Shown: in pieces, positions 1-64,000 of the stretch
Position numbering within the stretch: the stretch's first letter is position 1
Layout of the letters: each line of letters opens with the position of its first letter
Notes under the pieces: model-generated
Databases searched by the model: none
Told to the model about the DNA's origin: nothing
Seen by the model: the letters and a program-made list of their open reading frames with translations, nothing else
Program-made: the position numbers and the translations under genes
Source of the DNA: an uncultured cyanobacterium
Lineage (GTDB): Bacteria; Cyanobacteriota; Cyanobacteriia; PCC-9006; JAAUQQ01
Direction of reading: 5' to 3'
Assembly: GCA_963718615.1 (NCBI GenBank)
Contig: OY970368.1
Location: 576,001 to 640,000, forward strand
Length of the DNA stretch: 64,000 nt

Positions 1-270
1 TCCCAGGAAGAATATCATTTGGTTTTAGACTGTTGGAAAATCTTCAAAAGCCAGCATTTTCCTTTGGATTTGTACATTACTTTATCCGCAGGAAAAAATC
101 TAACTTTTGGTAGAGAATACATTCGACCTCTACCCGAGTATAACTATCTAGAGATACCCCCGACGCAAAAAGTTGCCTATGAAAAGTATCTAGATGTGAA
201 TTATAGCGACTTTAAACAAGCCGTTGAACAACAGCTCAACCTATCAATATTTTTATCTACAACCCAATAG
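1..270 (+). CDS. 3' end of a hypothetical protein (truncated by window start)
   Basis: Frame 1 is open from base 1 to TAG at 268-270; no recognisable motif. Confidence 0.5.
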   Translation, partial: SQEEYHLVLDCWKIFKSQHFPLDLYITLSAGKNLTFGREYIRPLPEYNYLEIPPTQKVAYEKYLDVNYSDFKQAVEQQLNLSIFLSTTQ

Positions 271-421
271 AGCTAGTAATACTTTGAGGCTACGCTGACA
301 AGCCAAGTCGCCAAGCACACCCCTACGCTTTTTCTTTTCACCTATGCTCTGCCGGACCTAGCTATTTCTAAAGTCTACATCTAGTCATTGACCTACAACC
401 TTAAAAGAGCATTATTTTAAA

Positions 422-1681
422 ATGATTCAATTAGCAAGTCTCTTTTTATTTTTATTTTTAATTCCAACCTTTTTCGTGGTGCAATCCACTTATAAATTTG
501 TTCGATTTCTTAAGCGATCGCCTCAGCCCATAGCACTTCAAGACGGCAAACTTCCCTCAGTTGCGATTGTGATGAGCGTTCGAGGACTAGATCCATCCTT
601 AAAAGATTGTATCCACTCTTTATTGACTCAAGATTATCCCAATTATCTTATAAAGATTGTTGTGGATAGTAAAGAAGATACAGCCTGGGACTTGTTGCAC
701 CAGATTAGTCAAGACGCTAGTCACGGAAACATCGAGCTACTGCTTTTGAACGTTCGTTATGACACCTGTGGATTGAAGTGTAGTGCCCTCATTCAAGCCA
801 TTTCTCAACTTGATCCAGATTTAGATGTTGTAGCTTTTATCGATTCAGATGTTATCGCTCATCCAACTTGGCTACGGGAACTCGTCACGCCTCTCGCTAA
901 TCCTAAAGTGGGTTTAACGTCTGGTCTTCCATGGTATCTACCGAAAGAAGAAAATGTTGGTTCTCTAGTTCGCTATCTCTGGAATATTTATGGCGTTACA
1001 GGCCGATATATCTGTCGAACGCCTTCAGGTGCTTCCATGGCGATTCAGCGTCATCTACTCACTCAGGAGAAGATACTAGGTGTTTGGCAAAAAGTGCTCT
1101 CAGAGGATATTACCGCCGCTGTAATGATCGAAGATGAAGGATTAGAAATCCAATTCATCCCTTCTCTTATCATGGTCAATCGAGAGAGCTGTACATTACA
1201 GGGCTGCTGGCAGTTTGTAAAACGCCAGTTCTTCTGGACTCGTCTCTATAGTCCCCAATGGACTTTTATCGCGACTCAGGCTTTTTTTCGCCTTATCGTA
1301 CTACTTTCCGCAGCTCTTTTATTACCAATTTCCTTGTTAAAAGGAGATTCTCTCACCACAATGGTTGTAATTGGGGGACTTGCGATCTATTTTGTATCGA
1401 TTGGAATCTCTATTTTTTCAATTCAGAAAAATGTGCAAGGAAAGCTAATTGAAAGGGGAGAAGTTCTTGCTCCTTGCTCAGCATTTGTTTTTCCAAAGCT
1501 TGTCTTTTCTTTTTTGATTGCACATCTAATTGTTCTTGGAGGAACCCTTTCTGCATTAGGCATGCAAAGCATTCAGTGGCGGGAAATCAATTATCAAATT
1601 GAGAACAAGCTAGATATCAGAATGTTAGAGTACTCCCCTTACAAAGGTTCTAATCCAAAGTCAAATGCATCTATTTTATAA
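422..1681 (+). CDS. GT2/GT21-like (ceramide glucosyltransferase/HpnI-like) membrane glycosyltransferase
   Basis: N-terminal TM helix, SLLTQDYPNY, GLKCSAL, DxD motif (IDSD), SED acidic motif, RQFFW, C-terminal TM helices and WREINY. Confidence 0.85.
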   Translation: MIQLASLFLFLFLIPTFFVVQSTYKFVRFLKRSPQPIALQDGKLPSVAIVMSVRGLDPSLKDCIHSLLTQDYPNYLIKIVVDSKEDTAWDLLHQISQDASHGNIELLLLNVRYDTCGLKCSALIQAISQLDPDLDVVAFIDSDVIAHPTWLRELVTPLANPKVGLTSGLPWYLPKEENVGSLVRYLWNIYGVTGRYICRTPSGASMAIQRHLLTQEKILGVWQKVLSEDITAAVMIEDEGLEIQFIPSLIMVNRESCTLQGCWQFVKRQFFWTRLYSPQWTFIATQAFFRLIVLLSAALLLPISLLKGDSLTTMVVIGGLAIYFVSIGISIFSIQKNVQGKLIERGEVLAPCSAFVFPKLVFSFLIAHLIVLGGTLSALGMQSIQWREINYQIENKLDIRMLEYSPYKGSNPKSNASIL

Positions 1682-1974
1682 GATCTATCGATCCTTCAAT
1701 TGATTATTTTTATGCTTATGCGTTCTTATGTGTACTAAGATACAAATACGATACAAGAAAGAGTTCAACCCATAGCCCATAGATAGATAGATACCTTAAC
1801 GGTTAAAAATCTACCGACAAAATCTATTAAGTGTGTCCAGAGTTTTGTATAGATTGCGATTTTTTGACGGTAGAATCAGCGCTTTAGCCTGAACTTATAA
1901 GATTTTGTAAACACTCCCCAAACCTGCCAAGAGTGCCCTGATCAGCAACCTCAGTACGAGCGACACCAAGAATC

Positions 1975-2736
1975 ATGACCGCAGAATACAGTGTTCAACT
2001 TACATCGGATGTCATAGACGAAGGTCAGGTATGTTTTGTCATTACAACCCCAACAGCAACGTACTACTATCAAAAAGAAGGTTGTGCTTTCTCAAGCCTG
2101 ATTGATTGTGACGGCAATGATTGGATTGACTATCACCCCTCGGGAGGAGCTGATGGCAATCACCGGGGTATTCCCAACATGGGTTTCAAAGCTTTTGGTC
2201 ATCCCGGATTCACTAATGGTTCCAAAAGCTGGTTGAGTGAGCAACGTCCTGATTTCGTCCAAATTACCTCGGAGTCTGCAGGCGGCGTCTGGCAGATTGT
2301 CTGGGAGTTTTATCCGGATCGGGCTGTGATGACAGCCAAGGCAATCGGCCAACGGGCCTGGTTGTTATATGAAGGGACACCAGGAGGCAGATTTTGCCCT
2401 GAGGAGCAGTACTGGCTTACCTCTGACGGTAGCGTTCGATCTTGCAGTACCCGATTCCGGGGACATCTACCCAACCCCAAATGGGTTGCATTTTGCGATC
2501 CCCCAAGCTCGCGTTCCCTGGTGCTGTCTTACCAGGGGGAAGCAACTCGAAAAGACGTCTATTGGCCTATGAAAGGAAAAAAGGGAGGGATGACGGTATT
2601 CGGCTTTGGCCGTTCAGACGTTATTTTTCCAAAACTGCACCTCAGTAAAACCCCATTTCAGTTTTCTATTGCATTGATGGAAACTCTAGACTACGAAGTC
2701 ATTAAGAGAGGTCTTGAGAAAGGAATGAAGGAGTAA
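1975..2736 (+). CDS. hypothetical protein, aromatic-rich, possibly a carbohydrate-related beta-sandwich
   Basis: 253 aa ORF with ATG start, co-oriented with neighbours; function not recognised. Confidence 0.6.
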   Translation: MTAEYSVQLTSDVIDEGQVCFVITTPTATYYYQKEGCAFSSLIDCDGNDWIDYHPSGGADGNHRGIPNMGFKAFGHPGFTNGSKSWLSEQRPDFVQITSESAGGVWQIVWEFYPDRAVMTAKAIGQRAWLLYEGTPGGRFCPEEQYWLTSDGSVRSCSTRFRGHLPNPKWVAFCDPPSSRSLVLSYQGEATRKDVYWPMKGKKGGMTVFGFGRSDVIFPKLHLSKTPFQFSIALMETLDYEVIKRGLEKGMKE

Positions 2737-2906
2737 AAAAGCTCTCCGGTTCTAAGCTAAAAGTATCACCAGACAGCTCCCAGGAGAGCCATAGCCCAAG
2801 CGACTCGTGAGGCCTTTATTTGCATCGCCACGATTCGCATCATGCTCCGACGTTTGGCATCATTCTCCACACCTTCACTACTTCTCAAATCCCCCTCTAA
2901 CTTTCT

Positions 2907-4094
2907 ATGCAGTCAACTTCTCAAAAAAGCAGTAAGCTGGCAAATGTTCTTCATTTACCTCTTTTCCTTGGCTCTTTATCTTTTATCTTTCTTTTATTTG
3001 GTCTACCTATTTTTGGGAAATCAATAGGAGCAAGCGCTTTAGAAATTGGCGGGCTTTATTCTATTTTTACAGTCACAACCATGGTGCTAAGGCCCTTTGT
3101 TGGCTGGGCATTAGATCGATATAGCCGTAAACGTTTTTTTGTTGCTTCGTTGCTGAGCTATGCCGTCACAATGCTAGTTTTTGCATTTAGTGAGGGCATT
3201 TCTGGACTTTATATTGCCCGATTTTGTGAAGGGATTGCCGCTGCCTGCCTCTGGATTTCAATCAGGACCATTACGGCAGATCTGTCTGCTCCAGAGGAAC
3301 GGGGCCATGCCATGGGTAAGTTGCAAGAAATTTATACGAGAGCGGGTCTCATTGGAGTTTTTGCTGGATTTGGACTGGTTCGTTTTCTGCCCCACGGTGC
3401 AGCTTGGAAAATCGCATTTTTGGGCTATGCGATCGCCGCTGCAATAGGAGCTTGGCAAGCTTGGCTAGTCGTTCCAGAGACCCGATCATTGCCAAGCGAA
3501 CCGGATGAGCTTCCCAAATCACGTTCAATCTCTCGTCAGTTAATGTTTCTTATGGCGATTGTTTTTACAACGGGTTTAGCGGAAGCATTAATTAGCCCAA
3601 TCTACCTTATTTTTTTACAGGATCGCTTTGAGGCAGGCGTTGTAGCCCTAGCTTGGGCTTTCTTCCCCGCAGGTTTAGTGATGAGTGTGCTACCCAGTTA
3701 TCTGGGGCGGTTAAGCGATCGCCTAGGACGAGCCTCAATGATTGCCACAGGTCTGGCCAGCACAGGCTTACTGTTTGGTTGTTTACCCCTCCTCCCCCAC
3801 ATTGAATGGCTCATTGTTTTATACACGCTTTCCTCCATTGGATTGGCCATGGCCACACCCGCGAAAACCGCGCTTGTTGCAGACTTAAGCCAAAGTCAGA
3901 ACAGAGGAAGTATCTACGGTCTATACGAGTTGGCGCTTCGACTGGGAGCAACCGTAGGACCTCTACTAGGCGGGTGGCTTTACGATTCCATCAGCCACGC
4001 ATTGCCTTTCTATGTCACAGGAGGAATTATGTTGAGCAGCGCAGTTTTAGCCTGCTTTTTACTCAAGCCCAACCTACATCAATCGGCAATTTGA
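2907..4094 (+). CDS. MFS transporter
   Basis: About 12 hydrophobic segments; motif A GWALDRYSRK and GRLSDRLGR; GPLLGGWL. Confidence 0.92.
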   Translation: MQSTSQKSSKLANVLHLPLFLGSLSFIFLLFGLPIFGKSIGASALEIGGLYSIFTVTTMVLRPFVGWALDRYSRKRFFVASLLSYAVTMLVFAFSEGISGLYIARFCEGIAAACLWISIRTITADLSAPEERGHAMGKLQEIYTRAGLIGVFAGFGLVRFLPHGAAWKIAFLGYAIAAAIGAWQAWLVVPETRSLPSEPDELPKSRSISRQLMFLMAIVFTTGLAEALISPIYLIFLQDRFEAGVVALAWAFFPAGLVMSVLPSYLGRLSDRLGRASMIATGLASTGLLFGCLPLLPHIEWLIVLYTLSSIGLAMATPAKTALVADLSQSQNRGSIYGLYELALRLGATVGPLLGGWLYDSISHALPFYVTGGIMLSSAVLACFLLKPNLHQSAI

Positions 4095-4237
4095 GCACAT
4101 ATTCCTACACCTCATCAATCTATGAAATTATTGAAGTTTACGGTCCAATGAAGAGTGCCCAGTGCCTCTAAAATTATTGTATAATTTCACACTAGATCAT
4201 CTAAATAAAATTACTAAAAAGTTAAGAGCCTACAGTC

Positions 4238-5158
4238 ATGTCTAGACCAAATCTCAAACAAGACGATGCAAGCAGAGAGGCGAAGGTGCTGATGCCTACC
4301 ATTCGACAAAGGCTTATTCAGTCTAAAGTTGTCGAAAGAAACACAAAAAGAATTGCCTATCTTCTGGCTTCTTCTAATCGGCTTTATCCTCTTCTCTATA
4401 AAGTTTCAAACCGATCATCTCTCACAAATGTATACCACTGCTGTACTCAAAAGACAGCGAGTCAATGGTTTAGATCCATCTTTCATGATCCATTTTTCTA
4501 TAAGAAAACAGGATTGGTGAGCTCTCCCTATATCGAAATGGGTTTACGCACCGCATCCTTTAAAAAAGCACTACCTAAGCGAACGGTTGCGACTCATCTA
4601 TACGTGGGCTATCCCGCCTATTCAACCATTCCTAAGCCAGAAAACTACAAGACCTTTTTTGTTATGAGAGATCCAAGAGATATCGTTGTTTCTTGGTATT
4701 TTTCGGCGAAAAATTCACATGTTCTGATTGATCCAGTGCCTCAAATGCGACTGGATTTAGAACCTCTCAATCTACGGGATGGCTTAATCTATATCATTAA
4801 TCGCTTGCAAGAATTTGGATCGTTTGACGCCCAAAGATCTTGGATGAATGTATCCGAAGAAGGCGATCGCATCAAAATATTCTACTATGAAGCATTAGCC
4901 CATGACGACAAAGCATTTCTTCAATCTCTGTTTGAGTACTTAGAAATAACAGTATCTGATGCAGAGTTATCTGAATTTGTAGAGCGACATACTTTCTCTA
5001 AGTTATCAGGGGGTCGAAAGCCAGGGGAAGAAGATATAAACTCCCATTATCGAAAGGGACAATCAGGGGATTGGAAAAACTATTTTGACAATTCTGTTAT
5101 GTCCCACTTTCGTCAGATAACAGGTCATCTTATCGAAGAACTAGGGTATTCAGATTAG
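4238..5158 (+). CDS. PAPS-dependent sulfotransferase (Sulfotransfer_1 type)
   Basis: 5'-PSB-like QKTASQW, 3'-PB RDPRDIVVSWY, C-terminal YRKGQSGDWKNYF. Confidence 0.9.
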   Translation: MSRPNLKQDDASREAKVLMPTIRQRLIQSKVVERNTKRIAYLLASSNRLYPLLYKVSNRSSLTNVYHCCTQKTASQWFRSIFHDPFFYKKTGLVSSPYIEMGLRTASFKKALPKRTVATHLYVGYPAYSTIPKPENYKTFFVMRDPRDIVVSWYFSAKNSHVLIDPVPQMRLDLEPLNLRDGLIYIINRLQEFGSFDAQRSWMNVSEEGDRIKIFYYEALAHDDKAFLQSLFEYLEITVSDAELSEFVERHTFSKLSGGRKPGEEDINSHYRKGQSGDWKNYFDNSVMSHFRQITGHLIEELGYSD

Positions 5159-5186
5159 ACATAATGCAATTCTAGTCTTGACAGAA

Positions 5187-5229
5187 AGAGTAGTTTTAGT
5201 AGCCATCTGTTAGGCCCTAAAACTACTCT
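5187..5229. terminator. inverted repeat between convergent sulfotransferase genes, probable bidirectional terminator
   Basis: Perfect 13-bp arms AGAGTAGTTTTAG / CTAAAACTACTCT. Confidence 0.65.
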
Positions 5230-5231
5230 AG

Positions 5232-6326
5232 TCATAGAGGAGCTTCATAGCCCCACTTATCAATGGTAAAACTACAAGTCTGATAAATTCTTTCGATCGC
5301 GCATGAGTCTAAGTGATAAGGATTTTTTAGATATTTTTTCTGTGTATTAATATGTTGGGCAAACTTATCCTGAACATCTTCAAAATTACCAAGATCAAAC
5401 TTTTCATAGATCATTCTCAAGCCTTCTAGCGGATTTTTTTCAAACTTTTCATATCGAATTTCAATCAGATTTTCTGAGGGAATCAGGTTTTGATCTTCAA
5501 AAAATCGATTCATCAACTCTCGATAAATCCAAAATACATTCTCTACCAGGGCATCTTCACTCACAGATTGCAGACCATATCGCTGCGTCATCTGCCTAAG
5601 GGTATGTAGCTTAGAAGCAAAAACAATATAGGGATTCCGATAGATATGAACAAACTTTGCATCAGGGAACAACTCAAGAATAGTTCGAATGCGTGCTGTA
5701 TTAGCCGGACTTTTCAGCAGAAGCTGATGACCCGGCATAGACAAAAAAGAAAACTTTAATATCTTCAGATAATCCAGCTTCCATTGCTCATATTCTTTTT
5801 CAGACATTCCCTTAAATAAAACCGCTTTATCAAAAATCTCGCGTGTATTTTTAGGGAAATAGAAGCTATCAATATAACTATAAAAAGAAGTCGTTGCTAG
5901 AGGAAATTCCTCTTCTTCCGGCTTTTCAAGGGAGAGCTCGATATTGTCCATTGGTCTCTTGTTTGGCATGCTGAGACGAACAATATTTCTTCCCAACCAA
6001 TCGTTTACGATAAAAAGCTCAGGTAGCCACGCATGATAAGAGCTTACATAGCAAAAATTCGGATCTAGACTCATCAAATGATGCAAATAGGTCGTTCCAC
6101 TTCGCCAGTGACCTAAAATGAAAACAGGAGCTTTCGGTAAAATGGAAGATTCTAGACGTTTTCGGTAAAAGTGCTTGATAAAAAAACGCCCAGGTTCGCC
6201 GAGTAGAGTCATCGGAAATGCCATTGCTAACTGAGGCCAATAGTCCTTTTCAACCCCATAGGATCGTATCCTTGAGCATAAAAATCGAGGAGAACCACCA
6301 GCTAGAGGATGCAAACTTATATTCAT
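5232..6326 (-). CDS. sulfotransferase (Sulfotransfer_3 / mycobacterial Stf3-like), paralog A
   Basis: FILGHWRSGTTYLH, RPMDN, LLKSPANTARI, HIYRNPY; ATG at 6326 matches the paralog start (GTG at 6338 also possible). Confidence 0.9.
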   Translation of the reverse strand: MNISLHPLAGGSPRFLCSRIRSYGVEKDYWPQLAMAFPMTLLGEPGRFFIKHFYRKRLESSILPKAPVFILGHWRSGTTYLHHLMSLDPNFCYVSSYHAWLPELFIVNDWLGRNIVRLSMPNKRPMDNIELSLEKPEEEEFPLATTSFYSYIDSFYFPKNTREIFDKAVLFKGMSEKEYEQWKLDYLKILKFSFLSMPGHQLLLKSPANTARIRTILELFPDAKFVHIYRNPYIVFASKLHTLRQMTQRYGLQSVSEDALVENVFWIYRELMNRFFEDQNLIPSENLIEIRYEKFEKNPLEGLRMIYEKFDLGNFEDVQDKFAQHINTQKKYLKNPYHLDSCAIERIYQTCSFTIDKWGYEAPL

Positions 6327-6361
6327 TGCGGCTTTCACCTTGAAAGTTCTGAGTACCTATA

Positions 6362-6390
6362 TAAAAACAAGCTATCGTAAAGATAGCTTG
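6362..6390 (-). terminator. intrinsic terminator-like hairpin
   Basis: CAAGCTATC-N5-GATAGCTTG followed by TTTTT on the minus strand. Confidence 0.55.
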
Positions 6391-6495
6391 AAATATCTAA
6401 AGCATTGATCTATTCAGAAAGTGTTGATCGATAAGAATTTAAGATCTAAACAGACACAGATCCAAAAACATAAAGAAAGCATTGAATAGATCAGT

Positions 6496-7308
6496 TTAAT
6501 CTAAACTCTTCAGATTGGTTCGAAGACAAGCTAGATTCTCTGGCCTCGGTGTTGCATGGACCAAAAGCCAGTCCCAAGAAACACCTCCTTTCGTCACATA
6601 ATCTTTAAGAACTTTGCGTCCCCGTGAAGTAAATAAAAGCTCTCGGAAAGAAGCCATCGTACCCGGATTGCTTTTTCGTAATTGCCGAGCATCCTTGCGC
6701 GTACATATCCAAGGCTCAACACGATAGGCCTGTAGGTCGAATCCGGCAGCTTCAATCAATCGGAACATTTCTTCTTGATCAAAGGCATGTAAATGATACG
6801 GGTCAATATGACGCGTCTCCCCTAGAGGTACGGAAAGAAATAGATCTCCATCGGGTTTAATCAACTGACGTAGACGCTGGAGAAAAATATTGGGATGGGG
6901 CACATGCTCGATTGTTTCATAGGTAACTACCACATCAAAGAGCTCAGGCCACTCAAATTTTTCAGCATCTCCTTCGTGAAAACTAACGCCCGAAGTACTG
7001 TAATGCTCATTAGCATAGGCAATGCTTTCAGGGGCAATATCAACACCCACTACCTGTTCGGCTCCAGCATCTTTCAGCATCTTAGCGCCAAAGCCAGTGC
7101 CCGTTGCGATGTCTAGAACTTTCTTGCTTGCCACATAGCGACCTGCTGTGACATAGCGCTTGAGATGGATTTCAAGCGCTAGCTGGCTGGAAGCATCTTG
7201 ACCAACCGCTTCCGGAACGAGCCGTTCCCAGACCCCCCAAGTCTTAAGATGGCCTGTGATCGGTTTCTCTGTTTCTCGTGTGTTCGCTGGTTTTACAGTT
7301 TGAGTCAT
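6496..7308 (-). CDS. class I SAM-dependent methyltransferase
   Basis: VLDIATGTGFG, VVGVDI, FDVVVTYETIEHV. Confidence 0.9.
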   Translation of the reverse strand: MTQTVKPANTRETEKPITGHLKTWGVWERLVPEAVGQDASSQLALEIHLKRYVTAGRYVASKKVLDIATGTGFGAKMLKDAGAEQVVGVDIAPESIAYANEHYSTSGVSFHEGDAEKFEWPELFDVVVTYETIEHVPHPNIFLQRLRQLIKPDGDLFLSVPLGETRHIDPYHLHAFDQEEMFRLIEAAGFDLQAYRVEPWICTRKDARQLRKSNPGTMASFRELLFTSRGRKVLKDYVTKGGVSWDWLLVHATPRPENLACLRTNLKSLD

Positions 7309-7386
7309 GGATTTTAAGGCTCTTATATATTGAGGTTGAATTCGTACAAAAACCTATGGTGGGGTTTCGCGAAAAATAGCTTCGAT

Positions 7387-8139
7387 TTAGCGCGTTTTAA
7401 TGACGATGGCATGGCCATTAAGATTGTGGATAACAACGCGATCGCCCAATTTTCGCTGTTCATCCACAAATCTCGTAATCCCACTACAAATCATAAAGCC
7501 ATAATCGTCATAGACAACCATCCCCCCCACTTCTAGCCGTTCCCACACCCAATCCAGCACTTCTTTAGCACTTTCATAGACGTCTACATCGATATGGCAA
7601 AGGCGAAAACGCTCATTATCCGGAATGAGATGAGCAGTTTCATCCGGGAAAATCCCCTTGAGGATTTTGACATTCTTGAGATTCAGATTATCTAGATTCT
7701 TTTGAACATATTCTACTGACGTATCAGAATGCTCCCCACCTTTATAAACCGAATCCTTAGTTGAAGCTTTGACAACCCCCTCAAACGTATCACAAAGATA
7801 AATAGGGGCTTGAATTCCACAATGCTCGGCTTGCTTTGCCATCAAGGCCCCTGTGCCTCCTCGCCAAACTCCCACTTCAATAATGCTGCCGTTCAGCGAA
7901 GCTGTTTGCTCCACTAACTGCCAAAGCTCGTAACAGCGATACCAGTCCACCATCGTGTAGGGAAAGATCTTCCAGTAAATATCCTTGAATGCCTGATCAG
8001 CCTTCCAGGGTGCATAGGTGGCGTAGGGTTTATTGAACCGGTAGGGTTGATCTCGATGGGTTAAATGATAGAGCGCACACTTGGCACGATAACTTGTAAC
8101 ATTCTTGAATCCACGTAGCAGTGCTGTAAAAAGTTCCAT
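7387..8139 (-). CDS. TylF/MycF/NovP-family sugar O-methyltransferase
   Basis: IIEVGVWRGG, CDTFEG, KGIFPDET, HIDVDVYES, GGMVVYDDYG. Confidence 0.9.
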   Translation of the reverse strand: MELFTALLRGFKNVTSYRAKCALYHLTHRDQPYRFNKPYATYAPWKADQAFKDIYWKIFPYTMVDWYRCYELWQLVEQTASLNGSIIEVGVWRGGTGALMAKQAEHCGIQAPIYLCDTFEGVVKASTKDSVYKGGEHSDTSVEYVQKNLDNLNLKNVKILKGIFPDETAHLIPDNERFRLCHIDVDVYESAKEVLDWVWERLEVGGMVVYDDYGFMICSGITRFVDEQRKLGDRVVIHNLNGHAIVIKTR

Positions 8140-8176
8140 GGTAAATAAAAATAATCAATGAACATTGAACCATTAA

Positions 8177-9295
8177 CTAGTGCGAAAGCAATACATCATG
8201 GGGTTGAGAAGGATGATAGCCCCAACGATCGAGGGCAAAGCCCCATTCTTCCTCTACTCGTTTTTTCAGGTCAGGAGAGATGCTATAGGAATTTTTTCGA
8301 TACTTGGTATTCGACGTAATATAGTCTCTTAGGGAGTCAGAAACCATATCAAATTCAGAGATATTGAGGGCGCTATAGATGTTAGCCAGAGTATCAAAGG
8401 GATTAGATTCGAGCCCTTCATAGGATATCTCAATGAGATTACCCTCAGGAATAAGCCCCTGATCATCAATGAAACGGGTCATCACCTCCCGATAAAGATA
8501 GAATACATTATCTACGACCTCTGTTGTCTCAATATGCTGAAGTCCCCATAACTTTATTAACTTTAGACAGGTATGTAACTTAGAGGTGAAGACCGTATAA
8601 GGATCGCGGTAGATATGAATGAATTTAGCATTGGGAAACATTTCGAGTAATGTTGATATCCGAGCCGTATTCGCAGGGCTTTTAAGCAGAAGCTGCCGAT
8701 TTTGACAACCTACAGAAGCCATTTTAAGAACTTTTAGATAGCTATCTTTCCAATGCTGGTACTCCTGCTCTGAAATACCGTCAAACAACACTGACTGCCT
8801 AAAAATCGTTCGGGTCTGTTTTGGGAAAAAGAAACTGTGAATATAGCTGTATCGACACAAACCAGCCATCGCGAGTTCTTCTTCCTCAGGCTTATGAATC
8901 GAAAGCTCGACATTATCCATAGGCCGCGTCTTCGGTAAGCTAGCTAATACCATAGCGCGTGGAATCGGGCTGTCTCGTAAGAAGAGTTCGGGGACCCAAG
9001 CTTGATAGGAAGAAGTATAGCCAAATCGTGGATCCTGACTCATCAAGTGGTGAAGATAAGTGGTCCCACTGCGCCAATGACCCAGAATGAAAATCGGCTC
9101 TGGCTCCAAAATGACATCGGGAAGAAGCCGTTGTAGCCTTTTTCTTTCGAGGCTCCGCTCAATCCCCCCTAAAGAACTCAGTGCAGCGGCGGGCAATAAA
9201 CGGGGCAAGAAAGAGACGTCGCTACCATAGGTTTTTAGCAAGTAGGCTAGATTGGAGAAGGAAGCGCCTGATAGGGGGTGTAAGTTCAGCGACAT
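8177..9295 (-). CDS. sulfotransferase (Sulfotransfer_3 / Stf3-like), paralog B
   Basis: FILGHWRSGTTYLHHLMS, RPMDNVEL, LLKSPANTARI; collinear with 5232-6326. Confidence 0.9.
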   Translation of the reverse strand: MSLNLHPLSGASFSNLAYLLKTYGSDVSFLPRLLPAAALSSLGGIERSLERKRLQRLLPDVILEPEPIFILGHWRSGTTYLHHLMSQDPRFGYTSSYQAWVPELFLRDSPIPRAMVLASLPKTRPMDNVELSIHKPEEEELAMAGLCRYSYIHSFFFPKQTRTIFRQSVLFDGISEQEYQHWKDSYLKVLKMASVGCQNRQLLLKSPANTARISTLLEMFPNAKFIHIYRDPYTVFTSKLHTCLKLIKLWGLQHIETTEVVDNVFYLYREVMTRFIDDQGLIPEGNLIEISYEGLESNPFDTLANIYSALNISEFDMVSDSLRDYITSNTKYRKNSYSISPDLKKRVEEEWGFALDRWGYHPSQPHDVLLSH

Positions 9296-9352
9296 TGAGA
9301 TTCCCTAGAGTGATGAATAGTAAGCCGGAGAGTTATTAATCATAGACAGCAG

Positions 9353-10669
9353 TCATCCTGTAGGTGAGGACTTGACTTCATCAATCGGATAGTTTGACAC
9401 AATTGGCTGCCGTCGCCAACGCTGGGGCAGATATTGGGAGGCAAACAAGATTCTCACAGCACTAAAGGCGTGGGTTAGGTGGGTAAACGGCACAATAAAA
9501 ACAAGACCCAGTGTTGATACAATCCCCTGAGAAGACCGAGCAATGGGAGTTGAACCCGCAGCAACAACGAAGCGTTCGGCGGTCAGAATTAAAAGAACTA
9601 GCGCAAATAGATAAATACAATACCCAGATAAAATCCAGCGGAGCGTCCAAACATCCCCTGCGATCGCACTCGTAGATAATTTCCACAGAAAGCGCAGGTT
9701 GGTCAGCGAAACGAAAACACCTTGGGCGGCGAGAAGAATCCAAAATCGATGGTGACGTCGCAAAGCCCCCAGACGCTGCCGAATTTCTTGGCTGAGGTGA
9801 GGGGGATCGAGGGGCGATCGCCGCATATCCATGAGAGAGCCTACAAATCGAATCCTCTGGCCATCTTGATGCAATAACTGTCCCAGGGCCACATCCGTAA
9901 GACCCATATTTCGCCAACGTTCTAGCACCAGATTGTCCGTCAAATAAGCGGTTCTCACGGCCATTGAACCGTTCCAGAGAATGCGAGAGACACAAATCAT
10001 TTGAATGGCGGCGATGCCATTCCAGGCATACTGAGCCAGTTCTTGTAGACCGGCCAGAGGATGGCGCGATCGCGGTGGATGACGATGCCAAGGATAACTC
10101 GTAGTTGCAGTCATACCTTGCAGCGCTAGGGGAGCAACCAATTCACGCAACCAGGTTGAGCAGAGCGTGAGCTGTGGACTCACCATGGCCAAGACTTCCG
10201 GGGAAGAGGTGAAACCTTTCTGAATGAAAGACAAGACCTGGGCATAGGCTGCGTGGAAAAATTGATTGAGGTTATGCAGTTCCTTAGGGGTTTCTAAACT
10301 AGAATATTCAACCGGAATACTCGGATATTCAGCCAACAATTGGTTTAGAAGACTCTGATCAATTTCACCACGGGGATCTAAAATAATTTGCAGTTGGTAA
10401 TTAGGATAATCCTGGGTTAGTAAAGAACGTAAACAAACAGCCTCTTGGCGACCTAATTCACGCAAAGGTAAGACAACCAAAGCGCTGGGTAGATTATAAC
10501 CAATCTCTGACAAAGAAATGGCGCAAGCGCGAGTTCCTCGGAGACGAAAGCATAAAAAGACCCACAGCCCCAAGTGAAAGTAAGAAAGCAATAACAGGTT
10601 CCAAAAGAGAAAGGGAACGCTTAATAAAAACGAAATAAAATCTTGCATCTGGCCATCTCGATGGGGCAC
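9353..10669 (-). CDS. GT2/GT21-like glycosyltransferase paralog with degenerate catalytic motifs
   Basis: Shares SLLTQDYPNY, TWLRELVAPL and GSMAVR with 422-1681, but the DxD position reads SPQ; alternative ATG at 10648. Confidence 0.75.
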   Translation of the reverse strand: MPHRDGQMQDFISFLLSVPFLFWNLLLLSYFHLGLWVFLCFRLRGTRACAISLSEIGYNLPSALVVLPLRELGRQEAVCLRSLLTQDYPNYQLQIILDPRGEIDQSLLNQLLAEYPSIPVEYSSLETPKELHNLNQFFHAAYAQVLSFIQKGFTSSPEVLAMVSPQLTLCSTWLRELVAPLALQGMTATTSYPWHRHPPRSRHPLAGLQELAQYAWNGIAAIQMICVSRILWNGSMAVRTAYLTDNLVLERWRNMGLTDVALGQLLHQDGQRIRFVGSLMDMRRSPLDPPHLSQEIRQRLGALRRHHRFWILLAAQGVFVSLTNLRFLWKLSTSAIAGDVWTLRWILSGYCIYLFALVLLILTAERFVVAAGSTPIARSSQGIVSTLGLVFIVPFTHLTHAFSAVRILFASQYLPQRWRRQPIVSNYPIDEVKSSPTG

Positions 10670-10756
10670 ATTCTCATAGATACATTCATCATAGGAGAAG
10701 GCTGAAGAAAAAACACCTCTCGTATCTACGACTACGACGACTCGGATTAACGATCA

Positions 10757-11614
10757 CTAGGATTTGAGACTCGCAAGCTGATGCTTCGCCTTGAGAGCGA
10801 TCGCCCGCTGTCGATTGAGCTCTGTCACCCCCAAGGAATGGGAAACCCAATCTCCAAAAGCTGGGAACAATTGCCGAATAGCAGAGGTTGCCCGAGCCGA
10901 AAATTCTAGGGCAGTTCCTTGATTCACAATCAACTCTGCACGATTCGTCAGGATAGCCGTTATGACACCCTCAGCAACGCGGGATGGGGGAGAAATACCC
11001 GAAAGTTTGGGCGCAGGCAGATGAGTGTTTGCAAACATCCCTAACTGCGCAATATAGCCGGGGCAGACCACAGAGGTTTTGACTGCCGTATGGGCCAATT
11101 CTTGCCGAAGCGAATCACTCCAGAGCAGCAAACCTGCCTTACTTGCAGCATAAACGCTATCGTAGGGATGTGCCATTTTTGCAGCAAGCGAAGCAATATT
11201 AACGATATGACCCTGCTGGCGAGCCAAAAATCCGGGCAATAACAGTCGGGTTAATTCCATGGCCGCAATGAGATTAATCGCCAACACATCCTGCATATGA
11301 CCCAGAGAACAATCCTCAAAGGCTCGATAGCTTGAAACGCCCGCGTTATTAATCAAAATATCAACCGGGCCGTGTTCATACTCAATTTGCTCGATCAAGC
11401 GAGCTAGAGTTTCTGAGGCAGACAAATCCCAAACAACGCTGAAGGCTTTTCCGCCCACCGCCTGTAACGCTTGACTCCAAGCATCAAGTTGAAGTTGAGC
11501 AATATCAACGCCAATCACATACGCGCCCTCTTGACAAAGACGTTGCCCAATATAAGTTCCCAGACCACCCCCTGCTCCCGTTAAGATAACCTTCTTTCCC
11601 AATAGGTTTGTCAT
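10757..11614 (-). CDS. hetN: HetN-like short-chain dehydrogenase/ketoacyl reductase
   Basis: TGAGGGLG, INNAG, YAASK, CPGY; resembles HetN along its length as recalled, and lies directly after the hglB-like genes. Confidence 0.8.
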   Translation of the reverse strand: MTNLLGKKVILTGAGGGLGTYIGQRLCQEGAYVIGVDIAQLQLDAWSQALQAVGGKAFSVVWDLSASETLARLIEQIEYEHGPVDILINNAGVSSYRAFEDCSLGHMQDVLAINLIAAMELTRLLLPGFLARQQGHIVNIASLAAKMAHPYDSVYAASKAGLLLWSDSLRQELAHTAVKTSVVCPGYIAQLGMFANTHLPAPKLSGISPPSRVAEGVITAILTNRAELIVNQGTALEFSARATSAIRQLFPAFGDWVSHSLGVTELNRQRAIALKAKHQLASLKS

Positions 11615-11668
11615 TGTATTTAGTAATTTAGAATCCGCAAAATGAGTTCGGAGCAATCGCGAATCCGG

Positions 11669-13114
11669 TTAAGACAGGTTCAGCATGCCAAAGCCAAATG
11701 CGATGCTGACGCTGAAAAGCAATAGCGCTGCGGTGGTCGCGATCGCCTTTTGACGCGGTGTAGAAAGCACATAAAGCAGCTTCGGATTGAGATAGCTAGA
11801 ACTGGGTAATTCCAAGAAGCCACTCTTGATAAAGTAAGACAAAAACCGACCCAAAACCTTTGCGTCCGGCGGCGGACAAACAATGTTGGACCCTTGCAAG
11901 GCTTGCAGCGTTGCATCACAGTTAATCGTGGGTCGCTTATCCGCTGCATTGAGTTCAGGAATGGTCAAGCCATCCTCGTACTCTTGGGTAAAAAAGGGAA
12001 TCAATCGATAGAACGGATTCTCGGGTCCTGTGGCATGGTGCTTCAGGGCTTCGGTCCATTCTCGATAGGGAATCTGCCGAATGGAAATCCCGAGGGACTG
12101 GCAGGCGTTGACCAACTCGCTCAGGGGAACGGGCTGGGGATGTTGCAGGTGAAAGACTTTGCCGAGGGAGTCTGGCTTGAGCGAGAGATAGACAATGGAC
12201 CGGCTCACATAATCCACTGGCGAAGCATCTAGCGTGAAGTTCAAGTCTGGCAGAACACCCATTTGGAAGCACTGCTTGAGCATCATGCAAACGAAGTCAT
12301 TCGTATTGGTAATGCCGGTTTTGCTATCGCCAGAAATGAAGGAAGCGCGGTGGATGGTCACGGGAAGACCGCGATCGCGCGCCAGCATCACAATCTGCTC
12401 CGCCACCCATTTGCTGTGGGAATAGCCGATGAACATGCCCTCGGTGGAATCCAAGGGATCGCTTTCCGTGAGAACCTGACCCGCATAGGTGGGAGATTCA
12501 AACACCGCCACGCTGGAGACGTAATGCACAGGCTTAGTTTTGGATTGGCAAGCCAACCGCAAAATCTCCTGGGTGCCCAAAACATTCGGCTTTTTGAGCG
12601 CGGCATAGGGCAGGATGTAATTGAGCACAGCGGCGCTATGGTAGATCGAATCGACCTGCTGGGCCAACTGCGCAAAGTTCGCTTCGCTCAACCCTAAACG
12701 AGGCTGACTGATATCGCCCAAGACGGGAATAATCCGTTGGGCCGCTGATTCTTGCCAGAGGTTGTAGCGCTCTAGGTTTTGCTTAAGTCGCTGATAGCCC
12801 TCTGCTTCGTCCTGAGCGCGCGTCAAACAATAAATATCAGCGGCGGTTTCTTGCAACAAATCTTGGAGCAGAAACGCACCCAAATAACCCGTTGCTCCCG
12901 TGATAAAAATGGCTTTGGGCTCAGTCAGCAGCGCAGTGACCGGGGTTGCAGGCCGAATTTCTGGGTCTAGTTTGACCTCTGCCTTCAGGTCGAGGGCTTT
13001 AGGGACAAAGGGTTTGTCCTTAGGACGACGCCCCCCTTCTTGTTGCAGGCGAGCCCGCAGCAGTTCCCGCTGTTCTGGGCTGAGTTTGGCCAGCCGCTCG
13101 GATAGGTTATTCAT
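11669..13114 (-). CDS. thioester reductase (HglB/HetM R domain) with N-terminal docking-like helix and C-terminal TM helix
   Basis: ITGATGYLG, GDISQPRLGL, NVLGTQEILRLA, HYVSS, GYSHSKWVAE. Confidence 0.9.
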   Translation of the reverse strand: MNNLSERLAKLSPEQRELLRARLQQEGGRRPKDKPFVPKALDLKAEVKLDPEIRPATPVTALLTEPKAIFITGATGYLGAFLLQDLLQETAADIYCLTRAQDEAEGYQRLKQNLERYNLWQESAAQRIIPVLGDISQPRLGLSEANFAQLAQQVDSIYHSAAVLNYILPYAALKKPNVLGTQEILRLACQSKTKPVHYVSSVAVFESPTYAGQVLTESDPLDSTEGMFIGYSHSKWVAEQIVMLARDRGLPVTIHRASFISGDSKTGITNTNDFVCMMLKQCFQMGVLPDLNFTLDASPVDYVSRSIVYLSLKPDSLGKVFHLQHPQPVPLSELVNACQSLGISIRQIPYREWTEALKHHATGPENPFYRLIPFFTQEYEDGLTIPELNAADKRPTINCDATLQALQGSNIVCPPPDAKVLGRFLSYFIKSGFLELPSSSYLNPKLLYVLSTPRQKAIATTAALLLFSVSIAFGFGMLNLS

Positions 13115-13128
13115 CGGTGGTGCCCTCT

Positions 13129-13476
13129 CTAATTGGCCGAGGACGTTTGTTCAACGTCCGCCAGAATTTTCTCTAGGGTGGCGTCATCGACCTGAGCCAG
13201 TAGTTGGTCGTCGGTGTTCTCTTGAGCCTCTTCAGCCAAGCGTTCTGATAAGGTTTCGATAGTGGGATAGTGCCACAGTAGGGTTGGAGCCACTTCAAAT
13301 CCCAAAAATTTTTCAGCTTCTGCCATTAAAGCCATGGCCTTCGCTGAATCTAGACCAAAGTTATCGAGGGTAACGGTCACGTCAATCTCATCCGTATCCA
13401 TGTCGAGCTGGGTTGCCAGCTGGGTGACCATCCAATCCTGAATCGATTCAGCCGTAAACGTTTCCATAGAACTCAT
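13129..13476 (-). CDS. stand-alone acyl carrier protein (HglB N-terminal ACP-like) with acidic C-terminal helix
   Basis: FGLDSAKAM phosphopantetheine site, PTLLWHYPTIETLSERL. Confidence 0.9.
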   Translation of the reverse strand: MSSMETFTAESIQDWMVTQLATQLDMDTDEIDVTVTLDNFGLDSAKAMALMAEAEKFLGFEVAPTLLWHYPTIETLSERLAEEAQENTDDQLLAQVDDATLEKILADVEQTSSAN

Positions 13477-13763
13477 AGAATTTACTCAATTTACCTAATT
13501 TAAACCCATTTAATTTTAAAGCGTTCGATAGATTCAAGGGAGCGATCGCAAGGTTACGGTCAAGAACGGGTCGCGAATCCTATCGCCGAAATCGATTTCA
13601 GAAGTTCAATCTACAGAGATACTACTATAGTTTTACTTTTCTTCTGCTCATGGAAAGCGCAGCGAGAAACTTCATGAAAGCTTAAATTCAGTGTTAATTT
13701 TCCAACTGTAAATTCCACAGTTTTTCTCCCGGTTGAAGCCGATGGCTGGCACCCTCAAAACAG

Positions 13764-15410
13764 TCAGGGCAGCGGACGATAGGCGCTTAGGGCCGCAGGT
13801 AATCGAATCCCCTGAAGGCTGAGGGTTTGAATCCGGTAGTTATAGGCTGCACCCACGAGGAGCTGATGACCGACCTCCACCACCTGGCGCTGGGCCGCAG
13901 GTTGCAAATGGGAGCCTCGAACCCATTCGTTAAACGCGCCCATGGCTGGACCACACCAAATTTGGTAGTCCATTTTGCGGGCGGGGTCGGCATTTCTGGC
14001 CCAGCGGGAGGAGAGGCCCAGGTAGCGGCGGAAAATCAGAGCCATCTGGAGTTTAGGATTTTTGCTGGCCCGTTCGAGCTTGGCGGGATTGCGTTGGCTC
14101 AAGTAATCGGCGACCTCTTGCCAAGCAGCGTCGAAGGATTGCTGGAGGACTTGCTTTTCGATTTTTTCCCGTTCGGCAGGGGGGATATCGGCGATCGCCT
14201 CATAGGCCCGATAAATCTCGTAGAGCTTTTGAGCCCGCATTGGGAAAAACGTTCCTTTCTTGAGCACCTGTACCTTCACCCCATCCTCGAACATATCCGC
14301 AGCGGGAGCCTGGGTGACATCGGCCATTTCCGCCTTGGTCAGGAGTTCCTTGGTATGGTCCGAGGTGCCTGCTTCTACACAGGATTGGTTGATTGAACCG
14401 GTAACCACGTAGGCCGCGCCCATCATGAAGGCCCCCAGAACGGCTTCCGGGGTGGCAATGCCGCCCGCTGCACCGATCCGCACAGGTTGGCCATAGTTTT
14501 GCTCCGCCTGGATTTGGTCGCGAATAGCAATCATCCCCGGCAAAATACACACCAGCGGTCGATTGTCCGTATGGCCGCCGGAATCGGCTTCCACGGTGAT
14601 GTCATCGGCCATGGGAACCGATTGGGCGAGCTGGGCCTGTTGGGACGTAATCAGCCCTTGTTCGACCAAATCCTTGAGGATCCGTTCGGGGGCGGGTCGC
14701 ATGAATTTGGAGGCGACTTCCTGGCGGGAAACCTTGGCAATTACACGGTTGTGGACTTCGATTTGGTTGGCGGCATTAAGCTGAAGTCCGGCGACACGGT
14801 AGTAAACGATATTGGGCGTCAGGGCCAAAAAGGCTGAAGCTTCGACGGTGCGAACGCCATATTTGAGATATAAATCCACCACGGCCCGTTCTGCGGCTTG
14901 GTCATGGGGATTGTGGAGCAGATTAAAGGCGTAGGGGCCGTGGGGGAGGGCTTGCTGGATCTGGGCGATCGCTCCCTCAACCCGCTCCAAGGACAATCCG
15001 CCAGTCCCCATCGAGCCCATCAATCCCGCTCGACCCAAGGCAATCACCATCTCCTCCGAGGCAATGCCGCCAGCCATGGCTCCGGCCATGTAGGCGTAGG
15101 AGGTGCGATGACAGGTTAAAAAGCTCGAATCCCCCAGATTTTGCAGGGGTAACGGGGGAAGCGTGGCGAGGAGTTCTGCTTGACCCGTGGTTTGGCCGGG
15201 AAGGGTTGGGCTGGCGATCGCCCCACTCTGGGTCACTCCCACCTGTCCCTGCCAACGCACGACAAACAGGGACTGATCTAACTGCAAAAGCAATTGCCGA
15301 ATCTCAGCTTCGCCCCAAACCAAGCTGGAGGGGTCGCCCTGCCAAAACTGTGAATGACCTGAACTAAGCGGACTTTGCAAAATCGGTTGGGAAAGCGTCG
15401 CTGGAATCAT
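13764..15410 (-). CDS. hglA: PfaD/HglA-family enoyl reductase
   Basis: AGAMAGGIAS, VEASAF, EADSGGHTDNRP, APAADMFE, YQIWCGPAMGAFN. Confidence 0.93.
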   Translation of the reverse strand: MIPATLSQPILQSPLSSGHSQFWQGDPSSLVWGEAEIRQLLLQLDQSLFVVRWQGQVGVTQSGAIASPTLPGQTTGQAELLATLPPLPLQNLGDSSFLTCHRTSYAYMAGAMAGGIASEEMVIALGRAGLMGSMGTGGLSLERVEGAIAQIQQALPHGPYAFNLLHNPHDQAAERAVVDLYLKYGVRTVEASAFLALTPNIVYYRVAGLQLNAANQIEVHNRVIAKVSRQEVASKFMRPAPERILKDLVEQGLITSQQAQLAQSVPMADDITVEADSGGHTDNRPLVCILPGMIAIRDQIQAEQNYGQPVRIGAAGGIATPEAVLGAFMMGAAYVVTGSINQSCVEAGTSDHTKELLTKAEMADVTQAPAADMFEDGVKVQVLKKGTFFPMRAQKLYEIYRAYEAIADIPPAEREKIEKQVLQQSFDAAWQEVADYLSQRNPAKLERASKNPKLQMALIFRRYLGLSSRWARNADPARKMDYQIWCGPAMGAFNEWVRGSHLQPAAQRQVVEVGHQLLVGAAYNYRIQTLSLQGIRLPAALSAYRPLP

Positions 15411-15458
15411 AGGGAGTAAATAGGGAATTCGTATAGGGGGTTGGTCATCGCAACCGGC

Positions 15459-18400
15459 TTAGGTCCGAGAGGAGGTGGGCTGGGCCTCTGAATCCTCGGC
15501 GGTCTCCGGATCGTCTTGTAAGGTTTCCCTGGCCTGGGTTAAATGCAGCTCAATCAGGTCGCGCAAGCTGTGTAATCCGGCTTGGCGATTTTTGAGAAAG
15601 GCGGCGTGGGCTTGGCTCATGGCGGTTTGGGACTCGACTAGAGCGGGAGTTGGGGGGTTGGGGGGTTGGGGGGTTGGGAGGGCTGGAACGGGAGGGGCTG
15701 GAACGGGAGGAGAGGCGATCGCGCCTGCCATTGGGTTGACGAATTCAGGCAGTTTTACGGGCTCAGGCGGTTTCACGGGCTCAGGCGGTTTCACGGGCTC
15801 AGGCGGCTGAACAGGAGCAGCCTGACGTTTGATCTGAACGTCCTTAAATTTCTGGCGATTCTGATCGCTCAAAATCGTCTGCTGAATTGCAGGCCCACCC
15901 AAGGGAATCGTTTTGACCATCGTTGTCCGCTTTTGGGGTTGCGGCGCATCCGTGCCGTAAAGGGGCGTCAAATCGACGGGGACTCGGTGACTGACAAGCC
16001 GAGCCAAGGCGCGCACGATGGAGCTATGGTCATCCATGCCACGACGGTTGAGCAGTGTTGTCAGGTGGGGCTTATCCTTGAGGGTTTCGCTAATCCAGCG
16101 GGAGCAGGTGCCGCCTGCCCCGACTTCAACGAAGATCCGCGCCCCATCGTCATAGATCTGATTGACGAGGCGAGGGAAATCCAGTGGGTTGCAAAGGTTC
16201 GTCGCAATGCTGCGGCCAATTTCCTGGCTTTCCACGGCGATGGGCTGGTAGGCCGCTGCGGAATAAAACTTGACGGGGGGTCGGTTGTGGACCGCTAGGC
16301 CGTTGAGCTTGACCAGTTCGTCATACTCCGAGGCCATGGCAGGACAGTGGATAACGTGGTTGAAGGGAGCCCGGAAGGCGTTGCAGCCCAGCTTTTCAAT
16401 CACCTGCTTACAGGCATCAGGATGGCCCGCGATCACGACTTCGTTGGGGGTGTTGATCTGGGTGAGATAGGCTCGTTCAACGGTTGCGACGACGGTACGA
16501 ACGTCTTCGACGGGGGCAACCAGGACAAAATTGCTCCAGAGATCTTGGCCATCGGCTGCGGTGACCGTTGGCAGGCCCCAATGTTCGCGGACGGCGTTTT
16601 TGGGTCCCGAGAGGCGATCGCCAAACAAAGGCGACTGGGCCAAGGAGTGACTGCCCTGGCCAAACTCCGAGTTGGCAAAGACGCCTTGGGAAAGCATCAT
16701 GCTGGTTTCTCCGAGGCTGTAGCCCAGGGCCATGTCGGGCTGAAGCTTGAAATAATTTTGCAAAATCGAGGTGGTAAACCCAGCGCAGCCAATTTCCGCT
16801 TCAAACATCGCTAGGGGATCCGCCAGAAGACGATTATCTAGGTCTTCAAGCTGACGGCGGGTGAGGGCGTTGAGGCTGCGGGGGTAAATGGCTCGGTCAA
16901 TGCCAACCAGGCGATCGCCCAAATTGGAGAGCATGGGGTCGTTAAAAATCTCCGGGAAGAGCCGGAAGCGATCGCGAGCCTGCCCCACATAGGCACTAAA
17001 GGCCCCAGGATAAACAAAGGCTACTTTTCCCTGGGCTCCCTGGGGCCGAGCGGTGAAAAAGCTGCCGCCGGGGGTTTGCCAGTCTTCGCCGGTTTCAAAG
17101 GCCTTGGCCAGGGTTTCGAGGGCCTTGCCAGTTTCCCGCCGGAGGCTTTTGGGTTTGTTGCCCACGAGGGTGAGGGCATAGGGCAGGTGGGTTTCCTGTT
17201 GGTACGCCTGGAATGTGGCTTTGGCCAGGGCTGAAAGCGATTCGCCAGTTTCAGGTTGGGTTTCGAGCTGGGCTAAGAGGGCAGAGAGCTTGGCTTCGAG
17301 ACTGGGGCGATCGCTCGCGGCCAGCGGAAACAAATAAAACGGCGTCTGCTCCAAATACCGACTTGACCGATGCACTTGGGCCAAATCTTCCGACAAGATC
17401 AAATGGGCGACGGTCCCGCCAATTCCCAGATGACTGACTGCTGCGCGCCGCTTGCCGCCCGTGGCCACGAGCCAACCTCGAGATTCCTGGGGCACATAGA
17501 AGGGGGTACCCACCCAGCGCTCGGCCTCTTGGGGCGCAGACCATTTGGGGAGGGCTGGAAGATAACGATGATAGAGACAGAGGGCCGTTTTAATCAGACT
17601 CGCCATAGTGGCTGCAACGCCCGTATAGCCAATGTTGGCGGTGACGCTGCCGAGGGCGCAGGTGAGGTCGTCGCCTCGGTAGGCTTGGGTAATGCCTTGG
17701 CATTCGAGGCGATCGCGTTCCGGCATACCACTGCCACAGACTTCCAGATAGCCAATTTCCGCTGCGCTGATTCCCACCCGCCCGTGGGCAAGGGTACAGG
17801 TCTGCGCCAAATCCTTGGCCCAGCCAAATTCCATGGCATCAACAACGGCATAAATCCGATCCTGGGTCTGTTGAGCCGCTTCTAAACGCTTCAGCACAAC
17901 CGCCCCCGCCCCTTCACCCACCATGGAGCCCGTGGCCTTTTGGTCATAGCTCAGCGTGGGTACGCCGCGATTGACCTGGGCTTCCCGGTTGCGCAGGAGC
18001 ACCTGCTCAAACCCTCCGGCCAAATCCACCGCACCCACCACCACGGCATCGGCATGACCATGGGCCAGCAGATTCTGCGCCACTTCGAGGGCCTTCACCG
18101 TGGAATCCTCGCCCGCGCTGAGCGTAAACGAGGGCGCGTTAAAATCCCATAGCGCCGAAATCCGGCTGGGCATGATATTGCCGATATAGCCCACATATTC
18201 GCTCGTCTGGGCCGGACCATGGATGCTGTCCTTGAGAATCGCTTCCAGCTCCAACCGCTGGGTTTCTGGCATCTCGGCCCGCTGTTCCGCTAGGCCATCT
18301 TTCACCTGCCAAGCAAAATTCCAACGCTGCTGGAGCTGGTGAATCGATAATTCCGTTTCCATGGCGATGATCACCGCCACAGCTTGGCCTTCTTGGATTT

Positions 18401-20141
18401 GGGCATCCTGGAGGGCGCGATCGGCCACCTTCAGCATCAGGAGCTGTTGGGGATGCAACTTGTGGACTTCGTTGGGCGGAATCTTGTAGCGGATCGTGTC
18501 AATGTCCACCGCATCCAGATAGGCTCCCTCAGGCGCTTGGCCATCCTCAAACCCGTAGGCTTTGAGCAAGTCCTGGCAATTCTCCACCCCTTTCCAGCGT
18601 TTTTCTGGCAGCGGACGAAATTGCTGGGTGCCTTCGTAAAGACTGCGCTCAAAGGCATCGAGATTGTCCAGTTGACCAAAACAGGCATCCATTCCGACAA
18701 TCGCCAAGGGAATCGGCACCGTGGGCGGTGCTTCCACGGAAGCCGCAATCAGCACCTCCGCCGCCTTAGCTGCCGGATCGACTTCCTCCACAATCACATG
18801 GGCATTGGTGCCCCCAAACCCAAAGGCATTCAGGGCAGCCCGTTTGGGATGCGGGGTCTGGGGCCAGGGGGTCGGCTGGGTGACGATATTCTCCGCCGTA
18901 ATCACACGATTGACCGACTGCTGGGGCGTTTGCAGGTTAATCGTTGGCGGAATCAGACTATTCTTCATCCCCAGAATAATCTTGAGCAAACTCACCATCC
19001 CCGCCGCCGTTAGTAGGTGGCCCGTATTGGCCTTCACCGCACCGACTAGGGGTTTCGCCTGATAGCGACCAAAGAATTCATCAATGGAATTCAGCTCCGT
19101 TGTATCTCCCAGGAGCGTCCCTGTGGCGTGGCATTCCAAATAATCAATCTCGTGGGGTGTAATCCCGGCTTCTGCGTAGGCCCGCTCAAAGGCGAGGATC
19201 TGGCCCTTTTGGTTCGGGCTGAGCAGATGCTTGCCGCGACCGTCGTTAGAAAGGCCAATGCCAGAAACAATGGCGTGGATGCGATCGCCATCCCGCACGG
19301 CATCGCTATAGCGCTTTAGGACCACCATCCCCACCCCATCTGCCGGAGTCAGCCCCCGCGATTGCTGGTCAAAGGGACAGCTCACCCCATTGTCTGGATA
19401 GGCTTGCAGCCCCGAAAACAGCATGCGGATAAACAGCGAATCGGAAAAACTAGCGGCACCGGCCAGCATCAGGTCCGCTTGGCCCGAATGGAGGTAGTGA
19501 CTGGCGAGGGCGATCGCATACAAAGAAGAAGAACAGGCCGCATCTAGCGCAAAATTCGCACTCCCTAAGGACAGCGCCTGGGCCACAATCTGCGCCGGTA
19601 AACTCGCCATTCTGGCATTTAGCGGATCTACACCCCCCTGACTCAGGGGCTTGAGCCGCAGTTCTGGGTCCTGGAGTAATTCCTGCATCGCAGGTTCTAC
19701 CGCCTGCTGATACAGGGGCGCAAACAGTCGATTGGAATATTGGGTCGGTAGCGACAGATTGCCGAGAATCACCCCCGATTTGCGTCGCAATTCGCCATTT
19801 TGCCAAGTCTCGCTATTCCAGTAGCCGCTGTCCTGGAGCGCTTGACGGGCCACATAGAGAGCGCTTTGGGCGATCGGATCCAAACCGGCAACCTGTTCTG
19901 AACTCAGGTCATAGCCCGCCGGGTCAAACTGAAAATCTCGAATAAACCCACCTTTCAAAGAATAGGTTTGGTCGGGATTGTCCTTATCCGTACCGTGAAA
20001 AATCGCTGGGTCAACCCCAAAGTCCTTAACGGTGGCTTGATCCGTGGAATCCTTGCCCAAGGCCAGATTTTGCCAAAACTGATCCGGATGATCGGCATCG
20101 GGAAACAAACAGCCAAGCCCAACAATTGCAATCTTTTCCAT
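15459..20141 (-). CDS. fused HglD-HglC (PfaBC-like): KS - chain length factor - AT
   Basis: KS DAACSSS/ECHATGT/GHLLTAAG; second KS-like domain lacks Cys (SAGEDS); AT GYSLG; no FabA-type DH recognised. Confidence 0.9.
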   Translation of the reverse strand: MEKIAIVGLGCLFPDADHPDQFWQNLALGKDSTDQATVKDFGVDPAIFHGTDKDNPDQTYSLKGGFIRDFQFDPAGYDLSSEQVAGLDPIAQSALYVARQALQDSGYWNSETWQNGELRRKSGVILGNLSLPTQYSNRLFAPLYQQAVEPAMQELLQDPELRLKPLSQGGVDPLNARMASLPAQIVAQALSLGSANFALDAACSSSLYAIALASHYLHSGQADLMLAGAASFSDSLFIRMLFSGLQAYPDNGVSCPFDQQSRGLTPADGVGMVVLKRYSDAVRDGDRIHAIVSGIGLSNDGRGKHLLSPNQKGQILAFERAYAEAGITPHEIDYLECHATGTLLGDTTELNSIDEFFGRYQAKPLVGAVKANTGHLLTAAGMVSLLKIILGMKNSLIPPTINLQTPQQSVNRVITAENIVTQPTPWPQTPHPKRAALNAFGFGGTNAHVIVEEVDPAAKAAEVLIAASVEAPPTVPIPLAIVGMDACFGQLDNLDAFERSLYEGTQQFRPLPEKRWKGVENCQDLLKAYGFEDGQAPEGAYLDAVDIDTIRYKIPPNEVHKLHPQQLLMLKVADRALQDAQIQEGQAVAVIIAMETELSIHQLQQRWNFAWQVKDGLAEQRAEMPETQRLELEAILKDSIHGPAQTSEYVGYIGNIMPSRISALWDFNAPSFTLSAGEDSTVKALEVAQNLLAHGHADAVVVGAVDLAGGFEQVLLRNREAQVNRGVPTLSYDQKATGSMVGEGAGAVVLKRLEAAQQTQDRIYAVVDAMEFGWAKDLAQTCTLAHGRVGISAAEIGYLEVCGSGMPERDRLECQGITQAYRGDDLTCALGSVTANIGYTGVAATMASLIKTALCLYHRYLPALPKWSAPQEAERWVGTPFYVPQESRGWLVATGGKRRAAVSHLGIGGTVAHLILSEDLAQVHRSSRYLEQTPFYLFPLAASDRPSLEAKLSALLAQLETQPETGESLSALAKATFQAYQQETHLPYALTLVGNKPKSLRRETGKALETLAKAFETGEDWQTPGGSFFTARPQGAQGKVAFVYPGAFSAYVGQARDRFRLFPEIFNDPMLSNLGDRLVGIDRAIYPRSLNALTRRQLEDLDNRLLADPLAMFEAEIGCAGFTTSILQNYFKLQPDMALGYSLGETSMMLSQGVFANSEFGQGSHSLAQSPLFGDRLSGPKNAVREHWGLPTVTAADGQDLWSNFVLVAPVEDVRTVVATVERAYLTQINTPNEVVIAGHPDACKQVIEKLGCNAFRAPFNHVIHCPAMASEYDELVKLNGLAVHNRPPVKFYSAAAYQPIAVESQEIGRSIATNLCNPLDFPRLVNQIYDDGARIFVEVGAGGTCSRWISETLKDKPHLTTLLNRRGMDDHSSIVRALARLVSHRVPVDLTPLYGTDAPQPQKRTTMVKTIPLGGPAIQQTILSDQNRQKFKDVQIKRQAAPVQPPEPVKPPEPVKPPEPVKLPEFVNPMAGAIASPPVPAPPVPALPTPQPPNPPTPALVESQTAMSQAHAAFLKNRQAGLHSLRDLIELHLTQARETLQDDPETAEDSEAQPTSSRT
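15650..15678 (+). repeat. (TTGGGGGG)x3 octamer repeat inside the hglDC Pro-rich tail
   Basis: Read directly: ttggggggttggggggttggggggttggg. Confidence 0.9.
15745..15806 (-). repeat. 18-bp tandem repeat x3 encoding PPEPVK
   Basis: tcaggcggtttcacgggc units. Confidence 0.9.
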
Positions 20142-20211
20142 CGCCGTTTTCCCTCTTAAAATTCATCTCAAACACGGTCTGCTCACATGCGATTCTGCGG
20201 GGAAGATCTCC

Positions 20212-21939
20212 CTAGGCCACCTGAGAATTGAGGGGAAAAATCGTCGCTTCTGCCCCTTGAACCAAACTGTAAATCGTGCCGTCTTCGTCATGAACAGTAA
20301 TGTCAATGACCAACCGGGTTTCCGTTTTCGAGACCAGTTTGGTCGTGGTGTAGAACGGTTTGTCGTAGGGGGCGCTGGAAAAGTTTTCAAACCGAACAAT
20401 TTTGGCGGGCAAGCAAACGGAATTGTAAAAATGCCGCAGCCAAATCCAAACGGAATGGGTTTGAATATCGGAAATATAGGGATTAATCGTTTGAGCCGGA
20501 AACTGGCCTTGACCCCGAGGGCCAATGTCATGGGCAAAATACTCCGCCGTCACCTGCTGCTCATCGATATTGAGAATGCGCTGAAGCCCCTGGAAGCCGG
20601 AACCATGGAACAGGGGATTGGGCTCGACGGTATAAAAATCCTGACCCGTCATCGTAATGACATGGTCCGGCGTTAGGTTAAACTGCTCCAACTTGGGTGC
20701 CGCAGGAATCTCCCGCACCAGGGTAAAGCGATTGCTGAAGTGATAGCGGGGCTTGCCGTTGGGTCCCAGGCTCCAGACTTTGCCTTCCAAAACAATCTTT
20801 TCTTCGCTCTTGACCCTTTCCTGCAGGTCTAGCACATATTCATCCGCTAGATTTTCGTCAAAGACCACGCCCTTCAGGACCTTGACCTCCTCGCAAACAA
20901 AGCATTTGTAGCCGGGATAGAGCTGTTCGCCTGCATTGGCTAGCCAGGAAATCGAACAGGTAAAGGGCAAAACCGGCGTCCCAGAAATGACGTGATCCAG
21001 GAGAAAGGGATTCTCTTCCAGGCTCAGTCGTCGCCGTAGACGATGGGTCTTCAGCTCATCCGTGACCAGCGCCAACGGCGGATGAATCGGTCCACCTACA
21101 ACCACCTGGGCCACGCCATGATGACGGGGGTTGAGCTCGTTGACAAGCATATCCGTCGCTTCATCCACCGGCAGAATATCGATTTTGCGCAAGGCAAAGG
21201 CTTTTTTCAGCTCGGGCGTCACCATACCACTGTCCCAGGGACCCCAGTTGATCGCCACCACATGGCAGGTGGGATGCTGCTGCTTGATCAGCCAAGCGGC
21301 TTTGTTGAGGATTTCGTTGGAGAGGGTATAGTCCGACTGACCGGCGTTGCCATAAAACCCCGCCACGGATGAAAACAACACAAGATATTGGAGTTGACTG
21401 GGGGGAACGAGGGTGAGCAAATTCTCCAGTCCTTTAATTTTGGGACCGTAGACCCGCTCAAAATCCTGTTCGGTTTTCTTTTCGATCAGCTTATCGGCAA
21501 GGTTTCCCGCGCCATGGATAATGCCGTTGATCGGCCCAAATCGAGCCACCACGGGCGCTAGCTGGGTTTGGAGTACCGCCAAATCCGTCACATCGGCACT
21601 GAGATAAACCGCTTCGTTCCCTAGGGACGCCAGGGTGTCGAGGGTGTGTTTAATTTCGCGGTTGGAGAGGAGCGATCGATAAACCTGATTAATCGCCATG
21701 GGCGTGGGCTTTTCGCCGCGAGCGATAAAGTCCTGCATGATCCGCTGCTTGAGCTCGGGTTCCTCGGTGCAGCCTGCGGCCCAGACCGGTTCGGTTTCTG
21801 CGAGGTGCGATCGCCCCAACAAAATCCACTTACACTGCGCCGAACGCGCCACTTTCATCACACATTCAGCGGTGACCCCGCGAGCACCGCCACTCACCAG
21901 AAATACGGTAGAGGCAGGGACTTGAGCTGTAGTTACCAT
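20212..21939 (-). CDS. hglG: HglG-like ketoreductase + PKS-type dehydratase
   Basis: GGARGVT, HGAGNLADK, GQSDY, NWGPWDSGMV; DH motif HVISGTPVLP. Confidence 0.88.
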   Translation of the reverse strand: MVTTAQVPASTVFLVSGGARGVTAECVMKVARSAQCKWILLGRSHLAETEPVWAAGCTEEPELKQRIMQDFIARGEKPTPMAINQVYRSLLSNREIKHTLDTLASLGNEAVYLSADVTDLAVLQTQLAPVVARFGPINGIIHGAGNLADKLIEKKTEQDFERVYGPKIKGLENLLTLVPPSQLQYLVLFSSVAGFYGNAGQSDYTLSNEILNKAAWLIKQQHPTCHVVAINWGPWDSGMVTPELKKAFALRKIDILPVDEATDMLVNELNPRHHGVAQVVVGGPIHPPLALVTDELKTHRLRRRLSLEENPFLLDHVISGTPVLPFTCSISWLANAGEQLYPGYKCFVCEEVKVLKGVVFDENLADEYVLDLQERVKSEEKIVLEGKVWSLGPNGKPRYHFSNRFTLVREIPAAPKLEQFNLTPDHVITMTGQDFYTVEPNPLFHGSGFQGLQRILNIDEQQVTAEYFAHDIGPRGQGQFPAQTINPYISDIQTHSVWIWLRHFYNSVCLPAKIVRFENFSSAPYDKPFYTTTKLVSKTETRLVIDITVHDEDGTIYSLVQGAEATIFPLNSQVA

Positions 21940-22002
21940 AGAAATTTAATTAGATTTAATGAGGCAGAGACGGGTAAAAGGTTTCGATAGGAATTTAGGG
22001 TT

Positions 22003-22773
22003 TCACTGGGCGAGGAAACCGCCATCCACCGCGAGGGTATGTCCGACCACGAAGGAAGACGCGTCGGAACACAGCCAGATCACCGCATTGGCAATTTCCG
22101 CCTGGGTTCCCAAACGCCCTGCGGGTACAAAGGCTTGGAGCCAGGTGTCAAACTGGGAGGTATGTCCGCCCAGATTATTCTCAATCATAGGGGTCTGAAC
22201 ATAGCCCGGACAGATGGCATTAATCCGGATCCCGGTCCTAGCATATTCGGCGGCAGCGGCTCTTGTCAGGCCAATGACGCCATGTTTACTGGTGACGTAG
22301 GCCATGTAGCCTTTCATGCCACTACTTAGACCATGCACGGAGGACATATTGACGATCGCCCCGCCCCCCTGCTCCCGCATAAACGGAATCGCATATTTCA
22401 TGCAGAGCCAAACCCCCTTGAGGTTGATGCCCATGACGCGGTCCCAGTTTTCTTCCGTGCAGGCGGAGGTGGAGGCGCGATCGCCTTCAATCCCAGCGTT
22501 ATTAAACAAACAATCGACAGCACCGAAAACTTCAACGGTCTTGCGGACCATGGCTCGGACTTCGGCGGCCTGGGAGACATCCGTTTGGATAAATAGCGCT
22601 TCGCCGCCCATCTGATGAATCTGATGGACCGTCTTCTCGCCGCCTTCCACAGCCACATCGGAAACCACAACCTTGGCACCCGCTTCGGCAAAGGCAAAGG
22701 CCGAGGCTTGGCCAATGCCTGAGCTACCACCCGTAACTAGGGCAACTTTTCCGTCAAGACGGGGGGTGATCAC
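22003..22773 (-). CDS. classical SDR oxidoreductase (glucose-1-dehydrogenase/FabG-like)
   Basis: TGGSSGIG, NNAG, YVTSK, INAICPG, VDGG; GTG start with AGGAG RBS. Confidence 0.9.
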   Translation of the reverse strand: MITPRLDGKVALVTGGSSGIGQASAFAFAEAGAKVVVSDVAVEGGEKTVHQIHQMGGEALFIQTDVSQAAEVRAMVRKTVEVFGAVDCLFNNAGIEGDRASTSACTEENWDRVMGINLKGVWLCMKYAIPFMREQGGGAIVNMSSVHGLSSGMKGYMAYVTSKHGVIGLTRAAAAEYARTGIRINAICPGYVQTPMIENNLGGHTSQFDTWLQAFVPAGRLGTQAEIANAVIWLCSDASSFVVGHTLAVDGGFLAQ

Positions 22774-22878
22774 GATACTGTATTCTCCTTTCCTAACTTC
22801 ATAGCTTGATCACTTGAATCATTCTGCTCACTTGATGACGCAGAATCGGGCCTTGGGAAAGACCCGATTGTCTTTATT

Positions 22879-22938
22879 TTTGCCTTTGTCTTTGCCTTTG
22901 TCTTTGCCTTTGTCTTTGCCTTTGTCTTTGCCTTTGTC
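22879..22938 (+). repeat. 12-bp tandem repeat (TTTGCCTTTGTC)x5, intergenic
   Basis: Five exact units read directly. Confidence 0.95.
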
Positions 22939-23012
22939 TTGGGTTTTCCCCATTCTGCTCTCAGATTGTAACCTGAGGCTCTGGGGAGAACTGAGGACCT
23001 AGACTCAACCGA

Positions 23013-26000
23013 CTAGGCTGCGACGAGGGTAACTCGCCCCTGTTGGCCATAGGCGGCTTCTGGCAACAAGCCATCGGAATCGTGGAGTTCCGCCAGGATG
23101 CAGGCAACGGACTGCTCCGGGGTCAACGCCGGGTTAAGGTCCACCGCTCGGCAGAAGACCGAGCGCCACTCATAGTTGAGAGTTTTGGTGAGTCCCATCA
23201 AGCCTGCGGCAATCGGGCTGTACGGGTCCTGTTGGCTTAGACCGAAGGCCCCATCCAGCCGAGCAACGCTGAGGAAGACGCTGCGACCCAGGGTGGCTGC
23301 TTGGTTCAGCGGCGCTTTGAGATGCTTGGCCAAGAAGAAGACCTGTTTCACCAAACTGGATTCTGCCTCCGAAAAGCTGAGCCCTTGGCCCGCCTGGACA
23401 AAGCCAGTGGGATGAAGGTGGAGGAACGCCGCAATCGACCCTTCTTGGGTGGCGATCGCCTCCAGTTGCTGACCAAGCGCCACATCACCAAGCTGCTCTA
23501 GAACCACCCGCTTAACGCCCTGGGGCAAGGGTGCTTGCTGGGGAACCAACCCAGCCGGGAAGCTTAGAACCACGACCTTCCAATTCCGCTGGGTTAATTG
23601 CTGAGCCAGTTGGGTCGTGGTGGCCGAACCATCGTCGGTCAGGAGGCAAATGTGGCCGGAGGGCAATTCAAAGTCCAGCCAATCGGCAGGGGGCAAGTAT
23701 TGCAGCTGGGCCGGATGCCGAGGCAGGGGCAGGGGGTCAAGAGCGACGGCAGCTTCTAGGGCTGCGATATCCCAAGTGGTGACCCCTCCTTGGATCCCCT
23801 CGTTAAGCGTAGGACTGGACTGCTTTTTTTTTTCGGCACCGGTTTGCAGCCGAGCCTGCATATAGTCCGCCACTTGGCCCAGGGTCCGCAGCTCAATTTC
23901 AGCTAGCTCTTCCAGATTTGGCTGGGGCAGCTCCGGAAAGGCCTCTTGGAGTGCTCCGAGAATTTCAACCCGCTTGATGGAGTCAATCCCCAAATCCGCT
24001 TCCATGTCCATGTCCAGCTCTAGCATCTCAGCGGGATAGCCAGTTTTGTCACTGACGACCGCTAGGAGTTGGGTCTGCATTTCGCCGGGGGCGATCGCGA
24101 CCACCGGTTCGCTAGGGACGGCTAGAGGAGCGATCGCCTCGCCTGCATTCACTAGACCTGAATTTACTAGACCTGAAGCCACCTGGCCTTTCGCTAACTG
24201 GGACTGCATATAGTCCGCCACTTGGCCCAGGGTCCGCAGCTCAATTTCAGCTAGCTCTTCCAAATTCGGCTGGGGCAATGCAGGGAAAGCCTCCTGGAGC
24301 GCACCAAGGATTTCAACCCGCTTGATGGAGTCAATCCCCAGATCCGCTTCCATGTCCATGTCCAGCTCTAGCATCTCGGCGGGATAGCCAGTTTTGTCGC
24401 TGACGACCTCCAGGAGTTGGGTCTGCATCTCAACCGAGCTCACGCTGGCCGGGGCCGTTGCGGGAACCGGGGCGACTGCTGGGATGACTGCTGGGATACC
24501 TGCCGGAGCCACTACCGGGGGGTCTAAAAGGGCCACGGTGGTGCTTGCTTGGGCCGTTGCCAAGGCCGGGGCCGCGACGGGTGCTATGGGTCTAGGCACC
24601 GGGGCAGAAACAGGAGTTGCGATGGACTGACTGGGCACGCCCAAAGACATAGCAGGGGTCGCCATCGGTGCCGGTGCCGTCCCAGACGCTGTCCCAGGCG
24701 CTGTCGGGAGAACCACTGCCGGGGTCACAGGCGCAGACCCGTTCCCCTTGCCCTTAGCCAACTGAGCTTGCATATAGTCCGCCACTTGGCCCAGGGTCCG
24801 CAGCTCAATTTCAGCCAGCTCTTCCAAATTCGGCTGAGGCAGTTCCGGAAAGGCTTCTTGGAGTGCTCCGAGAATTTCAACCCGCTTGATGGAGTCAATC
24901 CCCAGGTCTGCCTCCATGTCCATGTCTAGCTCCAGCATCTCGGCGGGATAGCCTGTCTTGTCGCTCACAACTTCGAGGAGCTTTTCCTGCATGACACCGC
25001 TGGCAACCGTTGGGGCGATCGCGGCTGTAGTCGCGACAGGCGAAGTTGCTACGGGCGAGGTCACCGCCATCGGGGTCGCAGCAACTGGAGTTACCGCAAT
25101 CGGAGCTGTCATCATTGGAGCTGCTATGGGAGCCGCAGCCAGTGCTTCACCCTTGAGCTTAGACTGCATATAGTCCGCCACTTGGCCCAGGGTCCGCAGT
25201 TCAATTTCAGCCAACTCTTCCAAATTCGGCTGGGGCAGTTCCGGAAAGGCGTCTTGGAGCGCTCCGAGAATCTCAACTCGCTTGATGGAGTCAATCCCCA
25301 GATCCGCTTCCATATCCATGTCCAGTTCCAACATTTCTACGGGATAGCCCGTTTTGTCGCTCACAACCTCAAGCAGCTTGGGGGCAAGGGCCAAAGCATT
25401 CGACCTTGAAGCAGGAGCCGGAGCGGGAACCGGAATGGGCTCTGGTTGGACAACCGGCTGGACAACTGGCTGGATAACCTTAGCAACCGGGACTTCCGGC
25501 ACAGGGGCAGCCTTGACCACTGGGTCGGCGGCAACCGCTACTGGCGGAGGGGTAACGGGGGCCACTGGAGCCGCTGGCTGTACGGGCTGTACGGGCTGGA
25601 CAGTGGTCGCTGATTGAACCGTTCCTCCACAGACCTGCTGGCCTAGGCCGCAAAGTTGCTTTGAGAACTCCATCTGCTGGAGTAAATACTGCTCATGGAC
25701 CCGCAAAGTTTCCTGCTGATAGCCATGGAACGCCGCTAAGTTGCGATCCGTGCTGGCCACTAAATCCGCCTGCTGGCCTGCTGCTTCCGTCAGCAAACGC
25801 TGTTGCTGTTGTGCAATTTGCCCAAAGGTCTGGGTGTATTCCCGATGGCCATCGAGATATTGCTCATGCACCTTCAAAATTTGATTTTGGTGCTGAGTGA
25901 ACTGAACCAGCAGATTTTCCAGACTCGTGAGGGCCGGATGCGGAGATTGGGCAGAATTTTGCATAACGGTTATCGGGGCGACATCAGTTTGAGCGGGGGG

Positions 26001-29000
26001 AGGCAGGGTGGCCTTTTGAGTCTGTCCAACAGAGGGTTGACCATTGATCTGGCCAATCGAAAGATTTTGCGCAGCGTGGCCGTTGGTTTTACCATTGACC
26101 ATCTTGCCGTTACCGCTGCCATTGCCATTGGCCTTGCCGTTGCCGTTGCCATTGGTCTTGCCATTGCCGTTGCCATTGCCATTGGTCTTGCCGTTGCCAT
26201 TCAGTGACCCATGACTGGATACACCAGGGCTAGATGCACCATGACTTGCACCCGGCTCAAGCGTGACCGGCGGTTCAGCCAAGAATCCATGCTTTTGGGC
26301 CACAGGCGACACCCCTGGACTCGCGATCGCCCCAGACTCAACGGCTGAACCAACCGCTGAAACGATAGTGGGAACAGACGACGAAACCGCAATCTTAACT
26401 TGGTGACCATCCTGAAGCGCCGCTTCAAAGGCATTCTGGGTTTTCTCGCTGACGTAGCTTGCCCCACTAATTTTCACCATTAGCTTCTTCGCCCGTTCAT
26501 CGGGCTCAGCCGGGACTGCAATGGGCAACTGATAGGGGTCAATATCTGCCAGCGATAACCCTGCCACTCGCAATTGCATCGCCGCTTCGCGTAATTGCAG
26601 ATCGCTGTCCTTATGGCGGCTGGCATTGGTTGCGATCGCCAAGTGGGGGCGATCGCCCAAGATTTCCTTCACCAAATTGGTCAGCGTATTCTTCGGACCA
26701 AATTCAACAAAACAAACGCCTCCGGCAGCATAGATGTTCTCAATTTGTTGTTTGAACTGAACCTGGCTCACCATATGTCGCTGGAGGAGCGTTTTCATCG
26801 CGCCAACCTCAGCGGGGTAGACCTGTCCGGTGACATTGGTATAAATCGGCGTGGTGGGTGTACCCAAGGCGACTTGATCGACAGCTTGACTAAAGGGCAC
26901 CTGGGCATGGGCCACTAGCGGGGTATGGAACGCCGCAGACACCCGCAGGGGAATCGGCTCAAACCCTCGGGCTTCGAGGGTGGTTTTGGCGGCGGCGATC
27001 GCCGCCGTTGATCCCGCCAGCACCACCTGCTGTCCAGAGTTAAAGTTGGCGATCGCCACCCCCTCCAGGGCATTGACAATCGACTCAATCACCGCCGCAT
27101 CGCCCTTGACCGCCAGCATCGTCCCGGCATCAAAATCCCGACCCGCCGGAGCCGCCATCGCCTGACCCCGTGCCTTGACCAAGAAGGCATAATCTTGATC
27201 CGTCAGCACACCGGCGGCCCACAGGGCCGTGAGTTCGCCAAAACTATGACCTGCCGTAAAGTTGGGCGCAAATCCCGCTTTCTGGAAAATCCGATAAAGC
27301 CCCGTGCTAAACGCACCAATGGCAGGCTGGGCATATTCGGTTCGCTGAAGCTTGCGCTTTTGCGCTTCTGCCGACGCGTCGTCAAAAACAGAGCGAGGAT
27401 AGACCACCTCAGAAATGGCGTCCAACCCATCAGCCCGTAGCAACTGATCAAACGGCTCATAGGCTTGCCGAGCTTCTGGGAAGTTCACCGCAAGGCTTTG
27501 TCCCATGTCGAGGTACTGCGCCCCTTGGCCCGCAAACAAGGCTACGACTTTGCCCTGGAGCGCTAAACCGGACTGACGGTAATAAATGCCCTGGGGATGT
27601 TCCCAAGCCTCCCGCTTTTGTTGATTCAGCAGATTGATGGCGACCTTGAGCTTGGCACAGGCATCTGCGCGGGAGCTAGCCACAAAACCCAATCGGGCTT
27701 CCGTCATGGGAATCACTTGGGTTTTGCAGGATTCTGCCAGGTCGGCATAGGCGCGATCGCCCCCCGCTTCAGCCTGCAAGGCCGAGAGCACCGCCTGACA
27801 CCGCTGCGTCAATGCCGCCGTATCAGCCGCCGCAAAGAGCAGCGATTGCGGCACCGAATGAATCCGATACGGAGCGGAATGTTCCGATTGATACTCTTCT
27901 AGGACGATGTGGAAATTAGTTCCACCAAATCCGAACGAACTGACCCCAGAACGACGTGGAATTTGCGCTTCTCGACGCATCCAGGGCCGCAATTTGGTGT
28001 TGAGGTAAAACGGAGAATCTTCAATGCCTAGCTTGGGGCTGGGCTGATTGATATTGATCGTGGGGGGAATCACCTTGTGATGCAGTGCCAACGCAGCCTT
28101 AATCAAGCTGGCTGCCCCCGCAGCGGTTTTGGTGTGACCAATTTGAGCCTTGACGCTCCCTAGGGCGATCGACTGCTTTTCGGCCTGGGTTTCTGCGAAG
28201 ACCACTTTCATGCCTTCAAACTCTGCCGGATCCCCAGCCATTGTGCCTGTACCGTGGGCTTCCACCAATCCCACCGTTGCGGGATCAATGTTGGCATCGG
28301 CATAGGCGCGACGCAGGGCCTTGACTTGGCCTTCTGGACGGGGGGCATAGATACTCTTGAAGCGGCCATCGCTGGAGGTCCCGAGACCCCGAATGACGGC
28401 GTAGATGCGATCGCCATCGCGCTCCGCATCCTCCAACCGCTTGAGCACCACCATGCCGACCCCTTCGCCCAGCATGATGCCATCGGATTCCGCATCAAAG
28501 GGACGAGATTCTTGTTTACGAGACAGGGCAGGCGTTTTGCTAAAGCAGAGATAGGTAAAGGCAGAGTTGTCCGGGTCTACCCCCCCCGTCAGCATCATGT
28601 CAGCACGATGCTCGACCAACTCACTAATGGCCATCTTCAGCGCCGCCAAAGAACTCGCACAGGCTGCATCCAACGTGCAGTTCAACCCCCCAAAGTCAAA
28701 ACGATTGGCAATTCTCCCGGAAATCACATTCGAGAGCATGCCAGGGAAGGAATTCTCTTGCCAACTGGGATAGGCCAGCTTGAGTTTCTCGATCAGCTTT
28801 TGCGTATCTTCATCGGACAGGCCGCTGCTCTTCAGCACCCGCTCCCAAATGGGATACTGCAAACGCCCCCACAACGGCCCACTCAACTGCCGCCCCACGG
28901 CCCCGAGCACGACCCCTGTCTTCTCATAATCCACATCAAGCTGAGCAGGGCCATAGCCCGAATCTTCCATCGCTTGACGGGCCACCGCTAGGGCCAAAAG

Positions 29001-29426
29001 TTGGGAGATATCGGTTGCCTCCAGAACATTGGGCGGCAAGCCAAACTCCATGGGGTTGAAATCAATCTCTGGGATAAAACCACCCCGTTTGCAATAGGTT
29101 TTATCAACGGCCCGAGGGTTGGGATCGTAGTAGTCCGAGCTATTCCAGCGGGACGCCGGTACCTCGGTAATACAATCCACCTCATTGAGAATATTTTCCC
29201 AATAGACTTGAGTATTTTCCGACTGTGGGAAAAGAGAAGCCATGCCAATAATTGCAATGGGCGTCTGACTCAAGCTAGGTTTACCCGCACTTAGACCAAC
29301 CATAGATTTCGTTGACTGATTCAACATTGTCTTCTTTTCCCTAATCATTTCTGAAACAGTCTGCTCAAAAGCATCTAAATCTTCTCGAAACTCATCTAAA
29401 GAGTTACGTATTTTGGAAGCAAACAT
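23013..29426 (-). CDS. hglE: HglE/PfaA-like iterative type I PKS: KS-AT-(ACP)x4-KR structural subdomain (HglF-like)
   Basis: KS DAACASS/EAHGTGT/GHTK; AT GHSFG and SAAFHT; four LGIDSIKRVEIL ACPs; C-terminal ARLDGAFG...KTLNYEW. Confidence 0.93.
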   Translation of the reverse strand: MFASKIRNSLDEFREDLDAFEQTVSEMIREKKTMLNQSTKSMVGLSAGKPSLSQTPIAIIGMASLFPQSENTQVYWENILNEVDCITEVPASRWNSSDYYDPNPRAVDKTYCKRGGFIPEIDFNPMEFGLPPNVLEATDISQLLALAVARQAMEDSGYGPAQLDVDYEKTGVVLGAVGRQLSGPLWGRLQYPIWERVLKSSGLSDEDTQKLIEKLKLAYPSWQENSFPGMLSNVISGRIANRFDFGGLNCTLDAACASSLAALKMAISELVEHRADMMLTGGVDPDNSAFTYLCFSKTPALSRKQESRPFDAESDGIMLGEGVGMVVLKRLEDAERDGDRIYAVIRGLGTSSDGRFKSIYAPRPEGQVKALRRAYADANIDPATVGLVEAHGTGTMAGDPAEFEGMKVVFAETQAEKQSIALGSVKAQIGHTKTAAGAASLIKAALALHHKVIPPTININQPSPKLGIEDSPFYLNTKLRPWMRREAQIPRRSGVSSFGFGGTNFHIVLEEYQSEHSAPYRIHSVPQSLLFAAADTAALTQRCQAVLSALQAEAGGDRAYADLAESCKTQVIPMTEARLGFVASSRADACAKLKVAINLLNQQKREAWEHPQGIYYRQSGLALQGKVVALFAGQGAQYLDMGQSLAVNFPEARQAYEPFDQLLRADGLDAISEVVYPRSVFDDASAEAQKRKLQRTEYAQPAIGAFSTGLYRIFQKAGFAPNFTAGHSFGELTALWAAGVLTDQDYAFLVKARGQAMAAPAGRDFDAGTMLAVKGDAAVIESIVNALEGVAIANFNSGQQVVLAGSTAAIAAAKTTLEARGFEPIPLRVSAAFHTPLVAHAQVPFSQAVDQVALGTPTTPIYTNVTGQVYPAEVGAMKTLLQRHMVSQVQFKQQIENIYAAGGVCFVEFGPKNTLTNLVKEILGDRPHLAIATNASRHKDSDLQLREAAMQLRVAGLSLADIDPYQLPIAVPAEPDERAKKLMVKISGASYVSEKTQNAFEAALQDGHQVKIAVSSSVPTIVSAVGSAVESGAIASPGVSPVAQKHGFLAEPPVTLEPGASHGASSPGVSSHGSLNGNGKTNGNGNGNGKTNGNGNGKANGNGSGNGKMVNGKTNGHAAQNLSIGQINGQPSVGQTQKATLPPPAQTDVAPITVMQNSAQSPHPALTSLENLLVQFTQHQNQILKVHEQYLDGHREYTQTFGQIAQQQQRLLTEAAGQQADLVASTDRNLAAFHGYQQETLRVHEQYLLQQMEFSKQLCGLGQQVCGGTVQSATTVQPVQPVQPAAPVAPVTPPPVAVAADPVVKAAPVPEVPVAKVIQPVVQPVVQPEPIPVPAPAPASRSNALALAPKLLEVVSDKTGYPVEMLELDMDMEADLGIDSIKRVEILGALQDAFPELPQPNLEELAEIELRTLGQVADYMQSKLKGEALAAAPIAAPMMTAPIAVTPVAATPMAVTSPVATSPVATTAAIAPTVASGVMQEKLLEVVSDKTGYPAEMLELDMDMEADLGIDSIKRVEILGALQEAFPELPQPNLEELAEIELRTLGQVADYMQAQLAKGKGNGSAPVTPAVVLPTAPGTASGTAPAPMATPAMSLGVPSQSIATPVSAPVPRPIAPVAAPALATAQASTTVALLDPPVVAPAGIPAVIPAVAPVPATAPASVSSVEMQTQLLEVVSDKTGYPAEMLELDMDMEADLGIDSIKRVEILGALQEAFPALPQPNLEELAEIELRTLGQVADYMQSQLAKGQVASGLVNSGLVNAGEAIAPLAVPSEPVVAIAPGEMQTQLLAVVSDKTGYPAEMLELDMDMEADLGIDSIKRVEILGALQEAFPELPQPNLEELAEIELRTLGQVADYMQARLQTGAEKKKQSSPTLNEGIQGGVTTWDIAALEAAVALDPLPLPRHPAQLQYLPPADWLDFELPSGHICLLTDDGSATTTQLAQQLTQRNWKVVVLSFPAGLVPQQAPLPQGVKRVVLEQLGDVALGQQLEAIATQEGSIAAFLHLHPTGFVQAGQGLSFSEAESSLVKQVFFLAKHLKAPLNQAATLGRSVFLSVARLDGAFGLSQQDPYSPIAAGLMGLTKTLNYEWRSVFCRAVDLNPALTPEQSVACILAELHDSDGLLPEAAYGQQGRVTLVAA
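23857..25380 (-). repeat. four near-identical ~210-bp ACP-coding repeats
   Basis: At about 23857-24078, 24206-24429, 24768-24990 and 25165-25380. Confidence 0.92.
26104..26201 (-). repeat. low-complexity (NG)n linker repeat in hglE
   Basis: ttgcca/ttgccg hexamers encoding NGNGKTNGNGNGNGKTNGNGNGKANG. Confidence 0.9.
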
Positions 29427-29879
29427 AGCCTAGACATGTGCCCATACATAAACAGGTCAAAAACTGAGGACGATATTGCTCAAACCCAAAACTCAGGCTG
29501 AGTGACGACATGAGCAAATAAGCGATAATAATGCCCTAGCCTGCACCTATCCTGAATTGAAACCCACTCAGCCACACTCTTTCCAAAATTTCTCGTACGG
29601 GGTTGCTGAAATTATTCAGCTTATTAACCCAAAGGAAAACAGGAAAAGCATAACGCGACAAACCCAACAACGAAGCGACACACAGCGATCGCAATTGTCC
29701 TTAGAGCCCTTATCCTTAAGAGACCTTAGAAGATGACAACAATGCCAGACTTGCCTAGAGTCATAACTGCAGCCATTTACACCACTCGTCCTATCAACAG
29801 GCAATAACGATATAAATTATTCTTTAAGCATGATTGGGACTACCCTCTTACAATCTGCAATAGCTCTCCAGAAAGCTAT

Positions 29880-29893
29880 GTAGCTAAAGCTAC
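29880..29893. promoter_or_regulatory. putative NtcA-type binding site
   Basis: GTAGCTAAAGCTAC fits GTA-N8-TAC with 6-bp palindromic arms, ~450 bp upstream of hglE. Confidence 0.45.
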
Positions 29894-31067
29894 GAAAGAC
29901 CAATAACGAAGGGCTTTTAAAGATAGAAAGAGCCAATGACATTCCTCCTAGTTCAGACTTCTACTCGACTCCGCACCTCTGTTGTGTGATACGAACTTGC
30001 TTGGGCCTTCTTTTCTTTTTCTCAGATGAGTGAATCTGAGTGAATCGAAAAGGAGAGTAGCAAAATCAACATGTACAACGTATCCGCCCAAGGCAGTAAA
30101 GATCAAGGCACTTCAAGCAACTTTCACAGGAAAGCATCGTTTCTCCACGGAGACTTTTCTGTATATCTCCCCCAAGACCTACGTAAACCTACAATAGCGA
30201 CAACATCGCTGCGGATGAGTATGTCACCGAGAGATAGTCCTTAAAATGCAGACCCACTCAGGGATTAGGGGTAGACCTAGAATTACTCAATCGACAACTT
30301 TCAGCCAGATCAGCCGATGATGAAACCACTGACAGACAAAGAATTAGGTGGTCTTCAGACGAAAAACAGAAGCCAAGGATATGAACTTTCTGTAAAGCCT
30401 ACTGCAATCCGAGCAAAGGCTGCATCGGATGCTCGATTATCAGGATGTCATTACATTTCCGGATAAACCCAGGCAATGTTAAACGACAAATATCACCGAA
30501 ATCGGCTCGTTACTTTTGCTCAACGGGAATAGCGAGTCCAACAGGCACAAGCTTTAGAATAGCTTTTAAAGCTTTGATGAGGTTTGAAGCTTTCGTGACG
30601 AAGATACCATGGGTCTATTCGGTCATTTATGCCTTAGGAATAACAGTTCAGAAATTCAAATCAATCGAATGAATTTGATTAAAAAAATCTATGAACCTTA
30701 GAATCACTCTCTAGCAGGATGACAAGATTGGGTTGAGTGTTCTCTCTTCCTTTATTCAAAGAAAATTGAGACGCTTGTAATCTGAGGACGACATCGCTAG
30801 ACTATCAAAGCTAGCGGAATTCTTCGTCAGGGTTTTCGTTGGGAATCATAAGGAAACCTCGGGGAGCAGTATATGACCGCTGTTCATCTCTATTGTGTAG
30901 ATGAATTCCTTAGTTTCTAGTACTTGGCTATCGTTGATTATGCGCAATCTTAATTGTCTTGTACTTAGCATCTAGCATTTACTCGCATTTAATTTTCACC
31001 AGCAGCTCCTCACTGGCAGTTACTTCTCTACGATCGCGATCCTATTAGTCAGGAGACCTTACTTGGT

Positions 31068-31871
31068 ATGTATATCGAAATTACAGACAGTAACCTTGAA
31101 GCCGATCTGGGCGAAATTGATTTGGGAATTAGCGCTGATCTGTTGGAACTGGATGTCCCTCAAGCAGATTTGGGGCTGACAATTGCAACGGAGAATGGCG
31201 TTGATCTGACAGCGGACGTTGGCAATGTTGGTATTGTGGCAACGCTGTTGGAAGATCAGTCCGATATTTCGGTGGAATTTTCGCCGGATGGGCCACCTGT
31301 AATCGTTTTTGTGGATGACCAAGGTGGAGTCGCTAGTTATGAAGGCGACAATGTTGACTTCCAGTTGACGGTAGATGATCAAGCACTGGCGCTGGACCTG
31401 ACGGGTGCATCGAGTCAAGCCCGTGCGAATGCAACAGCAGATGAAACTTGGGTTACCTTTGATGGGCCCAATGCACAAGCTGATGTGTTTGTCGATGCAG
31501 AGCAAGCTCAAGTGGGCGTTTCTGCGGGAGGTCTGACACTCGGTCTCGTAACGGATTCGAGCGTCGCAACGCTGGATGTCGACTATCTGACGGGTGGTGT
31601 TTCTGTCGGGGTGGATAGTTCTGGGGTTGATGCACTGATCAACTATGACGGTGGAGATGTTTCAGTTTCTACGGGTGATGGTGTGGTTGATGCGATCGCC
31701 AACTTCGGTAGCGGGGTTGTTGATCTGGAAATCGTTCCAGATTCGCTTGATTTGAATGTGAGCTTGGGTGCAGGCAATGTTGAGCTAGATATCAAACCGA
31801 AGAGTGATTCTCCGTTTGAAATTGGCATTGATTTCGGAGGCTTTCAATTTGGTTTAAGATTTAGCCGTTAG
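31068..31871 (+). CDS. hypothetical highly acidic D/V/G-rich beta-strand protein
   Basis: 267 aa ORF with AGGAG RBS; only 5 K/R, no C or H; followed by a terminator. Confidence 0.75.
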   Translation: MYIEITDSNLEADLGEIDLGISADLLELDVPQADLGLTIATENGVDLTADVGNVGIVATLLEDQSDISVEFSPDGPPVIVFVDDQGGVASYEGDNVDFQLTVDDQALALDLTGASSQARANATADETWVTFDGPNAQADVFVDAEQAQVGVSAGGLTLGLVTDSSVATLDVDYLTGGVSVGVDSSGVDALINYDGGDVSVSTGDGVVDAIANFGSGVVDLEIVPDSLDLNVSLGAGNVELDIKPKSDSPFEIGIDFGGFQFGLRFSR

Positions 31872-31899
31872 ATTGACTGTTTTCGATCAACTTTTGATC

Positions 31900-31945
31900 A
31901 AAACCAGCGCCAGGGAGAGACATCTACCTGGCGCTTGATTTTTTT
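31900..31945. terminator. bidirectional intrinsic terminator
   Basis: AGCGCCAGG...CCTGGCGCT stem, T-run on the right and A-run on the left, between convergent genes. Confidence 0.75.
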
Positions 31946-31956
31946 GTACATGAATT

Positions 31957-32772
31957 TTAGGCTTTACGACGGATTAGACGAGTGGCGATCGCTCCCACTG
32001 CCAGCAGTGCAGAGGTCGTTGTAGGTTCAGGAACAGAGGTAGAAGGGTCAGAGCCATCATCCACCAAATTTGCAAAAGTTACTTCGGCTTTAGAACTTAC
32101 AGGGCCAGTTTGATCAAAGATTGCCTCGCCCGTTTCACCGCTTTCCAATTCAACCAAAAACTTGACGCCAGCGAGGCCAAAATCTGCACCCGTATCGTTA
32201 AATCCACTTGCGTCATGTCCCAGGAGAGAGGCGAGCAACACATCCAGGGAAGGAGTCAGAGGAACTTCATCATCACCCACGGAATTCGTATCAACACCAA
32301 AGGTAAAGGAATCACCCCACCCAAATGAACCGGTTGCAAAACTAACTGTTAATGCTGTGGTTGTGCCATCGTGATTAACCGGACTAAAGGTGATGTCACT
32401 TGGGCTAAATCCATTTGTTTGACCGCTTTCAGGACTAGCATCGTAACCAACAAAGTCAAGGTTATCAAACCAAGCATCAGAAGTTCCTAACTTCGTTTCT
32501 GTTAAGTCGATCGTAATGGATTTGATGAATTGATCTACAGGTCCTTCGTCAAAAGAAATTCGAAAGAAATCGTCGTTGCCTAGGGCAGCTTGGTTTTGAG
32601 CGTTTAGGTTGGGAATGTCGGCTGAAATTGCATTCAGTCCAGAATCATAACCAAAAGTTGTAGCAGAAACTTTCAGGCTTGCAGCTTGGCTGGCTGTCCC
32701 CATGGCGAGGGTTAAAAGTGCAGCACCGGCAGCGGAAAGGGACACCTTCTTAGCAAAGGAAGAAATCATCAT
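31957..32772 (-). CDS. PEP-CTERM sorting-domain surface protein
   Basis: Signal peptide MISSFAKKVSLSAAGAALLTLAMGTASQAA; C-terminal VPEP-TM-RRKA; GAGG RBS before ATG 32772. Confidence 0.9.
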   Translation of the reverse strand: MMISSFAKKVSLSAAGAALLTLAMGTASQAASLKVSATTFGYDSGLNAISADIPNLNAQNQAALGNDDFFRISFDEGPVDQFIKSITIDLTETKLGTSDAWFDNLDFVGYDASPESGQTNGFSPSDITFSPVNHDGTTTALTVSFATGSFGWGDSFTFGVDTNSVGDDEVPLTPSLDVLLASLLGHDASGFNDTGADFGLAGVKFLVELESGETGEAIFDQTGPVSSKAEVTFANLVDDGSDPSTSVPEPTTTSALLAVGAIATRLIRRKA

Positions 32773-33377
32773 GACCTCACTTCTCCTACGGTTGTTTGAG
32801 TCGGTTAATGGGGATGAAATGGGGGCCAACAAAGACAAAGCCAAAAAGAGGGGGAGGACTAGCGATCGCGGCACAGGCTGGGGACTGCGTTGAAGATGCT
32901 AGGGAGATTTAGCCTTGCCGCTAAATCTAAACTCTAAAATCTAAAGCCAAAACACGTATCGAATCAAACCAAGCAGTCAGTACTTTTACTTTCAAGAGCT
33001 AGGAGTTACCGTGGAACTTGCGACGACTCCGTGTTTCTTGTGTTTATGATGTCATTGATCGAACCTGATCGTCCAGGATTGCACGTAGAGATTCGTCAGA
33101 GCTTCATACTCGGCTGCGTTTCTACAACGCCTGATAAAGTAGGCTGCGCCTTGATGGTTTCTTTATGAAATTAATGCTTTATTCCTGGGGGTTTTGATGA
33201 AGGATTGAAGAGGTTGAAAAGCTTTTTGGAGAGCATTTTATTTTCTTTTTTGAAGAGAATGCGATCGCTCCTTCCAGACCTCAACCCAAAGACCAAAACA
33301 CCTAGGATTTATCGTTTTTAACTCACCACAAAATACTAAAGATACACTGATCGCCTCCGTATATCCCCAGCCCGCAC

Positions 33378-34730
33378 CTAAGTCGATGGACCATTCGCTA
33401 AGTTGCGGAAGCGAGTGAACTGGGGCTCAAACAGGAGTTTGACCGTGCCCACGGGACCGTTACGGTGTTTGGCAATGATCACCTCTGCAATGCCGCGATC
33501 GGGGGTATCAGGGTTATAGTATTCGTCTCGGTAGAGCATGATAATGAGGTCCGCGTCTTGTTCGATCGAGCCCGATTCTCTCAAATCTGACATCATCGGA
33601 CGCTTGTTGGTCCGAGCCTCGACGCCCCGGCTGAGCTGGGAGAGCGTCATCACGGGCACTTGCAGCTCGCGGGCCATGCCTTTGAGCGATCGCGTAATCT
33701 TAGACAGCTCCTGCACTCGGTTCTCAGAGTTACCCTCCATGAGCTGGAGATAGTCAATCAAAATGAGGCCCAGCTTGCCCCCATGTTCGGCCTGAAGTCG
33801 CCGCGCCTTAGACCGCATCTCGGTCACCGAAACATTGGGAGTATCGTCGATGTAGACCGGGAACTGGGAGAGTTGGCTAATGGCATGGCCGAGAACTTCC
33901 CATTCCTCCTGGCGCACGCGCCCCGCCCGCAGCCGACCGCTTTCGATGCTGACTTCGCTGGAGAGCATGCGGTAAACGAGTTGCTCTTTGGACATTTCCA
34001 GGCTAAAGACGCAGACGGGCAACCGGTGGAGCGCGGCAATATTACGGGCTAGGTTCAAAACGAAGCTCGTCTTTCCCATCGCCGGACGCCCCGCCACGAT
34101 GATCAGATCCGATCGCTGAAACCCCTGGGTCATAGCATCCAGATCGTAGAAGTTGCAGGGAATCCCCGCCACTGCTGTGCCCATGGAGCGGCTTTCAATT
34201 TCGTTAAATGTCGTCGTCAGGACTTCTGCCGTTGAAGCAAGGCTTGACTGGGGTCGTTCCTGGGTGAGACCAAAAATGCGCTGCTCGGATTTATCGAGGA
34301 GCGCCTCTAGGGGCATGGTGTTGTCGTAGCCCAGCCGAACGATTTCGTTGCCGGCCTGAATCAGCTCCCGACGCAGATATTTGTCCGTGACCAACTGGGC
34401 GTACTGGTCAATGTTGGCCGAACTGACGATCCGCTCCACCAGTTGCGCAATTCGCCCCTGTCCGCCAATTTTTTCTAATTTATTATTATCCTGAAGCCAA
34501 GCCGTAATCGTCGTCAGGTCCGTGGGTTTTCCCTGACCATGCAGGAGCAGCGCCGTGCGATAAATTTCCTGGTGGGCGTTGATATAAAACGCTTCAGGCC
34601 GCAAAATATCCGCCACCCGAGAGATCGCCTCCGGGTCGAGCAAAATCCCCCCGAGAATCGCTTCTTCGGCATCGACATTTTGGGGCGGGACGCGATCGCT
34701 CAAGGGTTCAAAATTCCCCTCCTCCGCCAT
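33378..34730 (-). CDS. dnaB: replicative DNA helicase
   Basis: PPQNVDAEEAILG, AGRPAMGKT, IDYLQLM, LRESGSIEQDAD; no intein; start 34730 or 34793. Confidence 0.97.
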   Translation of the reverse strand: MAEEGNFEPLSDRVPPQNVDAEEAILGGILLDPEAISRVADILRPEAFYINAHQEIYRTALLLHGQGKPTDLTTITAWLQDNNKLEKIGGQGRIAQLVERIVSSANIDQYAQLVTDKYLRRELIQAGNEIVRLGYDNTMPLEALLDKSEQRIFGLTQERPQSSLASTAEVLTTTFNEIESRSMGTAVAGIPCNFYDLDAMTQGFQRSDLIIVAGRPAMGKTSFVLNLARNIAALHRLPVCVFSLEMSKEQLVYRMLSSEVSIESGRLRAGRVRQEEWEVLGHAISQLSQFPVYIDDTPNVSVTEMRSKARRLQAEHGGKLGLILIDYLQLMEGNSENRVQELSKITRSLKGMARELQVPVMTLSQLSRGVEARTNKRPMMSDLRESGSIEQDADLIIMLYRDEYYNPDTPDRGIAEVIIAKHRNGPVGTVKLLFEPQFTRFRNLANGPST

Positions 34731-34898
34731 GCCCCCCTTCCCCTGTCTCCAGGAGTTACGCTTCGCCTTACTCGTATCCCCTGCGTTCTCCATGCTGCCG
34801 CGATCGCCTCAATTCGTTAGCGCTCAAAGGCGCTCCATGAGCGCCATGACTATTATCGTACATTTGAACTAAGTCACCGCGCTGGACCCTTCAAATCA

Positions 34899-34924
34899 TG
34901 ACCCCTGCCCGAAGACAGGGGTCA
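34899..34924 (-). terminator. hairpin downstream of rplI
   Basis: TGACCCCTG-N8-CAGGGGTCA. Confidence 0.5.
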
Positions 34925-34962
34925 CAGTCCTTAAGGATTATTGATGTCCGTCACGCCAAACC

Positions 34963-35421
34963 CTAGAGCGCCGCGACACGAATATTCACATCCGCAATCA
35001 CTTCAGGGTGCAGCCGCACTTGGACGGTATAGTCACCCAATTGGCTAATTTCGGGGACTTCGATATCCCGACGATCGACTTCGATACTGGCCAGATCCTT
35101 AATCACGTCGGCGACATCAGCGTTGGTGACCGTTCCAAAGATCGCCTGTTCTTCACCGGCTTGCTTTTTGATCGTGAACCGACCAATCGTTGAGAGGGCG
35201 GTCTTTTGCTTTTCTGCATCGGCTTTCATCGCGGCCAGACGCTCTAGCTCTTTGGCGCGGCGAAATTCGACTTGTTTTAGAATTCCCGGCGTGGCGATGT
35301 TGGCCATGCCTCCCGGCAGTAAGTAATTACGAGCGTAGCCCGGTGCTACCTCAACCAAGTCGCCGTTGCGACCCAGCTTCCGAATATCCTGTGTCAAAAC
35401 GACCTGGACGCGCTTTCCCAT
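34963..35421 (-). CDS. rplI: 50S ribosomal protein L9
   Basis: LGRNGDLVEVAPGYARNYLLP, IFGTVT, LHPEV. Confidence 0.97.
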   Translation of the reverse strand: MGKRVQVVLTQDIRKLGRNGDLVEVAPGYARNYLLPGGMANIATPGILKQVEFRRAKELERLAAMKADAEKQKTALSTIGRFTIKKQAGEEQAIFGTVTNADVADVIKDLASIEVDRRDIEVPEISQLGDYTVQVRLHPEVIADVNIRVAAL

Positions 35422-35519
35422 TGCTCTGAATGTTCCTCAGCTGTATCTCCAAACGCTATATCTTAGCGAAGAATGGGGGGGTCTTGCAAACTATTTCTTA
35501 GACGACCCCTAGGCGACCC

Positions 35520-38369
35520 TTAGGCCAGCAACCCACCGGATTTACCGGTCAGCAATCCCTCCAGCTCGGCGAGGAGCGCTTGATTGCCCAGGGGTTTGGT
35601 GTAGTAGCCCGTGGCTCCGAGTTTGCGCGCTTGGCCGACGTGGCGATCGCCCTGGCGCGAAGTCAACAGGGCAACCGGCAAGGTCGCCAACGCAGCGGTT
35701 TGCCGAATCCGGCTGAGCAACTGGAAGCCATCCATCCGAGGCATTTCCACGTCCGAGACCACCGCATCACACCGGAGACCCGCCACCAGTCGATCCCAGG
35801 CTTCCTGGCCATCGCGGCATTGCACCACCTGATATCCCAAACGTTCGAGCGATCGCACCATCCAGCGCCGCACCGTCAGAGAATCATCCACCACCAAAAT
35901 CTGACGCCCTGAGGCTTGGGGTTTCGCCGCTGCCGCTGGCCTGGATTCTGGCCTGGATCCTGGCATGGATTCTGGCATGTCCCCCAGCGGAGTCCCTGAG
36001 AGGCACGACAGGGTTAGCGCTTCCGGCTTAATCACCAGCACCACCTCGCCTGAGGGCAGCACCGTGCAGCCTGCTACGTAGGGTGGCGTTGGAATCCAGT
36101 CCTCTAGGGGTTTGAGTACCATTTCCTGCTCCGAGAGCAGTTGATCCACGGCGATCGCCAAGGGGTGTCCCGCCGCTTCAATCACCATGCCGATTTGGGC
36201 CGTTGGCTTCAATCCCAGGGGAGTGGGGGAGTGGGCGATCGCCCCAGCCGCATTGGACCAAAGTTGCAGCAAAGATCGCAGCGGAATCGTTTGCTCCCGC
36301 CAGGTGAGACTCTCCCCCTGGGCCTCCACCGCAGACAGGGGCACGAAATCCAAAATTTGAATCGACGGAACCGCCAACTGGAGCGGCGGAGCCGGATCGC
36401 GACGGCTCTGACAAACCAGCAGCGGCAGAATATTAATCGAGAGGGGCAGCGTCAGACTAAACCGGGTGCCCTGTCCCGGCTGGCTTTCGACCCCAACGGT
36501 GCCGCGCCATTGCTCCACTTGAGCCTTGACCACATCTAGCCCGACGCCTCGTCCCGAGAGTTCACTCACGCTTTCTGCGGTCGAGAAACCAGGATGAAAT
36601 AACAGGTTCATCAAGGTCCGATCATCCGGTCGGTGCTCCCCCACCAGTCCCTGCTGATGGGCTTTGGCGTAGATTCGCTCTAGGTCAAGCCCCCGACCAT
36701 CATCGCTGAGCGCTATCATCACCTGGGTGCCGGTTTGCCGCGCTGCGAGCCGAATCACTGCCTGGGATGGTTTGCCGCGCCGCTGTCGCTCCAGGGGAAG
36801 CTCGATGCCGTGGTCAAAGGCATTGCGCAGCAAGTGCAGCATGGGCTCATAGAGCTGGTCCAGGAGCGCCCGATCCACCAGGGTTTCGCCTCCCATGATC
36901 TCCAGTTCGACCGTTTTGCCAAACCGTTGATTCAGGTCCCACAGGGGCCGCCGAAACCGCTCGGCCAAGGTTGAGAAAGGCCGCATCCGCGTCGCCACCA
37001 ACCCCGTTCGCAGGGACTGGATCTGGGTCTGCATCTGGTCCATCGCCTCCTGGGCACCCTGGGTAAAGAGGGAAATATCCGAGGTATTTTCTTCCAGGCG
37101 GGTGAGGAGTTCCTGGAAATCCTGAAGCACGGAGTGGAGGCCTGTGAACTGATCCATCTCCAAGGCATCGAAAGTTCCATCTAGATTTCCATCCAGATTT
37201 CCATCCAGATTCCCGCCAAGATTCTCGACCAACCCAAGATTCTCGACCAACCCATCGGCAGGGTTGCTGGGAGAAGCGGAGGTTTGTCCTGGTAACAGCC
37301 ACTGGTCGTAGAGATTCTGGATTTTTTCCCGGACCCCATAGAACTGTCGTGCTCGACGGCGCATATCTTGATTGGACTGGTCCAGGCGGCGGTGCTCCAG
37401 TTTGAGCGTTTCGTAGCCGATTAACAATTCCCCCAGAGAATCATTGAGATGGTTCAACCGCGCCACCGGCACCCGCATGGTCAGATCTGGAGAGACATGG
37501 GCCGAAGGTGAATCTGGACGGCTGAGAGCCCTTTCCGCATGCGGTTTGCAGGCTGTGGATTTGGCGATCGCGACCGATGGTACAGCCAAGGCATCACGGG
37601 GGTCCGTTGCGACCTCTCCGCCAAAAAGCGGCGGCGACTGGCCTTGCAAAACCAAGCTTCTGGCGGTTTGTAGATAGTCTAAGAGCGCCTGGGTTTGGTC
37701 CAATGTCGGCGCAGCACTGGTCCGCAGGGTTTGCATCGCCGCCACGGCATGGCGCAACCAGCTCAGATTCAGCACCTCCGCCAGCATTTGGCAGGTTTCG
37801 CCCAGGGTTTCTAGGGTGGAGGCGATCGCCCCCGCTCCCCCAATTTCCAACTGATTCGCCGCATCTTCCAACAACTGCCGAAAGTCACTTTCCAAAACCA
37901 ATTGAACCGGATCCACCCCGCCTGCTGTGACCCGAGCATCTGGCCCCAAACCCTCTGCCGGTTGTGCACAGTCTTGCAGCAATGCTTCTAGCCCCGCCGT
38001 CAGCGAAGAGACTGGATCCAGGTCGCCTGCCGCCGCCGCACTCAAGAGCCGCCGCACCTCGTCAATGCCCTCAACCAGCAGTTGCTGCGCTAACTCAGCC
38101 TCCAGAACCCGCTGATCGCGACAGGCCACCAAGACATCTTCCAGACGATGGGACAGTTGGCTGAGTCCTTGGAGCTGGGCCAATCCTGCCCCCCCCTTGA
38201 GCGTATGGGCCGCACGCAACAGATCCCGCCAGCCTCCAAACTGTTGAGGGGCAGTTCCTAAACTCAAAATTCCCGCTTCGAGTTCCGCGAGATACTCGGG
38301 TGCATCTTCGTGGATAAAGCAGTGACGAACTTCCTGCTCAATCTCGCTTAAATGGTCAAGGCTTAGCAT
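35520..38369 (-). CDS. CheA-like hybrid histidine kinase (Hpt-HATPase-CheW-REC)
   Basis: RAAHTLKGGA, HLLRNAFDHGIE, DDGRGLD, SGRGVGLDVV, VVDDS...SDVEMPRMDG. Confidence 0.95.
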   Translation of the reverse strand: MLSLDHLSEIEQEVRHCFIHEDAPEYLAELEAGILSLGTAPQQFGGWRDLLRAAHTLKGGAGLAQLQGLSQLSHRLEDVLVACRDQRVLEAELAQQLLVEGIDEVRRLLSAAAAGDLDPVSSLTAGLEALLQDCAQPAEGLGPDARVTAGGVDPVQLVLESDFRQLLEDAANQLEIGGAGAIASTLETLGETCQMLAEVLNLSWLRHAVAAMQTLRTSAAPTLDQTQALLDYLQTARSLVLQGQSPPLFGGEVATDPRDALAVPSVAIAKSTACKPHAERALSRPDSPSAHVSPDLTMRVPVARLNHLNDSLGELLIGYETLKLEHRRLDQSNQDMRRRARQFYGVREKIQNLYDQWLLPGQTSASPSNPADGLVENLGLVENLGGNLDGNLDGNLDGTFDALEMDQFTGLHSVLQDFQELLTRLEENTSDISLFTQGAQEAMDQMQTQIQSLRTGLVATRMRPFSTLAERFRRPLWDLNQRFGKTVELEIMGGETLVDRALLDQLYEPMLHLLRNAFDHGIELPLERQRRGKPSQAVIRLAARQTGTQVMIALSDDGRGLDLERIYAKAHQQGLVGEHRPDDRTLMNLLFHPGFSTAESVSELSGRGVGLDVVKAQVEQWRGTVGVESQPGQGTRFSLTLPLSINILPLLVCQSRRDPAPPLQLAVPSIQILDFVPLSAVEAQGESLTWREQTIPLRSLLQLWSNAAGAIAHSPTPLGLKPTAQIGMVIEAAGHPLAIAVDQLLSEQEMVLKPLEDWIPTPPYVAGCTVLPSGEVVLVIKPEALTLSCLSGTPLGDMPESMPGSRPESRPAAAAKPQASGRQILVVDDSLTVRRWMVRSLERLGYQVVQCRDGQEAWDRLVAGLRCDAVVSDVEMPRMDGFQLLSRIRQTAALATLPVALLTSRQGDRHVGQARKLGATGYYTKPLGNQALLAELEGLLTGKSGGLLA

Positions 38370-38377
38370 ATCGAACT

Positions 38378-40942
38378 CTATCCAGAATGGGAGGCGCGGA
38401 ACCGGGCGATCGACACCCGTAACTGCTCGGCCACGGTCACCAAGCGTTTGAGCGTATCGGATACGGCGTTGGACTCCGAGGCGCTATTCTCCGCCACCGC
38501 AGCGACGCTTTGCATGGTCAAACTGACGCTCTGGGAGGTTTGGGTTTGGGAGGCGGTGCTCACCGAAATCGACTGGAGCAATTCGTCGATGGTTTGATTG
38601 GTTTTGACCAAGGAAGATAGGGTGGTTCGGGTATGGGACACGAGCTGAGATCCGGTCACCACCTGCTCGGTGCCTTTTTCCATCATCGTCAGCACCTCCG
38701 CCGTTTCTAGCTGAATCCCGGTCACCAGTTGTTCGATTTCCTTCGTGGCATTCGTGACCTGTTCCGCCAAACGACGCACCTCATCGGCGACAATGCGGAA
38801 GCCTTGACCATGTTCACCGGCCCGCACCGCTTCAATGGAAGCATTGAACGCCAAGAGATTGGTTTTGGCCGAAATCTCAGAAATCAACCCAACAATTTTG
38901 GAAATTTCCTGGGAGGATTCCGTTAGGCGTTTCACTTTCTTCGAGGTTTCCGCCACGCTGCCCCGGAGTTGATTGATGCTGGTAACGGTTTGGTCCATGG
39001 CAGTTCCCCCGGCGATCGCCGCCTGGGATGCTTCCCGCGCGATCGTCGCCGCCTCCGCTGCCGAACCCGCCACCGTTTGAATCGATTGCACCATTTCATC
39101 CACCGAATCTAGGGCCTGACGGATGGATTCCGCCTGCTCAAAGGCCGCTTCGGCGAGCTGATTCATCGAAGTATCGCTACGGGTGGCATTTAGACTCACC
39201 TGCTGGGCCATATCCTGAACCTGCAGCACCAGGGTTTGCAAACTCGTCAGCGTGGCGTTAAAGGCATCGGCCACCGACCCCATTTCGTCATCCGAAACCC
39301 GAGCCCGCACGCTCAAGTCCCCCTGTCTGGCCCCATCAATTTCGATCAGTAATTGCAGAACGCGCTTTTGCAACCGTTCCGCCTCCTGCCGCTGGCGCTC
39401 TGCTTCCTGACGATGCTGGTCCATCAAGCCTTCAGACTGCTGCGTGGACTGGAGCATACTGTCCGCCATATGGTTAAAGGATTGCGCCAGTTCGCCAATT
39501 TCATCTGTTGCAAAACCCTCTGCCCGGACCTGGAGGTTGCCCTCAGCGAGTTGCTGAGCCATCCGATTCAGCCGCAAAATGGGCTGGGCGATCGCCCGTG
39601 CCAACCCCAAGGCCAGCACCACCCCCATCCCCAAAATTACTAAGGACAAGGCCCCCTGCTGTAGCAAACTGCGCTGCAAGAGCTGGCTCACGGATTCCTC
39701 AGAGGTTCCCCAAAGCAAGACTGCGATCGGTTGCCCCGCAGCATTCTGAATGGCCCGCGCCGCAACGGTATAGGGCTGACCTTCGAGCCGGATACGCTGG
39801 GTCACGGGTGTCCCCCCTGCCGCCAAAGCCCGCGCCAAAAAGGCATCATCCTTGAGCTCAACGGCTTGGGTTTGGCGCGATCCCGCTTGGAAAAATGAGG
39901 TGCTTGGCTCAAACGTCCCGTCCAGACGCGGCAGATAAATGGCGCTATAGCCCTGGCCAAAGGTATTGACCGTCGCTTCCACAATCGTCGATTTGCCATT
40001 GACCAAATCCCCGGCCACCAAGGCCCCAATGATTTTTTGGGTGTCAGGATTGCGGACCGGCGTGACCACATAGCGCACCAATAAATCCTCCTGCTCTAGA
40101 CCTTCCGGCAGGGGCGGCTCCTCCCGCTGGAGCTCCGAGGGGGCGATCGCCGTCGTGGCCTTAATCTGTTCTCCCCGCGACAAAACCGCCGTCACCAATT
40201 GATCCGGGTCAAACTTCTCCCCGCGACGATTGGCATTGGCGTTAGCCACAATTTTGCCCTGGGCATCCACCAAGGTGGCATATTCAATCTTGCGAGCCTG
40301 GGTCTCATTTTTCAAAATTGCCAACAGTTGCGCCGAAGCTTGGCCCGTCTCGGCAGCCTCAATCACCGCTGGGTTATCGGATTGCCCCCGAAACCCAAAC
40401 CCCATTTGGTCAATCTTGAGGTTGTATTGAAGTTCCGCGACCTTGAGCTCTGACTTGGCCTGTTCAAGCAGTTGCGATCGCAACCCCGCAGTCAATAGCG
40501 TTGCCCCCACCCCCACCAAACCCATCACCGAAATTACCTCTGCCGCCACCAGCCCCAGCACCTGTTTGCGGCGAATTGGCAAATTAGCCAAGGGCTGTAG
40601 CCACCCCCTAAGCCCCGCTTTCGCTCCGGTCACCTCCGCCATCAACAGCAAGCTATCCAGGGGTTCGGGAGGAATGGGAACGGGCGATTCTGCCGCCTCC
40701 GGCAGGGCCTCTAAGCCCTCTAATGCCTTACGGGCCGTGGCTCCATACTGACCATCCGGATCCGCCACCCACAGCATCCGATAGACCGCGATCGCCGCAT
40801 CCAAGTCCCCAGCCTGTTGCAGACTACTGGCCTGCACCATGGTTTCCAGCAGTTGGTCCTCCGTCATCATGGGCGTTTCCGCCAAGGGCTCAGCGGGAGC
40901 AGAAGAAAAATTGGGAGAAAAAGCAGACGTTTGAGAGGTCAT
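38378..40942 (-). CDS. methyl-accepting chemotaxis protein (TPR-like N-terminus, periplasmic sensor, HAMP, MA)
   Basis: Two TM helices, [47 protein letters not shown]. Confidence 0.95.
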
Positions 40943-40955
40943 GGTTCGGACGGTA

Positions 40956-41468
40956 TCAATGGGATAGGACTTTGAGGGGCGATCGCAGCGGCCAGCCCGT
41001 AGACGTCAGCAAGCGCTGAGTATCGAGCAACAGCAAGGGCGGTTGACGTTGAACAACGCCGCGAAAGGCCGTGTGAATTTGAGGGGGAAATTGCTCGGGA
41101 ACGGGTTGAATCAGGCGATCGCCCACCGTCACCAGCCCCTGAAGTCGGGCCACGACACAGGCCAAATGCCGGTCTTCCTGAGGATGAGCCAGCACCACCG
41201 CCGTCCAGCCCAGGGCAGAAACATCCTCCTTCAAGGGTGAGGACGCCTGCGGGTCTCGACGTAGCGATAGAAAATCACTGAGATTCACGGTCCAGAGCAA
41301 TCGACCCCGCCAGTGGATCACCCCCAGCAACCGATGATTCACCCCCGGAATGGGACAAATTTGATCGGGTTGAATCCCCAATACCTCGGCAACCTCCTGA
41401 GCCGGTAGGCCCACGGGCAACTGTTGCCGTAGCAAAACTTCTAAATATTCAGTCGATTGCGTCTCCAT
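40956..41468 (-). CDS. CheW adaptor
   Basis: [27 protein letters not shown]; ATG 41468 preferred. Confidence 0.92.
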
Positions 41469-41484
41469 GCCGTCAGTTCTAACC

Positions 41485-41862
41485 TCATTGGGCGGATGGG
41501 AAACAGGTTTTGACAGCATCTAGCAGTTCTTGGGGGGCAAAGGGTTTCACCAAATAGGCCGACCCGCCCTGACGCAGTCCCCAGAAGCGATCGAAATCTT
41601 GGTCCTTAGACGTACAGAAAATCACCGGAACTTTTTCCGTTTCCGGTTTTGCCCGCAATTGCCGACACAAATCAAACCCGCTAATACCGGGCATGACGAC
41701 ATCAATCACCAGCAGATCCGGAACTTGATGGGTTAACCATTCCAAGGCCGACTCACCGCTATCCACCGACTCCACCGATAAACCCATTTGCCCCAACAAC
41801 GCGACAATTAGGCGTTGATCCGAGCGGGAATCATCCACCACTAAGGCTTTTTTGTCCTTCAT
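41485..41862 (-). CDS. CheY-like response regulator (PilH/PixH type)
   Basis: VVDDS, DVVMPGISG, TSKDQDFDRFWGLRQG, KPF. Confidence 0.95.
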   Translation of the reverse strand: MKDKKALVVDDSRSDQRLIVALLGQMGLSVESVDSGESALEWLTHQVPDLLVIDVVMPGISGFDLCRQLRAKPETEKVPVIFCTSKDQDFDRFWGLRQGGSAYLVKPFAPQELLDAVKTCFPSAQ

Positions 41863-43061
41863 GCTCTGATTTCCTCTAACTGAACGTACTTAGCCACTGT
41901 GTCCATCAAGGTTTTAGCTTCAAAGGGTTTGGTGATGTAATCCGTAGACCCCGCGACCTTGGCTCGAACCTTGTCAATAAAGCCATCTCGTCCGGTCAAC
42001 ATCACAATCGGCATATGCTTGAGCATGGCGGATTGCCGTAGCAACCGACAGAGCTCGTAACCATCCAAATTCGGCATACTAATATCCATTAAAATCAGCG
42101 CTGGTTTTTCCTTTGCCAAAGAAGACAGGGCCTGCAAGGGATTGGTTAAGCCCAAAACGCGGTAGCCTGCCGCTTCCAAAATCAGCTTGACATTGCGCTG
42201 AACGGTCACACTATCGTCAATACAAACAATCGTCGCCTTCGGTTGTCTAACTTCGGTTCGACCATAGGAAATTGCCGCCAAAATTTGAGATTCAACACCC
42301 TTTGCGAGCAGGGTTGCTACCTGCAAAACATCTGCATTTAAGCGAGAGGCCAACTGATAAATACAGGGCTGATCTTCCAAAATATTGGAGAAGGACAGAT
42401 GGCTGTGTTGGCTCGTGAGCAAATCCAGTTTTGGGCTCAGCTCCTTATCAAAACGCCGCTGGTCTGCAATCCCAATCCGTTGCAACGGCGAGGTAATGTG
42501 AGGCCGAAGCTGCTGCCAGGTGCCAATTTGACCGGCGATGGGGGAGATCAAATCCCGGAGGGGCATGGTCATGAGAATGGGGTCTAGGCCGATGGTGCGA
42601 TCAAACTGAATGACCGCCTGAGGCATGGACAGCACATGCACCAAAGCCTCCTGGCTAAAGAGGCGGACAAAGGTACGTAACTGGTTGAGCGTGATTTGTC
42701 CCGTTTTCCAAGCGCGATAGAGAAACAGATAGGCAGAGCCTTCAAACTCCACCGCCACTTGCCCCAGGAGGTTCGATCGCGTCCGTTGCAGGATGTAATC
42801 CAATCGCTCCCGCTCTCCCACCGTACTATTCACAAAGTGCAGTTGTCCTTTGCCCACATAGACCGTCCAAGCGGTGGATTCTTCGCTGACACTGCGAATC
42901 ACCAGCCGACCTGAAATTTCCCGCTGCATGACGTTGTGCAGGGCTTTAGGGGGCGATGCAACAACGCCGGGGGTGTTGAGCATCGAATCTTGCGAAGCAG
43001 GGTGAGAAGCAGACATGAAGGAAGACTGCGATGGGATCTTGTGCTCAGTAGAGTTCAGCAT
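41859..43061 (-). CDS. PatA-family response regulator (PATAN + REC; PilG/PixG type)
   Basis: N-terminal SGRLVI...W.VY...G.L.F; C-terminal CIDDS, DISMPNLDGY, MLTGRDGFIDKVRA. Confidence 0.92.
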   Translation of the reverse strand: MLNSTEHKIPSQSSFMSASHPASQDSMLNTPGVVASPPKALHNVMQREISGRLVIRSVSEESTAWTVYVGKGQLHFVNSTVGERERLDYILQRTRSNLLGQVAVEFEGSAYLFLYRAWKTGQITLNQLRTFVRLFSQEALVHVLSMPQAVIQFDRTIGLDPILMTMPLRDLISPIAGQIGTWQQLRPHITSPLQRIGIADQRRFDKELSPKLDLLTSQHSHLSFSNILEDQPCIYQLASRLNADVLQVATLLAKGVESQILAAISYGRTEVRQPKATIVCIDDSVTVQRNVKLILEAAGYRVLGLTNPLQALSSLAKEKPALILMDISMPNLDGYELCRLLRQSAMLKHMPIVMLTGRDGFIDKVRAKVAGSTDYITKPFEAKTLMDTVAKYVQLEEIRA

Positions 43062-43369
43062 GGCAGCTCAATCAGGAGACGAATCAATCGGTGAGAAATG
43101 CAGGTGAAGCATGCATTGGCTTAGCTCGTCAAGGACAGCGGTATCCATGCATTTTGTCCAACCGGACCGAATCCATGAAAAGTCCTGCTCCTGCGATCGA
43201 CCGGTCTGAGGCTCAGCCTGAGACGGGGCGAGACACCATACAAATATTTGTATTTCCTACTTTCTAGGTTTCCCGCTGAGCTCAGGGATCTAAAGCCAGC
43301 GTTAGAATTGTCAGGGACTGGAAACTTGCGAATTTTGACATTATTGGGGCGATCGCCCCATCTTTTACC

Positions 43370-43606
43370 ATGTCTGTCACCCTCCGTTTTTTGCCCAACA
43401 ATCTCACGGTTCAAGCAGAACCTGGCGAAGAGTTGCTGGCGGTTGCGCAGCGAGCTGGGATTGCGATTCCTACAGGCTGCATGATGGGGTCTTGCCATGC
43501 CTGTGAGGTGGATTTGAATGGTGAACCGGTTTGTAGCTGTATTACAGCGGTGCCATCGGCGACAGAAGAAATTACGATTGATCTCTATAGCGATCCAACC
43601 TGGTAA
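43370..43606 (+). CDS. small 2Fe-2S ferredoxin-like protein
   Basis: GCMMGSCHACEV...CSC. Confidence 0.9.
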   Translation: MSVTLRFLPNNLTVQAEPGEELLAVAQRAGIAIPTGCMMGSCHACEVDLNGEPVCSCITAVPSATEEITIDLYSDPTW

Positions 43607-43663
43607 TCCGGGTCCATGCGCCTGACAATCCCTGGCAACCTCTCGTAACCGTTTGCAATATTT

Positions 43664-44947
43664 ATGAACCCTACCCTGACCCAAATTGGCGAACAGATGT
43701 CGGCCCTGACAGGGGTGCGCGCCATTATGAAGGACATCATTGAGACGCTCCGCAGCGCTCAGGCTCAGGGGGGGCAAGGCCAGGATTTTATTAATTTGAG
43801 TGCCGGGAATCCGGTGATTTTGCCAGCGGTCGAGCAGCTCTGGCGAGACTGTACGGCGGAGCTGTTGGCCAGTGAAGAGTATGGGGAGGTGGTTTGTCGG
43901 TATGGGTCGAGTCAGGGGTATCAGCCGTTGATTGAGGCGATCGCCCAGGATTTCAACCAGCGTTATGGCTTAGGGTTGAGCGATCGCAATCTCCTGATCA
44001 CCCCCGGCAGCCAGTCGCTCTATTTTCTAGCGGCCAATGCCTACGGCGGTCACACCCCCGAGGGACAGCTCAAAAATATTGTGCTTCCCCTCAGCCCAGA
44101 CTACACCGGCTATGGCGGCATTAGCCTCGTGCCAGAAGCGCTGATCGCCTATCGGCCCCACATCGATATCCTCGCGCCCCATCGGTTTAAGTACCGCCCG
44201 GACTTTAGCCAGGTGCAGATTAATGAGCAAACCGGGATGGTCCTGTTTTCGCGCCCCTGTAATCCGACGGGGAATGTCTTGAGCCAGGATGAAGTGGAAA
44301 AGCTGGCCCAGCTCGCGGCCCCCTATGACGTGCCGGTGTTTGTGGATTCGGCCTATGCGCCGCCCTATCCGGGGTTGAACTTTACGGACATGGAGCCGGT
44401 GTTTGGTCCGAATATTGTCCATTGCATCAGTTTGTCTAAGGCCGGATTACCTGGTGAGCGGCTGGGGGTGGTAATTGGGCCGGAGCGGATTATTCAGAAT
44501 CTGGAGGCGTTTCAGACGAATTTTTGTATTCATTCGTCGCGGTATGGGCAGGCGATCGCCGCCCGAGCCATTCGTTCAGGAGCCCTCGGCCACTTGGCGG
44601 AAACGGTGATTCGTCCCCATTATGGTCAAAAGTTTGAGGTGATTGAATCGAGCCTGGATGCGTTCATGCCCGAGGCGCTGCCTTGGTATTTGCACAAGGG
44701 TGAGGGGGCGATTTTTGCTTGGCTCTGGCTAGATGAGCTGCCCATGACGGATTGGGAGTTTTATCAGCAGCTCAAGCGGGTCGGGTTGATTGTGGTCCCA
44801 GGGTCTTCGTTCTTCCCTGGCTTGCGGGAGGATTGGGCTCACACACGGCAATGTTTGCGCATTAGCCTCACGGCTCCGGCGGAGGAACTGCGCGAAGGCA
44901 TGCGGCGCTTGGCTCAGGTGGTAGCGGAGGTCTATGCTCACGCTTAG
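43664..44947 (+). CDS. avtA: valine--pyruvate aminotransferase
   Basis: INLSAGNP, SRPCNPTGN, DSAY, SLSKAGLPGERLG, EGAIFAWLW. Confidence 0.92.
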   Translation: MNPTLTQIGEQMSALTGVRAIMKDIIETLRSAQAQGGQGQDFINLSAGNPVILPAVEQLWRDCTAELLASEEYGEVVCRYGSSQGYQPLIEAIAQDFNQRYGLGLSDRNLLITPGSQSLYFLAANAYGGHTPEGQLKNIVLPLSPDYTGYGGISLVPEALIAYRPHIDILAPHRFKYRPDFSQVQINEQTGMVLFSRPCNPTGNVLSQDEVEKLAQLAAPYDVPVFVDSAYAPPYPGLNFTDMEPVFGPNIVHCISLSKAGLPGERLGVVIGPERIIQNLEAFQTNFCIHSSRYGQAIAARAIRSGALGHLAETVIRPHYGQKFEVIESSLDAFMPEALPWYLHKGEGAIFAWLWLDELPMTDWEFYQQLKRVGLIVVPGSSFFPGLREDWAHTRQCLRISLTAPAEELREGMRRLAQVVAEVYAHA

Positions 44948-46419
44948 GCAGATAGCTCGGCTTTGGATTCTGGACCCAATCCCCAGACAAACTCCGCTAG
45001 CCATTCCTTAACCACGTAGGTGGCGCGGCAATCGTCTTCGTTGTAGACCAAAATGCGATCGAGCTGGGCGCGATCGCCCGTTTTCAACCATTCCACATAC
45101 CAAAAAATCGCCTGCGCCCCATTGGCTTCCCCATCGCGCCAGTCAAACCCCACCCAGCGAGCAATGTGCTTGAGGGCATAGCTTTCCACGGGCATCGTCA
45201 CCGTGTGGGTCACCCAATAGTGAATATCGACAAACCGAGAAACCAACCCCTCAATCACCAGAGGTTCCGTGCCATAGAGCCGACCCAGACGCCGCATGGT
45301 GTCCGCTTCGTAGCTGCAAAAGTGGTAAACCGGTGCATTGCCGTGGACCTGGCAAACGAACGCCAGAAATTCTTCCCAACACTGCTGCTCGTCCTCGGGT
45401 TTTTCGGCCACGAACGAGTGAAACGTTTCGGTGTCCCGCCGATGGTCGACGACCAAAACCCCGTGGAGAAAGGCAATGCCCAAGTCTGGTTCCGCTTCGA
45501 TGTCAAAATAGAGCTCTACGGGCGATCGCAATACCGGGGGCATCGGCACCACCGGCGGTCGCACAGGGCGATTACTCCAAGTGGACTGGGCCTGTTCGAT
45601 CATCTTATGGGCCACCGCCGGACCAAAACCGGGCAAATTTTCCAGCACCTTGGGTTTGGTTTGCCGCAGGATCTCCAGCGTCGTAATTCCGACATGCTGC
45701 AAATAGCCATAGCGTTTGGGCGTCACCCCCGGCAATAGCGACAGATGTTGCTGCTCCACGGCAATGTCGTGGCAAAAATGCTGCCAGGCACAGAGCCCAC
45801 AACGATTGCGCGCAATAAACACTTCGGGCTCAATGGGACCACTCAGCATTTGTGTACAGCCCTCTAAGAGCTCCAGCATGGCGTCCAGTCGCTCCTGCCA
45901 GAGGACGTAGAACGGATCGCGATCGCGCAACAACAGCCAGCTCGCCTCCGGTGCCTGACCCTGAACCTCCGCCAATAGCCAAGCATGGAGCGTCGCCACC
46001 AATTGATACTCCAGCTTGGGGCGACGGCCCAGTTTAATTTGCGCCGGTTCATATTCCCAATTGCCCCAGCGGGAGCGTCCTGGTCGTTTCAAGAGCAAAT
46101 CCGGCTGAGAGGAATAGATCACATGGGCATAGGCTTCATCCCCCGGTACCCACAGGATGCCTTTATAGATACAGTCAATCCCCTCGGCCATCAGGGCTTC
46201 GGTTGCCACAGCCCCCGCTGCGCGATCGCCTTCCGGATAGTCCGGCTGGATGGAGTCATAGGTGGCCAAAACCGTTTGGCGATTCGCAATGCCATCCGCG
46301 ATGATCTTGTTGAGGTAGTCCCCCGGTGGATCGCGCTGTTCGCGATCGCCATATCTTTCTAAGTAGGCCCGCCGATGACAGCGCAGATAATGGAGGAACA
46401 GATCATCACTCAGCAGCAT
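44944..46419 (-). CDS. TM0106-family RecB-like nuclease
   Basis: YLRCHRRAYL, PDLL, C..C.W...C, YFDIE, YALKHIA, YNEDDCRAT. Confidence 0.88.
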   Translation of the reverse strand: MLLSDDLFLHYLRCHRRAYLERYGDREQRDPPGDYLNKIIADGIANRQTVLATYDSIQPDYPEGDRAAGAVATEALMAEGIDCIYKGILWVPGDEAYAHVIYSSQPDLLLKRPGRSRWGNWEYEPAQIKLGRRPKLEYQLVATLHAWLLAEVQGQAPEASWLLLRDRDPFYVLWQERLDAMLELLEGCTQMLSGPIEPEVFIARNRCGLCAWQHFCHDIAVEQQHLSLLPGVTPKRYGYLQHVGITTLEILRQTKPKVLENLPGFGPAVAHKMIEQAQSTWSNRPVRPPVVPMPPVLRSPVELYFDIEAEPDLGIAFLHGVLVVDHRRDTETFHSFVAEKPEDEQQCWEEFLAFVCQVHGNAPVYHFCSYEADTMRRLGRLYGTEPLVIEGLVSRFVDIHYWVTHTVTMPVESYALKHIARWVGFDWRDGEANGAQAIFWYVEWLKTGDRAQLDRILVYNEDDCRATYVVKEWLAEFVWGLGPESKAELSA

Positions 46420-46786
46420 GGTAATCCTACGACCTCCGCCATCTGGAACTGTCAGCGGTCATGGTTCGCTTCCTCGTGACTCGATAAACAAGCTGTCGGT
46501 GAACGGAATTTTGGTGTAAATGCGCCATGGGAGCGCTGTCCAAACTCAGTAATCAACCCGCGTCAAACTAGCATCAAACCGATTGAGGCACCCCTGTGCG
46601 GGAAGTTGCCAGCATTTTCGCACACAAAACTTAAGGCCAGTTGTCTCTAGCTTAACGATCACTTAAGTTTTTTGCGGCGATTCGGAGATTTCTTTACCTT
46701 TTGCGGAGATGGGTGCAGGACTGGTCGCGGGTTGCGATCGCCTGTCAAAATGAAGAGTTGACCTGGAGCAAGCCCCCTATCTCACC

Positions 46787-47497
46787 GTGCGATTCGATAT
46801 CATTACGCTTTTTCCAGAATTTTTTACGACCCCCCTGCAATGCAGTCTGTTGGGTCGTGCCTTGGCAAACGGCATCGCCGAAGTGCAGCTCACCAATCCT
46901 CGGGATTTCACTACGGATAAACACCACAAGGTGGACGATGAACCCTATGGCGGCGGTGTGGGCATGCTGCTCAAGCCGGAGCCAATTTTCGCCGCAGTGG
47001 AAAGTTTACCCGTTTTGCCTCAGCGGTCAGTGCTGCTGATGACGCCCCAGGGTGAACCCATGCATCAGCGCATGTTTGAAGACTTTGCCACCAACTACGA
47101 CCAGCTCGTAGTGATCTGTGGCCACTATGAAGGCGTGGATGAGCGAGTCCTCAGTCTCGTAACACGGGAGGTTTCCCTGGGAGATTTTGTCCTTACCTGT
47201 GGCGAAATTCCGGCGCTGGCCCTAGTCAATGGCGTCGTGCGGCTACGACCTGGGACCGTGGGCAAAGCGGAGTCCCTCAAGTTGGAAAGCTTTGAAACCT
47301 CGCTCCTGGACTATCCGCAATACACCCGTCCAGCGGATTTTCGCGGCATGGCAGTGCCGGAGGTCTTGCGCTCTGGCAATCACCAGGCGATCGCCCAATG
47401 GCGACTCACCCAACAAATCGAAAAGACCCGACGGATGCGGCCCGATCTCTATGCCCAATACGAAAATCAGCACAACCATCAATCCAACTGGCCCTAG
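46787..47497 (+). CDS. trmD: tRNA (guanine-N1)-methyltransferase
   Basis: FDIITLFPE, VDDEPYGGGVGM, CGHYEGVDERV, LLDYPQYTRP. Confidence 0.97.
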   Translation: MRFDIITLFPEFFTTPLQCSLLGRALANGIAEVQLTNPRDFTTDKHHKVDDEPYGGGVGMLLKPEPIFAAVESLPVLPQRSVLLMTPQGEPMHQRMFEDFATNYDQLVVICGHYEGVDERVLSLVTREVSLGDFVLTCGEIPALALVNGVVRLRPGTVGKAESLKLESFETSLLDYPQYTRPADFRGMAVPEVLRSGNHQAIAQWRLTQQIEKTRRMRPDLYAQYENQHNHQSNWP

Positions 47498-47549
47498 GGG
47501 TTGCCCAGTCCTCGCCCAGGGCCCATGCTCCAAAGCCCATCTTCCAGCG

Positions 47550-48428
47550 TCAATCCAGCGTTGAACGTTCCGGCGGCGCAATATCCTTGCCCACGACCGG
47601 TTTCTGAGTGGCGAGTTGAGGGGCGAGCTGAGGAGCGATCGCCCGAGACACCGCCTCCGGCTCCCGATCCGGCACAACTCGCACACTGGCAGAACTCTGG
47701 CCTCCCCAGGCTAACCCCCCCACTGCACTCACCAGCAATGTCGCATATCCCAAATACAAATGGGTCGGTGTAATCTGACTGGACCGAGCATCCTGTCGTT
47801 GCCAAGGGGCGACCGTATTCGGCAACGGCTGGGATTGGGGCAGTTGAGCAATCAGCCCCTGGGCTTCTTCTCCCAACACGGCTCCGATGCGGCGGAGGAA
47901 CCCTCGCACAAAAATCAGCTCCGGCAGTTTGTCCCCTTGACCGGCTTCGATCGCTTGCAAATGGTACTGGGGCACCTGGGTCCGATTATGTAAAATCGCC
48001 AAGGATAGCCCTTGGGTCTGGCGAATTCGTTGCAGCTCAGGTCCAATGGAGGCCAACATCTCTTGCCAAGTAGGGGGAGACGCATCTTCCGGAGGTTCTG
48101 ACTGGGCTTCTGAAGGAGCCCCCGCAGGGGTCGCAGCAACGTGAGCCATCATCTCCGTCTGGGTGACCGTGACAACTTGATCGCACAGGGTTTGCAGCAG
48201 GGTTTGCAGCAATGCCTGCCCCTGGGAGGACTGATCACCACACAGGGTTGCTAACTGCTGTAGCGTCTGCTGATAGCTCGTTTGCTGGGCTAGTTGGGTG
48301 GCGATCGCCTGATGAATTTCTGGCAATCCCTCTGGCAATCTCTCTGGCAATCCGTCGGGCGTCAATCCCGCTTTAGACAACATCGATAGCGTTTTCCTTT
48401 GGCCCACCGTCATCAAATTGGCAGTCAT
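47550..48428 (-). CDS. RodZ-like helix-turn-helix membrane protein
   Basis: IGPELQRIRQTQGLSL...HLQAIEAG...LPELIFVRGFLRR, then a TM helix. Confidence 0.8.
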   Translation of the reverse strand: MTANLMTVGQRKTLSMLSKAGLTPDGLPERLPEGLPEIHQAIATQLAQQTSYQQTLQQLATLCGDQSSQGQALLQTLLQTLCDQVVTVTQTEMMAHVAATPAGAPSEAQSEPPEDASPPTWQEMLASIGPELQRIRQTQGLSLAILHNRTQVPQYHLQAIEAGQGDKLPELIFVRGFLRRIGAVLGEEAQGLIAQLPQSQPLPNTVAPWQRQDARSSQITPTHLYLGYATLLVSAVGGLAWGGQSSASVRVVPDREPEAVSRAIAPQLAPQLATQKPVVGKDIAPPERSTLD

Positions 48429-48543
48429 TCCTCACGTTCCCCACAGTAGATTCCGATTAGGGAATTCTTCCAATGGGATGGGCTGGAATCCGGATGGGCT
48501 ACGATGCCAGAACAGACAAATCCTGGTGCCTTCCCCGGCTTAT

Positions 48544-50577
48544 CTAAGCCGCATCGTCGATAACTTCCTGGAAGCGAATAACCTCTTCACGGGGATCGAC
48601 ATGGGTGACGCGCAGGGTGATGCGATCGCCCAACGCCACGTTGCGATCAAACCGAGTCGGCAGTTCCAAACCTAAATCTTCCAGCAAAACCAGCGCCAAA
48701 TTTTCATGCTCCCGCAACCAGCGCAGCATCAGTGCAGGCCAGGGGCAGTCGCCCTTACGACGGAGATATTCCAAGGCCCAGTAATGCTTGGTTTGCCGCT
48801 CCACCAGGACCGCTTCATAGGTAATCAGCCCCAAACTCACCAGCAGTTGTTGCAGAGCATCGCGCTCAAAGGGCAGGGGGTCGCCCCGCAAATGGGCCTT
48901 AATTTGAAAGTGGGCAATCAGATCGCTATAGCGACGAATGGGCGAAGTCACCTGGGTATAAAACTCTAGCCCCAAACTGGCATGGCGACCCGGTGTCAAA
49001 TTCACCTCACTCCGGGGCATACAGCGACGCACCGCACAGTCTCGCACCGGCCCCGCCGGTAATGCCAAGAGCTCAGCCTCCGAGGGCAATTCGGGCTGGG
49101 ACTGCTGCCGAAACGGCACGGGCAACCCATGGCTATGGCCATAGCGTCCGGCGATCTCCCCGGCCAAAATCATCATCTCAGCCACCAACTGCCGGGAGGG
49201 CGATTCTTCGAGCACATCGATCACAATCTCCCCGTCTTCTCCCACCTTGATCGAAGCTTCCGGCATACGAATCGTGACCGACCCCTGGGCTTCCCGCCAC
49301 TGCAGCCGACGCTTGGCCCAGGCGTGCAGATAGGCCAGCTCAGCCTCTTCAGTCACCCCCAGCTCTAGCATTTCGTCCACATCGCTGTAGGTGAGCCGAT
49401 AGGTAGGCCGAATCGAAGCGGGATAAATGTTAAATTCCTCTACCTCGCCCGTTTCCTTCAAGATCACGCTAAAGCTCAAGGCGCAACAGACCTGGCCTTG
49501 CACCAAACTCATTGGCCCCGTGGCCAGCTCCTTGGGAAACATGGGAATCGTCTGCTCGGGCAAATACACCGTCGTGCCCCGACGTCGAGCATCCAGATCT
49601 AACTCATCCCCCGGCTGCAGCCAACGGGTGGGATCAGCAATATGAATCCAAAGGCGCTGACGACCCTCCTCTAACAGCTCAACGCTCAACCCATCATCAA
49701 TCTCTCGCGTACTCTCATCATCAATGGTGTAGACCTTGAGGTGGGTCAGGTCTAGGCGATGGGCAGCATCGGGATCCGGCGGCGGAGAGCTGAGACGGCT
49801 GTAGGTCACATCAAGCACCTTAGAAGAAAAGAGCGTAGGAATTTGCTTACGACGGAGCTGAAGATTTTCGTGGGGCTGCCAATGCCCTAAGTTCACGAGG
49901 AGCTCGAAGGTGGCACGGCTATCGGTGGGTTGGTCTAGGGCCTTAAGCAGCTCAAGAGCCGCAGATTTTTGCTTGGTCTCCTCTGGAAATAATACAAACT
50001 GCTCAAGGGCTTCGAGATATGGGCGATCGCCCTCTTCCCAAGCCACGGCTTCTCCCCTGAGCTTTTGCTGCATTCGCTCAATCAGACTGTGCCAGCGAGT
50101 CTGCTTTTCCTGTTCAACAGCAATCTGATGTTTTAATTCTGCCACCTGAGCCGACGAGCGGGGCTCAAATTGATCTTTGCGTTGCTTGAAGTACAGCTTA
50201 TCTTCCGCAAGTAGTAAATAGGCGGCATAGCAGCAAACTGGACTTTGGTCAGAGAATAATAGCTCAGCCATCTCCGCCGGTCCGACAGGCTGTTTCTCCT
50301 CGACCAAAAATTCCCAGGCCACTTCCAGCGTCGAGGGGTCTAGATAGCTACCTAGCTCCGCTTGGAGAGATTTGAGATCCGCTAGGCTGTAGTCATTGCC
50401 AGGGAGAACATAAGTAATATCACGGGGATGAAGTGTATGGTTTTGACCGCGATCGTCCACCGCAATCCAGTGCTTCTTGCCTTCGGGGCGATCGAGGAGC
50501 CCTAGGCGGTGGTGACTGCGCGCCCCCCCGGAAGTATCGCTTCCCTGCCGAAATTCGACTAGCGTTCCCTTTTCCAC
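48544..50577 (-). CDS. rnb: ribonuclease II/R family exoribonuclease
   Basis: TIDDESTREIDDGLS, HIADPT, LVAEMMILAG, TSPIRRYSDL. Confidence 0.93.
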   Translation of the reverse strand: MEKGTLVEFRQGSDTSGGARSHHRLGLLDRPEGKKHWIAVDDRGQNHTLHPRDITYVLPGNDYSLADLKSLQAELGSYLDPSTLEVAWEFLVEEKQPVGPAEMAELLFSDQSPVCCYAAYLLLAEDKLYFKQRKDQFEPRSSAQVAELKHQIAVEQEKQTRWHSLIERMQQKLRGEAVAWEEGDRPYLEALEQFVLFPEETKQKSAALELLKALDQPTDSRATFELLVNLGHWQPHENLQLRRKQIPTLFSSKVLDVTYSRLSSPPPDPDAAHRLDLTHLKVYTIDDESTREIDDGLSVELLEEGRQRLWIHIADPTRWLQPGDELDLDARRRGTTVYLPEQTIPMFPKELATGPMSLVQGQVCCALSFSVILKETGEVEEFNIYPASIRPTYRLTYSDVDEMLELGVTEEAELAYLHAWAKRRLQWREAQGSVTIRMPEASIKVGEDGEIVIDVLEESPSRQLVAEMMILAGEIAGRYGHSHGLPVPFRQQSQPELPSEAELLALPAGPVRDCAVRRCMPRSEVNLTPGRHASLGLEFYTQVTSPIRRYSDLIAHFQIKAHLRGDPLPFERDALQQLLVSLGLITYEAVLVERQTKHYWALEYLRRKGDCPWPALMLRWLREHENLALVLLEDLGLELPTRFDRNVALGDRITLRVTHVDPREEVIRFQEVIDDAA

Positions 50578-50688
50578 AGATTCTTCGCTGCTGTAACGAC
50601 AATGAGATGAACGGAAATGAGATGAACGGATCGGGGACCGACCAGCTTTCCCCTAGACCTATTTTGCCCTATTCAATTTTGACCCATC

Positions 50689-50743
50689 AAAACGGGGGTA
50701 GACTCGGCCCATCCGCACTGGATGACACCAAAATCTACCCCCG
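50689..50743 (-). terminator. intrinsic terminator after rpsR
   Basis: CGGGGGTAGA...TCTACCCCCG stem followed by TTTT on the minus strand. Confidence 0.65.
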
Positions 50744-50776
50744 CATCAGGTGGTCCGGTGGACCTGGAGTAGAGGC

Positions 50777-50992
50777 TCAGCCCTCGCGGTTGATGAAGGG
50801 GAGGAGGGCGAGAATGCGGGCGCGCTTAATGGCAACGGTCAAATCCCGCTGTTGCTTTGCCGTCAGGCCGGTGATCCGGCGAGGTAAAATTTTTCCCCGT
50901 TCGGTGATGAATTTGCGCAACAGATCGACATCTTTATAGTCGATGGGATCGCTGGGTTTAATGGGAGAGAGGCGACGACGATAAAAAGCCAT
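50777..50992 (-). CDS. rpsR: 30S ribosomal protein S18
   Basis: [26 protein letters not shown]. Confidence 0.98.
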
Positions 50993-51117
50993 AACGTTTT
51001 CTATTCAATAGTTGGACTCAGACCGATTAGTCGAGGCAACACCTGGATTGTGTTGCTAGTCGGGTGGCGTTAAGCCTCAATCAAGCCGATCGCGCAAACG
51101 CGATCGCTAGGGGAACA

Positions 51118-51312
51118 CTATTTGGTTTCCTTGTGGATCGTGTGCTTGTTGCAATGGGTGCAGAATTTCTTCAGCTCCATGCGCCCCGTGGTATTCCGAC
51201 GGTTTTTCATGGTGGTGTACCGGGACACCCCTGCGGACCGCTTGTCGGTGTTGGTGCGACACTCGGTGCATTCCAGCGTAATGATGATTCGGACGCCCTT
51301 CCCTTTGGCCAT
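51118..51312 (-). CDS. rpmG: 50S ribosomal protein L33
   Basis: [11 protein letters not shown]...[24 protein letters not shown]. Confidence 0.98.
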
Positions 51313-51388
51313 AACCTTCTCAAACCGATTTTCGGTTGGACTACGCGAACAATTGACACAATCGTTAATTATTTCATAGGCTCAGCGG

Positions 51389-52681
51389 ATGGGCAAGGAA
51401 ATGGAGCAGGCAATGGGGTCTATCTTGTCGGTTGCGGCAGCGGATGAAATTTTGGCGACCTTGGGGGGGCCGTTAGACGCCCAGGTGGAGAGTGAATGGG
51501 TGGATCTGTTGGATTTGGTGGGGCAGGGCGATCGCATCCTCTCCCAACCGATCACGAGCCCCTTGGATTTTCCCCACTGGGATAATTCCGCCATGGATGG
51601 CTATGGGGTGCGCTATGACGATGTGGTGGGCTGTAGCGTTGAGCATCCAGCGGTTCTAAAGATTGTCGAAGAAATTGCGGCGGGGCAAGTCCCGAAACAG
51701 GCGATCGCCCCCGGTCAAGCCGCCCGCATTTTCACCGGAGCCATGCTGCCAGAAGGGGCTGACACGATCGTCATTCAGGAAAATACCCGACGAGAGGGTG
51801 AACGAGTGGTGATTTTGGAGCCTCCCGGTGCGATCAGAGAGTTTGTCCGGGAGCAAGGGGCGTTTCATCGAGCTGGGGATTTATTGTTGCCTGCGGGGGT
51901 CTGTATCGGGCCTGCGGATCTTGCGGTCCTGGCGGCGGCCCAATGTGCCCAAGTTCAGGTCTATCGACGGCTTCAGGTGGGCATTCTCTCAACCGGGGAT
52001 GAGCTGGTGGCTCCGGATCAACCCTTGGGGCCGGGGCAAATTGTCGATTCCAATCGCTATGCCCTAGGGGCCTTGGTCCATCAAAGCGGCGCTCTGCCTC
52101 GGATGCTGGAGACCTTACCCGATCGCCCGGAATTGCTCAAAACCGCGATCCAAGGGGCCTTGGCCCAGGTGGATCTGGACGTCGTTTTATCCTCCGGCGG
52201 GGTTTCCGTTGGGGACCATGACCATGTGGATCAAGTGTTGGAAGCTTTGGGCGCAACGTTGCAAATTCGGGCGATCGCGGTCAAACCGGGCAAACCCCTC
52301 ACCGTGGCGACGATTCCTCGGGATTCGGGGCGATCGCTTCTCTATTTCGGTCTACCGGGCAATCCGGTTTCAGCGCTGGTGAGTTTTTGGCGGTTTGTGC
52401 AGCCGACGCTCCTGCGCCTATCGGGGCGGAGGGACTGGCAGCCGCGATTTGTCACCGCCATTGCAGACCAAACCCTCAAGGGCGGAGGGCAGCGGGAGAC
52501 CTATCTTTGGGGCAATTTGACTTGGACGGAGGACAGGGGGCGGTTTGCGATCGCCGGAGGCAGTCACAGCTCTGGCAATTTGGTCAACCTCGCCCAAACC
52601 AACGCCCTGGCGAAACTTCCCATCGGTGTGAAAACCATTCCAGCGGGAAGTCCCGTTGAGGTTTTGTTACGCCAAAGATAA
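51389..52681 (+). CDS. moeA: molybdopterin molybdotransferase
   Basis: DNSAMDGY, RIFTGAMLPEGAD, STGDEL, SGGVSVGD, KPGKP, GLPGNPVS. Confidence 0.96.
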   Translation: MGKEMEQAMGSILSVAAADEILATLGGPLDAQVESEWVDLLDLVGQGDRILSQPITSPLDFPHWDNSAMDGYGVRYDDVVGCSVEHPAVLKIVEEIAAGQVPKQAIAPGQAARIFTGAMLPEGADTIVIQENTRREGERVVILEPPGAIREFVREQGAFHRAGDLLLPAGVCIGPADLAVLAAAQCAQVQVYRRLQVGILSTGDELVAPDQPLGPGQIVDSNRYALGALVHQSGALPRMLETLPDRPELLKTAIQGALAQVDLDVVLSSGGVSVGDHDHVDQVLEALGATLQIRAIAVKPGKPLTVATIPRDSGRSLLYFGLPGNPVSALVSFWRFVQPTLLRLSGRRDWQPRFVTAIADQTLKGGGQRETYLWGNLTWTEDRGRFAIAGGSHSSGNLVNLAQTNALAKLPIGVKTIPAGSPVEVLLRQR

Positions 52682-52700
52682 CCGCCGTCGAATTGCTGGC

Positions 52701-54335
52701 CTACCAAAGCCCCCCCCGGCGACCATTGGGAAACACCGTATTCCAGTTGAGCTTTGCGAGGGCGAGCTGCTCGTCCGTGACCTTAGCGCCCGTCAGATTT
52801 GCGCCACAGAGATTTGCACCCCGCAAATTGGCATTGCTGAGATAGGCATGGGTCAAATCCGCACCCCGTAGATCCGCTTCCTGGAGATTGGCATGACTGA
52901 GATAGGCCTTGATTAACCTCGCCCCTCGCAGCCGAGCCTGATTCAGCCCCGCATGGCCAAAATCCGTATTGGATAAATCGGCACTTTGCAGATTGGCCCC
53001 GGTCAAATTCGCCTCGTGGAAATTACCCCCCGCTAACACCAGTCGCTGGAGATTGAGCGAGCGAAAATCAAACCCGGTAAAGTCGCGATCGCCCCGGTCA
53101 TAGCGCTTTTGCAGCTCGATCGGGTGGAGACGCTGTTTCACACGGGGATTATTCAAGCGATTGCCTGCGGTCATGCCGCCGTTGAGCGATCGCGGTCCGT
53201 TCCCCGCCGTACTGTTGCCAGAAGTCATCCCCAAATTACCGTTCGACCGAACCTGAGTTTGCTCAGGCCGTCCACCCGCCGTTCGCCGCTGCTGCCCTGT
53301 CGCCCGTTTACGAGCCCGAATCGCTTCGGCCATGCGCGAGGACGGCGAAGACACCTCCCCATTCAAATTTCCGGAGGTAGGCGACCCCTGGTTATGGATG
53401 GGTTGAGACATCATGCCCTGCACCAAACTGTCCATGTAGGGCTCCAAGCTCAGGGCCTGCAAAACCTCCCGCGATGACTGATAGCGATGCTTGACCGACA
53501 CCTCTAGCATTTTGCGCAGGACTTCAGCGAAATGGCTGCTGACATTGACATAGTCCTGCCACATGATTTCTCCCGTGGCGGGATTGTAGTTCAGGTCCTT
53601 GGGAGACTTGCCCGTGAGTAGGTAGATACAGGTCACCCCAACTGCGTAAATATCGCTGCTGTAAACCGGTCGCATCGCCATCTGCTCCGGCGGCGCATAC
53701 CCTGGGGTACCAATGGCATAGGACGTCAAGGCCGTTTGCTCCGAGAGGGATGTGGCAGCGGGATTGACTTTATCCTTGACTGCGCCAAAGTCAATCATCA
53801 CCAGCTTGCGGTCCTGCTGGCGACGAATAATATTAGCCGGTTTGATATCTCGATGAATCACCTGCTGGCCATGGATATACTCCAGCATCGGCAGCAATTC
53901 GCTCAGGGTTTGGCGCACCCCCTCCTCTGTAAAAGGTCCGTTTTTTTTAATTTCTTGGTGCAGGGTAAGACCCTTGATAAATTCTTGGACCAGATAAAAT
54001 TCTGTGCGGTCCTCGAAATAATCCATCAATGTCGGGATTTGCGGATGGCTACCGATCTTGCCAAGGGTGGCCGCCTCGCGCTGAAACAAATCCCGCGCCA
54101 TTCTCAAAACATTGGGTGCCGTTGACGTTGGGCGCAACTGCTTAATGACACAGTAGGGCTGACCCGGCAGACTCCGATTGCGAGACAGAAAAGTCGCACC
54201 AAAGCCGCCTTGCCCTAGCGCTCGTACAATTTCATAGCGACCATTTAAGAGGAGTTCTGCACCACAACTCTCACAGATAGTTGCCCCGGTAGGATTCTCC
54301 GGGTGTTGACAATCGGGATTGACGCAGTGGGCCAT
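52701..54335 (-). CDS. Ser/Thr protein kinase with N-terminal Zn ribbon and C-terminal pentapeptide repeats (SpkB-like)
   Basis: CVNPDC...CESCG, LGQGGFG, HRDIKPAN, DFG, GTPGYAPPE, A(N/D)LxG repeats. Confidence 0.93.
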   Translation of the reverse strand: MAHCVNPDCQHPENPTGATICESCGAELLLNGRYEIVRALGQGGFGATFLSRNRSLPGQPYCVIKQLRPTSTAPNVLRMARDLFQREAATLGKIGSHPQIPTLMDYFEDRTEFYLVQEFIKGLTLHQEIKKNGPFTEEGVRQTLSELLPMLEYIHGQQVIHRDIKPANIIRRQQDRKLVMIDFGAVKDKVNPAATSLSEQTALTSYAIGTPGYAPPEQMAMRPVYSSDIYAVGVTCIYLLTGKSPKDLNYNPATGEIMWQDYVNVSSHFAEVLRKMLEVSVKHRYQSSREVLQALSLEPYMDSLVQGMMSQPIHNQGSPTSGNLNGEVSSPSSRMAEAIRARKRATGQQRRTAGGRPEQTQVRSNGNLGMTSGNSTAGNGPRSLNGGMTAGNRLNNPRVKQRLHPIELQKRYDRGDRDFTGFDFRSLNLQRLVLAGGNFHEANLTGANLQSADLSNTDFGHAGLNQARLRGARLIKAYLSHANLQEADLRGADLTHAYLSNANLRGANLCGANLTGAKVTDEQLALAKLNWNTVFPNGRRGGLW

Positions 54336-54723
54336 GCAACCGTTCACTCGCCGCAAGGGTTTGCTTATTGGCTAGCATTCACGGAAACAGCAAAACCTGA
54401 TCCGGAAGGGGGGGCGACGCAGTCGAGTTCTAAGTTCACACGAAAGCGGAATGCTACCAGGGTAAACCTATTCTTCCCTGAGAAGTGCAAAACTACACCG
54501 TAGCTTAGGCAACGTTTTGGGAGACAGGAAGGTATAGGGTTTGATTCCCAGTGTAATGGCTCGTTTCCGGTGTATCCAGCAGTTTCTCGGTAAAATATGA
54601 CGGACCTGGGGGCGATCGCCTCCGAGTTCTCCTCCCAATCCTAGCCTGAGTGCCCCATGTACACTGGGTTCCTGGGATTTAACGACCCAATTCCATCGCC
54701 TGAGATTTACCCGTTCCGATCCC

Positions 54724-57162
54724 ATGCATATTTCTCTCCATTGGCTGCAAGAGCTTGTTCAGTACGAATTATCCCCCGAGGAACTGGCCCATCAGCTCAC
54801 CATGGCCGGGTTTGAGGTAGAAGATATCGAAGACCGTCGTGCCTGGGCCGATGGGGTTGTGGTCGGCCAGGTTTTGACCTGTGAGCCCCATCCCGATGCC
54901 GATCGCCTGCGGGTTTGCACGGTGGAGGTTGGAGCGGAGAAACCGCTGAATATCGTCTGTGGCGCAGCCAATGTACGGGCAGAAGCCTTTGTGCCTGTGG
55001 CAACGATTGGGACCTATTTGGCCAAAATTGATCTGAAGCTCAAGCCCAGCAAACTGCGGGGGGTACCCTCGGAGGGCATGATTTGTTCCCTGACGGAGCT
55101 CGGTCTGGAGAAGGACTCAGACGGAATTCATCTCTTCGAGCAGCCAGTGACGCCGGGGCAGGATGTGCGGCCCTTGCTGGGGTTGGAAGATGTGATTTTG
55201 GATTTGACCTCGACGGCGAACCGGGCCGATGCCCTGAGCATGGTGGGTGTGGCACGGGAGGTGCGGGCCTTGACCAGCGGCACGCTGACACTGCCGGAGA
55301 TTGCTCTCCAGGATTACAAAACTGTACCCCAGCGGCTCCAGGTGGAGATTCGGGAAACTCAGGCTTGCCCGACCTACATCGGGACGGTGATTGAAGGGGT
55401 CAAAATTGGTCCGTCGCCGGATTGGCTCCAGCAGCGACTCCAGGCCGCAGGCACCCGCCCCATTAACAATGTCGTCGATATCACCAACTACGTCCTGCTG
55501 GAATGGGGCCAGCCGCTCCATGCCTTTGATGCGGATAAGCTCCAGCAGGTGACCGGAGAGAAGGCACTGAGCGTGGGGGTGCGGTTTGCCCAGGAGGGTG
55601 AAACCCTAACCACGCTGGATAGCCAGGAGCGCAAGCTTCAAGCCCAAACGCTACTGATTACCGCCAATGACAACCCTGTGGCGCTGGCCGGGGTGATGGG
55701 GGGCGAAGCGACAGAAGTGGGGGCGGAGACCACGAATCTAATGCTAGAGGCTGCTTGGTTTGAACCGGTGGCCATTCGGCGATCGGCTCGCACCCAAGGA
55801 TTGCGCACGGAAGCCTCGTCTCGCTATGAACGGGGTGTGAACCAAGCTGAGCTGAAGTTAGCCTGTCAGCGGGCGATCGACCTGATTCTCGAATTAGCGG
55901 GCGGAACCGTTGTCGCTCAAGCAGCTCAGTCTGAAATCAGCGATGCCACCCCGTGGAGCAATCAGATTGAACTCAGACTCGATCGCCTCCAAACCGTTCT
56001 CGGCCCCGTTTCAATCAACGGACAGCCAACGCCCCTCCCTGCCAATCGCGTCGAAGAAATTCTGACCGCCCTCGGTTGCGAACTGAGCCCCTTGTCTAAA
56101 GCAGGCACCTGGACCGTCACTGTGCCCCCCTACCGCTACCGGGATTTGGAGCGGGAAATTGACCTGATCGAGGAAGTCGCACGACTCCATGGCTACGACA
56201 ATTTCTGCGACACCTTGCCCCAAGCGGCTGGCATTGGCAAACTCTCCAGCGAACAGCGGCTCCTGCGCCAGCTCCGCGAGAGTTTCCGGGGCCTAGGGTT
56301 AACGGAAGTGCTGCACTATTCCCTCGGCAAGCCCGATCAGGATCACCAAATTAAACTCGCTAATCCGCTGTTGGCGGAGTATTCTGCCCTCCGCACGGAA
56401 ATGTTTCAGGGGCTGCTAGAGGCGTTTGAATACAACCTGTCCCAGGGGAATGGACCGCTGTGGGCGTTTGAATTGGGACGGATTTTTTGGCAAGCGGGGG
56501 AGAGCTTGAAAGAGGGCGATCGCCTCGCCGGTATCCTCGGGGGCGACCCAGAACTCGGCACCTGGAACCGCAGCGGACGGCCTCAGCCCCTGACCTGGTA
56601 CGAAGCCAAAGGCGTTCTCGAAACCGTTTTTGAACGCCTCGGCTTAGACGTTGCTTGGCGCACGGACTCCAGCCAAACACAACTCCATCCGGGCCGAACA
56701 GCGGCGCTCTGGCTGCGAGGTCGGGCCTACGGTACGTTTGGTCAGCTTCACCCGGTGATTGCGCGGGAGCGGGATTTACCTGGCGAAGTCTATTTGTTTG
56801 AGATGGATCTGGCGGCGTTGCTCCTGGCCCTGGCCGATGAAGAGGGTCGCAAAGTCCCTGTGTTCAAAGCCTATTCCACCTATCCCCTGGCCGATCGCGA
56901 TTTAGCGTTCTTCGTCGATAGCACCGTTTCCGTGGCAGACCTAGCTCGGCTGATGGAAAAGACCGGCGGCAAGTTGTTAGAGAAAGTCGAGTTGTTCGAT
57001 GAATATCGCGGCGAAAACGTCCCCGAAGGCCAGCGGAGTTTGGCGTTCCGGCTGAAGTATCGGGCGGGCGATCGCACCCTCACAGACCAGGACATCGACC
57101 CGATCCAGCAGAAGGTGCGTGACAAACTCGTTAAGCAGTACAAGGTGGAACTGCGCAGCTAG
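54724..57162 (+). CDS. pheT: phenylalanyl-tRNA synthetase beta subunit
   Basis: [46 protein letters not shown]. Confidence 0.98.
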
Positions 57163-57180
57163 AGCTCAAACCCGCTAAAA

Positions 57181-57768
57181 TTACCGTCCCACCCGCAATA
57201 CCTCTGCCACTGTCAGTTTGAGACTGGGGAATAGGGGAGAGAGAATAGTCTCAATCCCCTGGAAGGTCGCAAACTCATAGGCTCCAGCGATCAGTCTGCC
57301 AACCTTCACCCAGGCGTAATCGGGGTCAATGATCCAATATTCTGGAATGCCTCGCTCTGCGTACTCTATGGGTTTCTCAAGATAATCGCGTTCATGGGAT
57401 TTTCTGTCTGTCTTGCTATTGGAAACAACTTCTATGACTAGCCAGGGAGCCGGCAAGCCCTCTCGTAGCAGCTTGCCATCTTCTAAAATCGCCTTGCTGG
57501 ATTCCGGAGAATGAACGATTAAATCAGGCTGTCGAGCCGTTGCCTTGGTGCTGTCTACGGCAATTTGATGGCCGATCGCTAAGTCGTTTTCCGTCAACCC
57601 CAAACGGACAAAGGCGATCACGAGAAACATGGCAATGCGACAGTTCGCCGGATTTTCAGCACCCATTTCGACTAATATCCCATCGACCAACTCATAGCGG
57701 TTATCAGAGCCGTCGTCATAGGTTAGATACTCCTCTAGGGTCATTCGTCTTTGAGCCGCGACTGCCAT
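57181..57768 (-). CDS. Uma2-family PD-(D/E)XK endonuclease
   Basis: RYELVDG, RQPDL, LVIEVVS, YAERGIPEYWIIDP. Confidence 0.92.
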   Translation of the reverse strand: MAVAAQRRMTLEEYLTYDDGSDNRYELVDGILVEMGAENPANCRIAMFLVIAFVRLGLTENDLAIGHQIAVDSTKATARQPDLIVHSPESSKAILEDGKLLREGLPAPWLVIEVVSNSKTDRKSHERDYLEKPIEYAERGIPEYWIIDPDYAWVKVGRLIAGAYEFATFQGIETILSPLFPSLKLTVAEVLRVGR

Positions 57769-57821
57769 GGGTAACCCTCCTTTTCCTTCACCTCGGTATT
57801 TTTACTTTAGCGATTTTCTAG

Positions 57822-59222
57822 CTAAGACCGCTCCAAAACCGCTAGGGACTCCACATGGGCCGTTTGGGGGAAGAAATCAGCCGGTTGAACCGGCTTGAGC
57901 TGGTACAACCCCCCTTCGCAAAGGATCTGGAGATCCCGTGCTAGGGTGGCGGGATTGCAACTCATGTAGGCAATGCGCTGGGGTTTTTGCTCCCTTAGGG
58001 TATCGAGAACGCGGCGATCGCATCCCTTCCGAGGGGGATCCAACACCACCACATCCGGCACCACTTCCAACGTCGGTAAAACCAATTCCACCGGCCCCAC
58101 CCGAAACTCCACATTACTAATGCCATTGAGCCGAGCATTGCGTTCCGCCTGCTGCACCGCCTGGGCCTGGGCCTCTAGGCCGATCACCTGGGCCACCTGC
58201 CGCGCCAGGGGCAACGACAGCGTTCCAACCCCGCAATAGGCATCAACGATCCGTTCGGACCCTTGCAGATTCAATGTCTCCACCAAAGCCGCGAGCAGCG
58301 CTTCCGCTTGCTCGGTATAGATTTGGAAAAAGGTTTCTGGGCCAATCTGAAACCGTAACCCTGCAAATTCCTCTTCCAGATAGGGCTGTCCGGCGACGCA
58401 ATGGGTGCGGGGACCGAGGATAACGTTGGTTTGGGAGGCGTTTTCATTGAGGCAAACGCCCACCAGATCTGGATAGCGATCGAGCCACACCTGGGCCTGG
58501 GCTTCAATGCCCGTCAAATCCGCATGGGTCGAGACCAAAGTCAGCAGCATCTGCCCCGTTCGTCGTCCAATGCGCAGACTCAAATGGCGCAACTCGCCCG
58601 AATGCTTTTTCTCACTGTAAATACTCCAGCCCCGGTCCTGGATATCCGCCTTGATGTCTGCCAGCAACGGATTGAGGCGATCGTCCTGCACCGGACAGCG
58701 ATTCAGATTAATCAACTGGTGGCTACCCTTGCGATAGTAGCCTGCCTTCACCTGACCCGTGCCCGACTCCCGCAGGGGATAGGTCGCCTTGTTGCGATAG
58801 CCCAACGACGCAGCGTTCGATAGCAACGGTAAAACATCCACGGCTTCAAACTTGCCAATCCGCTGCAGCGCATTCACCACCATCTGGCGCTTGGCCTCTC
58901 GCTGATACTCATAGTCCACATGCTGCCACTGACAGCCGCCGCAGCGATCGGCCACAATGCAATTGGGGCGCGTGCGGTAGGACGACGGCTGCAACAACGT
59001 CACCAATTGACCATAGCCATATTGAGGCTTGACCCGCACGAGGCGAACCAAGGCGCGATCGCCCGTTACCGTATCCGGCACAAACACCGCCCGCTGGGCA
59101 TAGCGTCCGACACCATCGCCGCGATCGCTCAAATCCGTAATCGTGACTTCGACCAACTGACCTTGCTGCCAGCCGTCCGCTCGTCCCTCTGTCCGTCCTT
59201 CCGTCCGTTCACTCACGTTCAT
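57822..59222 (-). CDS. rlmD: 23S rRNA (uracil1939-C5)-methyltransferase
   Basis: TRAM domain, CGGCQWQH, DAYCGVGT, LDPPRKG, YMSCNPATLARD, DFFPQTAHVE; start uncertain. Confidence 0.93.
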   Translation of the reverse strand: MNVSERTEGRTEGRADGWQQGQLVEVTITDLSDRGDGVGRYAQRAVFVPDTVTGDRALVRLVRVKPQYGYGQLVTLLQPSSYRTRPNCIVADRCGGCQWQHVDYEYQREAKRQMVVNALQRIGKFEAVDVLPLLSNAASLGYRNKATYPLRESGTGQVKAGYYRKGSHQLINLNRCPVQDDRLNPLLADIKADIQDRGWSIYSEKKHSGELRHLSLRIGRRTGQMLLTLVSTHADLTGIEAQAQVWLDRYPDLVGVCLNENASQTNVILGPRTHCVAGQPYLEEEFAGLRFQIGPETFFQIYTEQAEALLAALVETLNLQGSERIVDAYCGVGTLSLPLARQVAQVIGLEAQAQAVQQAERNARLNGISNVEFRVGPVELVLPTLEVVPDVVVLDPPRKGCDRRVLDTLREQKPQRIAYMSCNPATLARDLQILCEGGLYQLKPVQPADFFPQTAHVESLAVLERS

Positions 59223-59510
59223 TGCTTGCCCCAGAACCCAGCGGACTTCAACCTGACCGTCACGCCGCTGGAATGCGCTTAAAGATTGACTTGATTCAGT
59301 GTCGCACGTTTCAGGAGAGGGCAAGCAGGGGCGAATTTCCTAGGGAATTTACAGGGGCTTCGCCCTCCAGCGAGGGCGATCGCGTCGTGAAGCTTAATAA
59401 CTTCCGTAACAGATTGTTTCGCTCGTGCCGCCCAACTCGCTAAACTACAGGGAATAAGACCGCGATCCGCTGCGATCAAAATCATCTTCCTTAAAAAACT
59501 TGTCATAGAT

Positions 59511-60005
59511 ATGACTGTAGTAAGCCAAGTAATTCTGAAAGCTGATGACGAGCTGCGCTATCCCAGTAATGGCGAGCTGAGAAGCATTACCGACTTCTTC
59601 AAGACTGGCGAAATGCGGGTTCGCATTGCAGAAACGCTCACCGAGAGCGAGAAGAAAATTGTTGAGCAATCCAGCCGGAAACTCTGGCAAAAGCGCCCGG
59701 ACTTTATCTCTCCGGGGGGCAATGCCTATGGCCAAAAGCAGCGGGCCCAATGCCTGCGGGACTATGGCTGGTATCTGCGCCTGGTCACCTATGGGATTTT
59801 GGCCGGGGACAAGGATCCGATCGAGTCCATTGGTTTGCTCGGTGCGCGGGAAATGTATAACTCCCTAGGGGTACCGATGCCCGGAATGGTGGAAGCCATG
59901 CGCTGCATGAAAGAAGTGTCTCTGTCGCTCCTGAGCAGAGAGGAAGCCGCGATCGCCGAGCCTTACTTCGACTTCCTGATTCAAGGGATGGACACTGCTA
60001 TCTAG
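59511..60005 (+). CDS. apcD: allophycocyanin alpha-B subunit
   Basis: [34 protein letters not shown]. Confidence 0.95.
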
Positions 60006-60027
60006 ATCGCTCCTCGGAGGCGAGCCC

Positions 60028-60276
60028 ATGTGTATTTGCGTAAACTGTCAGTATGTCGATCGCTGTACCACCTACCATGCGGTCGAAACCCAACATCAAC
60101 AGCCTCACTTAACGGAATCTCCGGATTTTGAAGCAGTGGAGCCCACCATTAATGTCAATATTCGTCAAGACGGCGAAATTATTGAAATGGAGTGGGATGT
60201 GGTCGGGTGTGAAAGTTTTACGGCGGATACAGGGCGCTGGGCTAAGCTCAGACCGGGGGAATTGGTCCCGACGTAG
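60028..60276 (+). CDS. ycf34: Ycf34 family protein
   Basis: MCICVNC.YVDRC.TYHAVE.QH...EWDVVGCESF. Confidence 0.93.
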   Translation: MCICVNCQYVDRCTTYHAVETQHQQPHLTESPDFEAVEPTINVNIRQDGEIIEMEWDVVGCESFTADTGRWAKLRPGELVPT

Positions 60277-60360
60277 CGATCGGAATTCCATCTGTGGGGA
60301 CATGGCATTGCCATGTCCCTACACTTTTGTTGCTCCTAATTTTCATGTTTTGACCTGCCC

Positions 60361-61080
60361 GTGACTGTTTCTTGGCGCTATGGTTTGGCGCTCCACACCA
60401 CGACCCCAGAGCTGGGGCTGGCGATCGCCCCGATCTCCCTCCCCCAACCTCAAGATCCAATTCCCGACTCAAGTCCTACCGCAAGTCCCGATCCGGCCCC
60501 GACGCCCCCCCGTTTCCAGGTCCTCGACTTAGGTCGCGATCTGGGGAATCAACTGCACCTGCGGCTGCAAGCGTTTCTCCAACCTCAAACCTGGCAGGAC
60601 CTCGGCTATGTGGCGATCGCCGCCGGCCCCGGTGGCTTTACCGGTACGCGCATGGGCATCGTCGTCGCTCGGACCTTAGCCCAGCAGCTCGATCTGCCGT
60701 TGTTTGCAGTGTCTACCCTAGCCGCCTATGCCGTTGCCCAGTGGGCGGGGGAAACCGTGGCGCGATCGCAAGCCATCGCCCTCTCCATGCGCGCCCAGCG
60801 GGGAGAACTTTTTACTGCCCTTTATCAACAACCAGACCCCCACCAGCTGCCCCAGGCAATCTGGCCTGACCAGGTGATGACACCAGAGGCTTGGGCAGCG
60901 CAGCAGGCAACCTGGAGTATGCCTAGGACGGTGATGACCGTTGAAGGAGGGATTGCGGCTTCGGTGACCCAGGTGTTGGCGATCGCCCAATGTCGCTATT
61001 ACATCGGAGAACGCCCCCACTGGAGCGAGGCCAGTCCTTTCTATGGTCAGCATCCTGTGGTCTTGGTCCCCACCCCCTAG
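60361..61080 (+). CDS. tsaB: tRNA threonylcarbamoyladenosine biosynthesis protein TsaB
   Basis: LALHTTTPELG, GPGGFTGTRMG, ARTLAQQL, AQRGELF. Confidence 0.9.
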   Translation: MTVSWRYGLALHTTTPELGLAIAPISLPQPQDPIPDSSPTASPDPAPTPPRFQVLDLGRDLGNQLHLRLQAFLQPQTWQDLGYVAIAAGPGGFTGTRMGIVVARTLAQQLDLPLFAVSTLAAYAVAQWAGETVARSQAIALSMRAQRGELFTALYQQPDPHQLPQAIWPDQVMTPEAWAAQQATWSMPRTVMTVEGGIAASVTQVLAIAQCRYYIGERPHWSEASPFYGQHPVVLVPTP

Positions 61081-61245
61081 GGGAGGCGGCTGCCCCCCAC
61101 TGATTTTGGGTTATCCGTGCAAAAATAGAAACATTCGGGTCGGGTCACTGACGAAGCGCCTAGAGAAACGCATCTATCAGGTTTTATTCTGGGAATTCTC
61201 TAACTATACGAAACCCTAAAATTGCTTTCGCTCGTCGTTTCTCAT

Positions 61246-61679
61246 CTAATCCTCCGAGAGACCCCTGGCTTTAGCCATGGGGAGGGATAGGAGCGCGACC
61301 GTGAGGGAGCAATTTGTGTTTCGCCCCAGAAGCTAAGACCTAAATCTACAAGATCTTTATGGAGCACAGCTTTCAACTATTCTAGAGTGGGTATGGAAAG
61401 CAAAAACCAAGCTTTCCCTTGCACCTTGAAAACTGAAGTTATGGGGTTCTGGTCAGGAATGCTTGGCCAGGTAAAAACTTCAAGCAACAAGTAGATGTCT
61501 TAGAGACACCGTACCGTGGGGCTCACGGAATCGGACCTCTGCAAAGGGGTGAAAGCCTGTGGACTTGAGTAAGACGGGAACATAGCAACGTTTGTTGTCG
61601 TGTACGCATCGTGAATGAAGCAGGAAATCTTTGGAGCAATCCGGAGAATCCCCCGGTTTCAACCGTGGGGAGTAGTCAA
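61246..61679 (+). mobile_element. non-autonomous IS200/IS605 (IS1341-like) miniature element with tnpA/tnpB deleted
   Basis: Left hairpin CCCCTGGCT-TT-AGCCATGGGG (61262-61282), right hairpin CCCCGGTT-TC-AACCGTGGGG (61651-61670), end GTCAA, residual TnpB tail TVGLTES..KACGLE*; left boundary approximate. Confidence 0.8.
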
Positions 61680-61699
61680 CGGGCCATGACTGCCTGAGC
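61505..61699 (+). ncRNA. putative TnpB omega-RNA (right-end RNA) scaffold plus flanking guide
   Basis: ACCGTGGGGCTCACGGAA...AAGCCTGTGGA...GAAGCAGGAA...right-end hairpin-GTCAA resembles tnpB 3' ends; limits approximate. Confidence 0.55.
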
Positions 61700-61721
61700 A
61701 GTCACATCTACGCAACCCCCT

Positions 61722-62345
61722 ATGCAGCTCAAGCTTCCCCCCTATCCCCATAAAATTCGTCGTACTCGCCGCACCAAACGCCGCCTGTCTTGGCGGCGGC
61801 TGGTGGTGGGTAGCTTGGCCGTTTCCGTCGTGTTTTTTGGGGCCCAGCGTCAATTCAAGCTGTGGACGCTTCCGGCCCAAGCCATTGTGGTTCTGGGTGG
61901 CGAGGTCAATCGCGAAAACTTTGCAGCCCGCATGGCCCAGCAGTATCCCGATTTACCGGTTTGGGTTTCCTCGGGCACCAATCCTGAATACGCCGAATGG
62001 GTTTTCCTAGAACAGGGAGGCATTGAACGCGATCGCCTCCATCTCGACTACCGGGCGGTCGATACTGTCACCAATTTCACAACCCTCGTGGGTGACCTGG
62101 AAGCCTCAGGCATCCACAAGATCTATCTCGTGACCTCCCGTTCCCACATGCGTCGCGCTCGCATCATTGGGGAAATTGTTCTCGGCAGCCGGGGCATTGT
62201 GATGGCTCCCGTGACCGTTCCCTCGGAGATGGCCCAAGAACCTCTAAAAAAATCTATCCGCGATGGCGTAAGAGCCTTTCTCTGGCTAGTGACCGGCTAT
62301 ACCGGAGCCGATCTACGAGATATTCTTCGCACTAACCATTTTTGA
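61722..62345 (+). CDS. YdcF/DUF218 family protein
   Basis: TM helix, IVVLGG, AVDTVTNF, LVTSRSHMRRA. Confidence 0.9.
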   Translation: MQLKLPPYPHKIRRTRRTKRRLSWRRLVVGSLAVSVVFFGAQRQFKLWTLPAQAIVVLGGEVNRENFAARMAQQYPDLPVWVSSGTNPEYAEWVFLEQGGIERDRLHLDYRAVDTVTNFTTLVGDLEASGIHKIYLVTSRSHMRRARIIGEIVLGSRGIVMAPVTVPSEMAQEPLKKSIRDGVRAFLWLVTGYTGADLRDILRTNHF

Positions 62346-62352
62346 AGAATCC

Positions 62353-63528
62353 TTATAAAGAACCCGCCACAGAGCTTAAAGAACCTGCTACAGAACCCGC
62401 ATTTGAAGCATCACCGTTTGCAGAAACCGTTGTTGCAATCGCACTTCGCAGAACCTGTTCCCGCTCAATCGCTTCAAATAAGGCGCGGAAATTACCTTCA
62501 CCAAATCCCTGGGCCTTGCGATCGCCCTGCACCGAATAGCGCTCGATCAGTTCAAGAAAAAATGTTGGCTGGGAAAATAAAGGATGGGTAAAAATCTGCA
62601 ATAGCGGGCTGCGGGGAGATTCCGGTTGCCAATCCACCAAAATTTGTTGTCTGGCGATCGCCTCCCAGTCCAGCCGCTGCGCTCCCCAATCGGCGCGCTG
62701 GCGAAGCTGCTGATAATAGGTGACCGGCGCATCCAAAAACGCAATGCCCTCCTGTCGGAGTTGGGCAATGGTTTGGGGCAAGTTTTCACAGCCCAGCGCT
62801 AGATGTTGAATCCCTGCGCCTCGATTCAAATCAATAAATTCCTGAATTTGCGAAGTCCTAGACGTGGGTTCATTAATGGGAAATTGAACCCGAGATTGGA
62901 CTGGATCAGTCGGTAGCGGCCCCAGCAATACTCGGCTCCGCAATCCCGACCAGGGCGTTTCGATCTGAAACTGCTGCTGAGGCTCAAAGGCAAACAGCCG
63001 ACTGTACCACTGCAACGCCTGGTCTAGCTCCCCCTTGGCAACATTGAGAACCACATGATCGACGTACCAGTCACGCTTAGATTGACTCGGTCCCGTCATG
63101 GACTCCACCGCTGAACGTTCCCCTTGAAACACCGTATGCTTCAGCGGCCCCCAGCCCGGTAGCTGCGCCCAAGCCTGGAGCCCAGGTCCATAGGGTAATA
63201 GGCCAGTGGTATCTGTGGTATCTGTAGTGAAAGGCAGCAGGGTCTGAATGCCTAACCCTTCGGCCCGACTCAGGAGCTGTTGCAAATCTGACACCACAAA
63301 GGCAACATCCACCACACCCGCCGGGTGCTGCTGAAGGTATCGAGCCACAGGACCGTCATGGCCTAAGGGCGAAGAAAAGACAAAACAGACCGAGCCCCGC
63401 ACCACGCGCTCATGCCGAGTGGTTGCGTCCTGTCCGCTGTAACGGCTCTCAAATCCCCAAACCTGGCAAAATTGCGATCGCCAAGCCCGAGCATCTTCAA
63501 CCCCAAAGTGGATATAGGCGATTTTCAT
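62353..63528 (-). CDS. hppD: 4-hydroxyphenylpyruvate dioxygenase
   Basis: VDHVVLNV, PINEP, SQIQEF, GAGIQHLAL, LLQIFT, FFLELIER, GFGEGNFRALFEAIE. Confidence 0.95.
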   Translation of the reverse strand: MKIAYIHFGVEDARAWRSQFCQVWGFESRYSGQDATTRHERVVRGSVCFVFSSPLGHDGPVARYLQQHPAGVVDVAFVVSDLQQLLSRAEGLGIQTLLPFTTDTTDTTGLLPYGPGLQAWAQLPGWGPLKHTVFQGERSAVESMTGPSQSKRDWYVDHVVLNVAKGELDQALQWYSRLFAFEPQQQFQIETPWSGLRSRVLLGPLPTDPVQSRVQFPINEPTSRTSQIQEFIDLNRGAGIQHLALGCENLPQTIAQLRQEGIAFLDAPVTYYQQLRQRADWGAQRLDWEAIARQQILVDWQPESPRSPLLQIFTHPLFSQPTFFLELIERYSVQGDRKAQGFGEGNFRALFEAIEREQVLRSAIATTVSANGDASNAGSVAGSLSSVAGSL

Positions 63529-63667
63529 GCCTGATATTTCAAACCCAAACCATACAACAGAGAGACCTTCGGTGGACCCTCCCTCACCATAGCGCGGGGG
63601 TTAGAGTTATCAGGAATTTAGGACAGGAAATCATCCAACAGAGAGAGTTAGACGGAATCCATAACGC

Positions 63668-64000
63668 TCAAAGGGTTAGATTCTTTAAATCACTACGAGG
63701 ATCCGTTGTTCGTGCCTCTTTGAGCGCTTCGTAAGCAGCTCGTTCTGGAGCCCCTAGGGTTTTGGGCACTGCAATCAAGACCTTGACCAACTGGTCCCCC
63801 CGACCATTACGTGTGGGCCAACCCTTGCCCCGCAACCGCAACGATTGGCCGGAACGGATTCCCGCTGGAATATTGACCGTTACTTTGCCATCAGGCGTCG
63901 GCACTTCAATCTGGGTTCCCAGCGCGGCCTCATCGGGGGCAATGGGGATTTCACAAACCAGATTTTCCCCTTCTAGCTGAAAAAAGCGATGGCTTTGCAA
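63668..64000 (-). CDS. DnaJ/CbpA-family chaperone, C-terminal part (truncated by window end)
   Basis: EAALGTQIEVPTPDG, GQSLRLRGKGWP, RGDQLV. Confidence 0.9.
   Translation of the reverse strand: MQSHRFFQLEGENLVCEIPIAPDEAALGTQIEVPTPDGKVTVNIPAGIRSGQSLRLRGKGWPTRNGRGDQLVKVLIAVPKTLGAPERAAYEALKEARTTDPRSDLKNLTL

Follow-up and report, generated by a model that had tools for sequence, protein, structure and literature searches.

Among the closest known systems is the hgl island of Nostocales, whose glycosyltransferase is the GT4 enzyme HglT. The domain description of the Type F hgl cluster by Shulse and Allen (2011, PMC3098273) fits the PKS core of the present locus: both comprise a KS-AT-ACPn protein, a KR-DH protein, a KS-CLF-AT protein without a FabA-type dehydratase, and PfaD. 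As in the hgl island, an acyl carrier protein (ACP), a thioester reductase, and an SDR follow, in the order of locus A of G058, a genome from another cyanobacterial family. However, an extra FabG-like SDR gene separates the first gene from the second, ACP and reductase are encoded separately, GT1 and GT2 proteins are found instead of HglT, and the only transporter is an MFS protein, with no Dev/Hgd exporter in the cluster. The present locus also adds an AGPS module, sugar genes, two O-methyltransferases, three sulfotransferases, and an APS kinase, and its host family differs from family f31.

The AGPS module recalls the peroxisomal and myxobacterial ether-lipid pathway (GNPAT, AGPS, and acyl/alkyl-DHAP reductase). 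Among bacteria, Myxococcus xanthus has a known AGPS, cited in a preprint (10.64898/2026.06.23.733905). The present AGPS homologue is likewise full-length, and a PlsC-superfamily acyltransferase, a reductase, and a phosphatase adjoin it. In contrast to that pathway, the alcohol is proposed to be supplied by a PKS and a carrier-protein thioester reductase instead of a fatty acyl-CoA reductase, the host performs oxygenic photosynthesis, and several sugars and methylations would be involved. Animal seminolipid follows the same logic, from alkyl-glycerol to glycoside to sulfate, with a glycosyltransferase and a PAPS-dependent sulfotransferase; here, this logic is read from the genes.

Three further systems share single elements. 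As with hopanoid HpnI (GT2/GT21) and HpnK (PIG-L deacetylase), a PIG-L gene adjoins a membrane GT2 gene, which by analogy suggests transfer of GlcNAc to a lipid hydroxyl followed by de-N-acetylation; yet the best NCBIfam model of this GT2, HpnI, scores 84 bits, far under its cut-off of 310, and no hopanoid genes are nearby. Mycobacterial sulfolipid-1 and sulfated glycopeptidolipids are PKS-made lipids with sugars, O-methyl groups, and sulfate, as is proposed here, but PKS type, sugars, and cell envelope differ, and the likeness of one sulfotransferase, ST3b, is weak (E about 1e-8). The CurM/olefin-synthase off-loading system also combines a sulfotransferase with a cyanobacterial PKS, and ST3b gives weak matches to the CurM sulfotransferase (E 6e-4). 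Unlike in CurM, there is no thioesterase, release falls to a reductase, and each sulfotransferase has a gene of its own, downstream of chain release.

A literature search found no description of such a cluster, in which the joining of AGPS to a PKS-lipid cluster with sulfotransferases is the new element. Since hgl-type chain genes, AGPS, sugar genes, methyltransferases, and sulfotransferases occur together, the cluster probably directs the synthesis of a sulfated glycolipid of a kind so far undescribed in bacteria.

Extent and gene content of the cluster

The window is the whole 64,000-nucleotide stretch that was analysed. The cluster (Table 1) extends 12.5 kb beyond its left edge, and position 422 is not its end. 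This left part of the cluster (in L012) comprises the APS kinase, CDP-sugar and C-methyl-sugar genes, a GT1, the PIG-L protein, and the ether-lipid module. All 17 genes named in the initial annotation proved to be open frames at the coordinates given there; 15 carry the domain content assigned to them (Pfam, NCBIfam). Intergenic gaps on the minus strand range from 12 to 287 bp. The host had also been described as GC-rich, but its 6.1-Mb genome has a GC content of 52.3% and is therefore not markedly so.

Table 1. Features of the cluster; positions refer to the window unless stated otherwise.
Feature	Position	Strand	Evidence
Whole cluster (~42 kb)	-12,451 to 29,426 (G000:C1 563,549-605,426; G000, host genome)		
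APS kinase, in cluster	L012:12459-12986 (left of window)		226 bits
PIG-L family de-N-acetylase, 3' end	1..270	+	263 aa; start at G000:C1:575479, left of window
Membrane GT2/GT21 glycosyltransferase, HpnI-like	422..1681	+	Glyco_tranf_2_3 62.8 bits, Glyco_transf_21 48.6 bits, both above cut-offs
Uncharacterised 253-aa protein, widespread family	1975..2736	+	no Pfam or NCBIfam match
MFS transporter	2907..4094	+	MFS_1 E 3.3e-53; G003 orthologue 65% identical
Sulfotransfer_1 enzyme	4238..5158	+	Pfam E 5.1e-19
Sulfotransfer_3 enzyme ST3a	5232..6338	-	Pfam E 1.4e-32; HWRSGTT loop present
Class I SAM methyltransferase (Methyltransf_11)	6496..7308	-	Pfam E 3.7e-19; G003 orthologue 81%
TylF-family O-methyltransferase	7387..8139	-	TylF 94.4 bits vs cut-off 23; G003 orthologue 77%
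Sulfotransfer_3 enzyme ST3b	8177..9295	-	Pfam E 2.9e-34; HWRSGTT loop present
Membrane GT2-fold protein without DXD	9353..10669	-	paralogue of the 422..1681 gene; no Pfam match
Classical SDR in HetN position	10757..11656	-	adh_short E 1.2e-46
Thioester reductase	11669..13114	-	TIGR01746 355 bits vs 213; NAD_binding_4 E 2.6e-72
Stand-alone ACP	13129..13476	-	PP-binding E 1.5e-14
PfaD/HglA-type enoyl reductase	13764..15410	-	TIGR02814 650 bits vs cut-off 449
KS-CLF-AT protein (HglD plus HglC equivalent)	15459..20141	-	two ketoacyl-synt stretches, Acyl_transf_1
KR-DH protein (HglG equivalent; PfaA C-terminus)	20212..21939	-	KR, PKS_DH_N, PS-DH; PfaA model positions 1992-2573
Extra FabG-like SDR, between HglE-like and KR-DH genes	22003..22773	-	NF004818 339 bits vs 336
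HglE-like PfaA N-terminal part (KS, AT, four tandem ACPs, C-terminal linker region)	23013..29426	-	TIGR02813 2001 bits; KS, AT, four PP-binding stretches

PKS core and chain release

The HglE-like protein contains four near-identical ACPs with LGIDS sites at residues 1377, 1509, 1697, and 1813. The extra FabG-like SDR shares 82-83% identity with its counterparts in G001 and G003 and has none at the same position in G058, G024, or G017; as judged from these genomes, it is specific to the cluster of the host family. The KS-CLF-AT protein scores 147.6 bits against the PfaB family model TIGR02816 (cut-off 144.3), and no FabA-type dehydratase domain is among its Pfam and NCBIfam matches. PfaD is 58-64% identical to the PfaD genes of other cyanobacterial families.

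The stand-alone ACP gene is separated by 14 bp from that of the thioester reductase, which is predicted to release the chain as an aldehyde or alcohol and is 51% identical to its G058 counterpart; a second strong thioester-reductase protein is encoded at 5.30 Mb of the host genome. The SDR in the HetN position is 70%, 50%, and 32% identical to the proteins at the same position in G003, G495, and G058, respectively. The curated models and the collinearity with G058 locus A (48-62% identity) uphold the earlier assignment of an hgl-type core in hgl gene order, and assignment to the hgl-type (Type F) secondary-lipid synthases is supported.

Tailoring and sulfation genes

The initial annotation had noted no hglT in the window; immediately beyond its edge, however, a lipid-type glycosyltransferase is encoded, a GT1 resembling EryCIII/macrolide GTs that is grouped with CDP-sugar and C-methyl-sugar genes. 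The latter comprise a glucose-1-phosphate cytidylyltransferase (TIGR02623, 378 bits vs 300), an epimerase/dehydratase, and two Methyltransf_14 C-methyltransferases. PIG-L (Pfam E 7.6e-18 for the part within L012) has a 70% identical orthologue in G003. The adjoining GT2 retains an intact DSD at residue 141, and its G003 orthologue is 63% identical. The second protein annotated as a glycosyltransferase is indeed its paralogue (26% identity, E 2e-28, BLASTP) but lacks the DXD motif: no D.D tripeptide occurs in the whole sequence, and all five proteins of the subfamily have SPQ, TPQ, SSR, or SSQ at this position. Only 5 close homologues were found in a collection of 5.8 billion proteins. Its model (pLDDT 74) matches hyaluronan and cellulose synthases best, and the protein is possibly non-catalytic.

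The 253-aa protein has 626 homologues and a 74% identical G003 orthologue. Its AlphaFold2 model (pLDDT 92.6) gave 1jov as the best Foldseek match (E 2.3e-8, TMq 0.59), followed by mutarotases; judging by this galactose-mutarotase-like β-sandwich, the protein probably handles a sugar. The MFS transporter, whose closest NCBIfam models are efflux families, all under cut-off, is the candidate exporter of the cluster.

Regarding sulfation, the Sulfotransfer_1 enzyme is closest to cytosolic alcohol/hydroxysteroid sulfotransferases, and its PDB sequence matches are bile-salt and alcohol sulfotransferases (E 4e-9). The RDP-type 3'-phosphate motif is present; a pattern search found no canonical 5'-phosphosulfate loop. 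The closest PDB sequences to ST3b are 2zq5 and 2z6v, which we take to be mycobacterial Stf sulfotransferases, although the PDB sequence search labels them only as uncharacterised proteins. ST3b and ST3a have G003 orthologues with 73% and 65% identity, that of ST3a having moved next to the GT2 gene. The APS kinase is the only clear match in the genome (next match, 23.8 bits), and a SulP sulfate permease lies within the PKS operon of G003.

Conservation and linkage of the cluster

On contig C212 of G003, a genome of a second genus, the stretch from AGPS to HglE retains 27 of its 28 genes, with 56-86% identity, and the order HetN-like SDR, GT2 paralogue, sulfotransferase, TylF, and methyltransferase is unchanged. 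The six host genes to the left of AGPS are absent from this contig. The tailoring genes are co-conserved with the PKS in this second genus, as the initial annotation had anticipated; since this set is kept in G003, the APS kinase lies in the cluster, and G003 adds the permease, a sulfated, methylated, and glycosylated lipid, the product class already suggested, is the natural one. Within the same PKS-led strand run, G003 also carries an SDR-HAD fusion, whose gene overlaps the methyltransferase stop by 8 nt. Whole-set co-conservation is seen in one other informative genome, G003; because this relative shares the adjacent dnaB as well, inherited synteny might account for some of the co-location. 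G001, a congener of G003, contains the PKS and an AGPS fragment; in its 310-contig assembly, no TylF, reductase orthologue, or close match to the DXD-less GT2 was found, and its PKS contig breaks directly after PfaD, which neither supports nor refutes the ether-lipid reading. In G495, AGPS and an hgl-type PKS both occur, but on separate contigs, with no tailoring genes within the 40 kb examined beside the PKS.

It is conceivable that two or three unrelated units merely adjoin each other, the PKS making a plain hgl-like lipid and the sulfotransferases, methyltransferases, and GT2 proteins decorating something different, e.g., a sulfated polysaccharide outside the cell or some other small molecule. 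GC content is 38-49% in the tailoring genes against 53-58% in the PKS genes, two further Sulfotransfer_3 paralogues occur at unrelated host loci, and the Sulfotransfer_1 enzyme gave no tblastn match on the G003 contig. Furthermore, a terminator-like hairpin (6390-6368) just upstream of ST3a splits this last sulfotransferase from the operon. Nevertheless, the genes from the reductase to the methyltransferase lie on one strand with gaps of 12-87 bp, in the order kept in G003, and no terminator-like site was found on that strand between them. In addition, Pfam scans from L012:532 to window position 34793 detected no Wzx, Wzy, Wza, or ABC polysaccharide-export domain, and it is the cluster, not its left flank, that is conserved in G003. 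Separate units are quite improbable.

Ether-lipid module and proposed pathway

The module left of the window consists of the AGPS homologue, a PlsC-type acyltransferase, a HAD-IB phosphatase (TIGR01490, 152 bits vs 98), and an extended SDR. The AGPS homologue aligns with mammalian AGPS (4bby; E 2.2e-144) over residues 23-587 of the query and 94-656 of the chain, and it keeps the SHHHGVGK, CIYF, and ASxRL segments, whose His-His-His loop, Tyr, and Arg are presumably the functional residues of AGPS. In G525, acyltransferase-HAD-AGPS genes lie ~700 bp from a divergent gene for a 1697-aa protein with AMP-ligase, acyl-CoA dehydrogenase, ACP, and thioester reductase domains, the last of which has the cluster thioester reductase as its best host match (50%). 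Acyltransferase(-HAD)-AGPS is likewise kept in G574 and in metagenome locus L149. Across 80 metagenome loci with AGPS, no case was seen in which AGPS is linked to an hgl-type PKS or sulfotransferase. Of the 63 of these that keep at least 40% of AGPS, 13 have a classical SDR as the next gene. The module's own reductase was not of DHRS7B type by the tests made. The extended SDR may serve the PKS rather than AGPS because G058 has a 53% identical homologue at a distance of 4 kb from its hgl-type PKS and no AGPS match was found in the two samples including this genome.

From the gene content and homologies, the set kept in a second genus, and the AGPS module recurring beside another thioester reductase, we infer the chemical steps, their order, and the product: a sulfated, methylated glycolipid with a long hydroxylated alkyl chain ether-linked to glycerol, to which we assign a probability of roughly 0.45. 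The iterative hgl-type synthase (HglE-like KS-AT-ACP4, extra SDR, KR-DH, KS-CLF-AT, and PfaD enoyl reductase) would build a very long acyl chain with some hydroxyl or keto groups, which the stand-alone ACP and thioester reductase would release as a fatty alcohol. The PlsC-type acyltransferase would form acyl-DHAP, and the AGPS homologue would replace its acyl group with the PKS alcohol to give alkyl-DHAP. An SDR, likeliest the extended SDR because it is fused to HAD in G003, would reduce the ketone, and the HAD phosphatase would strip the phosphate to yield 1-O-alkylglycerol. Subsequently, GT1 would add a CDP-derived, C-methylated hexose, the HpnI-like GT2 would add GlcNAc for de-acetylation by PIG-L, and the TylF and Methyltransf_11 enzymes would methylate the product. 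Finally, the three sulfotransferases would add sulfate from PAPS, supplied via the APS kinase, and the MFS protein would export the lipid.

In the model of the initial annotation, the PKS alcohol is instead glycosylated directly at C-1, as in heterocyst glycolipids, and then O-methylated and sulfated; AGPS, acyltransferase, and HAD would form an adjacent unit that makes ether lipids from ordinary fatty alcohols, or would have another role. This agrees with the collinear hgl-type core, with the GT1 and sugar genes, with AGPS modules devoid of any PKS in G574 and most metagenome loci, and with the extended-SDR homologue beside the PKS of G058, in whose samples AGPS was not found; AGPS is not known to act on alcohols that are both very long and hydroxylated. 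Yet the ether module stays in the G003 cluster despite rearrangement, and translational coupling there ties the SDR-HAD fusion to tailoring genes that belong to the PKS operon. Moreover, AGPS needs a fatty alcohol, the only alcohol-forming enzyme of the cluster is the PKS reductase, and the G525 module adjoins a homologous reductase. The sulfated and methylated glycolipid class thus stands, whereas the direct glycoside becomes doubtful given the AGPS module outside the window; ether-linked glycerol is more likely on this gene content.

Host and possible role

The initial annotation had put forward putative roles in the sheath, as a surfactant, or in defence. Under either chemistry, the lipid might be an envelope component limiting gas diffusion or otherwise aiding nitrogen fixation in this diazotroph, as heterocyst glycolipids do, but this role is improbable. 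The nif genes are 3.5 Mb away from the cluster, the DevB model also exceeds its cut-off in 1 of 14 non-heterocystous control genomes, and we know of no anionic, heavily decorated lipids that act as gas barriers. The description of the host as non-heterocystous is tentative, drawn from family placement and the source labels of its nearest relatives. Besides a synthase of the hgl type, its genome does encode nifH (473 bits) and nifD (847 bits), both above cut-offs, at 4.07 Mb, two hetR-like genes with HetR_C matches, and, elsewhere, three DevB-family genes above the cut-off.

Gene Content, Composition, and Borders of the Cluster

The host genome (G000) is closed and 6.10 Mb in size, and Pfam searches of the window recovered cyanobacterial markers, namely an allophycocyanin-type phycobilisome gene, pentapeptide kinases, and Uma2 genes. 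All 17 reading frames listed in the initial annotation were found as open frames at the same coordinates. The cluster also continues leftward into L012, the 20 kb of the host genome that precede the window, and its predicted genes are compiled in the table. Within the window, the plus-strand genes from GT2/GT21 to Sulfotransfer_1 converge on the minus-strand run. Intergenic gaps on the minus strand measure 12–287 bp. In a simple scan, no terminator-like site was detected on this strand from the reductase gene to the methyltransferase gene, and one terminator-like hairpin (6390–6368) precedes the last sulfotransferase gene.

Predicted genes of the cluster (window bases; L012, the stretch to the left of the window)
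Gene product	Position	Strand	Basis
AGPS (alkyl-DHAP synthase) homologue, 601-aa flavoprotein	L012	-	FAD_binding_4 and FAD-oxidase_C
HAD-IB phosphatase	L012	-	Profile match
PlsC-type acyltransferase	L012	-	Profile match
Extended SDR	L012	-	Profile match
APS kinase	L012	-	226 bits
Glucose-1-phosphate cytidylyltransferase	L012	+	TIGR02623, 378 bits (cut-off 300)
Epimerase/dehydratase	L012	+	Sugar gene
Two Methyltransf_14 sugar C-methyltransferases	L012	+	Pfam
GT1, EryCIII/macrolide-GT kind	L012	+	Profile match
PIG-L deacetylase	L012, into window, ends at 270	+	
GT2/GT21 protein	422–1681	+	Pfam
253-aa protein		+	No Pfam match
MFS transporter		+	Pfam
Sulfotransfer_1 enzyme (ST1)	4238–5158	+	Pfam
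Sulfotransfer_3 enzyme (ST3a)	5232–6338	-	Pfam
Methyltransf_11 protein	After TylF	-	Pfam
TylF protein	After ST3b	-	Pfam
Sulfotransfer_3 enzyme (ST3b)	8177–9295	-	Pfam
GT2 paralogue, 438 aa	9353–10669	-	No family match
HetN-like SDR	10757–11656	-	Pfam
Thioester reductase	11669–13114	-	TIGR01746, 355 bits (cut-off 213)
Free ACP	13129–13476	-	Pfam
PfaD enoyl reductase	13764–15410	-	TIGR02814, 650 bits (cut-off 449)
KS-CLF-AT protein, 1560 aa	15459–20141	-	Two KS-type stretches and an AT
KR-DH protein	20212–21939	-	Matches PfaA C-terminus
FabG-like SDR	22003–22773	-	Pfam/NCBIfam
PfaA-type KS-AT protein with four tandem ACPs (HglE-like)	23013–29426	-	TIGR02813, 2001 bits (cut-off 1010)

The host had been described as GC-rich; at 52.3% GC, the genome is only moderately so. 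Composition is uneven within the cluster, with 53–58% GC in the PKS genes against 38–49% in the tailoring genes. In G003, a member of a second genus of the same family, the PIG-L, GT2, and ST3a genes are likewise the lowest in GC (42–44%), which indicates that the odd composition of these three genes is older than the split of the two genera.

The association of the tailoring genes with the PKS, proposed from the window alone, is supported by contig C212 of G003, which retains 27 of the 28 genes from AGPS to the HglE-like gene with 56–86% identity and lacks only the Sulfotransfer_1 gene. The order HetN-like SDR, GT2 paralogue, ST3b, TylF, and methyltransferase is unchanged, and the remaining tailoring genes have been reshuffled. 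G003 encodes the extended SDR and the HAD phosphatase as a single 560-aa fusion protein, whose gene overlaps the stop codon of the methyltransferase gene by 8 nt and thus lies within the strand run led by the PKS; a SulP sulfate permease gene comes after it. Since the six host genes to the left of AGPS have no counterpart on the G003 contig, the left border is placed at AGPS. The right border is the HglE-like gene, beyond which dnaB follows in both genomes. G001, from the same genus as G003, was set aside as a third witness because its assembly (93% complete, 310 contigs) breaks just after PfaD, without even the core reductase; no orthologues of the reductase, TylF, or the GT2 paralogue were found in it, and of AGPS it has only a fragment, cut off by the end of a contig. 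That the locus is a set of adjacent but unrelated units is improbable: the genes are laid out like an operon, their order is conserved while the left flank is not, and Pfam scans found no genes for polysaccharide export.

The hgl-Type Synthase Core

According to Shulse and Allen (PMC3098273), a Type F (hgl) cluster carries KS-CLF-AT on one protein and has no FabA-type DH/I domains. The cluster combines such a protein with a PfaA-like KS-AT protein bearing tandem ACPs, a PfaD-family enoyl reductase, and an ACP with a thioester reductase (the HglB equivalent) followed by a HetN-type SDR, and the Pfam and NCBIfam matches of the cluster proteins include no FabA domain. Locus A of G058, a cyanobacterium of family f31, contains HglE-like, KR-DH, KS-CLF-AT, PfaD, ACP, reductase, and SDR genes in the order of the window, with identities of 48–62%, except for the final SDR (32%), for which orthology to HetN is weak. 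The core order is also the same in three other cyanobacterial genomes (G017, G024, and G495). The hgl-type character first proposed for the core is thus upheld by gene order and content, and the core is assigned as an hgl-type (Type F) secondary-lipid synthase. Within the host's class, 53 of 401 genomes searched have a PfaD match. Peculiar to the host's family is the FabG-like SDR inserted after the first core gene, which G001 and G003 share and which has no equivalent there in G058, G024, or G017.

The cluster differs from the heterocyst glycolipid pathway, which has an HglT-type glycosyltransferase and a Dev/Hgd ABC exporter and yields its product in heterocysts: Pfam scans of the 42 kb found no GT4, ABC, or DevB gene, and GT1 and GT2 proteins and an MFS protein are present instead. 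A CurM-like, sulfonation-dependent release of the chain was also considered. In CurM off-loading, a sulfotransferase and a thioesterase act together at the terminus of the synthase, whereas no thioesterase domain is present in the cluster proteins; this mode was rejected in favor of release by the reductase. In G017 and G024, a PfaD cluster and a Sulfotransfer_3 homologue (33–34% identity) are both present, on separate contigs. In the hgl-type locus of G058, the HglE-like gene is preceded at a distance of 4 kb by a homologue of the extended SDR with 53% identity (G058:C1, approximately 4578489–4579466; L076), and this SDR may regularly accompany hgl synthases without having been remarked on.

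The Predicted Ether-Lipid Module

The 601-aa flavoprotein aligns with the solved mammalian enzyme (4bby) over almost its full length (query residues 23–587 against 94–656, E 2.2e-144), and the next flavoenzymes score E 1e-18 or weaker. The SHHHGVGK, CIYF, and ASVRL segments are kept in this alignment. The His-His-His loop, the tyrosine of CIYF, and the arginine of ASxRL, catalytic residues of the mammalian enzyme (positions 615–617, 578, and 419, respectively), are invariant in four aligned cyanobacterial homologues. End-to-end similarity and active-site residues assign the protein as an alkyl-DHAP synthase homologue.

Few bacterial routes to ether lipids are known, namely ElbD, AGPS in myxobacteria, PlsAR, and Ger. 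Within the host's class, AGPS is rare: of 401 genomes sampled, six gave a match with E ≤ 1e-40 (G000, G001 as a fragment, G003, G495, G525, and G574). In a phylum-wide sample of 401 genomes, AGPS was found in 30; no same-class genome besides the host was among them, and the other 29, all from other classes, share 28–46% identity. The ability to make ether lipids seems to be much more widespread among the non-photosynthetic relatives. Bacterial AGPS is discussed for Myxococcus and Acidobacteriota in a preprint (10.64898/2026.06.23.733905).

A comparable module recurs elsewhere. G525 carries acyltransferase, HAD, and AGPS genes about 700 bp from a divergent gene for a 1697-aa protein with AMP-ligase, acyl-CoA dehydrogenase, ACP, and thioester reductase domains, whose reductase domain has as its best match in the host the cluster reductase (50%; 39% for the second strong host reductase, at 5.30 Mb). 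G574 has an acyltransferase-AGPS pair, and the metagenome locus L149 has acyltransferase, HAD, and AGPS genes. Twice, therefore, the module adjoins a carrier-protein reductase able to supply the alcohol for AGPS. The G525 arrangement (L067:12220–17313, minus strand, and L067:18007–20000/L063, G525:C62) represents a second kind of cyanobacterial AGPS locus, in which a DegT/EryC1-type aminotransferase gene follows the acyltransferase-HAD-AGPS genes.

Against a general association of this kind, none of the 80 metagenome AGPS loci has an hgl-type PKS or a sulfotransferase beside AGPS. Among the 63 that keep at least 40% of AGPS, 13 (L081, L095, L106, L111, L112, L115, L120, L123, L125, L127, L131, L132, and L134) have a classical SDR gene starting within about 200 bp after it, and the two genes likely form a bacterial acyl/alkyl-DHAP reductase pair. 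The alkyl-DHAP reductase of the cluster may therefore be one or another of its SDRs; the extended-SDR homologue of G058 accompanies an hgl-type locus in which AGPS was not found. The initial annotation had envisaged a glycoside formed directly, without glycerol. Such a product is the less probable alternative to an alkylglycerol.

Beyond the left border at AGPS, the host carries two closely spaced genes, separated by gaps of 60 and 34 bp (G000:C1:561079–563488; L012:5079–7488, minus strand). They encode an alpha/beta hydrolase and a Baeyer–Villiger-type flavin monooxygenase, which is PtlE-like at 230 bits, below cut-off. The G003 contig has no equivalent of either, and they may be a host-specific addition to the pathway that acts in the cleavage of a keto group in the chain.

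Glycosyltransferases, Sulfotransferases, and Associated Proteins

The GT2 protein at 422–1681 scores above its Pfam cut-offs and carries DSD at residue 141, as in an inverting GT-A enzyme with a DXD motif, and its score against the equivalog of HpnI, the bacteriohopanetetrol glucosamine glycosyltransferase, is 84.3 bits, below the cut-off of 310. The GT2 paralogue shares 26% identity with it (E 2e-28), and its predicted model (pLDDT 74) has a fold like that of membrane GT2 synthases, but it gave no Pfam match even at E 0.1 and contains no D.D tripeptide. In all five members of its subfamily, the position aligned with DXD reads SPQ, TPQ, SSR, or SSQ, whereas the GT2 proteins aligned with them carry DSD or DAD, with DST in one distant homologue. 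Only five close homologues were found in a collection of 5.8 billion proteins, and a search for related loci with the subfamily alignment returned one among genome contigs (L015, a 61,906-base contig labelled as a Synechococcales MAG) and none among metagenome contigs. The paralogue is read as a non-canonical membrane partner that is possibly non-catalytic.

The 253-aa protein is a member of a large uncharacterized family with 626 matches, whose sources name Pontiella, Verrucomicrobia, Planctomycetota, and Chloroflexi. Its model (pLDDT 92.6) shows a galactose-mutarotase-like sandwich, and this fold suggests that the protein probably handles a sugar. A 72% identical homologue (P0015) is recorded as 413 aa long and includes an MFS domain, as either a fusion of the two neighboring genes or a gene-calling artefact.

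ST3a and ST3b score 114 and 120 bits against a cut-off of 27, and both contain the 5′-phosphosulfate loop HWRSGTT; by domain and loop, they are predicted to be PAPS-dependent sulfotransferases. The solved sequences nearest to ST3b are 2zq5 and 2z6v. ST1 (69 bits, cut-off 22) is closest to cytosolic alcohol and hydroxysteroid sulfotransferases; its Pfam match begins at profile position 53, and the pattern used found no canonical loop. The cluster APS kinase is the only strong match of its family in the genome, the next scoring 23.8 bits. A sulfated polysaccharide locus was mostly rejected, as polymerase, flippase, and export genes are absent. The host has two additional Sulfotransfer_3 paralogues, which share 50% and 44% identity with ST3b and lie at unrelated loci without biosynthetic neighbors (G000:C1:315162–316250, L013:10126–11268; G000:C1:5681357–5682436, L014:10330–11436). 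The latter adjoins a vanadium-haloperoxidase-like gene (L014:8026–9636), and the former lies beside DUF1214/DUF1254 and IS21-type transposition genes.

Proposed Product and Its Implications

Our preferred reading, to which we assign a probability of roughly 0.45, is that a single cluster makes an alkylglycerol-based lipid that is glycosylated, O-methylated, and sulfated. The hgl-type synthase and the reductase would make a long hydroxylated alcohol, the acyltransferase would form acyl-DHAP, and AGPS would transfer the alcohol onto it in exchange for the acyl group. An SDR and the HAD phosphatase would then yield the alkylglycerol, to which the GT1 enzyme could add a CDP-derived C-methyl sugar and the HpnI-like GT2, together with PIG-L, a glucosamine-type sugar. 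O-methylation would be followed by sulfation with PAPS from the in-cluster kinase and by export through the MFS protein. This prediction is specific, unusual, and testable, and it rests on gene content and one informative relative.

More speculatively, though with some plausibility, an alkyl-DHAP synthase of animal type would act in an oxygenic phototroph on a very long hydroxy-alcohol supplied by a polyketide synthase, and the ether lipid would be completed with sugars, methyl groups, and sulfate. The product would resemble a bacterial counterpart of seminolipid and represent a new class of anionic envelope or secreted glycolipids, made by the first PKS-to-AGPS ether route, and the DXD-less GT2 would be a non-catalytic partner that presents or flips the lipid.

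No description of an hgl-type synthase with sulfotransferases, or of AGPS in cyanobacteria, was found in searches of the literature outside subscription journals; what is new is the coupling to AGPS, the supply of PAPS, and how extensive the tailoring is. If AGPS is coupled to the hgl-type synthase, the cluster would offer a testable source for unusual alkyl-glycerol lipids of mats and sediments and would show the heterocyst-glycolipid machinery in use outside heterocysts. Cyanobacterial envelopes would moreover gain a class of sulfated glycolipids, and such a lipid could serve as a biomarker or surfactant. The closed host genome makes the prediction directly testable, provided that the strain can be cultivated and is open to manipulation. 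A search of sequencing runs returned no RNA run that contains the locus; four DNA runs contain small shares of it, and one added run next to none.

Host and Neighboring Genes

The host had been taken to be probably non-heterocystous. Its genome encodes NifH and NifD above curated cut-offs (4.07 Mb) and contains two HetR_C matches, one Sfp-type phosphopantetheinyl transferase (334 kb), and three DevB-family genes outside the cluster. Its nearest relatives are labelled Synechococcales by their sources, and its family differs from f31. The host is thus a diazotroph, and it is probably, but not demonstrably, non-heterocystous. A role of the product in nitrogen fixation would suit a host with nif genes and is compatible with either chemistry, with or without glycerol, but is unlikely.

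A gap of 1.6 kb lies upstream of the HglE-like gene. Between this gene and dnaB, two frames of 267 and 305 aa (31068–31871, plus strand; 31957–32874, minus strand) lack both a Pfam match and an equivalent on the G003 contig. Farther along the window, Pfam searches identified a chemotaxis-like operon (35520–43061, minus strand) encoding a hybrid Hpt-HATPase-CheW-receiver kinase, an MCP with dCache and HAMP domains, CheW, a single-domain receiver, and a DUF4388-receiver protein.
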